NCBI GenBank assembly: GCA_037379345.1
Contig: CM074511.1
Coordinates: 69,632,862 to 69,696,861 of the forward strand
Source: Perna viridis
Taxonomy: Eukaryota
Reading direction: 5' to 3'
DNA length: 64,000 nt
Numbering within the stretch: position 1 is the stretch's first letter; every line of letters starts with the position of its first letter. The notes below the pieces were generated by a model. The model was not told where the DNA came from, made no database searches, and saw only the letters and a list, made by a program, of their open reading frames with translations. The position numbers were made by a program, and so were the translations under genes. Of the stretch, positions 1-64,000 are shown piece after piece.

Positions 1-1095
1 CTAGTTCTGTTAAGAATTAAAGATAACTCTAATGTTATGAAGCCCAGAATTTTCCTAACATTAATAAGTACAATGTATTTTCAGAAAAAAAAGGGCAAAT
101 AGAAAAAAAAATCTGAACTTTTTATGCTTTTATAATAAAAATTCAGACAAATAGAGAATGGGGATTGAACTTCCCAGAGAAATGTTTGGTTGTTTAGTGC
201 ACCATATGATTACATGGATTACTTTGCTAAATGCTGAAATAATTCAATCAAAAAGTTATGATGACTATATTCTGGGGGTTTGAATGATTACATAACTTTG
301 CTAATAATCATCCATTTATGCTGTAGGACTTCTAATAAATAATTACTGTATTCTTTACTAGAAGTCCTTTCTCCCAGCCTACATGTTCACGAAACGAGTC
401 ACGAAGCTTGATATGATGATGGCAGTTTTCTTATTTATAATCAAGTTAAAACCTACAATTACTTTGTCTGTGGTAGGTTTAGAAAGTAGTTTCCTGGGCC
501 AAGTTTTGTTTTTTATGAAGCATTTGTATCTAGCAAATAAAATAATCATTGAATTTTTGTTTTAAGAGTGTGTACATACTTTAACATAAACTGTTAATTC
601 AGTTCTGTTTACGACAGCTCACTTTTCATGCTTTTATGAGAAGGATGGAAAGTGACAATTAGTTGGGATGATGAAGCAAAGGTCAGTTAAGACTATGGCC
701 CCTATTGTACATGTCATTTACCTTTAGAATTAGATACCATGATAAATAATATTGAATGTTCCCATCTGTTACTTTCTATATCAGGCCTGGGAGTACTCAA
801 ATGATGTCCATGTCACCGAAATCTGTGTAATTCGCTGTGACGTGGAATTCTAGAAGTGCATAGTAGTAAAATGTTCATGTGAGGATTTTTTTTGTTCTGC
901 ATGGAAAAGAAATATAGTCTTGAAAGACTTGTCATATTGTGTATTACGAAAATGTGTTGGTTTCAGCTAATGTGATAGGTCATAATCATTTCAATGTATA
1001 GTAACTTTAGGTTAGTAACCAGTTTTTACAGACAAAGGAGAACTGTTATTTTAATGTACATAGCCATGTATAAGTATTATTGTTTTTCTTTGCAG

Positions 1096-1278
1096 TTTTG
1101 ATGTTGAGAATGGAACAGGACCAGGGCGCCCTAACCTTGAAGGATCCAGTCCTTCCTCAAGTCGACTTATCCTACAAAACCTACCACAGAGACGGGAGTC
1201 CTTCCTCTACAGGTCTGACAGTGACTATGATCTGTCACCTAAGTCTGTTTCAAGACATTCTTCCATGCAAAGTGAAAT
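1096..1278 (+). CDS. PDE4: PDE4 (dunce-family cAMP phosphodiesterase) internal exon: N-terminal half of UCR1 with the PKA site
   Basis: Acceptor tttttctttgcag (AG 1094-1095), donor GTAAGT at 1279; 183 nt, phase 2-2. From 1097 it reads [60 protein letters not shown], containing the PDE4 hallmarks FDVENG and [18 protein letters not shown] (RRES at 1190-1201). This is a different frame from the listed ORF 1080..1286. Confidence 0.97.
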
Positions 1279-1519
1279 GTAAGTAAGTTAAGTCAGTCCT
1301 GGTCTTTATAGTGTAAGTAAAATGGGGTATTTCTACTGTTTGCTACTTAAAACAAAGTAATTACAACAGGCCAGATATCAGTTACTTACCATTCCTGGAT
1401 TTTACTATGATAATGCTGAAGATTTTTTTGTCTACTTGCAGCTTTTATATGTTACAGCTTTTTTATGATTTTTATGCTTGCCTTAAGGGTGAAGAGTTAT
1501 CTCCTATTTCAAGTTTAGT

Positions 1520-1800
1520 TTAGCTCACCTGGCCCAAAGCCAATGTGAGATTGTGTCAATATTTGATGACTTCTACAATAATCTCTTCCTCAAAAATCCA
1601 TACATCTGATGAAACTTAATTTTATGTATTATATCAATCTAAACAAAGTGTATATCTTAGCAAACAAATAAAATATGGCAATCATAGACCCCCATTTTTG
1701 GTCATATCTCTGATATTAAAAGAGATAAAAACAATCTGAAAAAAAGTTGCATCAACAGATCCAAAGTTTTTGCAGTGATTAAATTTTTTTACTAGCCTCT
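1520..1800 (+). mobile_element. Degenerate non-autonomous Helitron/Helentron-like (HINE-type) fragment
   Basis: Starts ttagctcacctggcccaaagccaatgtgag, close to the reverse complement of the terminus at 39200-39227 (cacatggcctatggccagatgagctaa). The family call is from recollection of bivalve repeats; the right boundary is uncertain. Confidence 0.5.
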
Positions 1801-3521
1801 TGTATTCTTCTCTTTTGTCTAAATCAACACATTTTAACTAGGGATGATGGAGTGTTCTCCCTTTGTGTATGAAATGCTAAATATTTAATCTGATAGTACT
1901 GATGTCGTACAGTCATTGTTTATTTAGCTAAACAACCACCTATTTCAGATATTTTTTCTCCATTTTAGTTCCAAGCATCTCTGACTATAAATTAGATACT
2001 ATAAATCTAAGAGATTTGCAGTAACCTGTGACTTATATTAAGTTGAGTAGGTGTAAGGTGTAAATACAATTAGATTTTATGTTTCAAACCTTTCTAGCTG
2101 AAGCTGTAAAGATTTTATTTTGTTTTCATACAAATAAAATGAATGTAAATCTGATAATGATACCAATGAAATAATGGCCGATTTATTGTCAGTAAAAGAT
2201 TAAAGAGAAACATTTAATCAACGCTGGAAAGACTATTAAAGCTGTTTTCACATGAATTATTCACAAGTAGAATCAAAACTGTCAGAAACTCTTATCTTGT
2301 TCCACTCTCTTATTTAAATATTGATTAATTTTTTGCTTTTGATTGTCCACTCAAATACACAGAAGTAAAAACTTGTAATCCAACTGTATTGAATATTTAG
2401 AACTGAAGTCAATTATAGTAGGGTCTTTAAATTACAGAGTAAGTATATCATTAAAATACAATATCCATATCTGAATCCATACTGTTATAAATCAGTTTTA
2501 ACTGCAACCCAGGAAAAATGGAAATTAAATATTTTCATGAATTGTAAACTAAACAAAATCCTGTAATACTTTTTGCACTGTGCAGTGACAATATCATCTA
2601 CTGGAATAAGAGTAACATTAAAATAAAGGTGTATTGATATTAGAAGAATTTTATTAAATTTTACAAGGTTTCTTACTTCAAATTGTTTTTTTTTATACTT
2701 GTTTTGCTTTATTTTGTTTGCTTTTTTCACTGTAATAAGAAAGTTTATTTTAAGGTCACCACCAACACCAACAGATAAAAATAAAACCCAGTAAGTTATC
2801 ACACCTTTACTAACTTGTGAGTTAGGCTAACATATTCTGTGTGCAATACCTAAATATGTTCATTAACTGTTTACACTATAGGAATGTACACTTATTTTTG
2901 GCCTGATCAGTCTGGCGCCTCAGGCGACACCACACTGCAGCTGCTACTGGAAAGGAAATACTCTCATTAGCTGGTTATGAATAATGCAACTTTTATGCTT
3001 TGCATGCTCTGCCCATTGAAGCTTTTCACATAGTTTCACATCTCTTGTATATAAACTTAAATAGTAAGGGTGATAGAGTTATCTTCCTTATTCCAACAGG
3101 TTAATGTTCATAAAAATGTATTGTCTAATGACATCTTATCGTCTGTTTGTTTTTTCTTTTAATTCTGAGTTCTGATTTAACTTCATACATTAGTATTGCA
3201 TCATAGCTTAAGTTGTAGCAATATAATGCAATGTCATATAACAGTGAAAATAAGAATGTTGTAACTTTTTAACATGAGTTATTTAGATTCAGGTATCTTC
3301 CACTGACCACATTCTCTGGATGTATGTGGTATCTTCCACTGTTTATACTACTTCTTTAATAGGCCTCATTCCTTTTTTAATGGCGGGACAATTTTTTAAA
3401 AATTGAAAAAACATGGACTTATTTCAATCCAAAATCATACTGTTCTAAACTGCAGAATAAATATATAGTATGAGAAGTATAAATATTAAATGTATGCAGC
3501 GTATAATGATATAGTATTATT

Positions 3522-3640
3522 GCGTAAGGTTTTCCATATTGGCTGAGTTATTGGTCTGAGTCTAGCCATATGAGCCGTAGCCGAAATCCAAAATTTCTAG
3601 CTGAGGACCAATAACTCCGTCAATATGGAAAACCTTACGC
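3522..3640. mobile_element. MITE-like inverted repeat / hairpin element
   Basis: 35-bp arms 3522-3556 (gcgtaaggttttccatattggctgagttattggtc) and 3606-3640 with 2 mismatches and a 49-nt spacer; retains CpGs. Confidence 0.75.
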
Positions 3641-5027
3641 CATTATACCTTTATTGTCTAAATAGTCCAATATGCTATGCCAATATCAATGTGGATGTAG
3701 GATTTTTGTGTGTTATTAATTTGATTTATTTTACTCTAATTTGAAAAAAGAAGTATTTTATTGAAAGAGAAAGAAATTCCAAAAACTACTTTAAATGATT
3801 AAGTAGCAGTCTTTGTAAAAATCATTCAAATTGTGTAATATGTAATACACCCCTTAAAAATTGGTGCACATATTTATTTTTGTTATTAAGTTGTTTTATA
3901 GATCAATATGATGAAAAGTATAATTATTCAATCCAATTTGTCTGCTCTTAGGAGGTAATCAACATTGATAATCCAATTTTTTTATTATATTTTAGTGTCA
4001 TATGCAGAGTTATCTCCCTTAATTTTGATTTCTACAGCATATTGTATATAATTTTTATTTCTTAATTATATTAGAACAAGGGTTATATAAAGCCAGATGT
4101 TAACTTCTGTTTATGAAGGCTCATATTTTTCATGATTCTTAGTTGGAGTGCTACTTAAGACCATAAAAATCAATGGATAAGGCAAATCCTTATTATAGCA
4201 GTCTGACTATTAGTTTCTTGCTATTGTAGTTGAATTATGCAATATTTTTTAATTTAATGGGTTTTTTTTTATTGTTGATGTGTCATCATTCACTGTTTTC
4301 TTTATTTGTACTGGCATCAGACTAAATTACATCTTCCTTATAATTACATTCTGTAATATTTTACTATTGTATGTTTATATTGGCAAAATCTTGTCCTTCT
4401 GTTTTGCCAAAATAAATTTTGTGTAAATCTTCAGGCATCATTTTGGAAGATTAACCTGCCAAGTTAAATGAATTAAAATTTCAAGTTCATTGCTTTTTGT
4501 ACCCTCTGTGTAGAACTATTAAATTACAGGACTTAACTAGCCTGTGAGTTTTGCATGACTAATTAGAAATTCAAGTCAAATCCATTCATATATAATAATG
4601 TAATAAATAATGCTAGCCTATTTATTGCATAAAGGAACTGGTCATGAACCATGTAATTTTTGGTAAACATTGCAGTATACGAAGTTATAAATGTGTATTA
4701 TTTTATGTCATAGTTATTCACTTGTAACAGTAAAGTTTGATTGTATAAATACATCCTAACACTGGATGATTGACACTTCAGATAACTTTTATATAAACTT
4801 TAGATGGTTTATTTATTACCAGGTACTTGATATATACTATTTTATCAAGTCGCTTACATCGCTGTTTGTTGTGTTGTATGATAGTATTAACAGTAGTTAA
4901 TGTGCTAACAAGACAAATACATGTAGTTATAAGTAAGTTTTGTTTACCAGTCAATTCAGAAAGTTACAGATATTTCCAGAAATACTGACCACAATCTCAG
5001 TACCAGTAATGTGTTTCATAAGTATTG

Positions 5028-5149
5028 ATGATTTGGGAGTTATCGTCTTATCTCCATTGTGTCAGCTGTTTCCATCTAACTAGGTGCTGGTTTATTTTAA
5101 GGACAGCATCATTTGTAACCACGGCAATAGTCTCAGGTATAACTCTCAG
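5028..5149 (+). CDS. Candidate alternative first exon (or 48/66/84-nt cassette exon) of PDE4 splicing to the 35721 exon
   Basis: ATG 5028 (in-frame TAA at 5019) is open to a consensus donor CAG|GTAAGT at 5150, ending in phase 2, which matches the 35721 exon. Encodes MIWELSSYLHCVSCFHLTRCWFILRTASFVTTAIVSGITL(R). No homology evidence. Confidence 0.4.
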
Positions 5150-5636
5150 GTAAGTTTGTATTAACATTTATTATTAATTAATTAGTTACCATGATAATAT
5201 TTTTTTTAATTTAGTAGAATTTTAGCGCAAGCAATAGTTAAGTAAACTTATGAAACAGAGCTTTACAACCCAATTGTATATTTAATGGACTGGATATACT
5301 TCACCAATACGGAACTGATGTTTTTATTACTTGTATATTGAAGGTAAATTGCATCAAAAATATGACCAAGAAAATGAACAGTTTAATAATTTTACAGTCT
5401 GTATGAAGACAAGGTTTATGAGAAGGTCTAGGTCAATTCACTCGTTATTCTTATGTACTGACTAATTGTTACACTGTTGATAAATTTGTTCAATATATCC
5501 ATTTGATTAATAATTTAAAGGATTGATTTTTATCTCAGAGTTCTGTAATTAAGTAGTTAACATGTTTATCAAGGAAATACCTGCACACAAATTAGTTACA
5601 CATATACTTTATCCACTTAGTGACTTCCTTCCAGAC

Positions 5637-6700
5637 CTGTTCTGTCAGATGAAACATTCTAGTAGTATCCCTTGACCACCCTGAGTTCTGTCTTATGAAA
5701 CATTCTGGTAGTATCCATAAGATTGACCTAAATTCTGTCAAGTTAAATATTCTGGTAGTATCCATTGATTGACCTAAATTCTGTCAAGTTAAATATTCTG
5801 GTAGTATGCGTTCACTGTTCTGAGTTCTGGTGGGTGAAACATTCTGGTAGTATCCAATAACTGATGTGAGTTCTGTCAGGTGAAACATTCTGGTAGTATC
5901 CATCGACTGACCTGAGTTCTGTCAGGTGAAACATTCTGGTACTATACCTTTGACTGGCCTGAGTTTTTTCAGGTGAAACATTCTGGTAGTATCCAATGAC
6001 TGACCCGAGTTCTATGTGGTAAAACATTCTTGTAGTATCCAATTACTGACATGAGTTCTGTCACATGAAACATTCTTGTAGTATCCAATGACTGACATGA
6101 GTTCTGTCACATGAAACATTCTTGTAGTATCCAATGACTGACATGAGTTCTGTCACGTGAAACATTCTTGAAGTATCCAATGACTTACTCAAGCTCTGTC
6201 AGATGAAACATTCTGGTAGTATCCATCGACTGACCTGAGTTCTGTCAGGTGAAACATTCTGGTACTATACCTTTGACTGGCCTGAGTTTTTTCAGGTGAA
6301 ACATTCTGGTAGTATCCAATGACTGACCCGAGTTCTATGTGGTAAAACATTCTTGTAGTATACAATTACTGACATGAGTTCTGTCACATGAAACATTCTG
6401 GTAGTATCCAATGACTGACATGAGTTCTGTCACATGAAACATTCTTGTAGTATCCAATGACTGACATGAGTTCTGTCACGTGAAACATTCTTGAAGTATC
6501 CAATGACTTACTCAAGCTCTGTCAGATGAAACATTTTGGTAGTATCCCTTGACTGGCCTGAGTTCTCTCAGTTGAAAGATTTTGGTAGTATCCCTTGACT
6601 GGCCTGAGTTCTCTCAGTTGAAAGATTTTGGTAGTATCCGTTGACTGGCCTGAGTTCTGTCAGCTGAAAAATTTTGGTATTATCCTTTGACTAGTCTCAG
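5637..6700. repeat. 46-bp minisatellite with a ~323-bp (7-unit) higher-order duplication
   Basis: Unit gagttctgtcaggtgaaacattctggtagtatccaatgactgacct; the variant order at 5881 repeats at 6204. Confidence 0.92.
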
Positions 6701-7095
6701 ATATTTTGGTTGTATCTGTTGGCTGGTCTGAGATATTTTGGTTGTATCTGTTGCTGTTCAGGGATATTTTGGTTGTATCTGTTGCTGTTCAGGGATATTT
6801 TGGTTGTATCTGTTGGCTGGTCAGGGATATTTTGGTTGTATCTGTTGGCTGGTCTGAAATATTTTGGTTGTATCCCTTGACTGGTCTGAGATGTTTTGGT
6901 TGTATCTGTTGGCTGGTCTGAGATATTTTGGTTGTATCTGTTGCTGTTCAGGGATATTTTGGTTGTATCTGTTGGCTGGTCTGAGATATTTTGGTTGTAT
7001 CTGTTGGGTTGTCTGAGATATTTTGGTTGTATTGCTTGACTTGTCTGAAATGTTTTGGCTGGTCTTAAGTATTTTGGTTGTATCTGTTGGCTGAG
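6698..7095. repeat. 30-32-bp minisatellite related to the adjacent 46-mer
   Basis: Unit gagatattttggttgtatctgttggctggtct. Confidence 0.9.
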
Positions 7096-7535
7096 TTTGG
7101 AAACTTTTCCTAGAAAAAGTTGTTATATATGTTACTAATTGTAACACTTGTTGTTCATATCTACAATACACAAATATTTCAGTTGTAAACATTGCAAGGT
7201 AAACATACTACAAAAAAAGGTTAGATCTATAAATAGTAAGATGCAAGCTATATTAGTAATTTTTGTGATGATAATGTCAGAGCTAATGTTTTATAGAAGT
7301 CTAATGAGGTGTGATGCAGGAAATAATAAGTGTTTTATTATCAGTTTGCATGTCAATTCTGCAACTATTGTCAACAATACTTTCCACAAAGGGAACAAAA
7401 AAATGACCAGTATTACACACTTACATGTTTTAAATAAATCAGATTTATTATACAATGTAGTATCTAGCCAGAATGTGGACTATAATGAGACTGTGGACCA
7501 ACTGTTTAGAAATTTCTTTAGAGGTGATGTGAGCA

Positions 7536-8038
7536 GTTCTGAGACTGGTTGGTTGATGTTGTTCTCAGCCAGAGTAATCGCTGTTCTGAGATTGATTTGT
7601 TTGTATTCTTCTTAGCCAAATTGATGGCTGATCTTAGACTGGATGGTTTGTATTATTCTCAGCCAGAGTAATGACTGTTCTGAGACTGGATGAATTGTAT
7701 TGTTCTCAACCAGAGAAATGGCTGTTCTTAGGCTGACAGGTTTGTATTGTTCTCAACCAGAGTAATGGCTGTTCTTAGGCTGACAGGTTTATATTGTTCT
7801 CAGCCAAAGTAATGGCTGTTCTTAGACTGACAGGTTTGTATTGTTCTCAGCCAGAGAATTGGCTGTTCTTAGGCTGACAGGTTTGTATTGTTCTCAACCA
7901 GAGTAATGGCTGTTCTTAGGCTGACAGGTTTATATTGTTCTCAGCCAAAGTAATGGCTGTTCTTAGACTGACAGGTTTGTATTGTTCTCAGCCAAAGTAA
8001 TGGCTGTTCTGAGACTGGATGGTTTGTATTCTCATCCA
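7536..8038. repeat. 47-bp minisatellite
   Basis: Unit ttctcagccagagtaatggctgttcttaggctgacaggtttgtattg, about 10 copies. Confidence 0.9.
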
Positions 8039-9885
8039 GAGTGCTGGTTGGTTTGACACTTTGATATTAAAAGTACCTTCAGTAAGTAAATCATGTCTAG
8101 TTTATCTGAAGTGTGTCTCAATAAATGGAACAGTTTTGTCAGATATGCCAGGGAATCAACAGTTGATTTTGATCAAAAATAATTTTTTCTTTGATCTGTG
8201 ATTTACTGTGGAAGATTCCAAATGGAAATCATTATTGAATGTATTCTACAATCAATTGTTAACCAAATTTATTGTTTTATGGTGTAATGAAGTGTTGCAC
8301 TGAGACAGTATCAATAATTCAGGAATATTTACCATTCATTTATGAACATTAGAAGTGATGGTCTTTCACTTGTGTTACTTTAATATTGAGGAAGTATTAA
8401 AATGGTGTATAAACTTCTACAATCAGTTGAAATGGCATTTATTTGAACTCACCACTGTAGATGATAGTATGGACTTCTTGTGTTTTTTTTCTGAAGGCAT
8501 ATCATGCCAACTGATGTTAAGCCAAGGATTATAAATTGTTATATCTTTGTAAATAATTATATAATTGAGGTCTTTATTCAGGGTGACGATAGTTGGCAGT
8601 ATAGCAAGCAACAAAATTAGCACAAACAGTTGTTTAGGTTTTTCTGATGTTGTATTTATAGAATTAAAGATATAATGTGTACAATATGCTGAAGTCTTGA
8701 TTTGTTGATACTTTATTTCTGAACATGTGTTATTTTGATTGATTTTTGAGAACAGCATGTTTCAGAAAGTTGGCAAAAAAAAATGATCAGGTAACCTATA
8801 ATTATACAACCTAATGGCTAATTAATGGAGGTTTTTGGGTGAAAAAGTGGTGGAAAAGGCTGTTTTCTTGAATGTAAGTTCAAACAGCTGTTCAATCAGT
8901 TATATAAGTTCTTACAAAACTGACTTATGCTTTAAAGATTTGTCAAAGACTTAGAAACAGTTTCTTGCTGGATTAGGTGAGATTAGTCCAGAAGTATAGA
9001 TGTAGACTTCTAAATTACAACAGACCTAGCTAAGACTTTAGGAATAATACACTTTACATACACATCATTCATCATCTGGTTCTTCTCCCAAATTTTAAGT
9101 CTTTGAAAATGCATGTTAAATAAATTGACTATTTGCAGCTCTATGTAATATTAGATTTAGGAACTACTTAGAAGCAATCTTCTTTCAAAATTAGTTGAAT
9201 TCTTCAAATAATTGGTTCAGTTCAGAAACATGAAAGAAATATGATTGATTAACGTTCTTCCTTTAAAATATTGTCACAATAATCTTAAAATACAGAAGGA
9301 GGACCTGTGCTTATACATCCTCATCAGGTTTGACATTCTATACATTAATAATATTTATTTGATATATTATGGAAAGCTTTGAACTTTATTACCAGAGTGA
9401 TATACTTATGATACTGATAATGAATAGAAAACAATGAACCAAGACCAAGGTTTAGTAATTTGGTTGCCAAAAATCAATACCTTAATCTTCAGATTTTATT
9501 GTAAGAGATCATTTTTCTTACATTTTATTACCATTCTTCACTAACTAGAAATAAACTTTACCAATGTTGGGTAAACTAAAATATGTAAAGACTTGACAAA
9601 TCTGAATTAGTAGCAGTTAATTGGAAAATTTCAGTATCAAATACAGTATGTAGAATGTTTCCTGCTTAGACAGATGTTTAGTTTACCCAGGTTCAAAATA
9701 CTCTGACATGAAGGAACTTCAAAAACTGAAGAAGTGTATGATTCAGACTTCTGTTTATTCCAGGTAACTGTTGATAGTGATAATTGGTAGACATTATTAT
9801 ATATTAATTCTTAGTGATAAGTGATAACCAGGCAGTATAGGGTTCTTTGTTAATGTTAACAACAATCATTTGAATGTTGATGTAC

Positions 9886-10877
9886 CAGGCCATACATGTA
9901 TTTGGACTGTGAGGGTATGTACCAGACCATACAAACATTTGGACTGTAGGGGTATGGAATAGGCCATACATGTTTTTGGACTGTAGGAGTATGTACCAGA
10001 CCATGCATGCATTTGAACTGTAGGGGTATGGAATAGGCCATACCTTTTTGGGACTGCAGGGTTATGGAACAAATTATACATGTATTTGGACTGTAGGAGT
10101 ATGTACCAAGCCATACATGTATTTGGACTGTAGGGGAATGGAACAGATTATACATATATTTGAACTATGTGGCCAGGATGCAATATGTAGATATGCATAT
10201 ATTTAGGAATTTCTAATCCCTAAATGGATCCCCAAATTTTTCAAGTTATGATACTGGAACAGTTAGTCATTGCAAGTCTTGGAAGGATTGAGCTGAACCA
10301 ACAGACCATGAGTATCACAAGTCTTGGAAGGATTTCTGAATCTGCAAACCATGTCTTCATACAAAAATAAACATGTTACAAATCTAGTGAGCGGGGGCAT
10401 CATAAGTGTCTTAAAGACACATTTGATTTACTTAAAAAAAAATCACTACTAACAAATGAGGTGGGGGTTCCTGTCATAAACAGGGCTTCTAGTTTGACTG
10501 TAGGGATATGAAGCAGGCCATACATGTATTAGAACTGTAGGGATATGGAATAGGACATACATGTTTTTGGACTGTAGGGATATGGAACAGACCATATATG
10601 TATTAGAACTGTAGGGATATGGAACAGGCCATACATGTATTAGAACTGTAGGGATATGGAACAGGCCATACATGTATTAGAACTGTAGGGATATGGAACA
10701 GGCGATACATGTATTAGAACTGTAGTGATATGGAATAGGACATACATGTTTTTTGGACTGTAGGGATATGGAATAGGACATACATGTTTTTTGGACTGTA
10801 GGGATATGGAACAGACCATATATGTATTAGAACTGTAGGGATATGGAATAAGACATACATGTTTTTTGACTGTAGGC
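9886..10877. repeat. ~37-bp minisatellite in two blocks (9886-10168, 10496-10877) split by unique sequence
   Basis: Unit ggccatacatgtatttggactgtaggg(g/a)tatggaaca. Confidence 0.9.
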
Positions 10878-12145
10878 ATATAACCCAAGGTGTATGTGTT
10901 GCTAACCCATGATAAAATAAATTTCTTTTTAAGAATTCCAGTAAGGTTAATAAACTAATCATATTAATCAGATGTCAAATTGTCATTATCTTTAAATTTG
11001 ACTAAATATAAACATAAAAATTTGTTGTAAAATAGGAATCTAAAAGTATTGGAGATGATAAAGGACTTAAAGCTGTAGTTATGTTTTATAGTACGGTCAT
11101 TGTGTATATGATATCAATAAAACCTTTGGCATTTGTTTTTGTGCAACTTAATTTGTTCATTATGTTTCATTATTCCATATCAGGTTCAATTTATTTTAAA
11201 ATAGTTTGAGTCAATTTATAGATTTTGTATTTATATACACACATGGTCAAGATAATCATTACTCCAGCTCATTGTACCATTTACATATGGAATGTGAATG
11301 TCATGATGTATTTCCTTGTCAATTTGTCTGTCGACAAATATGGAGGAACAGCAAAGTACTGAAGAAGTGCTCTTTAATTTGTAATGGCATATATATTACT
11401 GAGTACTCCAAATAGGACATGTTTTTTTTCTATATTGTCTAAGAAGGACCTATTTCATAAGAATGCCCAATCTTTCTCCATACCCTGATTGGAGCTGACT
11501 ACTGCCAATACACATCTCCTGATCATTAAAGGATGCCAATCACATTAACCACTTACAAATCAACCATAGATGTTTCATGTTATTCAACACTGTCATAAAA
11601 CTTGTAAATATTCCATCAGTAAGTAGAATTTGCTTACTGGTACTAATAGAAGCCTCTAATATTACCAATTAGTATTCAGTCTTTAGTAGTAAACAGATAA
11701 AATAACCAGTTCAGTTTAGGTAGAATCAATACATCTCTTTCTATAGAAAGATGACTTTAATGAAATAGTTTCGGGAATCGGTGATATTGGAGATTAATCT
11801 GGTTATCAGATAATTCTATTACACCACTTAGTTATAGGGATAATTTACAAATGTGAACCTTAGGTAGCTAATGTAGGGTCTTATGACTTTTTTATGCCAT
11901 GATATATCTTGGGTGTTCTGTTGATATGTACATTTTCTAAAACAAATTGTGAATGATGACAATTGAACTGTTACAAATCCTCTGGCTACTTTTTTATTGC
12001 CCAAGCTTAGTTAGACCATAAATTAATATGAATATTGGAGTAGTAAGGTCTCTATACCCAGTGGTAGAAGTCACCACAAATTCTGTTTAACTTTTGAATA
12101 TACTGACCTGTATTTAATGGTTAAAATAATGAACCTAATCAAGTT

Positions 12146-12637
12146 AGAGTCTGGGATGAGGTCACACTTCACCATTTCATGGCCTGAGTCTGGGATGAGG
12201 TCACATTTCACCATTTCAGTACTAGTTTGGGATGAGGTCACACTTCACCATATCATTGCCAGAGTCTGGGACAAGGTCACATGTCACCATTTCATGACTA
12301 GAGTCTGGGATTTGGTCATATTTCTCCATTTTATAACTAGAGTCTGTGATTAGGTCACATTTCATTTCATGGCTAGAGTCTGTGATTAGGTCACATTTCA
12401 TCATTTCATGACTAGAGTCAGCGATTAGGTCGCATTTTATCATTTCATGACAAGAGTCTGTGATTAGGTTACATGTGACCATTTCATGATTAAAGTGGGA
12501 TTAGGTCATACTTCATCAGTTCATGGCCTGGGTCTGGGATTAGGTCACACCTTACCATTTCATTACTAGAGTCAAGGATACAATTCTTGGCTAGAGTCTG
12601 GGATTAGGTCACATGTCATCATTTCATGGCCAGAGTC
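12146..12637. repeat. ~39-bp minisatellite
   Basis: Unit gagtctgggattaggtcacatttcaccatttcatgacta. Confidence 0.88.
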
Positions 12638-13530
12638 CCGACATTGAATCAAGAGGAGGAAGTAAGATTCCCATTGTAGATATGGCCTCTCCATGTTCAA
12701 CTTTATTGATCAAGTAATTTCTTATGAAGTTTGACAGTTCATACATTATTGTTGGCATCTCTTATCCTCATTCTAAAATGTTCTTGACTCTTTTTTAAGG
12801 AATTTACATTTTGTTTTAAGGTAAACAGCCTATATCCATTGAATTTCTGTCAGTTATCTTTATATACATATACATTTGCTACATCTTCATGGTTCTTTGA
12901 AATTTAAATCTTTATTTGAAAATTAATGGGAAAGTCAATATTCAGCTCCTTAGGTGTTATAATGTACAGTAATAAAACCTAACCTAAGTATGTATCTTAT
13001 AACTCTGTACAGGTATATTGATGGGTCTTTTTAGCTCGCAAAACATTTTTTTATTTAATTGTATGCATTAGTTGATAGTATACTTGGCTATTATGAAGTT
13101 AATGTTTCAGCATTTTTAGGTCATTATGACTTCATTAAATAATGTCCGTAGAATAAAGAAATCTTTGTAATGTGTATTTAATGGAATGAGTTCTCATCAG
13201 ATCTATTTTAAATGTTCCATATCTATCTGTTTCTCTGTAGTAGTCACTCTTTATCAGTTCTACTTTAACATCATTTCATGCTCCTTGGTAAAAACCATGT
13301 TTTAAAGCTGCTTTATATATGCAAAGTTATGATATTGATTAGTATTTTTTCAAAGGTATTATAGATCATGTTAGAAGAGCTGAATTTTATATATATGTAA
13401 AAAAACTATAAATCATAACTTGATTGTTTGAACAACTTGACTTTAGACTGCATGTTTATGAATACTTTTTATTTGACCTTGACCTAAGGAAGTTTTATTA
13501 TTGTGCTGCATACTGTGTGAAAATCCCGAA

Positions 13531-14112
13531 AACACCATTACTTTTGTGGTACTCACTGGGGCTGGGATCCTAATATCACCAATACTTTGGTGGCACTGAC
13601 TGGGCTGCTGGGATCCTAAAAACACCAATACTTTGGTGACACTGGGGCTGGGATTCTGAAATTACCAATACTTTGGTGGCACTGACTGGGACTGGGATCC
13701 TGAAATCACCAATGCTTTGATGACACTCACTGGTGCTGGGATCCTGAAATCACCCATGCTTTGATGACACTCACTGGGGCTGGGATCCTGAAATCACAAA
13801 TACTTCGATGGCATTCACTGGGACTGGGATCCGGAAATCACCAATACATGTACTTATGGCAGTAGCTGAGAACCTGAAATCATCAATACTTTTAGCAGGG
13901 GCTGGGATCCTAAAAGCACTAACACTTGTGACATGGCTTGGATCCTTGGAGCACCAATACTTAATGGCTGGACTGAGATCATAAAAGCTAATGGATGTGT
14001 GGCAGAGGGTCATGCAGTGGTCACAAGGGCTTGGATCATTTGGGCCATACCTTTGGTGGCAGGGCCTTGGATCATAAGAGTAAATTTTATGTTGGCAAGG
14101 GCTTGGATCCTA
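13531..14112. repeat. ~40-44-bp degenerate minisatellite
   Basis: Unit ctgggatcctgaaatcaccaatactttggtggcactgactgggg, decaying rightwards. Confidence 0.85.
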
Positions 14113-15760
14113 TGAACATAACCAAAACAAATAGGAAGATATATACATTTTGTAGTATCTGAACTCCTTGTTACAATTTTTGCATGTATATATACTGAAC
14201 TTTTAGGGTAATATCGAAATTCTAATTTTAAATCATTAAATGGCTTAACATTTTTTTTTTATTTAATCAATTTGAAACCAGAATTAATATTACTACTTCC
14301 AGTTAGGTTAGTAACATGTCTTTTGGGTTTGAATAAAATAGAAACTTAAGATGCTGGATATTGTTTGGATTTCATTAGCAGTATGTTCCTACAGAAACCT
14401 TACAAGGTTTTTTATTTGCTTTTTATCCAACTGATTAAAAATGGTGGCCCATGTCAGCATTCAGACGATTGTGTTAAAAAAGGAATTAAAAGGTGAAATC
14501 AGTCCACTTTTTATTATGAAAAATACAAACTTAGAGAACTAAAGAAAATTAACTATTTCCGTATACCATAATATTAGTTGGTTGTCTGCATTCAGTAGTT
14601 AAGATATGAGTTGGTATTTCATATAGTGTCTTAAAAGCTGATGAATGACTATGGTTTTTTAAATGCACAGATTGAATAATCTTTGTTGAATTGAAACTAC
14701 ATTGATTTTGAACTGCGATTGTGGAGCATTGATCGAGGAGAGGACAGAAGTTATATTGTATTTCTATTAATAGCATCCAAGTATTTACAGTAGTGATTTA
14801 GATTTAGTCCATTTAATATTGGACCATCCGGAGTTTAGTTCGCTTAATTGGACTAGCTATAAAGCTTTCAAATTACTTTATTATAATTTATTCATTAAGG
14901 ATAAGAACCAAATATAAGGTAGGATCTCCCTGTTTGTTACCTGTATTGAGTATTAAGTTTGTTTGGTCAGGCTAATTAAGAATTGATATTGTTTTGCAGT
15001 TTTAACCATTTTCTGTTCAAGAGTTATGTGTTTGAAAGTCAGAAAATGTTTTTTTTTTTTTTTATATTACTACCTTTTTTTACTTACTCATGCTTGGTAG
15101 CAATTAGTATTCCATTTTCTCTTGAGTGAATAACTGCTAGTTTCATTGGTTTAAGTAAAATTTTATTTTTAGACTTGTTGGGGTACAGAATGTATGTCTC
15201 TTATTCGATTTCTATTTCAGTAATTTGCAGATCTGTAGGATTTATGTTAGTGGTCAAATGCCATGAGAATAAGTTTGATATAGCTTTTAAGTCTGTCCTC
15301 ATTGTATGTCTGAAATAGAATTGAAATGTTAATCACATTCTAATTATCTAAAGGAGTGTTTTTATTCTTCATTGATTCATACATTTTTGTTTATATTTAT
15401 CAGTAAATCTGGGTCACTGTGACATCTTGTATAGTTATGATAACAATATATCATTTCCATGAGAAGAAATTTAATTGTTGTCATTTGTCATGGCAAAATA
15501 ACTGTTTATATAGTGATTGGAGGCCATAAATCATTTAAATTTCTTACTTCTTGTATAACATTGTGCTGAATGTCTGTTGTATGAAGTACTCTGATTATGT
15601 GTTAGACCCTTTCAATATGTATGAATGGTGTGAAAAGAAAAAAAAATGAGGTATTTTCGCTTGAAGATAAAAGTGTGTTAGAAAATTTGAAGGTATTTGA
15701 AAAAAAAACTGTTGAAGGAGAGTGGGAACTGCCTCTCCTTTATCAACAACTCTCTATGGC

Positions 15761-16066
15761 TGGTGATTATTATCGAGTATCAAGCATTGTCAGATGTCCT
15801 GAAACTCAAGTTGGTGATTATTATTTAGTACCAAGCATTGTTAGATGTCCCAGAACTCAAGTGGTGATTATTATTTAGTACCAAGCATTGTTAGATGTCC
15901 CAGAACTCAAGTTGGTGATTATTATTTAGTACCAAGCATTGTCAGATGTCCTAAAACTCAAGTTGGTAATTATTATCTACTACCAAGCATTGTCAGATGT
16001 CCTAAAACTCAAGTTGGTAATTATTTATCTACTACCAAACATTGTCAGATGTCCTAAAACTCAAGT
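15761..16066. repeat. 51-bp minisatellite, about 6 copies
   Basis: Unit ttggtgattattatttagtaccaagcattgtcagatgtcctaaaactcaag. Confidence 0.9.
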
Positions 16067-16223
16067 TTTATCTGATAACATAGACAGTCTTGTTTGGGTG
16101 TATTGTTTTGTTAACTTATTTTTAGATGGACAGTCTTGTTCAGGTGTATTTTTTCGTTAACTTATTTGTAGATTTTCTTCTGTAATTTGATGACTACTTC
16201 CCTGTATTTATGACTTCCTTTGG

Positions 16224-16552
16224 TGACATTGTGGTAGAACAGTGAGATAGTAATGACATTGTGGTAGAACAGTGAGATAGTAATGGCATTGTGGTAGAAC
16301 AGTGAGATAGTAATGACATTGTTTGTTTGTCAATAATTTTTTCTAGTCAATGTTATATAGTTGGTTAATAAATTTGTTTTAATGTTCTGAACTGACACAG
16401 AGTTATCATATAGCATTGATAAATTCTGTAAGTGACTTACTGTCATGATGATGACATTATCTGTAAGTGACTTACTGTCATGATGATGACATTATCTGTA
16501 AGTGACCTTCTGTCATGATGATGACATTATCTGTAAGTGACTTTCTGTCATG
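16224..16552. repeat. Two short arrays: 30-bp x3 (16224-16322) and 35-bp x3.5 (16427-16552)
   Basis: Units tgacattgtggtagaacagtgagatagtaa and ctgtaagtgacttactgtcatgatgatgacattat. Confidence 0.88.
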
Positions 16553-16854
16553 GTGTAAGCATGATCAGTACTTTTGCAATGACTGTAAAACTTTTTATTG
16601 AAGATGAATTTATTGGTTTAAAATAAATAAATTTCTCTAGGAATGTTACCTATTTGACCTACTCAAGTTATTTTGATAAATGATGAGCATTGATTTCTCT
16701 GTTTATTTAACCTTAAATGATATTTTTAGGATCAATGTGGACCTAATATTAGTAATTTATTCAATAAGTGTTGTTTTAAACTTGAATTCTGTTATTTTTC
16801 TTACATATATTATTTCACACCATATGGCAACTGTTATTACAGTTGACATCATTG

Positions 16855-19670
16855 GTATTTACAGCCTGTTGGCCGAGTCTGTAGAGTATTAAAGCCTGTT
16901 GGCCGAGTCCGTAGAGTATTACAGCCTGTTTGCCAGGGTCGGTAGAGTATTACGGCCTGTTAGCCAGGGTCTGTAGTGTATTACAGTCTGTTGCCCCAGG
17001 GTCTGTAGAGTATTACAGCCTGTTTCCCCAGGGTCTGTAGAGTATTACAGCCTGTTGCCCCAGGGTCTGTAGAGTATTACAGCCTGTTTCCCCAGGGTCT
17101 GTAGAGTATTACAGCCTGTTGCCCTAGGGTCTGTAGGGTATTACGGCCTGTTAGCCAGGGTCTGTAGTGTATTACAGTCTGTTGCCCCAGGGTCTGTAGA
17201 GTATTACAGCCTGTTTCCCCAGGGTCTGTAGAGTATAACAGCTTGTTTCCCCAGGGTCTGTAGAGTATTACAGCTTGTAGCCCCAGGGTCTGTAGTATAT
17301 TACAGCCTGTTGCCCTAGGGTCTGTAGAGTATTACAGCCTGTTGCCCTAGGGTCTGTAGAGTATTACAGCCTGTTAGCCAGGGTCTGTAGTGTATTACAG
17401 TCTGTTGCCCCAGGGTCTGTAGAGTATTACAGCCTGTTTCCCCAGGGTCTGTAGAGTATTACAGTCTGTTGCCCCAGGGTCTGTAGAGTATTACAGCCTG
17501 TTTCCCCAGGGTCTGTAGAGTATTACAGCTTGTTTCCCCAGGGTCTGTAGAGTATTACAGCTTGTAGCCCCAGGGTCTGTAGAGTATTACAGCCTGTTGC
17601 CCTAGGGTCTGTAGAGTATTACAGCCTGTTGCCCTAGGGTCTGTAGAGTATTACAGCTTGTAGCCCCAGGGTCTGTAGAGTATTACAGCTTGTAGCCCCA
17701 GGGTCTGTAGAGTATTACAGTCTGTTGCCCCAGGTTCTGTAGAGTATTACAGCTTGTAGCCCCAGGGTCTGTAGAGTATTACAGCCTGTTTCCCCAGGGT
17801 CTGTAGAGTATTACAGCCTGTTGCTCTAGGGTCTGTAGAGTATTACAGCCTGTTGCTCCAGGGTCTGTAGAGTATTACAGCCTGTTGCCCCAGGGTCTGT
17901 AGAGTATTTACAGCCTGTTGCCCCAGGGTCTGTAGAGTATTACAGCCTGTTGCCCCAGGGTCTGTAGAGTATTTACAGCCTGTTGCCCCAGGGTCTGTAG
18001 AGTATTACAGCCTGTTGCCCTAGGGTCTGTAGAGTATTTACAGCCTGTTGCCCCAGGGTCTGTAGAGTATTACAGCCTGTTGCCCTAGGGTCTGTAGAGT
18101 ATTACAGTCTGTTGCCCCAGGGTCTGTAGAGTATTACAGCCTGTTGCCCTAGGGTCTGTAGAGTATTTACAGCCTGTTGCCCCAGGGTCTGTAGAGTATT
18201 ACAGCCAGTTGCCCTAGGGTCTGTAGAGTATTACAGTCTGTTGCCCCAGGGTCTGTAGTGTATTACAGTCTGTTGCCCCAGGGTCTGTAGTGTATTACAG
18301 CTTGTAGCCCCAGGGTCTGTAGAGTATTTACAGTCTGTTGCCCCAGGGTCTGTAGAGTATTACAGCCTGTTGCTCTAGGGTCGGTAGAGTATTACAGTCT
18401 GTTGCCCCAGGGTCTGTAGAGTATTACAGCTGTTGCCCCAGGGTCTGTAGTGTATTACAGCCTGTTGCTCTAGGGTCTGTAGTGTATTACAGCCTGTTGC
18501 CCCAGGGTCTGTAGAGTATTACAGCCTGTTGCCCCAGGGTCTGTAGAGTATTTACAGCCTGTTGCCCTAGGGTCTGTAGAGTATTACAGTCTGTTGCCCC
18601 AGGGTCTGTAGTGTATTACAGTCTGTTGCCCCAGGGTCTGTATTGTATTACAGCTTGTAGCCCCAGGGTCTGTAGAGTATTTACAGTCTGTTGCCCCAGG
18701 GTCTGTAGAGTATTACAGCCTGTTGCTCTAGGGTCGGTAGAGTATTACAGTCTGTTGCCCCAGGGTCTGTAGTGTATTACAGTCTGTTGCCCCAGGGTCT
18801 GTAGTGTATTACAGCTTGTAGCCCCAGGGTCTGTAGAGTATTTACAGTCTGTTGCCCCAGGGTCTGTAGAGTATTACAGCCTGTTGCTCTAGGGTCGGTA
18901 GAGTATTACAGTCTGTTGCCCCAGGGTCTGTAGAGTATTACAGTCTGTTGCCCCAGGGTCTGTAGAGTATTACAGTATGTTGCCCCAGGGTCTGTAGAGT
19001 ATTACAGCCTGTTGCTCTAGGGTCTGTAGAGTATTACAGCTTGTAGTCCCAGGGTCTGTAGAGTATTACAGCTTGTAGTCCCAGGGTCTGTAGAGTATTA
19101 CAGCCTGTTGCTCTAGGGTCTGTAGAGTATTACAGCCTGTTGCCCTAGGGTCTGTAGAGTATTACAGCCTGTTGCTCTAGGGTCTGTAGAGTATTACAGC
19201 CTGTTTCCCTAGGGTCTGTAGAGTATTACAGCTTGTTTCCCCAGGGTCTGTAGAGTATTACAGCCTGTTGCCCTAGGGTCTGTAGAGTATTACAGCCTGT
19301 TGCTCTAGGGTCTGTAGAGTATTACAGCCTGTTGCCCTAGGGTCTGTAGAGTATTACAGTCTGTTGCCCCAGGGTCTGTAGAGTATTACAGCCTGTTGCT
19401 CTAGGGTCTGTAGTGTATTACAGCCTGTTGCCCTAGGGTCTGTAGAGTATTACAGCCTGTTGCCCTAGGGTCTGTAGAGTATTACAGCCTGTTGCCCCAG
19501 GGTCTGTAGAGTATTACAGCCTGTTGCCCCAGGGTCTGTAGAGTATTACAGCTTGTAGCCCCAGGGTCTGTAGAGTATTACAGCCTGTTGCCCAGGATTT
19601 GTAGAGTATTACAGCCTGTTGTCTAGGGTCTGTAGAGTATTACAGCCTGTTGCCCGAGGGTCTGTAGAGT
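16855..19670. repeat. 32-bp satellite array, roughly 88 copies
   Basis: Unit gtattacagcctgttgccccagggtctgtaga with a few recurring variants. Confidence 0.97.
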
Positions 19671-19993
19671 AAGTCTTTGTTGTCTTCTTTCATGGGTTTT
19701 TGATAGTGGTCAGTCTGTCTGTAGCCCTGGTGTCTGTATAGTAAGTCTTATCTTCTGTTATGGGTTTGTAGTAGTGGTCAGTCTGTCTGTAGCCCCGGTG
19801 TCTGTAGAGTAAGTCTTTCTTATCTTCTGTTATGGATTTGTAGTAGTGGTCAGTCTGTCTGTAGCCCTGGTGTCTGTAAAGTAAGTTTTATCTTCTGTGA
19901 TGGGTTTGTAGTAGTGGTCAGTCTGTCTGTAGGCCTGGTGTCTGTGGAGTAAGTCTTATCTTCTGTTATGGGTTTGTGGTAGTGGTCAGTCTG
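19660..19993. repeat. 68-72-bp minisatellite, about 5 copies
   Basis: Unit gtaagtcttatcttctgttatgggtttgtagtagtggtcagtctgtctgtagccctggtgtctgtaga. Confidence 0.88.
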
Positions 19994-20863
19994 ACCATGT
20001 CAGGTCGTCTTAAAAATACCAACAAGATTTTCTAATTTTGGTAAGATAATGGTTTTCATAGTTTGTGTTTAGTAATGATTGTTGGTAACTTGTTTTGTTT
20101 ACTTGCTCATTTTATCTTCATTTAATCCATTCATCTGTAATGTTTCAGTAAAAGCTTTCATGAACTACATATAATCTGGAACTCATTTGAGAATTTACTT
20201 CTACACTATTGTTTAATTTTCTATAAAATTTGCAAACTGAAGAATGATAAGTTTTTTTTTCATAGTTGTGTAATTCATAATTGCAGAACATGTGAATCCA
20301 AGGGGAAACTTTACTGCACAACATGAGTAATCAGTCTGAAAAATGGAATCAAGATTTCTATTAAATGCAATCATTTTACATTTTTGTCTAAGCTATAAGG
20401 GTATGAATGCCCCATCAATCTTTCTTTTTCCTCAAACAAATGGCATTAATATTCAAGTTCCAATATTCGGTCAAATGAAGAGTTTTTATTAGTCATGCAA
20501 ACATGAACACTATCTCTAACCTGAAACTATAAAAGTCATGTTTAATCTCAGCTTTAGTAAGTCTTCCTCAAGAGATAATTATAACTGATTGAGTCATTTG
20601 AACAAACTTTTGATCCTGTAAGGATGTTAAATTACTTATTGTTTATAACATGTGTCTTAATCTGTCTAAACCTTTTGACAGTTGGTTAATCCTTCCATAT
20701 GTTAGCAGTTTTCATCATCTAGGATAACCCTAGTTTTCATAATTGTAATGGATGTGAGATACGAGTATTTGCCATTCTAGGACCATGTAAGGTAATCTGA
20801 TGTAGAATACCAGTATCTTTTATCCTAATGCTGTGCTTCAATCAGTGTAAAAATGTGGTTTGA

Positions 20864-23800
20864 TCTGTGAAACCCAGGACCATGTTTTCACTGATGTAAT
20901 CTGGTGTGTGATGCCAATATCTGTGAAACCCAGGACTATATTTTCACTGATGAAATCTGGTGTGTGATATTAGTATCTTTGAAACCCAGGACCATACCCA
21001 GGACTATATTTCCACTGATGAAATCTGGTGTGTGATACCAGTATCTTTGAAACCCAGGACCATATTTTCACTGATGTAATCTGGTGTGTGATACCAATAT
21101 CTGTGAAACCCAGGACCATGTTTTCAGTGATGTAATCTGGTGTGTGATACCAATATCTGTGAAACCCAGGACCATGTTTTCACTGATGTAATCTGGTGTG
21201 TGATACCAATATCTGTGAAACCCAGGACCATGTTTTCAGTGATGTAATCTGGTGTGTGATACCAATATCTGTGAAACCCAGGACCATGTTTTCAGTGATG
21301 TAATCTGGTGTGTGATACCAATATCTGTGAAACCCAGGACCATGTTTTCAGTGATGTAATCTGGTGTGTGATACCAATATCTGTGAAACCCAGGACCATG
21401 TTTTCAGTGATGTAATCTGGTGTGTGATACCATTATCTGTGAAACCCAGGACCATGTTTTCAGTGATGTAATCTGGTGTGTGATACCAATATCTGTGAAA
21501 CCCAGGACCATGTTTTCAGTGATGTAATCTGGTGTGTGATACCAATATCTGTGAAACCCAGGACCATGTTTTCACTGATGTAATCTGGTGTGTGATACCA
21601 ATATCTGTGAAACCCAGGACCATGTTTTCACTGATGTAATCTGGTGTGTGATACCAATATCTGTGAAACCCAGGACCATGTTTTCACTGATGTAATCTGG
21701 TGTGTGATACCAATATCTGTGAAACCCAGGACCATGTTTTCACTGATGTAATCTGGTGTGTGATACCAATATCTGTGAAACCCAGGACCATGTTTTCACT
21801 GATGTAATCTGGTGTGTGATACCAATATCTGTGAAACCCAGGACCATGTTTTCACTGATGTAATCTGGTGTGTGATACCAGTATCTGTGAAACCCAGGAC
21901 CATGTTTTCACTGATGTAATCTGGTGTGTGATACCAGTATCTGTGAAACCCAGGACCATGTTTTTAGTGATGTAATCTGGTGTGTGATACCAATATCTGT
22001 GAAACCCAGGACCATGTTTTTAGTGATGTAATCTGGTGTGTGATACCAATATCTGTGAAACCCAGGACCATGTTTTCACTGATGTAATCTGGTGTGTGAT
22101 ACCAGTATCTGTGAAACCCAGGACCATGTTTTCACTGATGTAATCTGGTGTGTGATACCAATATCTGTGAAACCCAGGACCATGTTTTCAGTGATGTAAT
22201 CTGGTGTGTGATACCAATATCTGTGAAACCCAGGACCATGTTTTCAGTGATGTAATCTGGTGTGTGATACCAATATCTGTGAAACCCAGGACCATGTTTT
22301 CAGTGATGTAATCTGGTGTGTGATACCAATATCTGTGAAACCCAGGACCATGTTTTTAGTGATGTAATCTGGTGTGTGATACCAATATCTGTGAAACCCA
22401 GGACCATGTTTTCAGTGATGTAATCTGGTGTGTGATACCAATATCTGTGAAACCCAGGACCATGTTTTCAGTGATGTAATCTGGTGTGTGATACCAATAT
22501 CTGTGAAATCCAGGACCATGTTTTCACTGATGTAATCTGGTGTGTGATACCAATATCTGTGAAACCCAGGACCATGTTTTCAGTGATGTAATCTGGTGTG
22601 TGATACCAATATCTGTGAAACCCAGGACCATATTTTCAGTGATGTAATCTGGTGTGTGATACCAATATCTGTGAAACCCAGGACCATATTTTCAGTGATG
22701 TAATCTGGTGTGTGATACCAATATCTGTGAAACCCAGGACCATGTTTTCAGTGATGTAATCTGGTGTGTGATACCAATATCTGTGAAACCCAGGACCATG
22801 TTTTCAGTGATGTAATCTGGTGTGTGATACCAATATCTGTGAAACCCAGGACCATATTTTCACTGATGTAATCTGGTGTGTGATACCAATATCTGTGAAA
22901 CCCAGGACCATGTTTTCAGTGATGTAATCTGGTGTGTGATACCAATATCTGTGAAACCCAGGACCATATTTTCACTGATGTAATCTGGTGTGTGATACCA
23001 ATATCTGTGAAACCCAGGACCATATTTTCACTGATGTAATCTGGTGTGTGATACCAATATCTGTGAAACCCAGGACCATGTTTTCACTGATGTAATCTGG
23101 TGTGTGATACCAGTATCTTTGAAACCCAGGACCATGTTTTCACTGATGTAATCTGGTGTGTGATACCAGTATCTGTGAAACCCAGGACCATGTTTTCACT
23201 GATGTAATCTGGTGTGTGATACCAATATCTGTGAAACCCAGGACCATGTTTTCAGTGATGTAATCTGGTGTGTGATACCAATATCTGTGAAACCCAGGAC
23301 CATGTTTTCACTGATGTAATCTGGTGTGTGATACCAATATCTGTGAAACCCAGGACCATGTTTTCAGTGATGTAATCTGGTGTGTGATACCAATATCTGT
23401 GAAACCCAGGACCATGTTTTCAGTGATGTAATCTGGTGTGTGATACCAATATCTGTGAAACCCAGGACCATGTTTTCAGTGATGTAATCTGGTGTGTGAT
23501 ACCAGTATCTGTGAAACCCAGGACCATGTTTTCAGTGATGTAATCTGGTGTGTGATACCAATATCTGTGAAACCCAGGACCATGTTTTCAGTGATGTAAT
23601 CTGGTGTGTGATACCAATATCTGTGAAACCCAGGACCATGTTTTCACTGATGTAATCTGGTGTGTGATACCAATATCTGTGAAACCCAGGACCATGTTTT
23701 CACTGATGTAATCTGGTGTGTGATACCAATATCTGTGAAACCCAGGACCATGTTTTCACTGATGTAATCTGGTGTGTGATACCAATATCTGTGAAACCCA

Positions 23801-24264
23801 GGACCATGTTTTCACTGATGTAATCTGGTGTGTGATACCAGTATCTGTGAAACCCAGGACCATGTTTTCACTGATGTAATCTGGTGTGTGATACCAATAT
23901 CTGTGAAACCCAGGACCATGTTTTCACTGATGTAATCTGGTGTGTGATACCAATATCTGTGAAACCCAGGACCATGTTTTCACTGATGTAATCTGGTGTG
24001 TGATACCAGTATCTGTGAAACCCAGGACCATGTTTTCAGTGATGTAATCTGGTGTGTGATACCAATATCTGTGAAACCCAGGACCATGTTTTTAGTGATG
24101 TAATCTGGTGTGTGATACCAATATCTGTGAAACCCAGGACCATGTTTTTAGTGATGTAATCTGGTGTGTGATACCAGTATCTGTGAAACCCAGGACCATG
24201 TTTTCAGTGATGTAATCTGGTGTGTGATACCAGTATCTGTGAAACCCAGGACCATGTTTTCACT
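20864..24264. repeat. 56-bp satellite array, roughly 60 near-identical copies
   Basis: Unit tctgtgaaacccaggaccatgttttca(c/g)tgatgtaatctggtgtgtgatacca(a/g)ta; degenerate units on both flanks. Confidence 0.97.
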
Positions 24265-25911
24265 AGTTAAGTCTTGTATTGGATACCAGTCTCTTGGTTG
24301 CTATGATCGTTTTTCACCACTTAAATGTGGTGTGGGATACAAGAGGGTGACTCCATTGAAGTCATGAACTTTGATTTAGTGGTATTATTGAAGTCATGGT
24401 GGTAAAGTTAGGTGCCTGAAGGTGAGAGTTTTTTTTTTATAGAAGACAGATGTTAGTGCTATCTGAGGTATATTTTTGGCACAGTGATACTGATAACATC
24501 ACATAACTATAGTTTTACCTTGCCAAATTCTTAGTACTACATTTCTTCTGTATTTTCTTGTGCAGTATTTATTGTTCCTTTTGATAGGAATCAATGCTTT
24601 GATGATCAATAAGTTCTCAAGTGACCTGTGATAATACCTGATAACTTTTTCATGATTTTTCTGTACATTCTGTTTTTCTATGATATACTATTATAAGAGG
24701 TTGTATAAAGACTAGCCTGGTATTTATTTCTTAGATAGGTGAGATATTAAACAATTATATACCACAGATTTTGACCAGAAATCAGTCTTTCTGATTAATA
24801 TTTAGGTACAAGTGATTAACTTTATGCAGCAAACAGTTTCTTAAAACTCAAAATTCCTCAATAATTACTTTTAAGAAGGAACATATTTTACTGATTGTAT
24901 GAATGATTTATAATGTACAGTATATTGATAGGAAAAGTTAAGGACATACTGAATTGTCACTGGAAGTTGTGTTTTGGGGTACTTTTTGTAGACCATACTA
25001 CGTTCATTTAATCAATACATTGAACAATGCACCTGTAAAATTTATTCGATTATTTCAAGCAGGTTTGAGGCCAATTTTTCCTCAAATTTAATGCATCACT
25101 GTAAGAATTGACCCTGGTTTTTTCTTCAATGAATTACTGAAATGAATCCTGTTGTCCTTGTTATTTTTTCAATAATTTAGTTTTTAATGTATCGATTGAC
25201 TCATTGACATTTATTTAATACTTCAAAGAAAAAAAATATCAATATGAAAATAGTTCTAATGCAATGACACTATTGGAAACACTTTATAGACATTTAATCT
25301 GAAAATTTTTCCTCTTGTTATATCACATGCTAAAAAACAGTCATCATCAATTTTGGAATTTCAAAATCATGAAAAATGGAGATGACTCAGTGTGGATTTT
25401 CTGCTGCTTAACAAGGCATTGAAATATTATTTACTTGTAAAATTGATGAGTTGTTTTGTCAGTCTACTGCTGTTAATTGTGTTTCATGAATATTTAATGT
25501 TTTAAAACAGAAGAATCTCTAGGTATGAACTTATGTAAACATGTCATGGATTCCTGGATATGGAGCTAGTTACATGCAATGTGGGCAGGATTGTAGGATA
25601 ATTGATGTTTGAAATTATTTCACCTTGTCACTAATTGGTCCCACAAGGACTCTTATATATCTTTTAGCAGATCTTGTATCCTCCATTGGAAGCAAGACTT
25701 TTTATTCGTTCTGATTCATAAACCTAGAGAGTTTAGATAGCTTAATCATGTACATGTAAATTAAATTTTAGAGCAAGTTTTTTAAAGGAACTCTGAAATG
25801 TCACAGATCACGTAATGGAATGTTTTCTTTAGTTAATCTGTGCTATGATGAAGGCATCAATTCTCTGTGATTAAGTAATACAATATAATCATGATTGATC
25901 CTCTTCATCAT

Positions 25912-25975
25912 GTGTCGCCTGAATATAGCTGAAATGTTGCTGCTCGGGTGTTAAACCCCAACAAACAAACAAAAA
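25912..25975 (+). mobile_element. 5'-truncated SINE/LINE 3' end with (CAAA)n tail and 10-bp TSD
   Basis: tcgcctgaatatagctgaaatgttgctgctcgggtgttaaaccccaacaaacaaac, flanked by the direct repeat tcttcatcat (25902-25911 and 25976-25985). Second copy at 38692. Confidence 0.85.
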
Positions 25976-26654
25976 TCTTCATCATATTTCTTTTGATGAA
26001 TTTCTTTTTCAAAAAGGAATTTAATTCTGGTATTATTTATAGTTGTTTACCGTGGATACCCAGTACACATCCACCAGATGTGACCTTTGATATGGTCATT
26101 TTACAGTGTTCCTGGGGACCTCCTTCAATCTTGTCAGCTCTAGGGGAGTGGTCAATAGACCAACATAGTTGGCTGTAAGTTATTTCTCACTATTTACTAC
26201 AACTATTCTTTTATCGTCTTCTTTTCTATATTCTGAACTAAAGTTTGGGGAATATTTGTTTGATTGTTTTAGAGGTGTTTATTGAGTGGAATTTCATTGA
26301 ATCTTTTATTTTTTTCTCTTTTTTGCACATTTATGTGTGAGGCCTAGAAAAAGTCATTAAGATTAATTTGATATTTATAATGATTATATTGTTGACATTT
26401 GATTGTTTGAAAGGGTCTTTAATTCATGTGTTATTAGGTATTAATATATCTTTCTGTTGAATCAGTTTTATACATCATTGAGTCAGTTTTTGATGAAGTG
26501 ATATTTTGGGATATAATGTACTTTAGCATTTAGAGAATTGTTTTAATGTTTCACTGCTCTGAAATTAGTAAAATAAGCCCATTTTGGTTAAGGCAGTCAC
26601 TACTTCTCTTTCAAGCCCATGGTATTTTAGGGGTAGAGAGATGGAATAAGAATA

Positions 26655-26825
26655 ATATGTACGATTAGGATGACATGTCTACCTGCAGGCTGTTGCTTCT
26701 GTGAGGTAGCAAAATTAAGATCCAGCTCAGCATGTTGGTACTAGCACAAAGCAGGGTCTGTTCAATTGGTCAATCGTTCTTCTACAGAAATCTGCCATAA
26801 TACATTAAACCATAATAAATCAATA
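26655..26825 (+). mobile_element. Degenerate SINE body (resembles a conserved molluscan SINE central domain)
   Basis: gacatgtctacctgcaggctgttgcttctgtgaggtagcaaaattaagatccagctcagcatgttggtactagcacaaagc; recognised from memory, not searched. Confidence 0.5.
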
Positions 26826-27606
26826 TGTCAATATTTCAAGGATGGCTTGTAAATTTCTTCTAAAAGTGTAATGTAAGGCTGCCTTCTGATGAAAACATTT
26901 ATAGTAAACTTTATGCATTGTGAGATTTTTAGTATTATATGGTGAAAAAAAAATTGTGGTGATTGGATATTCCCCTGTAGGTTATACTATAAATATTCCG
27001 AACTATGTTAATAGGAGTTTTGTATACTTGAGTGTGGCTGTTTACTTATACTTCAAATTATGATCCCAGAGAATTACTTTAAAACCAGGCGATAAAATAG
27101 GATTCACAAGATGTCCACAAAGCTAGATTTTGAACTATGATTCCTGAGATGTCTTGACCTATATATCAATTGTTAGAAGGATCTAAGTATAATTCACTTA
27201 ATGATCTTAGTTTTTTAGTGTAGTTTGTAGACATCTTTTTACTTTAATTACTTGGTATTTTATAACTTTAACATGTCAAATAAATCAATGCTTTTGTCTT
27301 AGTAGATCTATGTTGTCTTCAGGGATTAGAGAATTGAATTAATGCCAAAAATATGACTTTGTTTTAAATTTCAATAAACTAATTGATCTTTTTGTGGTTA
27401 AACTGTCAGTTTTAAGGATTTTCATTAAGCTTGAAGTTGTTTTCACATGCCTATTCCACTGTGAAGAAAGTTATGTTTTAATTCAATCCATTGTTTCTCT
27501 AATGTTTCCTCTTTCCTGTCATAACTATGATGATTCCTTTGTATGTTATTTCTGTAATCAATTCTCTGTGTTAAGTGATTGGGCTGTTTTTCTTCAACAG
27601 ACTTCG

Positions 27607-28320
27607 GTTGATATCCAGTAACTGGTCTGTTGTTCTAGCTATGGTTGGTTGATATTCAGTGACTGGTTTATTGTTCTAGTCTTGGTTGGTTGATAATCAG
27701 TGACTGGTCTGTTATATTCTGTGCTGGCTGTTATTCAGTAACTGTTTTGTTGTTCTAGTTATGGTTGGATGATACTCAGCGACTGGTTTGTTGTTCTTAT
27801 CATGGTTGGTTGAAAATCAGTGTCTGGTGTGTTGTTCTAGTTATGGATGGTTGATATTTAGTGACTGGTTTGTTGTTCTAGTCGTGGTTGGTTGATATTC
27901 AGTGACTGGTCTGTTATATTCTGTGCTAGCTGTTATTCAGTAACTGTTCTGTTGTTCTAGTCTTGGTTGGTTGATATTCATTGACTGGTCTGTTATATTC
28001 TGTGTTCACTGTTATTCAGTAACTGTTCTGTTGTTCTAGTTATGGTTGGTTGATATTCAGTGACTTGTTTGTTGTTCTAATCATGGTTGGTTGATAATCT
28101 GTGACTGGTCTGTTATATTCTGTGCTAGCTGTTATTTAGTAACTGGTCTGTTGTTCTAGTTATGGTTTGTTGATATTTAGTGACTGGTTTGTTGTTCTAA
28201 TCGTGGTTGGTTGATTTTCAATGACTGTTCTGTTATATTTTGTGCTGGCTGTTATTCAGTAACTGTTCTGTTGTTCTAGTTATGGTTGGTTGATATTCAG
28301 TAACTGGTTTATTGTTTTAA
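27607..28320. repeat. ~41-bp minisatellite with a recurring second variant unit
   Basis: Unit gttggttgatattcagtaactggtctgttgttctagttatg interleaved with ctgttatattctgtgct(g/a)gctgttattcagtaa. Confidence 0.88.
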
Positions 28321-28699
28321 TCCTTATTGTTTGATCTTTTCCCCAATGATCAATGGATTAAAATTAGTAAGACCAAAAGGGTAAATTTAATATCAAGAGT
28401 TTTTGATACTCATATAAATATCTTGGTTTGATACCTATAGGTACGTTTATATGGCTCTTGTAATACAGTTCATTATTCATTAACTTATAACATTATAGCA
28501 ATGATTCTGTGTTTGAACAGTAAATCTGATCTTTCTGGACTAAAATACATTACAGGTGTAGTAGGCATTTAATTCAGTTTTATTAGAAATGGAAGCAACA
28601 TATTAACCAATCATTACAGTTTAATTGGTTTTTTTTCTCATAGAAATAGTAGAATTTATATTATAACAGTTTAAGGTTATACTTGATATTTTAAAGAAT

Positions 28700-28835
28700 T
28701 GCTATCATTCTGTTGCCATGGATTTTATTACATGTACTTTTATTCAGGGCTTATTTGAAGGTATGTTTACACTTGTTGAAGCTTTTGGTGATCTCTGAAA
28801 GTGTTTGATATTTTGTATTGAGGTTATAAGCTGAT
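28700..28835 (+). repeat. Old interspersed repeat, copy 1 (copy 2 at about 39320-39465)
   Basis: Shared blocks ttctgtt(g/a)ccatggatttta, cagggc, tttacacttgttgaag, tggtgatctct, aggttata in the same order. Confidence 0.65.
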
Positions 28836-29708
28836 GCATTTGTCGTCTTCTTTTTGCATTGACTTACATTTATCAGTGTATGAGTTGTTAGATTATTATT
28901 TTCTTAGGTCATTTTTTTCTTTATCAATAAATTGAGGAAAATTTAACAATGAGAGATGGAAGCCTAAATGCTGCTAAGGCTAACATCATGTTTTAATCAA
29001 TAACACCTATTTACACCTGTAATTGTTAGGTAGAAAACAGGTATTTTTGTCTTACCTATGGAGGTAAAATGGCTTTGTTTATGTAAGCTATATACAAGTG
29101 TTGTATAAACATTTGTATAACAGTTTGATTCCATTATGGTTCTAAAACAGAAGGTGGTAAACCTTTGATATTGTAATGAGTTCAGCAATATAATAGTATG
29201 ACAAATATCTTTTTTTTCAAGTTTCTTTGTCATATAATATCTCCATAGTTTGTGTTAAGCTTCCAGCAATGTTTTGAAGAAATAATATTCTAATTATTCA
29301 TTTCAATGGTTTTCAAATTCTTTTTCAGGACAATTCTGGATGAGATTAATGTGAGGATATTGACAGATACTCTTGTCATGTGATTTACTAGTGTGTTCAC
29401 TTACTTTCTAATATGAATAATAATAATCCATTACATAGAGTATTGAGTACAAGTGTACTAAGAATTCCACGATCTAGGTATTCTTTTTGGCAAAGGTAAG
29501 AGTTTAAGTGATTAGTGTTAATTTTTTTCTTATTTGTACAAAGGTAGATAACTCTAAAATGAATTCTGCACTAATAAGTAATTTGTTATTGCACAATTGT
29601 AGACTTTTTTATAATCATGAGAAAATAAATAATTACATCTTAGATAGAAAATAAATATTAGAATATTAAATAAAAAAAATAAGAATTATGGTTTTGATTG
29701 TTATTGGT

Positions 29709-29870
29709 AACATCAAAGGTTTTTTTTATTGTATATTTTATTATTACATGTGACATCAAAGGTTTTTTTTATTGTATATTTTATTATTACATATGACCTC
29801 AAAGGTTTTTTTTATTGTATATTTTATTATTACATGTGACATAAATTTTTTTATTGTTATTTGTGACATC
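29709..29870. repeat. ~43-bp AT-rich tandem repeat, about 3 copies
   Basis: Unit tgacatcaaaggttttttttattgtatattttattattacatg. Confidence 0.8.
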
Positions 29871-31634
29871 TAAGTTATTCGGATTGTTTAGAATTGTGAT
29901 GGTAGATTATCTGTTTAAGGAGCAATATATCAGTTAATGTACTCATGATACATAACAGAGTGAAATTACCTGTCAACAACTAAATATAACATAAGGTTAA
30001 TAACAATTGAAACCAAAATAAAAGTGTTTGATGAAATCTAAATACAAGGCCATTATCACAAAATTACAACAAATTAATACTCACAGATTGTCTAAAGTAA
30101 TGGCTAAAACGAACACAAACACTTAATGGACAATCTATATTCTCATGTTTATCCATTTTCATACCCCCTGCTTTCAAAGGTGGGCATGTATAGTAATACG
30201 TATGTCTGTTCCTCTGTAAGAACTTTTGTCCATATTTAGGTCAAGCATAGTTTTACCCATCTCTTATCCCCAACTCCTCCTACATCTTTGTTACATATTC
30301 CTGTTGTGCACCTACTAATTATGAATATAGGCTACCAATCTTTTTTTTTCTGTAACTCCTGCGTTACTGAATTTTCACTGAAGATGGTCACCCCTTATTT
30401 AGGATTTTGATGTGAATGTTTTTAGGAGGTTCCTATAGCATTTATGATTAAAGGATACCCATCTAAATGCACATACATGCACTATAAAGAACGAGTACCG
30501 GGATATCCTTCTTGTTTTTTTTTTCTCCAACATCACTTAATGACATTAATGACACTTTCACAGAATACCTCTTAAATATTGAAGATATACTACTCTTATT
30601 ACAGTTTTTGAATTGTTTTTTTATTTTTATTGCTCCAGAACATGGGTTTTGCCCTTTTTTGAATTCTTCCTTTGAATGGAATTAAATTTTGAAAATACCA
30701 AAAATCTATATTGCATATTCCCAGTGTGCACCTCTGATTTTAAATTTTGATCCAAATCTATTTCGAGGTCATCTAATGGGGGATTGGAAGCATCTATTGA
30801 GTGATTTTTGCTTACATTTTTCTTTTGATATGACAATCGATGATTGTGCACCTCCTTTTTTTTCTTGATCAAGGCCTTTTTTTCTTTCTTTTAAATCGTT
30901 TACACTTCTTTTTTTTTTTTTTTCAACAACTCATCACACATGTAATGATGCATCTAATCAAATTTTGTGTGACTTGGTAATGATTAAAACTATATTGTGT
31001 AATTGGGGTGATATCTGGGGTATGATAGATAGATGGTAATGTTAATTTAAGTGTGAAAAAAATTATTTTCTTGAAATGATGTGGAGATTTTCATCCATGG
31101 TGATGCAAATTTCAAACCTTTACTACCAATATTCATTACCGTATTTGTAGTAATCCCACAATGCAACAGTCATTTACCCGATTGGTCAGATCTATCAGTA
31201 TTAACATTTATAGTCATGAACTGAGATCACATGTGTACTTGACCTGTTTAAGGTTTTTACACAACAAGAGAAAATATGAATTTTAAAACCTGCATTTATA
31301 TGACTGCAAATTGGTGGTCATATAATAGAATGGCACTGTTGGCAGGGGCGCTGGCATCTGTAAACAATTTAATGTCCAGAGAATAAGTGTATAGGTATAT
31401 CCATATTGAATACTCAGACAAGGTGCCATAACACAAAAGGCTCAGTTTGATTTTAGGGTTGTGGCTTGAAAGGTTTAGAAATTAGGGACCAAAAAGTTAT
31501 GAGAAACAAGCATTTTTATGATGTCCAAATGAGAGTATGAGATTAAACATAGAGAATTATTATGGTTAAAACAAAATTTAGTCACATTCTCATAGAAAAA
31601 AACCTGATTTGCTTTCACAGACAGAAAATTGATA

Positions 31635-32050
31635 TAATTATACTCTTTGTAACAAAGTTGTGGAGGATATAATATTTTTGATCCATCAGTCCGTCATTAG
31701 ATTTCCGGACTTTTTTTACTGAATGCTTGCAGATATTGAGCTTATTTTTGGTATGTGATTTTACCATGTTGAGTTACAAGCCAAGTTAACATTTCATTCC
31801 ACTTTCCTGATTTTTCCAGAAAAAAACAGGCCTAGAACAAATTTCATAAAAATAACAGTTTTACTGAATATTTTCTCAATAATTTCAGATGTTGAGCTGA
31901 TTTTAGGTATGTGAGTCTACAATGTACCATGATGAGTCACAGGTCAAGTTAATGTTTCATTGTGATTTTCTATGAATTAAGGCCCTTTGAGTTTTCTTTC
32001 TTTTTTAAAAAAAAAAACTTTTTTGAGAGTCTATTATGTTGATGGGTGTG
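31635..32050 (+). mobile_element. Degenerate HINE-like element with two ~155-bp internal repeats
   Basis: ttatac...gtccgtc type start; repeated cagat(a/g)ttgagct.atttt.ggtatgtga at about 31730 and 31886. Confidence 0.4.
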
Positions 32051-34859
32051 TTATGTGAGCATGCATTATTCTATAATTAAGGGATTCAGCAATGGTCCAT
32101 GTTTAAGCAATTTTGATTTTTAAAGGTTGGTTTTTAATTAATTCATAACTAGGTAGATATGAGATTTATTATTATTATGTAGATCTGTGATTTTTTGAAG
32201 TTCCCCTTTGAAAGACATTTTGATAATTCACACTGTTGGTAATTTCACTCTTGTGCACAGAACAAGTTCTATTTATATTCTTTGATCAAGGCTATTGGTT
32301 ATTTACTTTTTTACAATTGATTATCCTATTATTAATTTACTGTATTAATAAAATATTCATGATTCATGTTTGAAAACTTATTGTTTATATTCAGTAATTC
32401 TGAGAATCTTGTTTTTTGCACAATTCTTGGTCAAATTTAATGTCTGCACTCAGACTAACGGATTTATTCCTGCAATAATTACTCATAGGATACATATGAA
32501 ATTTTTGCTACAGATATCTTGATGATCCATGTTCTAATAGGTCTGTTTTTATGTATTTTATGTTTTCTGGGAGTGCATTGTATTTGTTGTAAATCATTGT
32601 GATTTTCCTTTCTAACAAAGAAATGCATTTTTTTCTTTGTAACTTTGATATTTTGCACATGCATGAAAAGTATTTATTTAAGAGTAATCAAGGGAACCAA
32701 GGTTATAGTGGTAATCAAAAGAATATAATCCAGGGACAAAGATCAGACAATGAAAACAGATATACACAACAAAGAACATAAAGTAACTAAAATCTTTGAA
32801 GTCTTCAACTTGGAGTTATCTTTCTTTGACTGGTATGTACCAACAGTGCATTAGAATTGTATCAAAGTACAATTTGTAGTATGGTGCACTTCTATTGTTC
32901 AATAATAATAAATTAGAAATCATGATAAGTAAACAATTATTTTCTTGAAACATCCTTTCTTACATAGAATTGTTTGTTTTGTCTTTTTTTTTTTGCTTAA
33001 TAAAAATGTTTGGAATGATAGAGGGGTACAGCTGGTTTTCATATTTGGTTGTTTATTTTCACCTTCAATGACACCCTAGATGTATCTTTTACATGTAGTT
33101 ACTAGTATATGGCTGATATATCTTCTGCTTTGAAAAAAAATATAGATTTGATAAAAAAAAGGAAACATTATGTAACATTTTTTTTTAACTTTTCCACAAC
33201 AAGATTTGTCTCCAATAGTGTTAAGGAAATAAAATTCTCCCGTTAAATATAAATTGAACTTGGTAAATTGATATGAAATTTATCAGCCCCTTGGAAGTAT
33301 ACTTTATAAATGATAAAAATGAGGTGTTGGCAGAATTGGTACACTGTATATAGTTAAAAAGGGATTTCAGAATATGTTTTGAAATAATTTGTTATCAAAT
33401 TTCTTTGCCATTTGCATTGTGAAGTCTACTTACATGTATAATAAGGGTCTAAAAGAAACCAATCAATGAATACATTTTCCCAATCTGATTTAAAACTGAT
33501 CTTGCATTACTCCCAGTTTTCTGTAACGTTGTGTGACGGTTGACAGGAAAGCAAGAACAATGTAAGATCAGCTTTTAATTAAATAGACATTTTCCAAGAA
33601 TTTGTTTTTATTGGAATTATAAGAATCAAACATTGTTTTTCTGTAATATGAATGCATAAAATAGGACCATTCAGTTGACCAATGACTCCTTTGGACTATA
33701 TTTTCTCTGGTTCTGGTAAACATTGTTCTGTTTCCTATTTTTATAAGAAAAAATTGAGACAGGCTGTCTCTTTTTCACAGGTACTCCTTTTTCAATGAGT
33801 TGTTCATGATTTATCACACTGGAAGATCCAGTTGAGGGTACTTAGGTGGGAAGTCTCCTCTTGGTGGAAAATTTTATTCAGAAATATAGTAAATAACCAA
33901 ATAACCTGGACCCCTGTCTTTCATTTCTGAGTCAGAACCCCCCCCCCCTTTCTTAAATTTAAAATTTCTAGATCTTCCCCACAATAACCATACTTCTTAC
34001 TCCATGCATGTTTGTGTGTACTTGTTTGACTACAGTTGCTTGGTTATTTTCAGCATTTTGAATTAGTGAACTAACATATTTACCTTTAGATAATGCTACT
34101 TATGCTGCTGAAATTGGTCTTTCAGAATACAAGGTATTATTTGAATTTGGAATTATATCAGATTTAAGAAAATGAGTCAAAAATGATTTGGAAGATTTAC
34201 CAGTATTCAGTTGGGGGTGAATCATGATGTCATGAGCAAAGGGTTAATTAGTTTTTTCTTGCTTTCTATAATCTTACTGACATAACCCCATAATCATGCC
34301 CCCAAATGTAACCCCCTGAGTAAGAGTTAATTTTTACATATTCTTTTTTTCTTTTTTTTACTTCCAGAATAATTCTAAACTTAGATTATACCTTGTTGAA
34401 GGTTTAAGTGTAAAAGAATTAGATTGTACAAAAAGATTAAATGTTCATTTCTTTTATTTTTATTGTTTTAACAACAGTGTTTAACCGAAATAGCAGATGT
34501 TATGTAAATATTGTCACATGATTCAACTAATGACTCCAGCATTAATGTTCTTTAATGTTACATTGGTATAGAATTCTACCTGTGTAATGTAGAATTAACA
34601 AGATACCCAAGCATGAATATAGACAAAGCCCTGCACTTTCTGAATTGTAACGGGCACATGTAACATACTGGCACGGTTTGTAACCTTTTAATAAGTTAAG
34701 CAAGAATTAGAATATATTTCCTCATTGAGTTTAAATGACCCACTGAGTTGACGTGTATTAAAAATCAATTGATTTAATATCATAATAAGGTTAATTGTTT
34801 AGTTTTTTCTTTCATTTGAAGTAAATATCTGTAGTATTATACAATTATAAATAATTAAT

Positions 34860-35598
34860 CTGTGAAGGGATCGATTATTAGGGTAGAAAAGGTAATCAAT
34901 GGCTATTAACTTAAGTTTCTTTTATTGACAAATTTTGGGCGGATTTAGAATAAATTATCGGTAATTATTAGTTTCAGTTGATAAATCTTACATTGTTAGT
35001 TTAATGGAGAACTAGTGTTGAGTAAATCTTGTTCACTCAGACTTTATAACCATACTGGAGTTCTTCAATCAATACATTGCGATATATTCCCCGACAGAAT
35101 TTGTATCGTGTTAGTCTAATAATCTTCTCATTTGCAATTCTTTTTCGTCAAATAATTGACCTAAGGAATACAAAAAAGTGGATTTTGTGTCTTGAATGTT
35201 TAATCACAGCGAATAGCTACAGCGGATTAATTTAAATAGACATAACTCATCTTTGTCAATAGACAGAATTCCAGTACACTTGTTAATATCGATAGAGAAC
35301 GACATCTGCCTCATATTTAAGGACATAAGAAATCGGTGATTTTATTTGTTGTCAGCCATCATCTAATACTGGATTTTTATTGACATTTGTTCATTCAACA
35401 TTATTTGAACTTTTTGTTGTGGAAGATGAGAATAAGCAGACATGTTTTTTATGATCATTTTTTTTCAACTTGGATGCAAAACTCAGCATATTGCTCATCA
35501 GAATCCTCCTTCAAAGTTGTTACAATAATTTGGACAGCGTTAATTGTTATATGTCTGCCGATTGTTTAAACCGTCAAAACCTTTGCTTCAGTCCAGTT
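34860..35598 (+). promoter_or_regulatory. CpG-retaining island; putative internal promoter/5' UTR of the short isoform
   Basis: About 20 CpGs counted in 34861-35790 versus about 2 in 28500-29500. A half-CRE TGACGTGT lies at 34749-34756 just upstream. Confidence 0.55.
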
Positions 35599-35828
35599 AT
35601 GCAGAAAATTGTGCAGTATTTGACTCCTCATTTTAAAAGTAATGGGTGTACAGTTGTGAAAAATAAACGTGATCGTGATAAAGTCAACTCAAGACGTTTT
35701 TCTACTTGTTTTAATTCCAGACATGCTGATGACCTCATTGTGACCCCATTTGCACAGATTCTTGCAAGTTTACGAAGTGTACGCAACAACTACATCACCT
35801 TAACCAATGTACAGGCACCAAGAGAAAG
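35599..35828 (+). CDS. PDE4: Probable alternative (5'-extended) first coding exon of a PDE4 short isoform with truncated UCR1
   Basis: The frame is open from 35470 through the acceptor into the UCR1b exon. ATG 35599 gives [51 protein letters not shown] (another in-frame ATG at 35551). It contains the PKA consensus RRFS and lies in the most CpG-rich segment I saw in the window. Confidence 0.7.
35721..35828 (+). CDS. PDE4: PDE4 exon: C-terminal half of UCR1
   Basis: Acceptor ttttctacttgttttaattccag, donor AG|GTAAGA at 35829; 108 nt, phase 2-2. Encodes (I)[35 protein letters not shown], the PDE4 [23 protein letters not shown] motif, and joins the 1096-1278 exon in frame (at+a). Confidence 0.97.
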
Positions 35829-36444
35829 GTAAGATATATGGTATTGTAGAACAAACATAACATATGTTTCAAAAACTTGATATATCTGCTGTCAAAGAAC
35901 ACATTATTGAAGTATCAATTCTATTGCTACTTTTAATTATGAAAACTACAAAACACCTAATAAGAATTTATACGGTTGTAAGTCTTAGCCAAGATTTCTG
36001 CTACCACCCAACCAATGCCCCACATTATTCAGTAGTAAGTTAGGATATTAACATTTTGTCACCAGATTTTGATTGCTCTGTTCATGGGATATTATACTCA
36101 ACCTGTTACATTTTATTTATTTCCTTTTAAATTAAACTGCATATGATTAACCTGGTCTAAAATCCTGTCATGTTCTCTCACCTTGACCTAGAATATGGAT
36201 TATAATATCTAACATCACTGGTTTAAACATGACTGTAGTTAAATCATTGCTTTTAATATGACTTGCATCCTTTACTCGATTATTAAGTGGACATTGAGTC
36301 GAATATTTTGAATAAATTTGTCATGGCTGTTATCAGCATTAGTAGTAATATCAATTATATTTTCAAGCTATACATCGTAAATAAATGTGTTGGTTTTTGT
36401 CAATATTTTTTTTTTTTCTGCAGTCAAGAAGTAAGTTCCTCTAA

Positions 36445-37096
36445 GTCAGGCCATATACAAGTCTGTAGGACCATTACATATACTGGTCTGTTCAATACTA
36501 AATTGGACTGTATACCAGTCTAAAGGACTGAAGTGTATACTGGCATGGTCAATACTAAATAGTACCATATACCAGTCTATAGGAATGTAGTGTATATTGG
36601 CCTGGTCAGTACTAAATAGGACCATATTTCAGTCTATAGGACTTATTTGTATCTGGGCTGGTCAATATTAGACCCTATATCATTCTGTAGGACTACAATG
36701 TATACTGGTACTGACCTGGTCAATATCAAACACTGTATCGGTCTGTAGGACTACCTTGTATACCAGTACTGGCCTGGTCAATATTAGATCCTATATCAGC
36801 CTGTAGGACTACAGTGTATAGCGGTACTGACATGGTCAGTATTAAACACTATATCAGTCTGTAGGACTACAGTGTATACAGGTACTGGCCTGGTCAGTAT
36901 TAGACCCTATATCAGTCTGTAGGGCTACCGTGTATAGTGGTACTGGCCTAGTCAATATTGAACACTATATCAGTCTGTAGGACTACCTTGTATACTGGTA
37001 CTGGCCTGGTCAATATTAGACCCTATATCAGTCTGTAGGGCTACTGTGTTTAGTGGTACTGGCCTGGTCAATATTTGACACATATCAGTCTGTAGG
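36445..37096. repeat. ~58-bp minisatellite
   Basis: Unit cagtctgtaggactacagtgtatactggtactggcctggtcaatattagaccctatat. Confidence 0.88.
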
Positions 37097-38149
37097 GGAC
37101 AAGTCTCAACCGGATTAATCGTCAATCTTCTGTCTATTTATCTAATCTTTTGGGACCTCTAAGGACAAAGTTGTGTAATATTATTACTTATGTATAGGTC
37201 TGCTTGAATAATTTTGTTCTGTCTACCTAATGGATGTCTGCTTCTTGTTTGTGTACTAAGTCTGCTTATGATAATATATTTTATTTCTTTGTTGGTATTT
37301 AGTGGATGGTGTTTTTATTCTACAACTGGTCATCAGTGAGATGTAATAGCTGTATGTTTGATATTACTAAGTATTAATAAGGTTGTGTGATTAGATCAAT
37401 GAAATTGAAAATTTGAATGCAATGTAATAATGAACCAAGAACGGGAGGAAACCAATTAGTTTAAATAGTATTTTAGTTTCATTCCCTACTTGGCTTATTA
37501 TGAGATTGTATGGAGCAAAATACTGTGAAATACTGAAAATTTGTTAAAAGTGCGGGTGTATTTTTGATTAAGTGTATATGGTTTGTTGGACCTCTTCCTT
37601 CTATAATAAGAGAATTTATCACTGTCAATTGACTTCTGTAAATTAGATTGTGGATAAATCTGGCCAGATACAACAGCTTAGTTTTGGCTGCTTCCAATCC
37701 TCTAGTTTGTAGGGTAATGAAAAATAGATTTTATCAAATATAAACAAAAGGCTATATCACTTGATTAGGTTTTATAAGTAGAAAAGATTCTTAGCTGATT
37801 GCTTTGTCTGAAACTGGACACGCCAAAACTGGATGACATTAAACCCAGAAAAAAAGTAAATTACCTGTCAGTCATTATAGTAAAATATAGGATTTGACAT
37901 TCATGTGGTGTTTTACTGGCCATCAGTGGACATTCATGAGGTCTTTTACTGGCCATCAGTGGTCATTCACGACATTCATTGTCACCATTCATATCAGGAA
38001 ACCATGTTTACTATATAAGCCAATTATCATTGAAATCAAAGCAAGTATAAAAATATGCGGGAAATGGATGCCCAGAACGATCTTTTATCATCACCATTCA
38101 ACTGAAAACACCTCGTTTCCTAAGGTAACCAAAAATCTTTGGAATCTGA

Positions 38150-39227
38150 GCAACTGGTGAAAATGGTCACAAAATGGCAGCCATTTGATTGTGGCTGCCT
38201 AAAAAAATAATTTCAATACTGCCAGTCAACTGAGATTATCATGTTTATCTTTTGAGTAGCTTTCTTTTTCATTATTTTTCAATATTTGAAGGAAAAATAG
38301 CAATAAAAAGCATTTTGACCCCTACGTTCTATTTTTAGTATCAACGGCCATGTTTTTTTACCAATGAACAATTTTAAATGATCGGTTTGTGGAGGAAACC
38401 CTAAAAAATTTATGCCAACTTATATTAAATTTTGTTGCATTAGGCTTCAGAAGGTTGCACACATGAAAAATGACCAAAAATCTGTTTAGGGGCCATAAAT
38501 CTTACAACAGGCAACAATTTTTTTAAATTTCTGCAAAGGTCCATCTTCTGATGGTGAGCTATATTACTGTCCATCAGAATTTTGCAAAAAACTGTATTTT
38601 GACCCCTATGTTCTATTTTTTGTAACAGCGGCCATATTTTTTCACCAATCAAAAATCCAAACAGTCATTTGTTCAAGATACCTTAAAAAAAGATCGCCTG
38701 AATATAGCTGAAATATTGCTGCTCAGGCATTAAACCCCAACAATCAATCAATCAATCAACCTAAAAAAAAACAGTATTACTAACTTAAATTAAATTCTGT
38801 ACAGTAGATTATGAGAGAAGATTTTTGTAAGGAATAACATGAAAAACAGCAAAAAAAAAAAACATCCAAAAAGGGCAATAACTCCAACATGGTTCAACAA
38901 GTTTTTATCAAATTAACATCACAGATAGATCTCATCATGCTGAACACATTTATCCATGTCAGAATTTGGTTAACCTAACAATTTTGGAGGTATATGCCAA
39001 AAACTGATGCCTGACTCCAATGTTCTATCTTTAGTAACAGTGGCCATGTTTTTTTGACATCAAAAATCCAAATGGTCATTTTGTGCAGGATACCTTACGG
39101 AAAAATCATTAAATTTCATCCAAATCCATTCAGTAGTTTCAGTGGAGAAGATGTGTGAAGTATTGTTAACGACGACGGACGCCAAGTGATGGCAATACTG
39201 CACATGGCCTATGGCCAGATGAGCTAA
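38150..39227 (-). mobile_element. Non-autonomous Helitron/Helentron-like element with internal repeats
   Basis: Terminus gacgacggacgccaagtgatggc...ggccagatgagctaa; three internal copies of tgacccctatgttctatttt..ggccatgtttttt (about 38317, 38600, 39012). Left boundary uncertain. Confidence 0.6.
38692..38758 (+). mobile_element. Second copy of the same retroposon 3' end, (CAAT)n tail, nested in the HINE-like element
   Basis: tcgcctgaatatagctgaaatattgctgctcaggcattaaaccccaacaatcaatcaatc; imperfect TSD acct(t)aaaaaaa on both sides. Confidence 0.8.
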
Positions 39228-39319
39228 CTAGTATAACCACACTGTGGATTCCATGTGCCTGTCAATGGGCAGGAGATGTTCATTAATTTGTCTTTGTTTT
39301 GTCATATTACTTTTTAGAA

Positions 39320-39465
39320 TTATCATTGTTCTGTTACCATGGATTTTATAACTTTTGTTGTCAGGGCCTTTCAGAGCTTTCTTACAGGTGTATTTACACT
39401 TGTTGAAGACTTTCTGGTGATCTCTTTAAGTATTAACTGTATTGTGTATTAAGGTTATATGTTGG
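39320..39465 (+). repeat. Old interspersed repeat, copy 2
   Basis: Colinear similarity to 28700-28835. Confidence 0.65.
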
Positions 39466-40029
39466 TATCTGTTCTTTTTCTACTATTAAATACCTTAATT
39501 AAACAGTATTCACCAAGTTTTCTCGTCTTTCTGAATTTCTATGTGTAAGTGGATGTTGCCAGGGTGTACCTGATTAATGGGTATTGTTCAAGTGCCTTGG
39601 TGTACATGAATGCTAATGCTATACCTTGTAAAATTCCTTTGAACTTACCTGAAGCAAAACAATTTGCAACAATTGTTATGTATATACTAACATAATAAAG
39701 ACAGAATTCAGATGTTTGTATATTGACAACAATCTTCCCAGACGCAATAGAAAAAGATGGCTTGTAATACAGTCAAGCTCCTGTGCTGTTGTTGAAGACA
39801 TTTTATTACCATGTAAGCCATATATCTAGGAGATCCAGATATGACAGCTGTTCCTTATCAATGTGTTTATGTCCTTACCCCATCTTAATGGAAGGGTAAA
39901 AAGATCTTTCTATTTCTGTCTAAGAATTACTTAGACTTGTTAATTATACCCAACTAAATGAGTTGGTGGTATTTTGGAATCACCTTGTCTGTCCGTCATT
40001 CTATCCATCCAATTATCTCAGCTTCTAGA

Positions 40030-40436
40030 TGGGTTTGTCACTTGACTGCTTTTCAAGGTAATTCATTTCAAAGGCCAGTCCATCTATGTCTTCCATGGGT
40101 TTGTCACTTGACTGCTTATCAAGGTAGATCATTTCAAAGACCAGTCCATTTATGTCCTCAATCGGTTTGTCACTCGACTGCTTATCAAGGTAGATCATTT
40201 CAGAGGCAAGTCCATCTATGTCCTCAATCGGTTTGTCACTCGACTGCTTATCAAGGTAGATCATTTCAAAGGCCAGTCAATCTATGTCCTCAGTGGGTTT
40301 GTCCTTTGACTGCTTATCAAGATAGATCATTTCAAAGGCCACTCCATCTATGTCCCCAGTCGGTTTGTCACTTGACTGCTTATCAAGGTAGTTCATTTCA
40401 AAGGCCAGTCCATCCATGGCCCAAATGGGTTTTTCA
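40030..40436. repeat. 66-bp minisatellite, about 6 copies
   Basis: Unit ggtttgtcacttgactgcttatcaaggtagatcatttcaaaggccagtccatctatgtcctcaatc; explains ORF 39958..40518. Confidence 0.9.
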
Positions 40437-41149
40437 CCCCTTACAATTTAATTTTGCCATCTCCAATATGTTTGTCTTACTGGCAGGATTATGGTCATTG
40501 GATTTATCTGATTGGTGAATACAGACAAGGTCATTTATATCCAGCTCTGATGTCACTGTGTTTTCTTACTTCAGTTTCTTCCATACATTTATTGTTGTCA
40601 TTTAGTTTTCAAAGTATGATGAAAAAGTCTGTTTAATTTTTATCTGAATTTGTAATTTAATTATTTTCTCATTATTGAATCTGTCCATACAAGACTTCTA
40701 GATCTGCAGGCAGTTAGAAGTGTGTTGACATTCATTACCCCTCTTTATTTCTACCTTAATTAGGTATATCATACTCACATTACACTTCTGTTTTGAACAA
40801 CTTTGATGCTTCAGTTTGAGGAAGCCTTCAGCATTGAATTCTAATATATTTTTAATTGAGATATCTGAAGATGGAAAACCTAAAGGGAGCTGCTTATGAC
40901 TAGTTTATTGTTTGTTTTTTTTAAAGAAGAATTAGTATGCAAGAAATCAAGAAATTCTGCCTGAAATATAAACTGTAATTAGTGAGTTATTGGAAGATAC
41001 ATGTATTTACCAAATTTGAGGAATGGTTCATACATAAAAAACAATTGGTAGTAAAATTTGAAGAGAATTATTTTAAGAGAACGAATCTCAAAGATATGAT
41101 AAGTGTCTTAGACAACAACAAAATCTGATTCATAATGTGCAATTAATGA

Positions 41150-41945
41150 TAGTGGTGAATTTCCCAAATGTGATCACACCTGAGGAGAGAATACCCAAAT
41201 ATAATCATTCCTGTGAAGAATGGCATTGGTTAATTAACCAGAATTTTGTAACTCCCATGGAGAATGACAGTGCGAATTACTCAAATATGCTCTCTCATGT
41301 GGTTGAGGTTAAAACCTGTAGAAATTACAGTGGTGAAAATGTTGTCATTCCTGTAGAGAATAACAATGGTGAATTACCCAAATATAATCATTCTTGTAGA
41401 GAATAACAGAGGTGAATTGCCCAAATATAATCATTCCTGTAGAGAATAACAGTGGTGAATTACCCAAATATAATCATTCCTGTAGAGAATAACAGTGGTG
41501 AATTACCCAAATATAATCATTCCTGTAGAGAATAACAGTGGTGAATTGCCCAAATATAATCATTCCTGTAGAGAATGGCATTGGTGAATTACACAGGTAT
41601 GATCTCTCCTGTGGAGAATAGACGGTGAAAAACCTAATAATAACCGTTCTAGTAAAGAATGTCTATGGTGAATTACCCAAATATGATCTCTTCTGTGGAG
41701 AATAGAGATGGTGAAAAACCTAAAAATGATTTATCCTGAAGAGAATAGGAGTGGTGAATTTATAAAGTATGATCACTCCGGGAGAGTGGCATTGTTGAAA
41801 ATATTATCACTCCTTGGAGAATAGCAGTAGGAAATTACCCAAATACTATCCCTCTTGTATAGAGTGGAATTGTTGAAAATATTATCACTCCTGTAGAGAG
41901 TGGCATTGATGAAATTATTGTCACTCCCGTGGAGAATGGCAGTTG
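41150..41945. repeat. 43-bp minisatellite, homogeneous centre and degenerate edges
   Basis: Unit gtggtgaattacccaaatataatcattcctgtagagaataaca. Confidence 0.85.
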
Positions 41946-42694
41946 TGATTTTTTTCAAATGGTAGAAAGATAGTCCCCTGACCATCATTGATGTCCGATT
42001 TCATTTTGTCAGTATGTATTGTGACAGTTTAGTTCAAAACAAATTAGTTATTTCACATATATTAAATATTTGAAATTACACTGAAAAATTTGGAAAAAAA
42101 TTTTACAAGTCTAAACAGCTTGTTTCTGGGTACCAGATTCTCTATACCAATTCTGTTGATAAGTGATTTGATGAAAAGTAGTTCTCTGTCAGTGTTCTGT
42201 TCTATGATACATTGTGATTGAGGGAAACAAATGAGGTTCTAATGGTTCAAATGACGTCTAGAATCCTGAAGAGATGATATACAGTTCCGAGTTCTATCAC
42301 TTGGAAAATATCCGTTGGATGAACACTTTACTGAGGCCTTGGGGTAAATTGGAATTGATGATTGCACAGACAACTTGAGATTTAAGCACGGAGAATAAAA
42401 CAATAACTGTTCGCCTGAATCGATTTTCTCTGGCAGCAGATAACATTTCCAAGTAAAAAGTTATGATTGATTTTTGATAATGAAAAAATTGATGATTAGA
42501 GTAGAGAATGAGTATTGGCATTTGACAGCTCTCTTAGATTATAGAGGACTCAATCAATACAAATAATACCATTCTAGTCTATGTTTATGTAAGCTTCCCA
42601 AGATTTCATGTTTCTATTTTAAGTACTCTTGCTCAATCATCAAGTAGAAGAAATTACAAAACACTAGCGTTTTACTGGAAGGTTTTATTAAGTT

Positions 42695-42711
42695 GGAAAT
42701 TCCTGACGTCA
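42695..42711. promoter_or_regulatory. Perfect CRE palindrome TGACGTCA (42704-42711) abutting a Rel/NF-kB-like GGAAATTCC (42695-42703)
   Basis: The motifs are read directly; function is inferred. A near-CRE TGACGTCT lies at 42252-42259. Confidence 0.45.
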
Positions 42712-44298
42712 TTCCTTTCTCTAAGGTCTCAGAATGAATCATTTGTAAAGTAAATTGGTTTTTCCTCAAACCTTTGATCTGGTATCGTATTTTCTTGAAA
42801 ACTGGATCTTAAAAATGCAAATGTTTCTATTTCTGATGACGGCTGTAGTCTACTTGAACTTTTGTCCTCTCCAGAAATATTTTATGAAGGAATCTTTCTA
42901 TTGATTTTAACCTAACTGTCATACATACTCTGACTTGTCAGTCCGGAGCAGTAAATACAAACTTATGTCAGATTCACTATATGTGGTGCCTTTTGTGAGC
43001 AAGTTCTTATGCAAGTAAGAATTGCACCACTTAATGTGTATGTGTTATTGTGCTTCTGTGACTAAGATATTTCTGACCTAATGCAAACATAAATCTTAAA
43101 AAAACTAAGATCAAAGTCCCTTTTTGGTTGGAAAAAAAAACATGCCATGTGTTAAAGTGCCCTCTTCCCTGCACCTCAAGTTCCTTGTGTGAACTGCACT
43201 TTGAGTGTGACTGTTACTATTGTCCTCAGATATTGCATGCCCAGTGCATGTGTGTCCTGTACCTAATAGTGTTGCCTAACATGACTGCCCATTGCCTGTA
43301 TGAACTGTTCTTTGAGTCAGACTACCAATTGCCTGTAGGTAGTTTCACCTTTGTGTGTGATTAGTTCTGCCCACTGTGAGTATCTACTATAAACTGCCCT
43401 TTGAGTGTGACCGCCCATTGCTTGTAAGTATTGTCCCCTGTGGATAAGTGTCAAGTCACTGTAAGCACTCCCAAATTGTGTAAAGAAGTGTCCTATGTTT
43501 GTTACCCATTGCCTGTAAATATTCTCAATGTGCATGCCCATTGCCTTTATGCACTCTGTAAATGAATTTGTACTCTGTAATCTTAACTGTGTGATTGACT
43601 GGTTGCCCATTGATGTAAGTACTCCCTTCTTTGTGTGAGTGCTGATTGCCTGTGCCTTCTGTGATTGAGCACACAGACACTGTAAGTACTCCCAACTGTA
43701 TGTGGTTGCCCATTTTCTTTAGGTTGTGCCCTCTGTGTTCATGTTAATCATTGGAGAGAAGAGAAAAACAGTGTGTAGCTTTTAATTTATTTAGGAAGTG
43801 ATTATTTAAATTCCACTTAATTTTTACTTTGTATGTTAAGAAAGTGTTTTTTTTTTTCTTCATCTCTGATAAAATCATAACATTCTGAATCAATCGTGAC
43901 CTGATTTTCTTGATATTTAACCATATGTTCCCTGTATGAAGTATCTTTGTGAGTGTGGTATTGTTGTACTAAATGTATACTGGTACTCAATTTACTGATA
44001 CATTTGCTCTCTAAAGTTCAGGCCATTCTTGGCTTAGAAATGGTCACAGTTGTATTGGCTGAGACAGAAAGTGATGTTTCCACCAAGAAGAAGAGATATG
44101 TTGTTTTGTAGTAGTACCTTGGTATACATTACTGTTTCCCTTTACTCTATGTTGAATGGGAGGTCGATATATCTAATGTACATAATTTTACATGTTTAAT
44201 TGAATCCTTGTTGCAATCAACGGAAACAGCTGCTGCATAATGTTGATACAATATTATCGTGTAGCCATGATGGTATACCACGTCTTATAGAGGAAGCT

Positions 44299-44336
44299 AT
44301 GTACTACGAATGGGGTGTCGGTTTGGCAAATATGAG
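44299..44336 (+). CDS. Candidate alternative first exon of a UCR1-less PDE4 isoform
   Basis: MYYEWGVGLANM followed by AG|GTGTAT (phase 2, fits the 45780 exon); an overlapping GTATGT at 44339 would be phase 1 (fits 49703). Six CpGs in 44161-44340 against a CpG-poor background. Confidence 0.4.
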
Positions 44337-45779
44337 GTGTATGTATTCTGTATGGCTTAAGGTCCTATGTTAGCTTTATGGAGTATATTTTTGATATTGA
44401 TTGCAGTGTGAAGTGAACACAACCAATGGATTTTCACTTAAGTTGCTATTTTATTACATTTCCAACAATGTTTTATATATAAATAGACCATCTGTTGTTT
44501 CATTCTGTAGATGTTAGCATTTGTTGGTTATAACAAAAAGAATTTTAAAAAATTTACTTTTTTTTTTTAATTTTGTTAAAGTTAAAGGTTGAAGTTCTAG
44601 CAAAAAAGAAAACACTAATATGGATTTTCTTTTCAACCTTTCAACAGTTTTCCCCTAAGGTTAATTATTTTCTACTTTCTAGTAATCATGGTTTTTATAT
44701 CAGCACTAAATTTGGAATATCAAAACAAGAAAAATGATAAAAACACACATGTCTACTATTCCTTACTTCACATTTCAAAAGTTGTTACCGCAGGATGTCA
44801 TGATGTGCCAAGTAACTTATATTGAGCTAGTGGTATTGAGTACACAAAGATCAAAGGTAAAGGGTCATTGATACACATAAAGATTTTTCTTTTTCTCTAT
44901 TAAAATACAGCAATTTTCAGATAAAAGTTAATTCCACCACTTAGATGCTGTTTGTCATTTTGGTGCTTTTGGTCTACGACTTATTTGAGCATTTGAATTC
45001 TGTTTGTGTAAAGCCTTTTGACATTTGACCAGCCATGTGTTGGACTTCATTGATCAGTAAAAACAGTTTTCATGTCTCTTGCTCAGTGGTGACAACAAAA
45101 ATCAATGTTCTTACAATCACAGTAAATCACATTCAGTCTTGGTTTGTAGTTATCAATAGTTTGTGATTACAGGTAATTTTCTGATTAAAATTGCAGTTTT
45201 CGTAGATTGTGGCTGTACAATTATTCTTTGAAATCAATGAAGAATAGTAGAAGTATATTGCTATCAAAGCTGTGAAACTCTGCAGGGAATAGAATTATTA
45301 ATATTGAATAGGAGAAATTCCTAAAGTTTGGAGTTGATGAACTAGAATGATTGACGGATTGTAAAAGACCTTCTATAATGATTGTACTACGGTAATCTGT
45401 ATTGGTTTCTTATGGAAAGATCGGCACCATCACAACAGATAAAACTACTTATCATACATCTAGATTTGAAATCCCCAGCACATTAATAAGAAGACTTTGT
45501 GTGTATGGTTCCTACTTCTTGGCATTGAGCATACAAGTTTTTTGTTGTGCATGTCTGTCCTGTATATTTCTCTACAATTATAACGTTGATGCCCATCATA
45601 CTTATGCATTCAGCTTTATTCTGATACGTTCTACCATACCTCATTGTAAGAACTTTTGTGACAGCTCATTAATATAGGCAGGGTTATCCAGTGATACATT
45701 CTTCTGAGTGTTGCCATTTTGTGAAGTTTATGTAGCTATGGTCTTCACTAAATCAGTATACAAAGTTTTTATTTTTTAG

Positions 45780-45853
45780 ATCGAGAGGTGGCCCTTCTGG
45801 TTCACACAGTCATGGTAAATCTTCCTCAGGACAGGAAAACAATAAAGTGCCAG
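45780..45853 (+). CDS. PDE4: PDE4 exon: linker region 1 (LR1) between UCR1 and UCR2
   Basis: Acceptor tttttattttttag, donor CAG|GTAACT at 45854; 74 nt, phase 2 to phase 1, exactly the change needed to join the flanking exons. Encodes (R)SRGGPSGSHSHGKSSSGQENNKVP with no stop; low-complexity linker as expected for LR1. Confidence 0.85.
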
Positions 45854-46040
45854 GTAACTCTTCATCTAATGTTGAAGTTAGAAAATCTATGATGACTTTT
45901 TACACAACATTTTTATGTCATTGTACCATTTCCAATTTGAAAAAAAAAGGTTATAATACTTTCTTTTAAATGATAAGTTGAATTAAGATTATAAATTGTG
46001 GTGTGTAATCTTTCTTTTTTTTAAGTCTGTGGTTGCCATG

Positions 46041-46495
46041 TAGGTATCAGTCTTGTATTACATATTCCTGAGCAGGTGTACGTCAAAACACGGAGGGTGT
46101 TTCCTTTTTGCCTTTTCATTTTTTTGTTTCTTGGCAAATGGCTATAATTTTTCATCAGAAGTACAGGGTAAATATCAAGCTATGACACAATAAACTTGTT
46201 TTTGAGGAAAAACAGTATTTTCATGAAAAATGATACTTCAGAAAAGGGGTCTATTTTATGAAATCAAAATAAAAGTGAAAGTAGAAAAGTCTATTTTTAG
46301 TTTGACCTGTCCTGGTGTACCAAAGTTCATGCCTTTTTTTCTAAAATGGACCTAAAAATTATTTTTGACATTTCCTTAATTGAAAAACATGGTTAAAAGT
46401 TAGATTGAAACTCCTTGTGTATTTTTTTAAAAATCATGAAAATTTAAGGTATACTATAGAAGCCTATGGGGCAAAGAATACAAGACTGAGACCTG
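46041..46495. mobile_element. TIR-bounded MITE, copy A
   Basis: Ends taggtatcagtcttgtatt ... aatacaagactgagacctg (19-bp TIR, 2 mismatches); near-identical to 47743-48216. Confidence 0.8.
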
Positions 46496-47742
46496 ATAAC
46501 CAGTTTCAGTTGAAAGTGAGATTTTTTAGTGAGTTTCAATTATCCTATAAGCTTTCAAACAACAATATATCATATTTTATACTAAATGGAGCAACTTGAA
46601 TGGAATAAAGTGATGCAAGGCCTTATTTTTTACTTGTATGGCATATTTTTACTAATTTTGGAAATTAGCGATGTTTTTATAGATTAAAAGATGACCAATG
46701 GATTGCATTTGTTATTATGAAAAGTTTTCTCAACACAACTATCTAAGAAATAAATAGGAGACTTAAATTGCTGAATTATAAACAGTTTTGATTTTTTGAC
46801 ATTTTTAATACTTTGAGTAGAGACTTGAAAATGGTCGAATTGCACTTGTTACACATGACATATAAAAACTTAAATATTTTTTGCATTTTCACTTTTATTC
46901 TACTTTAACTGCTCAAGAAGTGCTGTACTACAGCCATTTGATTGATTTAAAGTAAAAACTGACCAATAAAACATTTTTTATCTCATAAATGACCATTTCT
47001 AATGGTACTTCCACTCAAATTCTAATGCGGCTTATAAAAAATTGGTGGTAATGACATATAAAAAAATGAATTTTCTTCAATAGTGTGTGAAGTAAGTAGA
47101 AACTTTGATGTTTTCTGTGTATGTTATTTACTGTTCTTGCAAAATATTTATCTGTGTCTGTGAGATATTTCTCATTTTGTAATTACCAAGAACATTTATA
47201 CATGTCCAAGGTACCAAATGTGACTCAAAATCAGCATTTTAGGGAACTAAGGTTTCTTTTTCATTAAAATAATGATAAATATACAACATTTTGACTCTTA
47301 TTTTACCTTCGTGTAAACAAGAACTTCAACTCTGTGCAATTGGCTGTTTCAGTAAGCAGATTTTAAATTATCAAGAGGCTCCCTTGTGTTAAGGCTAAAA
47401 AAAAGGGGGGGTCCAAACTTGACTTTTTGTGAATATGGGCCAAAAAAATTGAGATTTTGAAACAATTTGGTATTCATTGAATAGTTAAGGCATGTGTCTT
47501 ATCAATACAGACCATATTTAATGTTTAAAAAGGTAACTAAATTATTTTTTGTCAAAACTTGTCTTTTTTGCAAAATTTTAGATATTTGACTTAATACTGT
47601 TAAAGTGTACCTATATGAAAATTGGAACAAAAATTCACAGGAAAGCAGGAGGACAGAGATATTTTGTGTTTAAGTTGGAAATTGAACACAGTTATAGAAA
47701 AAACAACAACATTTAAAGATATCTGAAAGTTTTTATTAGTAA

Positions 47743-48216
47743 TAGGTATCAGTCTTGTATTACATATTCCTGAGCAGGTGTACGTCAAAACATGGAGGCT
47801 GAACAAAATATAATGTGCTTCCTTTTTACCTTTTTATGTTTTTGTTTCTTGGCAAATGGCTATAATTTTTCATCAGAAGTACAGGGTAAATATCAAGCTG
47901 TGACACAATAAACTTGTTTTTGAGGAAAAACAGTATTTTCATGAAAAAGAATGCTTCAGAGAAGGGGTCTATTTTATGAACTCAAAATAAAAGTGAAAGT
48001 AGAAAAAGTCTATTTTTAGTTTGACCTGTCCTGGTGTACCGAAGTTTGTGCCTTTTTTTTTCTAAAATGGACCTAAAAAATTTTTTTGACATTTCCTTAA
48101 TTGAAAAACATGGTTTAAAGTTAGATTGAAACTTCTTGTGTATTTTTTTAAAAATTATGAAAATTTAAGGTATACTATAGAAGCCTATGTGGCAAAGAAT
48201 ACAAGACTGAGACCTG
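47743..48216. mobile_element. TIR-bounded MITE, copy B
   Basis: Same TIRs and internal sequence as copy A, same orientation, with an extra segment (ctgaacaaaatataat) near the left end. Confidence 0.8.
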
Positions 48217-49702
48217 TAGTTAATTTTGTATGTGCTGGATGTTTAAGAAAAACAAGGATTATCTCCCTTGTACCAATTTATATTTGAAGTACAACTTTTC
48301 CTTTTTTGGTGAGGAAGCAAAAATTCATTTTTTCTTTAAAATATGGTTTGTGTGATCCTTAAACCTGCACTTCCAAAGATTTTGGTTTATATATAACAAG
48401 TTTTTGATTAAATGAGAGAAAAAGGCAGCCATTATGGCATGATGGTTTATAGTAAAATTCTTTGATCTGTTCTTTATTGAACCACAGTAGAAGATTTTAA
48501 TTTTTTTGCACTGAATTTTTTTATTGATAACCTGCATGGCTTTCTGATTGAAAAAAATGATGATTTTAGATACTAAATCATTTTATGATGGAGTACTTTC
48601 AGGTCTTAATACTTACTTCTGAAGTATGTCAAATAACTTAGTCATTTTGAAGGAAACAGAATAAAAAATTGCTCTACTTTTGTGGCTAGATGAATCTATA
48701 CGCGAGCTGAAGCACGTTTGTCAAGTCATTATTTAACAAGGACTGTAAAACAATATGTATTAATTACTGCTTCTTATGACATTGGACTCTGTGAGAAATA
48801 AACAGATTTAATGAGTTTGACAGGAAACAAGTCTTGGTAAATCATACACCTTGTGTGTTTGATGTAGCAGTCCTTAAATACATGGTCCTTCTAATCAATG
48901 AAGTCATATGTAATGTAAATCTTTGTGTATCCCTTGTTCTGACTTCTTGTTCTTATGTCAGCCTACTTATTCATTTACTATAATGTTTACTACAAGCATA
49001 AATTTACATTGTTCAGGTCAAAAGGTCATATGTTGTAGAAACTTCTCTGGTTTCCGGGCTAAATTTATCATTTACAAAATTTAGAATGCATACAAATAAA
49101 CAGTGTAATGTTTTTATTGTCATTTACTAGACCTTTCCTGATAGAGACAACAGAGAAGAGGACCACCAGTACAAATCTATTTGAAAAATTAATCGTGTCG
49201 GAAATATCTAATAAATTTCTTAAAAAGTGCTTATTTTGTGTATTTTAAGAAGTAAGCTTTCCAAGTAATTATGTTTACTACTGGTACACTTCCTTCCTAA
49301 ACCCCAGGCTTAATTTGTTCGGGGAAAACAATCCTCTGTGTATTTCTGTTGGCTTGAAATGGAGGCCAATTGAGTACTTATTGCTGTCAAATTAGGCAAC
49401 TTGGCTACTTCTAATTTATACCAGTCTACAGTTTAATTAGTGCTTCATGACGGTGTTCAAGTTCCAATATCTTGAAATAAAGGCTTACAGCACATCTAAA
49501 GCAATGGCATATGTTCTATACCTCTTTAACATTGAAAATCATCAGAGTTATTATATAAATGACATGTACTTATGATATACAGCTAATTAATGTTTTGTTT
49601 CTAACTATCCTGATCATAGTAAAACATACCCACTGACATTTACCTTGATTGATATGTTGAAGATGTTCAGGATTGTTTTCATCTTGTCATATTTCTTTGC
49701 AG

Positions 49703-49815
49703 ATGAAAAATATTCACAAATGGCCCTGGATACCTTAGAGGAATTAGATTGGTGTTTAGACCAATTAGAAACCATTCAGACACATCGGTCAGTCAGTGAC
49801 ATGGCATCAAGCAAG
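49703..49815 (+). CDS. PDE4: PDE4 exon: N-terminal half of UCR2
   Basis: Acceptor atttctttgcag, donor AAG|GTAACT at 49816; 113 nt, phase 1 to 0. Encodes (D)[37 protein letters not shown], the PDE4 [14 protein letters not shown] motif. Confidence 0.97.
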
Positions 49816-50474
49816 GTAACTATAGTGTGGGTAGACATATCATTGGTTGATTGACATCTCACGCTTATACCATACAATTGGTACTAGAATATGAAAATCG
49901 GAGGATATTTAGCCTGGTTACCATAGAATTAATGGTTATGTAAGGTCTATCTGTCATAGTGACGGCAGTCACACTATGTTTATAGTAGAAATAGTGAAAG
50001 AATTGAAAAACACAGTAGCAATAGACATAATAGTTATAACATCTACAAAATACTTGATAATTAGTATGATTGGAGTAACCAATAACAAATGACTTGGACC
50101 ATTCATCCCTAAAATCAGCATACAATGTCATCTTATTTTGTGTGGTAGTATAAGCCTATAGTAACCAGGTGGACAAATTGTTGCTGAAATCTTTTGATAT
50201 TCAAACCAAATGACATAGAAAATATACTGACTCTCTCTTTTGTCTTGGTTACTTATACGGATGAATTGGATATGAATTTGATTTTTATTTAAAAGAAAGG
50301 TTTAGGATTGGCAATGATATTCATGCTTGAGTTTTTAGTTTTCTGTTTATACATTCTATAACTGAACATGTTTTTTTAAAAGAAAACATAATGGCATAAA
50401 ATTTATATATGAAGTGTGAATGGCTATTTGATGAAACTGATTTCTGACTGGAACATTGTTTTTTTTCTTTGTAG

Positions 50475-50568
50475 TTCAAACGAATGCTAAATAGGGAGCT
50501 AAGCCATTTTGCAGAATCTAGTAAATCTGGGAACCAGATTGCAGAATATATATGTAACACATATTTAG
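50475..50568 (+). CDS. PDE4: PDE4 exon: C-terminal half of UCR2
   Basis: Acceptor ttttttctttgtag, donor G|GTGAGT at 50569; 94 nt, phase 0 to 1. Encodes [31 protein letters not shown], the PDE4 [13 protein letters not shown] motif. Confidence 0.97.
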
Positions 50569-52362
50569 GTGAGTAGAATTTCTAGTAGTTCTGTTCTGGT
50601 TAAGTTCTACAGCAGTACAAGTTAGATCAACATACAGCAGCCATTACTTGCAGTGGGGGGTGGGGGTGCTAAGTTTGGTTTAAATTTTCTTGTATGCCAT
50701 TACTTTCTCAGCCATGAAAATAAAGAAAATATCAAATGTTTGCCTTATGTCTTTAATCTCAGATATTGCTGTGTGATATTCTAATATGAATGCTTTTAAT
50801 ATAGGATGACCAACTCCTTATTTTTATTTTCATTGTTAATGTTAAGTGTAAATTTAGTTTTTTTCCCATTCTCTATTGTATCATAAGACTGGAATGTAAT
50901 TTTATAAGCATGGTTTCCTGATCATGTGACAGCTTCTATGGGGCATGTTGATTGGACATGGTATGGAGAATTAAGTCAGACAATAATTAATCTTCAGGTC
51001 ATGGACTATATGTTTACAGGCAGTGACTTATTTGTACCTAAGACCTGTGTTTATATTTCCTGGTTCTTTCATTACATAATAATGTAATTAATGCCCAAGC
51101 TAAATTTTACTTGAGAATTCAGTTTATGTTGTCAAATGTTCTTTAAATTCATGTACTTGGTTGTCTTAAGAATTCTGATTGTGGTTGCGGTTTTTGGTTA
51201 ATTCCAAAAGTCTGACACAGACATTGTACTTTTATGTCTCAGATTTTACAAAAAAATAGAGATCTCTTGCTGTTATTGATATACCAACATCATGTCTTTA
51301 GTAAAATCACATTATGTACTATTAATGGAGGTGGGAGCAATTTTTGACAGCATGCCATTTATTAATGAACCACATTGATAGGGAACACTTCGATCAATTA
51401 AGACATTCTCATGATTTACACCTATTGATATTTGTGTACTGACATTGTTTTGTTATCTTGGTAGAGTACTGGTTCAATGAATTGTGATGGCGTTCAGGTT
51501 TTCCATACTTTCAAGTGCAGTCCACTTTACCCACTGAATATATTTATTCTTTTATCCTGCATCTAAATTTGAAAAATCATGAGTGATAGTGATTATTTTG
51601 TTATTTCACATATGTGTGAGGAAGATCAAATTTTAAAACAAGTACATAATAACAGAGTTAATTAAAATTTGATAGTCACCAAGTCTAAAAACTGTTATCA
51701 CGACACAATGATATCAAAGTCAATTACTACCGGTATGTACTTTGAGTTTCTTCTTTATCTGGTACTTTGGTGAAACTTTTCATCTGAAACAAGAAAGATT
51801 AATATAGTTTAACTTTAATGTTGATAGGCAGATACAGTACTTGTGATTTGTGTGAATTCTTGAAATAAGTTAGAATTATATTCTCTTTGTAAGTGAATGG
51901 AAATGATATGAGACCTCTACTTTAGGATGAATATATAGGTCATTCAAACCAATAGTACCAGTAACTGTTAAATATTCTTGGGAGAAAGGTTATGTACTTC
52001 TTAAAAAATTATATGTACATGTACCAGTAATAGAAATGTCCTTGCTAGGATTAGGGAGATTTAACATTAATTTCTAATTAATTATAAGAATTTGAGGAAT
52101 TTTAGAAACTAAATATTTGGTTATTTTCAGCTCCTGTTAAGTTCCTAAGTGTTTTGTCTTTCTATGGAGAAATGTGAGATTGACCTACTTGTTACAGTTT
52201 TCTGTTGAGACAGTGCTTTCTGTATGGCTTTATTAGATATCACAACCTTCTCCGTCAATTAGGAAGTTCTTCTTTCCTCTACTTGGAAGGGCTTCATGTC
52301 TGATCTGATCAGTAGTTGTCTAGCCTATCAGGAAACCATAGCAAGGAAATTGGGATCAGTGT

Positions 52363-52925
52363 TATGTTTGGCTGTTAACATCTCTAGGTTCCCCAACACT
52401 CGTCCTCTCTTTACCTGACCAGGATCCATGATATATTTGGCTGTTAACATCTCTTGGTTCTCCCACACTCGTCCTCTCTCTACCTGACTTCAAGATCCAT
52501 GATATGTTTGGCTGTTCACATCTTTCAGGTTCCCCCACACTCGTCCTCTCTCTACTTGACTTCAGGATCAGTGATATGTTTAACTGTAAACATCTCTGAG
52601 TTCCCCACACTGCTCCTCTCTCTACCTGACTTCAGGGTCAGTGATACGTTTGGCTGTTAAAATCTCTGGGTTCCTCACACTGCTCTTCTCTCTACCTGAC
52701 TTCATGGTCAGTGATATTTTTGGCTGTAAACGTCTCTGGGTTCCCCACACTGTTCCTCTCTCTACCTGATTTCAGGATCAGTGATACGTTTGGCTGTTAA
52801 CATCTGTCAGTGCCCTCACAGTTCTCCAGTCTTCTCCTGACTTCAGGGTCAGTTATACGTTTGGCTGTTAACATCTATCAGTGCCCTCACAGTTCTCCAG
52901 TCTTCTCCTGACTTCAGGACTAGTG
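52363..52925. repeat. ~70-bp minisatellite
   Basis: Unit tttggctgttaacatctct..gttcccccacactcgtcctctctctacctgacttcaggatcagtgata. Confidence 0.88.
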
Positions 52926-53104
52926 ACTTATGGATGTTTGCTGGTCTGTTTAAGAATAACAAGCATTTTAAAAGGTTGTGAAATCTTTTCAGATCTTTCA
53001 TGCTAGAACAATATAGTTTTTTTTCACATGTGGAAAATTTCCCATTTTTCTTCAAAAACTGGATGAGGTTTTTTTTTGCTGAATGTCATTTCTGCAGCAG
53101 ATAA

Positions 53105-53310
53105 ACTGCACAAAAATTAATTCGAGGATACCAATTTTCATGGATTAGAAAGAAACGCAAGTTCGTGGATTCTTAAATTTGTGGTTTTGAGGTATTCAAT
53201 ATACACATCAATGAAAATCTCCTTTTTGTTGAGAACCAAATTTCGTGGTTTGGACTACCCATGAAAACCACAAAAATTGGTACCCCATGAACAATAGTAC
53301 TTTCACAGTA
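53105..53310. mobile_element. Small MITE (actg...cacagta termini)
   Basis: Quasi-inverted ends: ggataccaattttcatgg near the left, ccacaaaaattggtacccc...ttcacagta at the right. Resembles a common bivalve MITE (from memory). Confidence 0.6.
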
Positions 53311-53599
53311 GATGGGTCAGTATGCTCATTTTGGAGATATAGATATAGAAATTTTGGTGGGAAAAGGATTTCTTTAGATTTTCCATGGGTCACAGTAGGT
53401 TTTATCCAATAAATAGATTTTTTCTGTTAAAACTGCTGATGAAATAACAAGGATCAATAAAAACTTCCCAAATAACACTTTGATGTGTGTTTAATGAAAG
53501 TATGAAAAGAAAAATGAGAGTCACTGGGCAAAAAATATTAATGCAAGGAAATGGATAAAACAAGAGGAGTTGGAAAATCTGACAAAAATGGCAGAACAT

Positions 53600-53683
53600 G
53601 ACCAGCGAACATCCTTCAGCTTAATTGATAGAGCACTGGCATACATTGAAAGAGGTCCTGGGTTAAATTCCCTGCTGGTACCA
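53600..53683 (+). pseudogene. Degenerate tRNA-like sequence (tRNA pseudogene or SINE head)
   Basis: A-box-like agcttaattgatagagcac, B-box-like gggttaaattccc, ends gctggtacca; mismatched to consensus and no clean cloverleaf. Confidence 0.35.
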
Positions 53684-54339
53684 AACTGCTTACAAACAAT
53701 CTTTATTAAGAACTCTAATATTGGAGCATATTGCACCTGTAGTGACTTCTGTTTGGTGCATCATGCTCTACTGTTTGGTTGTTCTTAAGTCATGTGTACA
53801 AATTCTAGAGTGAATTGAAATGTACACTGAAAATGTATTTCATCGAAGAATTATTATATTATTATGTAATGTTGGTCCATTGCACTTTGTGCTCTAGGTA
53901 TACTAAAATACTAAAAGAACGCATATTTGAGTTTTGGTTAAAAGATCTAAAGATAATTTTGCTGTTTCCATCAATTTTCATCGAAAATATAATTAGATTT
54001 CAGTTTGAATATTTTAATAAGGTATGAATTTAAATGTGTGTTAACAAATTTTCTGATGGACACATCCGGCAGTAGATGTAAATTAATCGCATCTGTCTTG
54101 ATTTATGATGTGCGTAGTTTCAAATGTTTTGTTTGTTATCAATTAAATTCCCTTTTTTTATTGACCTGATTTTTAAGAGACCATAGTGGTATGTCATTCA
54201 GGTTTGTGAGATTTCCCATTGTATTTCATTACATCTCAGGTAATTAATCTAATTAGAATTGTTCTCTGTTTAAAGTACTTTACAAGTTTGTTCGTATGAT
54301 GCAAAAAGTTATTTCCTCTGATGCTTTCATGGCTCAATG

Positions 54340-54860
54340 GACAAGGGAAGCCTATCCAACTCCTTACTTAGCTTTCTTGTCTCATTATGCATGGCCAACC
54401 TATCCTTCCCTTACTTAGCTTTCTTGTCTCATCAGGCATAGCAACCTTCTGTCCACTGAATTTGCTTTCCTGTCTCAATAAAAAAAGGGTAACCTAATAC
54501 CCCTTTACTTTGTATACTTTCTTCAATGAACAAGGAAAACCCTTCTCCACTTAATTCCCCTAACTACCAGACAAGGGTAACCCTTCTCCACTTAATTCCC
54601 CTACCTACCATACAAGGAAAACCTTTCTCCACTTAATTCCCCTACCTACCTGACAAGGACAGCCTGTTCTCCACTTAATTCGTATACTTGCCTCAATGGG
54701 CTAGGCAATCTATAGTCCCCATAATACGCCTACTGGTACTTGCCTTAATAGACAAGAAAAGTCTATTCTCCACTTAATTTGCCTACTTGCCTTAATAGAC
54801 AAGGACAACCTATTCTACACTTAAATCTCTTACTTTCCCTAATAGGCAAGGCCAGTCTAA
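54340..54860. repeat. Degenerate ~40-45-bp minisatellite
   Basis: Recurring acaagg..aacc..ttctccacttaatt. Confidence 0.7.
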
Positions 54861-55019
54861 TCTCCCAGTTGGCCTAAGTTAATATAGTTGACATTTTTGG
54901 CTTGTTTTTCATTTCTCTGTATTTTTTTTTTTCGTTTTAGATTTGAAGAAAGTAACAAAAATTGTACTTAAATCTACGATTAACTATGTTTAACTGACCA
55001 TTCTCAGCATTCAACAAAT

Positions 55020-55113
55020 TTAAGATACTTGGAATGTACAGGTTACCGTGTTAAGATACTTGGAATGTACAGGTTACCATGTTAAGATACTTGGAATGTA
55101 CAGGTTACTGTGT
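55020..55113. repeat. 31-bp tandem repeat x3
   Basis: Unit ttaagatacttggaatgtacaggttaccgtg. Confidence 0.9.
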
Positions 55114-55616
55114 TATTTGTTTGGTATAGACAATTATTTGCCATCAACAAGGCAATACCACTTTTGTATTTGTAAATATCGAAAAAAAAATAGAGAGAAA
55201 AAAAAACAATAAATCATAGAAAGATAAAATAGTTACCATTAGGTATAGTGACAGAAAGTTTCTTGTTTAAAACTGGGCATGGCTCTGTCAACAAGACAAC
55301 CATATGTCAGATGAGCATCATCATAAATTAGACATGTGTGCTGTGAAATGCTAATCTCTGTAAAAGCATTGACCTTTTATACAGAGGATGTTTAGGTTAT
55401 GTAGACATTATGTGTATCCTCCTAAGACACTTTGCCTGAAGACTTTAAGTCTAGTTGTATTTATTACCTTGGCTTCTCAATTGAATAAAATTGTAAGTAG
55501 ACAATAAAATAGAATATTTACGTCAGCTGTGACCTAATATAACAATCTTTATATGTGCTGGCTTCATAAAAGTATACTTAAGGGTAAATATCTACTATCT
55601 GTATTGATCTGTCTTA

Positions 55617-55920
55617 GGTCTGGAATGGCCACAATTCTTTGTCTATAGGTCCGACAGACAGCTCTGTTAAATGGTCTGGAATTGCAACAATTCTTGTCTA
55701 TTGGTCTGACAGACAGCTCTGTTAAATGGTCTGGAATGGCAACAATTCTTTGTCTATAGGTCTGGCATACAGCTCTGTTAAATGGTCTGGAATGGCCACA
55801 ATTCTTGTCTATAGGTCTGACAGACAGCTCTGTTAAATGGTCTGGAATGGCCACAATTCTTTGTCTATAGGTCTGACAGACAGCTCTGTTAAATGGTCTG
55901 GAATGGCCACAAGGTCTGAC
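55617..55920. repeat. 55-56-bp minisatellite, about 5 copies
   Basis: Unit ggtctggaatggccacaattctttgtctataggtctgacagacagctctgttaaat. Confidence 0.9.
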
Positions 55921-55960
55921 TAATCTGTTGAAAAAATTATAATGATATTGAATGGATTCA

Positions 55961-57875
55961 TTTATTTGTCTGTAGGTTCCGGTGAAGACACAAAATCTAG
56001 GATCTTGACTTGTTTTTTTCTGTCTGTAGGTTCTAGTGAAGACACAAACTCTAGGATCTTGGCTTGTTTGATCTGTCTGTAGGTTCTTGACTTGTTATAT
56101 CTGTCTGTAGGTTCTGGTGAAGACACAAACTCTAGGATCTTGACTGTTTTATCTGTCTGTAGGTTCTGGTGAAGACACAAACTCTAGGATCTTGACTGTT
56201 TTATCTGTCTGTAGGTTCTGGTAAAGACACAAACTCTAGGATCTTGACTTGTTTTTTTCTGTCTGTAGGTTCTAGTGAAGACACAAACTCTAGGATCTTG
56301 GCTTGTTTGATCTGTCTGTAGGTTCTTGACTTGTTATATCTGTCTGTAGGTTCTGGTGAAGACACAAACTCTAGGATCTTGACTGTTATATCTGTCTGTA
56401 GGTTCTGGTGAAGACACAAACTCTAGGATCTTGACTGTTTTATCTGTCTGTAGGTTCTGGTGAAGACACAAACTCTAGGATCTTGACTGTTTTATCTGTC
56501 TGTAGGTTCTGGTGAAGACACAAACTCTAGGATCTTGACTGTTTTATCTGTCTGTAGGTTCTGGTAAAGACACAAACTCTAGGATCTTGACTTGTTTTTT
56601 TCTGTCTGTAGGTTCTAGTGAAGACACAAACTCTAGGATCTTGGCTTGTTTTATCTGTCTGTAGGTTCTTGACTTGTTATATCTGTCTGTAGGTTCTGGT
56701 GAAGACGCAAACTCTAGGATCTTGACTGTTATATCTGTCTGTAGGTTCTGGTGAAGACACAAACTCTAGGATCTTGACTGTTTTATCTGTCTGTAGGTTC
56801 TGGTGAAGACACAAACTCTAGGATCTTGACTGTTTTATCTGTCTGTAGGTTCTGGTAAAGACACAAACTCTAGGATCTTGACTTGTTTTTTTCTGTCTGT
56901 AGGTTCTAGTGAAGACACAAACTCTAGGATCTTGGCTTGTTTTATCTGTCTGTAGGTTCTTGACTTGTTATATCTGTCTGTAGGTTCTGGTGAAGACACA
57001 AACTCTAGGATCTTGACTGTTTTATCTGTCTGTAGGTTCTGGTGAAGACACAAACTCTAGGATCTTGATTGTTTTATCTGTCTGTAGGTTCTTGACTTGT
57101 TATATCTGTCTGTAGGTTCTGGTGAAGACACAAACTCTAGGATCTTGACTGTTTTAACTGTCTGTAGGTTCTGGTGAAGACACAAACTCTAGGATCTTGA
57201 CTGTTTTATCTGTCTGTAGGTTCTGGTGAAGACATAAACTCTAGGATCTTGACTGTTTTATCTGTCTGTAGGTTCTGGTGAAGACATAAACTATAGGATC
57301 TTGACTGTTTTATCTGTCTGTAGGTTCTGGTAAAGACACAAAATCTAGGATCTTGACTTGTTTTTTTTCTGTCTGTAGGTTCTAGTGAAGACACAAACTC
57401 TAGGATCTTGGCTTGTTTTATCTGTCTGTAGATTCTTGACTTGTTACATCTGTCTGTAGGTTCTGGTGAAGACACAAACTCTAGGATCTTGACTGTTTTA
57501 TCTGTCTGTAGGTTCTGGTGAAGACATAAACTCTAGGATCTTGACTGTTTTATCTGTCTGTAGGTTCTGGTGAAGACATAAACTCTAGGATCTTGACTGT
57601 TTTATCTGTCTGTAGGTTCTGGTGAAGACATAAACTCTAGGATCTTGACTGTTTTATCTGTCTGTAGGTTCTGGTGAAGACATAAACTCTAGGATCTTGG
57701 CTTGTTTTATCTGTCTGTAGGTTCTTGACTTGTTATATCTGTCTGTAGGTTCTGGTGAAGACACAAACTCTAGGATCTTGACTGTTTTATCTGTCTGTAG
57801 GTTCTGGTGAAGATATAAACTCTAGGATCTTGACTGTTTTATCTGTCTGTAGGTTCTGGTGAAGACATAAACTCT
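55961..57875. repeat. 52-bp satellite array with internally deleted units and higher-order structure
   Basis: Unit tttatctgtctgtaggttctggtgaagacacaaactctaggatcttgactgt; the short variant ctgtctgtaggttcttgacttgttatat recurs periodically. Confidence 0.95.
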
Positions 57876-58485
57876 TTTATTGTTTTTCTCTTTCTCATTA
57901 TCATTTGAATAATGCTATAAATATTGATGTCTGGATCACATTTCTTTTTGACAGAGTTGAAGTGATTATAAGTGCAACCACTTAGTGATTATTTGATAAT
58001 TGACATGTACTACTTAGGTTGTCATTTTAAAGAAAAGTTCAGCATATATCATACATACATTTGTTGGACATTTATGGTGCTCCTACACTTCACTTTGATT
58101 AATTCATTTTATTAAAATGTCATTGCAGTTCTATGTATTGAGTGAGTCATTTGAAATCTTTCATTAATTAGTTAGTTGTAGCATTGGAATATACGCTTAC
58201 TGCATAATAAGATAGATTTTTAACTTTACATTGATGAGTGAACAAACTTATCTGAACCTTCAGGCATGACTTCAATAATTTTCAGAAATAGCAGATCATT
58301 CTCACGTATACAGTTGGTGCAGAAAGTTTCTTCATGCACTGGCTTACTCAAAGTTATTAAGCCCTTAAAGTTTTACTTGGAAGAGTTCAAAATTATGCTG
58401 TATTTCTGATTAGATATTATGATGTTTGTAGCATAGATATGTTTCAGAATGTTGAGTTTGTCCAGGGTTTTCTTGAAACAAGCTA

Positions 58486-58900
58486 GGTTTCTGTGATTGC
58501 ATTACTTGGTTACAAGGGTTTCTGTGATTGTGTTACTTGGATACAAGGGTTTCTGTGACAGCATTAATTTGTTACAAGGGTTTCTGTGATTATGTTACTT
58601 GGTTACAAGAGTTTCTGTGATTGTGTTACTTGGATACAAGGGTTTCTGTGACTGCATTAATTTGTTACAAGGGTTTCTGTGATTGTGTTACTTGGATGCA
58701 AGGGTTTCTGTGACAGCACTAATTTGTTACAAGGGTTTCTGTGATTGTGTTACTTGGTTACAAGGGTTTCTGTGATTGTGAAACTTGGATACAAGGGTTT
58801 CTGTGACAGCACTAATTTGTTACAAGGGTTTCTGTGATTGTGTTACTTGGTTACAAGGGTTTCTGTGATTGTGAAACTTGGATACAAGGGTTTCTGTGAC
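58486..58900. repeat. 31-bp minisatellite, about 13 copies
   Basis: Unit caagggtttctgtgattgtgttacttggtta with a recurring acagca(c/t)taatttgtta variant. Confidence 0.9.
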
Positions 58901-59838
58901 TATTATTCACAAGTGTACTAATTAGTACAATATATGATGAATATGTAGACAGTATTGTATCTTTTGTATATGCAATGTATTTTTTAGATAAGAAACCAAC
59001 TTTATTGAACCCACACCAGAAGAATACACTAGGTATTGTCAAGTGTGCCGTGCTAATAATCAACTCTTGTTTATCCTGCTGTTTTTAACTAACTCATTTT
59101 GCTAACTCGTGTTTTGCTCAAGCATACATACTTCTCCTATTTTGTGGGTATTTGGAAGATAATACAAGTACATAATGTAATGCTTTAAACAAATATGACT
59201 AAAAGATATGATGCCTCATTTACTTTTTCAAATTTAGATATTTTATTTTAATTTAATATTTTGGAAAGTTAGCAAGCTTAAATATCTATCATGACTTTAT
59301 GAACACAAGACTTTTTACTGAGTGACATTTCCATTGCCTACATCTCGTGACTGTGTCAGTCATTCTATCCCATTAAAAGTTCATAATGTTGTAAGTCCAG
59401 TTCCTTGGCCAATGACATTTACATCTTTAAGCTTTAAGCCTCAAAGCTTCAGTGTCATATGATGCAGTGTATTGAGTCACTTCAGTGTTGGTCAATCAAT
59501 CCGGGTCATTCTCTTATCAAAACATTAACATAATATTGGTTTGTAGAACTCATTGATTTGCTCTTATGTACATTAGGTGATTGAACTTCAGTTGTCATTT
59601 GTGTAAAAACTGGATCATTGATTGATTAAATACAATGTAATTGGTCATTATTTTCCTGGTTAGATATTGTAACAAATTATTAAATAGTGAAAGTGGTAAT
59701 TTACATGAGTGACAGGTTGTTTAATGGAATCCTTTTTTGATCTAGGTCCCCTGTATTTCACTAATAGCTATACCTAAGTGTCCAAGTTTGAGCAGACTGA
59801 CTTTTTTATGCTCAAGTTAGAAAGAAAATCAAAACTAT

Positions 59839-60172
59839 GATCTTACATCTCAATGCCATACCTCCAGTAATGAACCTAGAATCTTACATCTCAGTGCCAT
59901 ACCTCCAGTAATGAACCTAGGATCTTACATCTCAGTGCCATACCTCCAGTAATGAACCTAGGATCTTACATCTCAGTGCCATACCTCCAGTAATGAAACT
60001 AGGATCTTACATCTCAGTGCCATACCTCCAGTGATGAAACTAGGATCTTACATCTCAGTGCCATACCTCCAGTAATGATGAAACTAGGATCTTACATCTC
60101 AGTGCCATACCTCCAGTAATGATGAAACTAGGATCTTACATCTCAGTGCCATACCTCCAGTAATGAAACTAG
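59839..60172. repeat. 41-44-bp minisatellite, about 8 copies
   Basis: Unit gatcttacatctcagtgccatacctccagtaatgaacctag. Confidence 0.92.
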
Positions 60173-60991
60173 AACATCTCCTGTCCTTCCCTCTGTCAAC
60201 TTTTATTTAAGAAACGGAGACAATCATTCCATTTTCAGGATAATTTCTCCTTGAGATCCATTAAAATATGCCAATTCTTACTGACTAGCTCTGATTCATT
60301 ATAAGACCAGTTTGGCGTCCTCTTTGATGATTTTCAGTTGTAATTTATTGTTTCAAAAATGTTATTAAAATTTTAATTACATTGTGATTTCTAGGAAAAC
60401 AACGTTTTGCCTGTAGTAGTTACAAATGTCATGTTCTGTTGATTTCTACAGACTGCCACCTAATGAGATGTACACACTCCTTTCTCTGCTATGTTAATGA
60501 AGTTAGCAGAGATTTTACCCGTGATGTTGGGTACAAATCAGAAAGTCAACATATATATAAACATGCAATAAATATTGCAGAATAATTACTGAATGCCAGA
60601 CAGGTGGAAATTTTAATCTAAGAAAATTGCTCAAACAACCTACCTCCAGTTTCAGACATAAATTTTAAGAAAAAAAGGAACAGGGTATGTGCCTCTATTC
60701 TTTCAAGTGTCTTCCAAATTGTACACAAAGTACAAAGTTTTTGGTCAGTGATGAAACTGTTTCTTTTTCAACTCTTGTCCAAGTGGGTTAACCAAGAGCA
60801 TATATACTGGTAGATAGACAGGATCGATCTATTCTATATACCATCATTATTCCTTACTATTAGTGTAACAGTTATATTTGATGTTGTTGAAGATTTTCTT
60901 TGATGTCGAATTGTTTTCTCAGTTTTCGTCTGTTATTTCCTATGTAAGTTAATAAGTACCAAAACATTTGTTGGATGTTATGTAAGTTTGT

Positions 60992-60999
60992 TGACGTCA
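60992..60999. promoter_or_regulatory. Perfect CRE palindrome TGACGTCA
   Basis: Read directly; lies about 0.9 kb upstream of the candidate TATA box at 61922. Confidence 0.4.
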
Positions 61000-61879
61000 G
61001 AGAATAATTAAAACTGTGTTTTCTCTTAGACATGCATTTAAACATAACAATTTGTAAAATAAGATAGATTTCCATACTTCATCATATGCTGTCTATATTT
61101 CCTATCCTACTTGCTCTAACTAAGGTATATATTGTACTACTGAAAACAACTTATTTTTGCAAGCAATTTATTTTTACTAATTTCATCAGTAAGAAAAGAT
61201 TGTGAAAACTAATTACCATGATAATGGTACCTTCATTATGGAAAATTTATGAAACAAAAATAAATACAGTAGATCATTTTCTTTTAGAACAATATTACAG
61301 CAGTAAAATATACAGACTTAGCCATGCACTCATTCATAATCTGTAAATCTTTGTATTCTCTTTTTTTTTTTTTTCTTTTCTTTTTTTTTTTTGCTAATGG
61401 AGGCGTTCTACAACATACATCACACAAAAGACTGATGCCAGTTTGGACTGGATTTAAATCATGAGCCATGAATGTCATCTTCCACAGGAAATAAGTTTCT
61501 AATACTGTATACTTGAGTAGAAAAATATGTGTACTTTAACACAGTAATGTGATTTTAAAAAGAAACACCTATTCCACCAAAGAGTTTTGTTTTTTATATC
61601 CATGGTTCATGACATTAACATTTGATTGATTAGAACTTTTAACATAAAAATTGTAGTAAAAAGTTTGGCCCAGAAACATAGTATCCATATAAACTTGATT
61701 TCATAAGTACAACTCTTTCACTTATTCATGTTTAAATGTGACTGTTCTGTTTATTTCTTTTAACACCATTAGATAGCTATAAAATTCATTACTATAATCA
61801 ATATAAGTAATTGTCACAGTGGTTTTTTACCTTTGAGCTTAAAGCAGGTGAAAGGCCTTAATTACAGAGAACTTCCTTA

Positions 61880-61960
61880 CTGAGCATGCTCAGACTTCTG
61901 CTATAAGTATTATAGTAAACATATAAATCCATTCATACAGTCTGAAGTGATCATTAGGAT
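61880..61960 (+). promoter_or_regulatory. Candidate core promoter: 14-bp palindrome, TATA box, Inr-like element
   Basis: CTGAGCATGCTCAG (61880-61893, perfect palindrome resembling the NRF1 motif), TATAAAT at 61922, and TCATT with its A at 61953, 31 nt after the TATA start. An alternative Inr TCAGTT lies at 61972. Confidence 0.4.
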
Positions 61961-62068
61961 GAATAACACATTCAGTTTAAAACGGATGTTTGTAATACTT
62001 AAAGTTTAAATTACAGTTTTCAAAAATTATAGTGGAAGTGATATTTTGTTATATTTTGTTGCGTCATT

Positions 62069-62156
62069 ATGGTCCTGATGCATTCTGTGATTACTTTATC
62101 AAGTTATATCCATTCTGATGGAATCAATTTCAAAACTCAACTCATTCAGGAATCTT
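62069..62156 (+). CDS. Candidate alternative first exon of a PDE4 isoform lacking UCR1 and UCR2
   Basis: ATG 62069 (in-frame TGA at 62039) encodes MVLMHSVITLSSYIHSDGINFKTQLIQES, then 1 nt and donor GTAAGT at 62157. Phase 1 equals the phase left by exon 50475-50568. Preceded by TATA/Inr-like motifs. Confidence 0.4.
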
Positions 62157-64000
62157 GTAAGTTTTCTTTTTTTATTGTTTCTGTTTGCATGCTTTATCTA
62201 ACAGTAGTTCCCCCCTTTTGATGCAACACATTTTTCTCTATTAAGATATGTATTATGTGGATTTTGTATTAACAAAAAAAAAAGAAAACTTATCAAAAAT
62301 GGGGTTTTTTTTTATTGCTACTTCTTATTCATGCTAAATAATACTGCATGGACTATAAAAAAAGATAAACATAAGCATGTTGACAAACAGTTCTTTTAAA
62401 TTAAGGATGCTGATCTTGCCTTCAAAGTTTTGTTTTTTGGTTTTTGTGGCATAGTAATAAATGATATTTTGTACATTACAAACCCATACTTCTCTCAGAG
62501 TTATTATTGGGCTAAGAATGGTCATGATGGTGCTACTTATACAAATAATTGAATTTACTGACTTCTAGTGTGACAACATAAAATTGTTGTGACAATCACT
62601 ATCATTGGGACTGTCATTGACGCAAGTCTTTATCTCATCTAACAGGTGGACAGTCCTCGAATATTGATTACTGACCCTTAGTTTCACTAAGTACATAATA
62701 TAAAAGGTTTTTTGTTGATTGAAAAGGTTTTTGATTTTGTTTTGTAATGAAAGGAGTAAGTTAACAAAACAGATGTTTTTTAATCTGCGACTTAATTGTA
62801 TACAAACAATTAAGCTTATTTTAAATATAGCTGCTGTGAAATGTGCTTGATACCTCAGATCATGATAGAGAAAAATTGTCAAAAAATGAGCTGAATCCTG
62901 GTCTGTGTATAAATGTTTTTGTTTTCAATAAAATTTCTGCCTACTGCCTCTGTTCACTGAGGACAGATTGATTTAGGAAATAAAGTTTCCATCTGCTTTT
63001 CTTGTCTATCTTTAAACATAAAAATAATTTCATATCAAAAATCTCTCTGGGAGGTTGTTTTCAACCATTTATAATCATAATATTTTTCTTGTAAACAGAA
63101 TGTGATTGTGTACAAAATATTTTCCTGACATGTTTTAGGATAAGATTTGGTGTTTATTTGGCACAGACCATATAGGCAGTGAAGTATGTTCGTTATGAAC
63201 TCTTTTTTTAGGTTTCCCTTTGTGGAAGAAATATGAATATTTATCTGATTACATTAAAACTTGACAACTATATCCAAAGAACTGTAGTTAGATTGGTACA
63301 TCCTTTGATGTTAAAGTGCACATTGTTCTGAACTGTTAATGCGCTTTAAGTTTCCCTAATAATACTGTAATCTCAGGTAGCTACTTGTATTTTGTGAACT
63401 TTTTGTCCTTAAACAAGTAACAACGGTATCATTCAGGTTTCCTTATTCATCATCTTGCTGTACTTAAAATAAAACCTACAACTATTGCAGTTGTAAAATG
63501 TGCAGTTTTCTGATGAGAACATGAATTAGTCATTGTAAAGTTTGATTTTTACTTGACCCAGAGCAGTTGTACTATGTAGGTTTTTTTGTAGAGCTTTTCA
63601 GGTCTAAGTTAGACACTGCTTTACAGGAAGTGGTAAACCAGGTAATCAGTAAGGTGACAATTTTATGACGTGTAGGACATGTAATAGAAGATAGTCTTAC
63701 ATACAGGAAACTATTTAATCCTTGACAGATTATGATTGTTAAACATACCAGTTAAATGTATTATAGCAGAAAGACTTGTTTCATTTAGGATCACATATAC
63801 CCCAACACCTACTGATAATTTGATTGTAATGGTTTATTTTGAGAATTACTAACCTGATTTAATCTTACTACTTAGTATTCCTACCAAATTTTATGTTCCA
63901 TACATGGTCATATCTTTTCTATTTTAATTTAATGACTTTGACATCAAAATCTAAGTATTTTTCTACTCTAATTTTGCTACATAAAAATTAATGACAAACA

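Follow-up and report, generated by a model that had tools for sequence, protein, structure and literature searches.

The 34-kb intron that interrupts UCR1 in the PDE4 gene of Perna viridis, between exons 1096-1278 and 35721-35828, most likely contains a pair of genuine alternative 5' coding exons that each join exon 35721-35828: a small exon at 29413-29495 and a 5' extension of exon 35721-35828 itself, opened by the ATG at 35599. This isoform system is of a known kind, while the graded ladder of internal starts and the CREB feedback proposed in a first-pass annotation of the same DNA are unsupported.

The analyzed stretch of DNA (64,000 nt, referred to as the window) covers the UCR1-UCR2 (regulatory) half of a single PDE4 gene, of the dunce type, from a mytilid-like bivalve, and the Pfam domains PDE4_UCR and PDEase_I fit this gene exon by exon. 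All coding features described here are on the plus strand. The exon of the UCR1 N-terminal half (1096-1278, FDVENG...MQSE), identified by its translation and splice sites, contains the canonical PKA site RRESF at 1190, and its product is nearly identical to the Mytilus galloprovincialis long form P0167. Pfam PDE4_UCR begins in the exon of the UCR1 C-terminal helix, UCR1(C), which includes the RNN motif (35721-35828, PF18100 positions 1-26) and whose boundaries are exact in multi-kilobase spliced contigs. The next exon is the linker (LR1) exon at 45780-45853, encoding (R)SRGGPSGSHSHGKSSSGQENNKVP and seen both from splice sites and from contigs: in the contigs of runs X2 and X6 the 30 letters after 35828 are exactly 45780-45809. 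Two UCR2 exons, 49703-49815 and 50475-50568, correspond to PF18100 positions 51-87 and 88-118, respectively, and the following exon begins at 64727, 727 bases beyond the window.

Five internal starts had been proposed in the first-pass annotation, at ATGs 5028, 35599, 44299, 49654 and 62069. All of them are present, and the phase of each fits the conserved exon that follows it, but only 35599 exceeds chance. Its frame continues across the acceptor 35720/35721, the acceptor region also being coding, and that 35599-35720 extends the UCR1(C) exon with coding sequence on its 5' side is confirmed by the ORF, by homologues and by a primer from Aplysia. Upstream of this acceptor there are 89 open codons, compared to 0, 8, 11 and 38 at the four other acceptors; among 10155 control AG/frame sites, at least 89 open codons are observed at 0.4% and at least 38 at 6.2%. 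The peptide starting at 35599 is found again in 36 ORFs or proteins from other species, and the top matches of a full-library search (61-81% identity) align from query residues 41-45, which correspond to ATG 35599. The MQK-type N-terminus is present in 36 of 209 proteins with the UCR1(C) core (for instance, Plakobranchus P0014 and Lottia P0011), while in 89 of the 209 the upstream sequence is unrelated junk. Among the 36 MQK-type proteins, 35 have Met in the position of 35599, and 22 start exactly there. These observations support 35599 as a conserved start that omits the half of UCR1 with the PKA site. In the product of this start, UCR1(C) is preceded at a distance of 12 residues by an RRFS site; sites of this type are not general, since RRx[ST] near the junction is found in just seven of the 36 MQK-type proteins ([RK][RK]x[ST] in 16).

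Starts of the 35599 type have already been described in the sea slug Aplysia. Of the two primers given in Table 1 of PMC6567041, the sense one, designed for the short form of Aplysia, encodes M-Q-K-L-N-F, and the N30 antisense primer encodes RKSSTD, that is, residues 25-30 of P0010; hence, the cloned Aplysia cDNA belongs to the family of 35599-type N-termini. This ApPDE4 short form (Jang et al. 2010; Kim et al. 2014; as cited in PMC4580752, PMC6827574 and PMC6567041) is named S(N-UCR1-2), and a hydrophobic N-terminus, a basic domain and a UCR1-UCR2 interaction are ascribed to it. As in the 35599 product, MQK and a hydrophobic segment with ...NG are followed by a basic stretch and by the entry into UCR1 at ...SRHA(E/D)DLIVTPFAQ, and both UCR1(C) and UCR2 are retained. 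The bivalve linker is much shorter (41 residues from Met to the core vs. 47-74 in MQKLNF-type proteins, including Plakobranchus), NGC replaces NGK, NGR or NGW of the MQKLNF-type proteins, and RRFS at the junction distinguishes the 35599 product from the ApPDE4 short form. The membrane targeting and oligomerisation of the latter are predicted for the bivalve protein. The mammalian PDE4 short and supershort forms (PDE4D1/D2, PDE4B2 and PDE4A1) resemble the 35599 form in having an internal intronic promoter (a probable one in the bivalve, see below) and a product that lacks the PKA site of UCR1. However, mammalian short forms lack UCR1 completely and are monomers, as stated in a passage of PMC4371794, while the 35599 form keeps UCR1(C) with its RNN motif.

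The second exon, 29413-29495 (MNNNNPLHRVLSTSVLRIPRSRYSFWQ; donor AAG/GTAAGA, phase 2), is absent from the list of the first-pass annotation. Outside known exons, six of eight tblastn matches fall on it (gastropod, crayfish and beetle proteins), the matching spliced proteins coming from Aplysia, Candidula, Cherax and Leptinotarsa, with E-values from 1.3e-7 to 0.002. The exon is single-copy, and its motif LSTSVLRI...FWQ is present in molluscs and arthropods. It would splice in phase to 35721, with the predicted junction ...FWQR-HADDL. The NCBI gene models of gastropods and arthropods contain LSTSVLRI-type isoforms (Aplysia P0029, Candidula P0176/P0180, Cherax P0197, Leptinotarsa P0208, and also Lasius P0198 and Frieseomelitta P0205) with the same motif, a junction of the form ...FW(Q/E/H)(R/K)-H(A/G)EDL, and the RRESF half of UCR1 skipped. 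The distance from Met to the HRV...LSTSVLRI block is seven residues here, while in P0197, P0198, P0205 and P0041 the block is 31-139 residues in. This similarity supports 29413-29495 as a predicted second start exon that would also drop the PKA-site half of UCR1. The Drosophila dunce gene, which encodes a PDE4 and has numerous promoters and N-terminal variants, is broadly similar in organization, very large 5' introns and alternative first exons of one gene leading to a common core.

The perfect palindromic CRE, TGACGTCA, occurs in the window exactly twice, as had been noted earlier: at 42704-42711, 1595 bases upstream of ATG 44299, and at 60992-60999, 1077 bases upstream of ATG 62069. The expected number is 0.21, and two sites are reached in three of 100 shuffles. 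In the window no supported exon adjoins 42704 or 60992, and these sites have no demonstrated tie to any start exon. Local CpG is ordinary at 60992, while 42704 lies, along with TGACGTCT at 42252 and TGACG at 42837, within a CpG patch at 42.2-42.9 kb that is single-copy. Along with real 35599 and 29413 starts, this patch might be a promoter or enhancer of a UCR1-less transcript, whose first exon would be non-coding or different from the 44299 ORF and whose translation would start from a Met within the UCR2 exons. In-frame Mets are indeed present in the UCR2 exon, the patch has no second copy in the genome, 9 CpGs are counted around 42704 (top 1.7% of windows), and three CRE-type sites (one perfect, two partial) fall within 586 bases. 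The position is also suggestive, as mammalian PDE4 short-form promoters sit between UCR1 and the linker exon. Still, neither exon, nor transcript, nor conservation is seen at the patch, and three CG-containing motifs are just mildly unexpected at its CpG density (approximately 6% by our estimate), so we regard this role of the patch as unlikely.

The strongest CpG patch of the window is at 35599. The single-copy CpG oasis at 34650-35790 has 23 CpGs in about 1.14 kb, above the window mean of 4.6 per kb, with G+C not raised; the observed-to-expected CpG ratio is 0.92 at 34901-35400 vs. 0.16 window-wide. In the interval from -500 to +100 relative to 35599 there are 13 CpGs, the highest count in the window (top 0.1% of windows). 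Local CpG retention, claimed earlier for three of the starts, holds at 35599 and is not supported at 44299 (7 CpGs, reached by 5.8% of windows) and 5028 (5, 21%); the counts at 49654 and 62069 are 4 (31%) and 2 (68%), respectively. The oasis is probably the unmethylated promoter of the 35599 isoform. Unlike mammalian promoters, which are cAMP-responsive, this region has no CRE, half-sites alone being found in it.

Contigs of four runs, likely RNA by the guess of the tool (no run is recorded as RNA), cover a transcribed leader at 35393-35598. They start at 35393, 35399, 35426 and 35431 (four of four runs, from four studies), cross the acceptor, and end at 35677-35750, while spliced records of 364, 3674 and 4308 nt from the same runs match exactly 35721-35828; no contig of these four runs joins the extension to exon 45780. 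All sampled words of 35450-35720 are present in six of the 24 listed runs, and none of them in four runs of the same studies. The leader, from the contig starts to 35599, contains one in-frame ATG, at 35551, as well as four that are out of frame, and the latter make it awkward as a simple leader. Alternatively, the extension could be conserved coding sequence with no oasis promoter of its own; its transcript would start far upstream and include the extension through either splicing or a retained intron, and the contigs would be pre-mRNA. The four out-of-frame ATGs would agree with that, as would the fact that contigs are unable to reveal true 5' ends; moreover, in X2 and X6 contigs of similar depth also cover the upstream intron (2.5-4.6, compared to 5.4-8.1 for the read-through contigs), so the latter could be pre-mRNA there. 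On the other hand, the contig starts fall within 38 bases in all four runs, without overhanging letters; X1 and X8 are empty over 400-600 bases upstream, and the read-through contig of X8 exceeds the spliced one in depth (5.6 vs. 3.0), with empty flanking unique intron bins. Given also that the strongest CpG retention of the window is exactly in this region, and that conservation starts at the Met with none upstream, a 35599 form without its own promoter seems unlikely.

The explanation that we consider likely is that the two alternative 5' exons, 29413-29495 and the 35599 extension with its oasis promoter, are real, and the remaining candidates are due to chance. In one form, the small LSTSVLRI...FWQ exon would feed into 35721-35828; in the other, the UCR1(C) exon with its 5' extension would be transcribed from a promoter placed tentatively within the oasis (34.65-35.8 kb) and translated from ATG 35599 (or 35551). 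In both forms the N-terminal UCR1 half, which carries the canonical PKA site RRESF, would be missing, and UCR1(C) with the RNN dimerisation motif, the entire UCR2 and the catalytic domain would be retained. The 35599 form of the bivalve is probably orthologous to the "short form" of PDE4 cloned from Aplysia, and like it has a moderately hydrophobic N-terminus, a basic stretch and then UCR1(C). By analogy with Aplysia, its N-terminus and basic stretch may place it at the plasma membrane, and contacts between UCR1(C) and UCR2 may provide oligomerisation. Its activation by PKA via the canonical UCR1 site would be lost, with RRFS before UCR1(C) possibly substituting for this site.

The other four proposed starts are most likely chance ORFs. 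Three of them are single-copy: 5028-5149 (122 nt, 40 codons, donor CAG/GTAAGT, ending in phase 2 that matches 35721), 44299-44336 (38 nt, 12 codons, weak donor GAG/GTGTAT, phase 2 matching 45780) and 62069-62156 (88 nt, 29 codons, donor CTT/GTAAGT, phase 1 matching exon 64727 outside the window). The fourth, 49654-49702, is an in-frame ATG 16 codons before the UCR2 acceptor; its frame continues across 49702/49703, the peptide being coded by the polypyrimidine tract, and 19% of the control AG/frame sites likewise have an ATG in frame within the open stretch that leads up to them. This peptide is present in none of 15 ORFs from other species crossing the 49703 acceptor, and the N-terminus from 5028-5149 in none of the 209 UCR1(C)-containing proteins. 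No tblastn match with 329 proteins is observed at 5.0, 44.3 or 62.1 kb, the negatives on 5028, 44299 and 62069 being weak, as they come from statistics and from protein sets that rarely contain so short exons. Candidates of the spliced type (ATG ORFs in phase, 10 or more codons long, with donor GT[AG]AG) number 16, vs. 16.8 +/- 4.1 in 200 shuffles, and the loosest class, which includes 44299, has 50 members in its intron vs. 46 expected. Unlisted candidates of equal quality exist at 25996, 39459, 43528 and 61086, the in-phase ORF at 61086-61188 being as good as 62069-62156.

The general idea of internal starts dropping regulatory modules thus stands, with 35599 and 29413-29495 as its cases, but a series graded all the way to an enzyme devoid of UCRs (minus UCR1a, minus UCR1, UCR2 only, no UCR) is not established, since its four other rungs are no better than shuffled introns. 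The complete model of the first-pass annotation, with five real first exons and CREB driving the 44.3- and 62.1-kb promoters in a cAMP feedback, is highly improbable: the phase of all five ATGs, the mild enrichment of TGACGTCA, the strict GTAAGT class of ORFs (4 vs. 1.2) and the origin of mammalian short forms from a cAMP-responsive intronic promoter (a passage of PMC10707411) favor it, but conservation is absent for four of the five sites, the searches listed above are negative, CpG is ordinary at 62069 and 49654, 44299 has just 12 codons and a GTGTAT donor, equally good candidates are unlisted, and both TGACGTCA sites are away from supported exons, with only half-sites at the supported promoter. 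The strict class (at least 25 codons), where 4% of shuffles reach four, shows a mild excess and includes both 5028 and 62069.

The regulatory half of a single PDE4 gene lies in the window (G000:C1:69632862-69696861, forward strand, in an assembly of 723 Mb). Its G+C content is about 34%, and its 295 CpGs correspond to an observed/expected ratio of 0.16, versus 0.72 for GpC. Translation of the exon at 1096-1278 gives the N-terminal half of UCR1 (FDVENG...), which includes the PKA site, with UCR1 letters including RRESF at 1187-1243. It is followed by the exon for the C-terminal helix of UCR1, or UCR1(C), at 35721-35828, a linker exon at 45780-45853, and the UCR2 exons at 49703-49815 and 50475-50568. 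The exon after these begins 727 bases beyond the window end (64727), and the catalytic exons lie at 69.8-72 kb in window-continued coordinates. Positions 1-26, 51-87 and 88-118 of the PF18100 (PDE4_UCR) profile fall on three exons, each above the cut-off, and PF00233 (PDEase_I) is found at G000:C1:69702668-69704382, 5.8-7.5 kb downstream of the window (102.5 bits for the exon in the downstream stretch L001), which confirms the PDE4 family exon by exon. The gene combines UCR1 and UCR2 modules and RRESF with a downstream catalytic domain. The closest named protein, from protein searches run exon by exon or ORF by ORF, is a long-form fragment from Mytilus galloprovincialis (P0167).

Minisatellites and dispersed repeats are abundant in the window introns. 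Two minisatellites of the UCR1 intron, at 16859-19671 (32 bases, 88 copies, 91% match) and 20863-24262 (56 bases, 60.5 copies, 97% match), account for the rises in G+C and skew between 16 and 24 kb, and at least 20 further arrays with units of 31-70 bases are spread across the window.

The first-pass annotation proposed a graded series of internal starts at five ATGs, descending through the UCR modules, with cAMP feedback through CREB. All five ATGs are present, and each is in phase with the next conserved exon. Three of them open candidate exons with a donor: 5028-5149 (122 nt, CAG|GTAAGT, phase 2), 44299-44336 (38 nt, GAG|GTGTAT, phase 2) and 62069-62156 (88 nt, CTT|GTAAGT, phase 1). The ORFs from 35599 and 49654 are open through the acceptors at 35720 and 49702, respectively. 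To estimate how often such configurations arise by chance, the donors that an in-phase ATG ORF of 10 codons or more can reach were counted, each once, in the five introns and in 200 shuffles. There is no excess either of GT[AG]AG donors (16 observed versus 16.8 +/- 4.1 shuffled) or of any GT[AG] donors (224 versus 294). A mild excess is seen only in the strictest class (25 codons or more, with GTAAGT), 4 versus 1.2, with 4% of shuffles reaching 4; this class includes donors 26174 and 39544, both missing from the proposed list, and equally good in-phase sites exist at 43528 and 61086. As for the ORFs crossing an acceptor, an in-frame ATG precedes the first upstream stop in 19% of 9000 control AG/frame combinations, while a run of 38 or more open codons, as at 49.7 kb, is seen at 6.2% of 10155 control sites and one of 89 or more, as at 35.7 kb, at 0.4% of them. 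The donor counts caution that an ATG with an open frame and a GT in phase has no power to discriminate in AT-rich introns that are tens of kilobases long.

CpG retention, which had been claimed at 35.6, 44.3 and, more weakly, 5.0 kb, was counted from -500 to +100 of each site and expressed as the share of windows reaching that count. Only 35599 is extreme, its 13 CpGs being the window maximum (top 0.1%). The count at 44299 is marginal (7, 5.8%), and those at 5028 (5, 21%), 49654 (4, 31%) and 62069 (2, 68%) are ordinary.

The 35599 start is also conserved. A search of the 119-residue ORF running into UCR1(C) against 1.84 billion representatives yielded 264 proteins at E <=0.001. In the best matches the alignment begins at query residues 41-45, where the Met of 35599 lies, with 61-81% identity, and several of these proteins start exactly at this Met (e.g. 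residues 1-63 of protein P0007); closer relatives, P0151 (99%) and P0152 (91%), were found by a word search. All 209 collected proteins have the UCR1(C) core. It is preceded by the long-form RRESF segment in 76 of them, by the N-terminus MQK[ILF]..[YF]L[TRS]P.F..NG in 36, and by the LSTSVLRI motif in 8 (10 with two insect variants), while unrelated pyrimidine-tract-like junk upstream of the core in 89 proteins provides a built-in control. Within the MQK-type group of 36, Met occupies the aligned position in 35 proteins, and 22 start exactly there. The N-terminal motif in this group is followed by a basic or Ser-rich stretch; a brief hydrophobic run, often F(S/T)xxF, comes just before (S/C)RHA(E/D)DL, and the core lies 29-239 residues past the Met. 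The conservation of the ORF across the acceptor means that the long-form acceptor region doubles as codons in this isoform.

This N-terminus is that of a known isoform. PMC4580752 describes Aplysia kurodai PDE4 as cloned in long, short and supershort forms, and places the short form at the plasma membrane via its hydrophobic N-terminus, a basic domain and the UCR1-UCR2 interaction; it is designated S(N-UCR1-2) in PMC6827574. In Table 1 of PMC6567041, the sense primer for the Aplysia short form encodes M-Q-K-L-N-F and the 'N30' antisense primer R-K-S-S-T-D. The same letters stand at residues 1-6 and 25-30 in the MQK segment of protein P0010, and P0014, from the sea slug Plakobranchus, begins in the same way. 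The window peptide from 35599 follows the short-form pattern, MQK-hydrophobic...NG, lacking RRESF and running into ...RHA(E/D)DLIVTPFAQ. The shared N-terminus and the primer match identify it as the bivalve ortholog of this Aplysia form. Judged by its sequence, the 35599 start is real and of a kind already known. Its proposal as an internal start is thus borne out by conservation, CpG content and the open frame, the part of UCR1 that it drops being the RRESF half, while UCR1(C) is kept. An in-frame ATG lies at 35551, 16 codons upstream of 35599, and in one group of relatives (P0153, P0154, P0156, P0158, P0159) MQK is preceded by a Met-started extension of 13-23 residues that ends in ...KPV; lineages may vary in their true initiation codon.

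The CpG-retaining patch around this start extends over 1.14 kb (34650-35790), with 23 CpGs, an observed/expected ratio of 0.55-1.1, G+C content that is not raised, and a sequence unique in the genome. In an otherwise CpG-stripped gene body, it resembles what a promoter unmethylated in the germline would leave. The stretch 35450-35720 is at least partly present in 20 of the 24 listed sequencing runs, 14 of which are contig sets of transcriptome size (65-105 million letters), RNA by guess and none recorded as RNA. All sampled words of the stretch occur in 6 of these 14 runs, and none of them in four runs of the same studies. Four runs from four studies were aligned over 31001-37000. Spliced RNA is present in them, as records of 4308, 3674 and 364 nt match 35721-35828 exactly and nothing else; in runs X2 and X6 the letters after 35828 are exactly 45780-45809, which fixes the linker exon. 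A separate contig starts at 35393, 35399, 35426 or 35431 in all four runs (which are RNA by guess, and in which contig ends need not be true ends), crosses the acceptor and ends at 35677, 35727 or 35750. The last of these ends, 30 bases past the acceptor, is read here as fitting a branch end of a 31-word graph. The depth of the read-through contig is 3.4-8.1, versus 55-58 for the long records in runs X1 and X6. In run X8 the contig that crosses the acceptor is deeper (5.6) than the spliced contig (3.0), with no coverage in the unique intron bins to either side; in X2 and X6 there is a background of upstream intron contigs at a depth of 2.5-4.6. The apparent leader before 35599 contains four out-of-frame ATGs and the in-frame 35551.

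The proposed list of starts lacks a second real exon, at 29413-29495. When 329 proteins were compared by tblastn with the window and L001, eight matches at E <0.05 fell outside the known exons, six of them on 29404-29496: Aplysia californica P0029 (2.7e-7), Candidula P0176 (1.3e-7) and P0180 (3.0e-6), Cherax P0197 (0.001), Leptinotarsa P0208 (0.002) and protein P0041 (0.013). The other two are a marginal match of protein P0040 at 12.8 kb (E 0.047) and a longer alignment of protein P0272 over the 49.7 kb exon. The exon reads MNNNNPLHRVLSTSVLRIPRSRYSFWQ and ends AAG|GTAAGA in phase 2; joined to 35721 it gives ...FWQR-HADDL, exactly as in gastropod proteins, and variants of its motif occur in ant and bee models (P0198, P0205). 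It is single copy, with no CpG signal. A stop lies 7 codons upstream of ATG 29413, and the exon is either the first or preceded by others. Two further N-terminal segments were seen at the same junction in other species, (R/I)(L/K)E(V/A)AE(T/N)T...SERAS(S)... in proteins P0043, P0084, P0146, P0199, P0202 and P0204, and the dipteran MLNKN...FSIKS.SHGEDL in P0191 and P0203. In several lineages, alternative 5' exons enter at the UCR1(C) junction.

The remaining four of the five sites have no support beyond the phase or chance level, and the graded descent through the UCR modules is left without support. The peptide upstream of the acceptor at 49.7 kb is shared by none of the 15 other-species ORFs read there (16 with the window's own, picked by rank or by high query coverage among the best 120 of 586 matches), whose upstream parts are unrelated and rich in F, L, S and Y; the peptide is what a pyrimidine tract encodes. 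The other 104 of these 120 were covered by the tblastn comparison. The N-terminus from 5028 occurs in none of the 209 UCR1(C) proteins, and its matches to P0013 and P0021 (E 0.68-3.8), both intron read-through ORFs of two close relatives, were rejected as chance. The 44299 candidate has 12 codons and a weak donor. A search with the exon downstream of 62069 gave only 12 matches, all of them unspliced genomic ORFs incapable of showing a spliced N-terminus. Nothing beyond phase favors 5028, 44299 or 62069, the negatives being weak, as contigs drop rare forms. A repeat origin was rejected for these three sites, as well as for 29413, 35300-35830, 34600-35300 and 42150-42900, all of which are single copy.

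The feedback part of the proposal relied on perfect CREs. Exactly two TGACGTCA sites are indeed present in the window, at 42704 and 60992 (0.21 expected; 3 of 100 shuffles reach 2), but neither adjoins a supported exon. The patch at 34.65-35.8 kb contains no TGACGTCA, only half-sites at 34749, 35146 and 35572, and three half-sites do not differ significantly from the roughly 1.6 that we estimate from the local CpG count. The graded series and the CREB feedback are not supported, and what is left standing of the feedback idea is the patch at 42.2-42.9 kb. This stretch (42150-42900), the second CpG patch of the window, is single copy and has 9 CpGs (from -500 to +100 of 42704, top 1.7%); it contains the perfect CRE at 42704, TGACGTCT at 42252 and TGACG at 42837, 2.9-3.6 kb upstream of the linker exon, and may be a regulatory element. 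It is improbable that the patch would be a CREB-responsive promoter of a UCR1-less transcript spliced to 45780, existing besides the two starts that enter at UCR1(C). If it were, molluscs would share cAMP-induced short-form feedback with mammalian PDE4D1/D2 and PDE4B2, and the loop would predate the protostome-deuterostome split.

Most likely, the split inside UCR1 is where alternative 5' exons come in, as from the two supported starts. The older second N-terminus, LSTSVLRI, enters the same junction in molluscs and arthropods, which makes this split a recurrent point of entry. Isoforms from 29413 or 35599 would lose the RRESF switch and keep UCR1(C) and UCR2. According to PMC4371794, the RNN cluster and hydrophobic face of mammalian UCR1(C) are needed for dimerization, so that isoforms retaining this helix and UCR2 would form 'long-like' dimers devoid of the canonical PKA activation site. 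The 35599 peptide has, as sequence features only, a hydrophobic N-terminus, KNKRDRDK...RR and the RNN motif, and by analogy with Aplysia its N-terminus should act as a weak membrane anchor with a basic patch. RRFS, 12 residues upstream of UCR1(C) in this species, could restore PKA input. Such a site is not a family feature, RRx[ST] being present there in only 7, and [RK][RK]x[ST] in 16, of the 36 MQK-type relatives.

Drosophila dunce, a PDE4 gene, likewise has numerous promoters and variant N-termini. The 42.2-42.9 kb patch is placed, like the short-form promoters of mammals, between UCR1 and the linker exon. The mammalian-type short form begins after UCR1, whereas both supported starts keep UCR1(C), and 44299, the candidate that fits the mammalian position, is unsupported. 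Moreover, unlike an internal-start promoter with a CRE of the mammalian type, the 34.65-35.8 kb patch has no full CRE. The 29413 and 35599 isoforms are thus probably not short forms of the mammalian type.

The place and duration of cAMP signals depend on PDE4 isoforms, and PMC4580752 states that synaptic facilitation driven by serotonin in Aplysia is shaped by its three forms (long, short and supershort). Cloned Aplysia cDNAs, and gene models from several phyla, already show the kind of isoform described here. The present analysis adds the bivalve genomic anatomy, in which the Aplysia short form maps to a 5' extension of the UCR1(C) exon behind a CpG-retaining patch, a probable internal promoter, with conservation in the mollusc proteins compared, and it maps the LSTSVLRI exon. 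The literature search found no papers on bivalve PDE4 isoforms, a thin basis for calling them not in print. The results are of use for annotation and for isoform-specific probes, and leave the picture of PDE4 biology unchanged.

Coverage in the RNA-guessed runs at 31.4-31.8, 32.68-32.79 and 34.1-34.3 kb resembles exons and was rejected as due to dispersed repeats; Rfam and tRNA scans gave no match, including for the 32.68 kb repeat. The repeat at 32677-32794, about 120 bases long and SINE- or MITE-like, has at least 1187 copies in a first look at the genome; among the 40 that were scored, similarity is 84-96% (92-96% for 39), and its summed depth is 24,000-109,000 in all four aligned runs, with varied flanks. 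Two other dispersed families, at 34080-34320 and 31630-31800, have, in the same kind of first look, no fewer than 252 and 1224 copies, respectively, and are covered in all four runs in a way mistakable for exons. Elsewhere in the assembly, at G000:C11:28716170-28716859 on the reverse strand, one stop-free frame of 438 residues contains a full PDEase_I domain (246 bits, profile positions 1-237); it is an intronless phosphodiesterase gene or a retrocopy.

What the first reader, a model, noticed from the sequence alone, without database searches (positions are those of the whole stretch)
35470..35828. Short PDE4 isoform that swaps the UCR1 PKA site for its own RRFS site encoded by the splice acceptor
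Seen: the last ~250 nt of the 34-kb intron are stop-free in the frame of the UCR1b exon. ATG 35599 gives a 41-aa leader [41 protein letters not shown] with a hydrophobic start, two Cys, a basic patch and RRFS (35692-35703). The codons for FSTCFNSR are also the polypyrimidine tract and AG used by the long form, so the DNA would be dual-use. Established: long PDE4s are activated by PKA at RRES in UCR1 (here 1190-1201), which this isoform would skip. From memory, Aplysia PDE4 has a membrane-targeted short form with a unique N-terminus plus truncated UCR1; I cannot confirm homology here. Inference: a membrane-targeted isoform that keeps PKA feedback through a separately encoded site.
Basis: partly seen in the sequence, partly recalled or inferred. 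Interest (0 to 1): 0.85.

Follow-up and report, generated by a model that had tools for sequence, protein, structure and literature searches.

The report
Conserved short-form PDE4 first exon
The open frame running into this PDE4 exon is a real, strongly conserved alternative first coding exon, the counterpart of the membrane-targeted "short form" of PDE4 already cloned in the sea slug Aplysia. The idea that its RRFS motif restores PKA control is untested and only patchily conserved.

Summary
The frame of the UCR1b exon (35721-35829) is open for 266 nt upstream. ATG 35599 gives a 41-residue leader with RRFS at 35692-35703, and its last codons are the polypyrimidine tract and AG of the acceptor.

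This is not chance.
- Nine genomic loci from other species keep one open frame from ATG (MQK...) through the acceptor AG and UCR1b to the GT donor, with leaders of 29-76 residues. DNA similarity to the window starts at the ATG and stops at the donor.
- A close relative has an upstream intron 75-83% identical with 51 gap columns. Its leader has only 5 changes in 122 nt, all synonymous, and no indels.
- Published Aplysia short-form cloning primers encode MQKLNF... and ...RKSSTD at codon 30. An Aplysia-like locus matches both with exact spacing, so the leader is the orthologue of the known ApPDE4 short-form N-terminus.

Expression in this species is unresolved. Unspliced contigs cover the leader at 3-8x against 55-69x for the exon, which is similar to patches of intron background.

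A basic-x-Ser/Thr motif sits at this position in the window's own sequence group and in most gastropod sequences. It is absent from the other bivalve-like (MQK.VQYL-type) groups, and weak in the Aplysia-like and Sepia sequences.

Verdict: a new member of a known kind. The PKA feedback claim remains a hypothesis.

The parts
35399..35598 (+). Putative promoter-proximal region and 5' UTR of the short-form transcript. The transcription start is not mapped.
   Evidence: Unspliced contigs start at 35399 (X1), 35426 (X7) and 35529 (X11) and run across the acceptor. This stretch is not conserved: 74.7% identity with 34 gap columns against the close relative L011. It is unalignable to more distant species. 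It holds several upstream ATGs, including the in-frame ATG at 35551. The 16 residues from ATG 35551 to the MQK start carry 3 amino-acid changes in L011.
35599..35646 (+). Start codon and conserved hydrophobic N-terminal block ([16 protein letters not shown]). It corresponds to the hydrophobic domain of the Aplysia short form.
   Evidence: Alignments A1 and A3 show Q2, L8 and P10 invariant and M1, K3, F12, N15 and G in at least 90% of sequences. Synonymous sites are near saturation (pS 0.5-1.0) while pN is 0.04-0.31. The Aplysia primer encodes MQKLNF (PMC6567041 Table 1).
35647..35697 (+). Variable linker with Cys17 and the basic patch (K21-R33: 7 basic and 2 acidic residues out of 13).
   Evidence: Counts are. 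The linker length varies between species by in-frame indels only. The NGC[NSTG]VVK motif with the Cys is kept in most bivalve-like sequences. PMC4580752 states that a basic domain is needed for membrane targeting in Aplysia.
35692..35703 (+). RRFS, a candidate basophilic-kinase (PKA-type) site. Ser35 lies 7 residues before the first UCR1b residue.
   Evidence: The sequence is. In the close relative, R32 (AGA to CGA) and S35 (TCT to TCC) changed only synonymously. Conservation across species is mixed.
35698..35720 (+). Dual-use stretch. It provides codons F34-R41 of the leader, and it is the polypyrimidine tract plus AG acceptor used by transcripts that come from upstream exons.
   Evidence: Spliced contigs begin at 35719/35721. 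A pyrimidine-rich run ending in C-AG precedes UCR1b in all 10 loci compared, and it is ..ttcc AG in seven of them.
35721..35829 (+). UCR1b exon ([12 protein letters not shown]...). It is shared by all isoforms and ends with 2 nt of a split codon.
   Evidence: It matches Pfam PF18100 PDE4_UCR at 1.4e-9. RNA depth is 40-55 in contig runs and about 5 in the raw RNA run X21. The donor is AG|gtaaga.
1096..1278 (+). UCR1a exon with the canonical PKA site RRESF (RRES at 1190-1201). The short form skips it.
   Evidence: The sequence is. It matches the Mytilus long-form protein P0251.
29413..29495 (+). A second alternative 5' coding exon (MNNNNPLHRVLSTSVLRIPRSRYSFWQ-) that splices to 35721.
   Evidence: The loose end of the 3963-nt contig in X11 maps to 29470-29493. 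The open frame and ATG 29413 are. The sequence is nearly identical to the N-termini of Mytilus RefSeq isoforms X17 and X13 (P0313, P0320).
45780..45853 (+). LR1 linker exon joined to the donor at 35829.
   Evidence: The loose end behind 35828 in X1 and X11 maps to 45780-45809. The exon end is inferred from frame continuity and from the match to Mytilus proteins.
49703..49815 (+). UCR2 exon ([22 protein letters not shown]...).
   Evidence: The sequence is. It matches PF18100 at 2.1e-14.

Best explanation
The PDE4 gene in this window belongs to a mussel-like mollusc. Window 35599-35829 is a hybrid exon.

When transcription starts far upstream, only 35721-35829 is used, as the internal UCR1b exon, and the preceding 23 nt act as polypyrimidine tract and AG. 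When transcription starts from an internal promoter just upstream (inferred, somewhere in about 35.40-35.59 kb), the same DNA is read through without splicing. Translation then starts at ATG 35599, and a 41-residue leader is fused in frame to UCR1b, LR1 (45780), UCR2 (49703) and the catalytic exons 6-7.5 kb beyond the window.

The product lacks UCR1a and its RRES PKA site but keeps the UCR2-binding half of UCR1. [quoted passage not shown] In Aplysia, the hydrophobic N-terminal block, a basic domain and UCR1-UCR2-mediated oligomerisation together put the enzyme on the plasma membrane. The same role is inferred here by homology.

What is shown: the coding status, the orthology, the exon structure and the use of the acceptor. 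What is inferred: the internal promoter, membrane targeting in this species, and any phosphorylation of RRFS. The confidence given is for the coding-exon and orthology statement.
For: 1. Deep conservation as coding sequence.
- Nine genomic loci from other species (L002-L010) each have ATG-MQK..., an open frame across the acceptor AG, UCR1b and a GT donor. Leaders are 29-76 residues long and differ by in-frame indels only.
- blastn similarity to the window begins at 35595-35602 and ends at 35833. Apart from one weak, opposite-strand match, nothing is alignable in the remaining kilobases of flank.
- In the N-terminal block, pS is 0.5-1.0 against pN 0.04-0.31. This is like the constitutive exon.

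2. Close-range test against a related species (L011/L012).
- The upstream intron is 83.4% and 74.7% identical, with 51 gap columns.
- The leader has 5 changes in 122 nt, all synonymous, and no indels.
- P(5 of 5 changes synonymous) = 3e-4. Fisher's test of leader against the adjacent intron gives 4e-8.

3. Link to the cloned Aplysia isoform.
- The primers for the short-form N30 construct (PMC6567041 Table 1) encode MQKLNF and RKSSTD.
- L007 matches them at 16/18 and 17/18 nt, exactly 30 codons apart. Its leader runs straight into ...PR|[12 protein letters not shown].
- PMC4580752 and PMC6827574 describe the hydrophobic N-terminus, the basic domain and the UCR1-UCR2 module of the short form.

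4. A full-length MQK-type PDE4 with a catalytic domain exists in Pomacea (P0158, 665 aa).

5. Gene context.
- PF18100 matches the UCR1b and UCR2 exons.
- PDEase_I exons lie downstream on the same strand at C1:69702668-69704382.

6. RNA evidence.
- In three runs that contain spliced PDE4 cDNA, unspliced contigs bridge the leader and the exon (35399-35750, 35426-35727) or lie within the leader (35529-35704).
- All 14 likely-RNA holders, from 6 studies, hold at least 41% of the words of 35400-35829. The exon alone would give about 20%.
Against: No transcription start site and no mature mRNA that carries both the leader and the 35829-to-45780 junction was seen in this species.
- Leader depth (3.3-8.1, up to 10.7 per bin) is 6-19% of exon depth. 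It is no higher than some other intronic patches, for example 34086-34383 at 5-9.
- The one certain RNA run (X21, raw reads, about 19% sampled) shows about 5x on the exon and about 0.2x on the leader.
- Contigs cannot show starts or strand.
- If the start lies at or before 35426, several upstream AUGs precede ATG 35599.
- No MQK-type isoform was among the members listed (up to 15 per cluster) for the RefSeq bivalve clusters. Only the other truncated-UCR1 type was listed.
- The identities of most comparison species are unknown, because they are Logan or ENA contigs.
Confidence: 0.88

Rival explanations
1. Ser35 in RRFS is phosphorylated by PKA and restores cAMP-PKA feedback activation to an isoform that has lost the UCR1 RRES site.
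For: - RRFS fits the R-R-x-S consensus.
- [RK][RK]x[ST] lies 7-10 residues before UCR1b in the window's group (RRFS in 5 distinct sequences), in Lottia (KRRQS-V), in two further gastropod-like sequences (KRRNS), in Pomacea-type sequences (KRRS/KRRT) and in several sea-slug sequences (KRKT/KRKS).
- Shuffling each leader gives the motif in the last 14 residues only 13-39% of the time.
- In the close relative, the R32 and S35 codons changed but the residues did not.
- The site sits next to the UCR1 segment that binds UCR2. This last point is from general PDE4 knowledge, not from a tool result.
Against: - The motif is absent from the two large bivalve-like groups (ENCSFS, DDSFS, DKSxQSFS), from RRRNY[VI]QFSS, from P0021 and from P0401.
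- It is only weak in the Aplysia-like sequence (KSKT) and in Sepia (KSKNS).
- The invariant part (F-S) is encoded by TTT TCY, which is the polypyrimidine tract, so splicing constraint can explain its conservation.
- Related sequences share the motif by descent, so the counts are not independent.
- No phosphorylation data were found. The residue at +1 here is Thr, not a hydrophobic residue.
Confidence: 0.2
2. The exon is coding, but the Arg pair and Ser35 are simply part of the basic, membrane-binding patch and of the splice signal. Under this view there is no dedicated kinase regulation, or at most an electrostatic switch that releases the enzyme from the membrane rather than activating catalysis.
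For: - The Aplysia short form binds the plasma membrane through non-specific electrostatic interactions that need a basic domain, and depleting phosphoinositides releases it (PMC4580752, PMC6827574, PMC6567041).
- The leader has 7 basic residues in positions 21-33.
- The linker varies greatly in length and sequence but stays basic and Ser-rich in all species.
Against: - This does not explain why K/R-R-x-S/T recurs at a nearly fixed distance from UCR1b in several gastropod lineages and in this one.
- There are no data on localisation in this species.
Confidence: 0.45
3. The open frame is a chance feature, or a conserved non-coding element (branch point or intronic splicing enhancer) of the 34-kb intron, and is never translated.
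For: - The RNA coverage seen could all be pre-mRNA.
- Conservation next to an acceptor is expected for splice signals.
Against: - Conservation reaches 122 nt upstream and stops exactly at the ATG.
- All 5 changes in the close relative are synonymous, and there are no indels beside an indel-rich intron.
- Indels between distant species are all in frame, in 9 loci.
- The orthologous Aplysia cDNA was cloned and expressed.
Confidence: 0.03

Closest known systems
Aplysia kurodai PDE4 short form (ApPDE4-S; Jang et al. 2010 Learn Mem 17:469; Kim et al. 2014 J Biol Chem 289:25797, as cited in PMC4580752)
   Same: - The N-terminus starts MQK followed by a hydrophobic block (...[FY]L[ST]P.F..NG).
- It has a basic, Ser-rich linker and runs directly into the second half of UCR1 and then UCR2.
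- It has the same genomic layout in an Aplysia-like locus, where the leader is contiguous with the UCR1b exon across the acceptor AG.
   Different: - The leader is 41 residues here against 54 in the Aplysia-like locus, and only 8 of 15 aligned residues in the N-terminal block are identical.
- This species has a canonical RRFS where the Aplysia-like sequence has KSKT.
- Cys17 is conserved among bivalve-like sequences, although several sea-slug sequences also have a Cys at about position 18.
- Expression and localisation have not been tested here.
Second truncated-UCR1 isoform type (N-terminus ...HRVLSTSVLRIPRSRYSFWQR-), annotated for example as Mytilus edulis isoform X17, M. galloprovincialis X13, and scallop, clam, abalone and octopus isoforms. 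Related N-termini occur in crustacean and insect PDE4 (dunce).
   Same: It uses the same acceptor at 35721, also skips UCR1a and its RRES, and also carries a basic-x-Ser-Phe motif just upstream of UCR1b.
   Different: It is encoded by a separate exon 6.2 kb upstream (29413-29495) that is spliced on, rather than by read-through of the acceptor. It was the 5' partner in the abundant X11 contig. It shows no sequence similarity to the MQK leader.
Mammalian short and super-short PDE4 isoforms (for example PDE4B2, PDE4D1/D2, PDE4A1). This comparison is from general knowledge.
   Same: They arise from internal promoters within the gene, have unique N-termini that set localisation, and have lost the UCR1 PKA site.
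   Different: Mammalian short forms lack all of UCR1 and begin before or within UCR2. Here the UCR2-binding half of UCR1 is kept, and the unique N-terminus is a 5' extension of that exon.
PKA site of long-form PDE4 (RRESF at the start of UCR1; Ser54 in PDE4D3). This comparison is from general knowledge.
   Same: R-R-x-S lies N-terminal of the UCR1 helix that contacts UCR2.
   Different: The Ser is 30 residues before UCR1b in the long form (exon 1096-1278) and 7 residues before it in the leader. There is no sequence homology and no biochemical evidence for the leader site.

Membership tests
PDE4 (cAMP-specific phosphodiesterase 4 / dunce) gene | UCR1 and UCR2 upstream conserved regions | tested here: met
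   PF18100 PDE4_UCR matches window:35599-35829 (1.4e-9) and the UCR2 exon 49705-49815 (2.1e-14). The UCR1a exon carries [18 protein letters not shown].
PDE4 (cAMP-specific phosphodiesterase 4 / dunce) gene | PDEase_I catalytic domain downstream in the same gene | tested here: met
   PF00233 exon matches lie at G000:C1:69702668-69704382 on the + strand, 5.8-7.5 kb past the window end.
Molluscan PDE4 short form (ApPDE4-S type) | Unique N-terminus starting MQK plus a hydrophobic block, homologous to the cloned Aplysia short form | tested here: met
   Alignments A1 and A3. The Aplysia primers encode MQKLNF and RKSSTD(30), and L007 matches both with exact spacing.
Molluscan PDE4 short form (ApPDE4-S type) | Truncated UCR1 (second half only) followed by UCR2 | tested here: met
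   The leader is in frame with UCR1b. The donor at 35829 joins LR1 at 45780, followed by UCR2 at 49703.
Molluscan PDE4 short form (ApPDE4-S type) | Basic domain after the hydrophobic block | tested here: met
   K21-R33 holds 7 basic and 2 acidic residues out of 13.
Molluscan PDE4 short form (ApPDE4-S type) | A mature mRNA that starts in the intron and carries the leader, in this species | tested here: inconclusive
   Unspliced contigs cover the leader at 6-19% of exon depth, but similar depth occurs elsewhere in the intron, and the raw RNA run is too shallow.
Molluscan PDE4 short form (ApPDE4-S type) | Plasma-membrane localisation through the N-terminus | not testable with these tools
   This is known only for Aplysia constructs (PMC4580752, PMC6567041).
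PKA substrate site | R-R-x-S/T consensus present | tested here: met
   RRFS at 35692-35703.
PKA substrate site | Motif conserved in orthologues beyond what composition and descent would give | tested here: inconclusive
   The motif is present in the window's group, in Lottia, and in the KRRNS, KRRS/T and KRK[ST] gastropod-like sequences. It is absent from the other bivalve-like groups, Sepia, P0021 and P0401, and weak in the Aplysia-like sequence. The overlap with the polypyrimidine tract confounds the test.
PKA substrate site | Phosphorylation by PKA and an effect on activity | not testable with these tools
   No data were found in the papers that could be read.

The most novel reading that the evidence does not exclude
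In molluscan PDE4, every alternative 5' module that feeds into the UCR1b exon brings its own basophilic Ser/Thr just upstream of the UCR2-binding helix. The three modules are UCR1a with RRESF, the LSTSV-type exon with [KR]-x-R-x-S-F-W, and the MQK-type leader with RRFS or KRRxS. Under this reading the 'truncated-UCR1' isoforms stay under PKA-type control. In the MQK type the regulatory Ser is written in the same nucleotides that serve as the 3' splice site for the other isoforms.
Probability: 0.2. Interest if true: 0.6.

Novelty: new member of a known kind. Interest (0 to 1): 0.35.

Why it matters
The result assigns a function to 122 nt that would otherwise be read as intron. It shows that the Aplysia short form is an old isoform, under purifying selection and shared by bivalves and gastropods and probably cephalopods, rather than a peculiarity of one sea slug. 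Gene-model pipelines seem to miss it often, because only one full-length model carrying it (Pomacea) turned up.

It is also a clean example of a hybrid first/internal exon in which a 3' splice site is also coding sequence.

For cAMP signalling, the result gives a concrete and cheap experiment on a candidate kinase site: an S35A change in a PKA assay. That site would matter for how compartmentalised PDE4 is regulated in molluscan neurons. The present evidence for it is weak.

Tried and rejected
- **Chance open frame:** rejected.
- **Non-coding splicing element:** rejected, because only synonymous changes and in-frame indels are seen.
- **Earlier findings of this scan:** nothing near the window and nothing for PDE4 words.
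- **Primary Aplysia papers:** Learn Mem 2010, J Biol Chem 2014 and Mol Cells 2011 are not held. The link to Aplysia therefore rests on a primer table and on summaries in later papers.
- **Profile search headed by a full-length PDE4 (A2):** it ranked hits by whole-length similarity. It gave many long forms and only one full-length MQK-type protein.
- **Search with the Pomacea N-terminal 50 residues:** it found only itself, most likely because isoforms are merged into 90% clusters that are represented by long forms. This says nothing about absence.
- **RefSeq cluster members:** at most 15 are listed per cluster, and no MQK-type isoform was among them. This is no proof that none is annotated.
- **Read laying:** it could not place a transcription start. 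Contigs give no ends or strand, and the raw RNA run was shallow.
- **Rfam on the very abundant element at 32680-32794:** no match. The element is an interspersed repeat.
- **Cys37 as a lipidation site:** not pursued, because its codon lies in the polypyrimidine tract.
- **Not attempted:** no structure or complex prediction was run. Exons were searched separately by reference.

Full report
**1.

The + strand of the window carries the 5' part of a PDE4 gene.
- UCR1a exon 1096-1278, with RRES at 1190-1201.
- UCR1b exon 35721-35829, acceptor ...aattccAG|A, donor AG|gtaaga.
- LR1 linker exon from 45780.
- UCR2 exon 49703-49815.

Pfam PF18100 matches the UCR1b and UCR2 exons. PDEase_I catalytic exons follow on the same strand 5.8-7.5 kb beyond the window.

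The UCR1b frame is open from 35455. Residues F34 to R41 are encoded by the polypyrimidine tract and the AG. With a stop frequency of 0.069 per codon, 88 open codons upstream of an acceptor has probability about 0.002 by composition and 0.005 empirically in this window.

**2. The leader is coding sequence under purifying selection**

A HMMER search of the 77-residue leader plus exon against 1.84 billion representatives returned short open frames from other organisms that match over the whole query, not just the exon. I fetched nine of their contigs (L002-L010).
- All nine are genomic, because a GT donor follows the exon.
- All nine keep a start (ATG-MQK...; V in L003, see section 8), an uninterrupted frame across a pyrimidine-rich tract and AG, and then UCR1b.
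- Leader length ranges from 29 to 76 residues, so every indel between them is in frame.
- DNA similarity to the window starts at 35595-35602, which is the ATG, and stops at 35833. Apart from one weak, opposite-strand match, no other part of the 4-kb region compared is alignable.
- In the N-terminal block [16 protein letters not shown], synonymous sites are near saturation (pS 0.5-1.0) while pN is 0.04-0.31, as in the constitutive exon.

A close relative gives the cleanest test (L011/L012).
- The upstream intron is 83.4% and 74.7% identical, with 51 gap columns.
- The 122-nt leader has five substitutions and no indels. All five are synonymous, and two of them fall in the R32 and S35 codons.
- P(5 of 5 changes synonymous) = 3e-4. 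Fisher's test of leader against the adjacent intron gives 4e-8.
- The in-frame stretch upstream of the MQK start shows amino-acid changes and is not conserved. ATG 35599 is therefore the conserved start, not ATG 35551.

**3. It is the orthologue of the Aplysia short form**

Later papers from the same group summarise the Aplysia PDE4 short form. It has a moderately hydrophobic N-terminus (N20/N30), a basic domain and a UCR1-UCR2 module. It reaches the plasma membrane through non-specific electrostatic interactions that oligomerisation reinforces (PMC4580752, PMC6827574, PMC6567041, PMC6851389).

The primer table of PMC6567041 gives the ends of the N30 construct. The sense primer encodes MQKLNF and the antisense primer encodes RKSSTD. 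Locus L007 matches them at 16/18 and 17/18 nt, exactly 30 codons apart. In L007 this N-terminus runs on into ...PR|[12 protein letters not shown] across an AG acceptor.

MQK-type leaders also occur in these sequences:
- Plakobranchus (P0013).
- A full-length 665-residue Pomacea protein with a catalytic domain (P0158).
- Sepia, in a degraded form (MQYLSP, P0015).

The Lottia model (P0012) starts differently but shares the C-terminal part (KRRQSVIFTSR-H).

**4. Expression in this species is not settled**

Three contig runs contain spliced PDE4 cDNA. Contigs of 3963 and 4308 nt touch only 35719/35721-35828, and their loose ends map to 29470-29493 and 45780-45809.

In the same runs, low-depth contigs run unspliced across the acceptor (35399-35750 at 8.1x and 35426-35727 at 3.4x) or lie within the leader (35529-35704 at 3.3x). 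The exon contigs are at 55-69x. The first 450 nt of the downstream intron has no coverage. All 14 likely-RNA holders, from six studies, hold at least 41% of the words of 35400-35829.

However, other intron patches have similar depth, for example 34086-34383. The only certain RNA run (X21, stranded raw reads) has about 5x on the exon and about 0.2x on the leader. Contigs cannot show starts. The coverage is therefore compatible with a minor internal-promoter transcript and equally with pre-mRNA.

Purifying selection against the close relative implies the exon is used somewhere. In Aplysia the isoform is mainly neuronal.

**5. The dual-use DNA is real but ordinary in kind**

The window shows the standard anatomy of a hybrid first/internal exon. 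Nucleotides 35698-35720 are both codons and the 3' splice signal. This overlap can explain why F-S-x-[CY]-F-[NH]-[SC]-R is so constant among bivalve-like sequences.

**6. The PKA-site idea remains a hypothesis**

[RK][RK]x[ST] lies 7-10 residues before UCR1b in these sequences:
- The window's own group (RRFS in five distinct sequences).
- Lottia (KRRQS).
- KRRNS sequences.
- Pomacea-type KRRS/KRRT.
- Several sea-slug sequences (KRKT/KRKS).

Shuffling each leader yields the motif only 13-39% of the time.

Against this, the motif is missing in the two larger bivalve-like groups (ENCSFS, DDSFS, DKSxQSFS), in RRRNY[VI]QFSS, in P0021 and in P0401. It is weak in the Aplysia-like sequence (KSKT) and in Sepia. 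The sequences are related, so these counts are not independent events.

I put about 0.2 on a real PKA feedback site. A larger share goes to the residues being part of the basic membrane-binding patch, perhaps acting as an electrostatic switch.

**7. A second truncated-UCR1 isoform**

The abundant X11 contig joins UCR1b to an exon at 29413-29495 (MNNNNPLHRVLSTSVLRIPRSRYSFWQ-). This sequence is almost identical to the N-termini of Mytilus RefSeq isoforms X17 and X13, which marks the window's organism as mussel-like. It is homologous to N-termini in scallops, clams, abalone, octopus, Pomacea, crustaceans and insects.

This exon also carries a conserved basic-x-Ser-Phe-Trp motif. That motif prompts the more novel reading given separately.

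**8. Limits**

- L003 has Val in place of the initiator Met, together with a 133-codon upstream extension.

**Verdict**

The isoform class is already known from Aplysia, so this is a new member of a known kind. The regulatory claim is untested.

Noticed in passing
window 29413-29495 (+): An alternative 5' coding exon (MNNNNPLHRVLSTSVLRIPRSRYSFWQ-) is spliced to the UCR1b acceptor, and it was the 5' partner in the abundant X11 contig. It is nearly identical to the N-termini of Mytilus isoforms X17 and X13. It carries a widely conserved [KR]-x-R-x-S-F-W motif that is also found in scallop, clam, abalone, octopus, crustacean and insect PDE4 N-termini.
   Followed up: partly
window 32680-32794: A 115-nt element has enormous summed depth in RNA-derived contigs (about 50,000-100,000), with hundreds of contigs and tandem 'goes back' joints. 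It has no Rfam match. It looks like an interspersed or satellite-like repeat that is present in many transcripts.
   Followed up: partly
window 34086-34532 (+): This intronic patch is covered in all three contig runs (5-9x) and by a few reads of the stranded RNA run, in the same orientation as the gene's exon reads. It could be pre-mRNA, another 5' exon or part of a long 5' UTR. It remains unexplained.
   Followed up: no
window 36479-37096: A tandem repeat array of about 620 nt (period 57/58, also 116) lies in the intron just downstream of the UCR1b exon.
   Followed up: no
L003:2430-3071: In one related species the initiator Met of the MQK block is Val (GTT), and the frame stays open for a further 133 Ser/Asn-rich codons upstream to another Met. 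This suggests a lineage-specific N-terminal extension of the short form.
   Followed up: no
G000:C11:28716170-28716859 (-): A complete PDEase_I domain (E 1.4e-70) sits in a single uninterrupted 438-residue open frame, unlike the multi-exon PDE genes elsewhere in this genome. It may be a retrogene or a single-exon PDE.
   Followed up: no
window 35647-35658 (Cys17): The motif NGC[NSTG]VVK, including the Cys directly after the hydrophobic block, is kept in most bivalve-like MQK leaders. Several sea-slug sequences also have a Cys near position 18, in a different context. It is a candidate S-acylation site and has not been tested.
   Followed up: partly
window 39958-40515 (+): This is the longest open stretch on the + strand (186 codons). 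It is built of repeated units of about 20 residues (...VCHLTAYQGRSFQRPVHLC...) and lies inside the intron between UCR1b and LR1. It was not examined.
   Followed up: no
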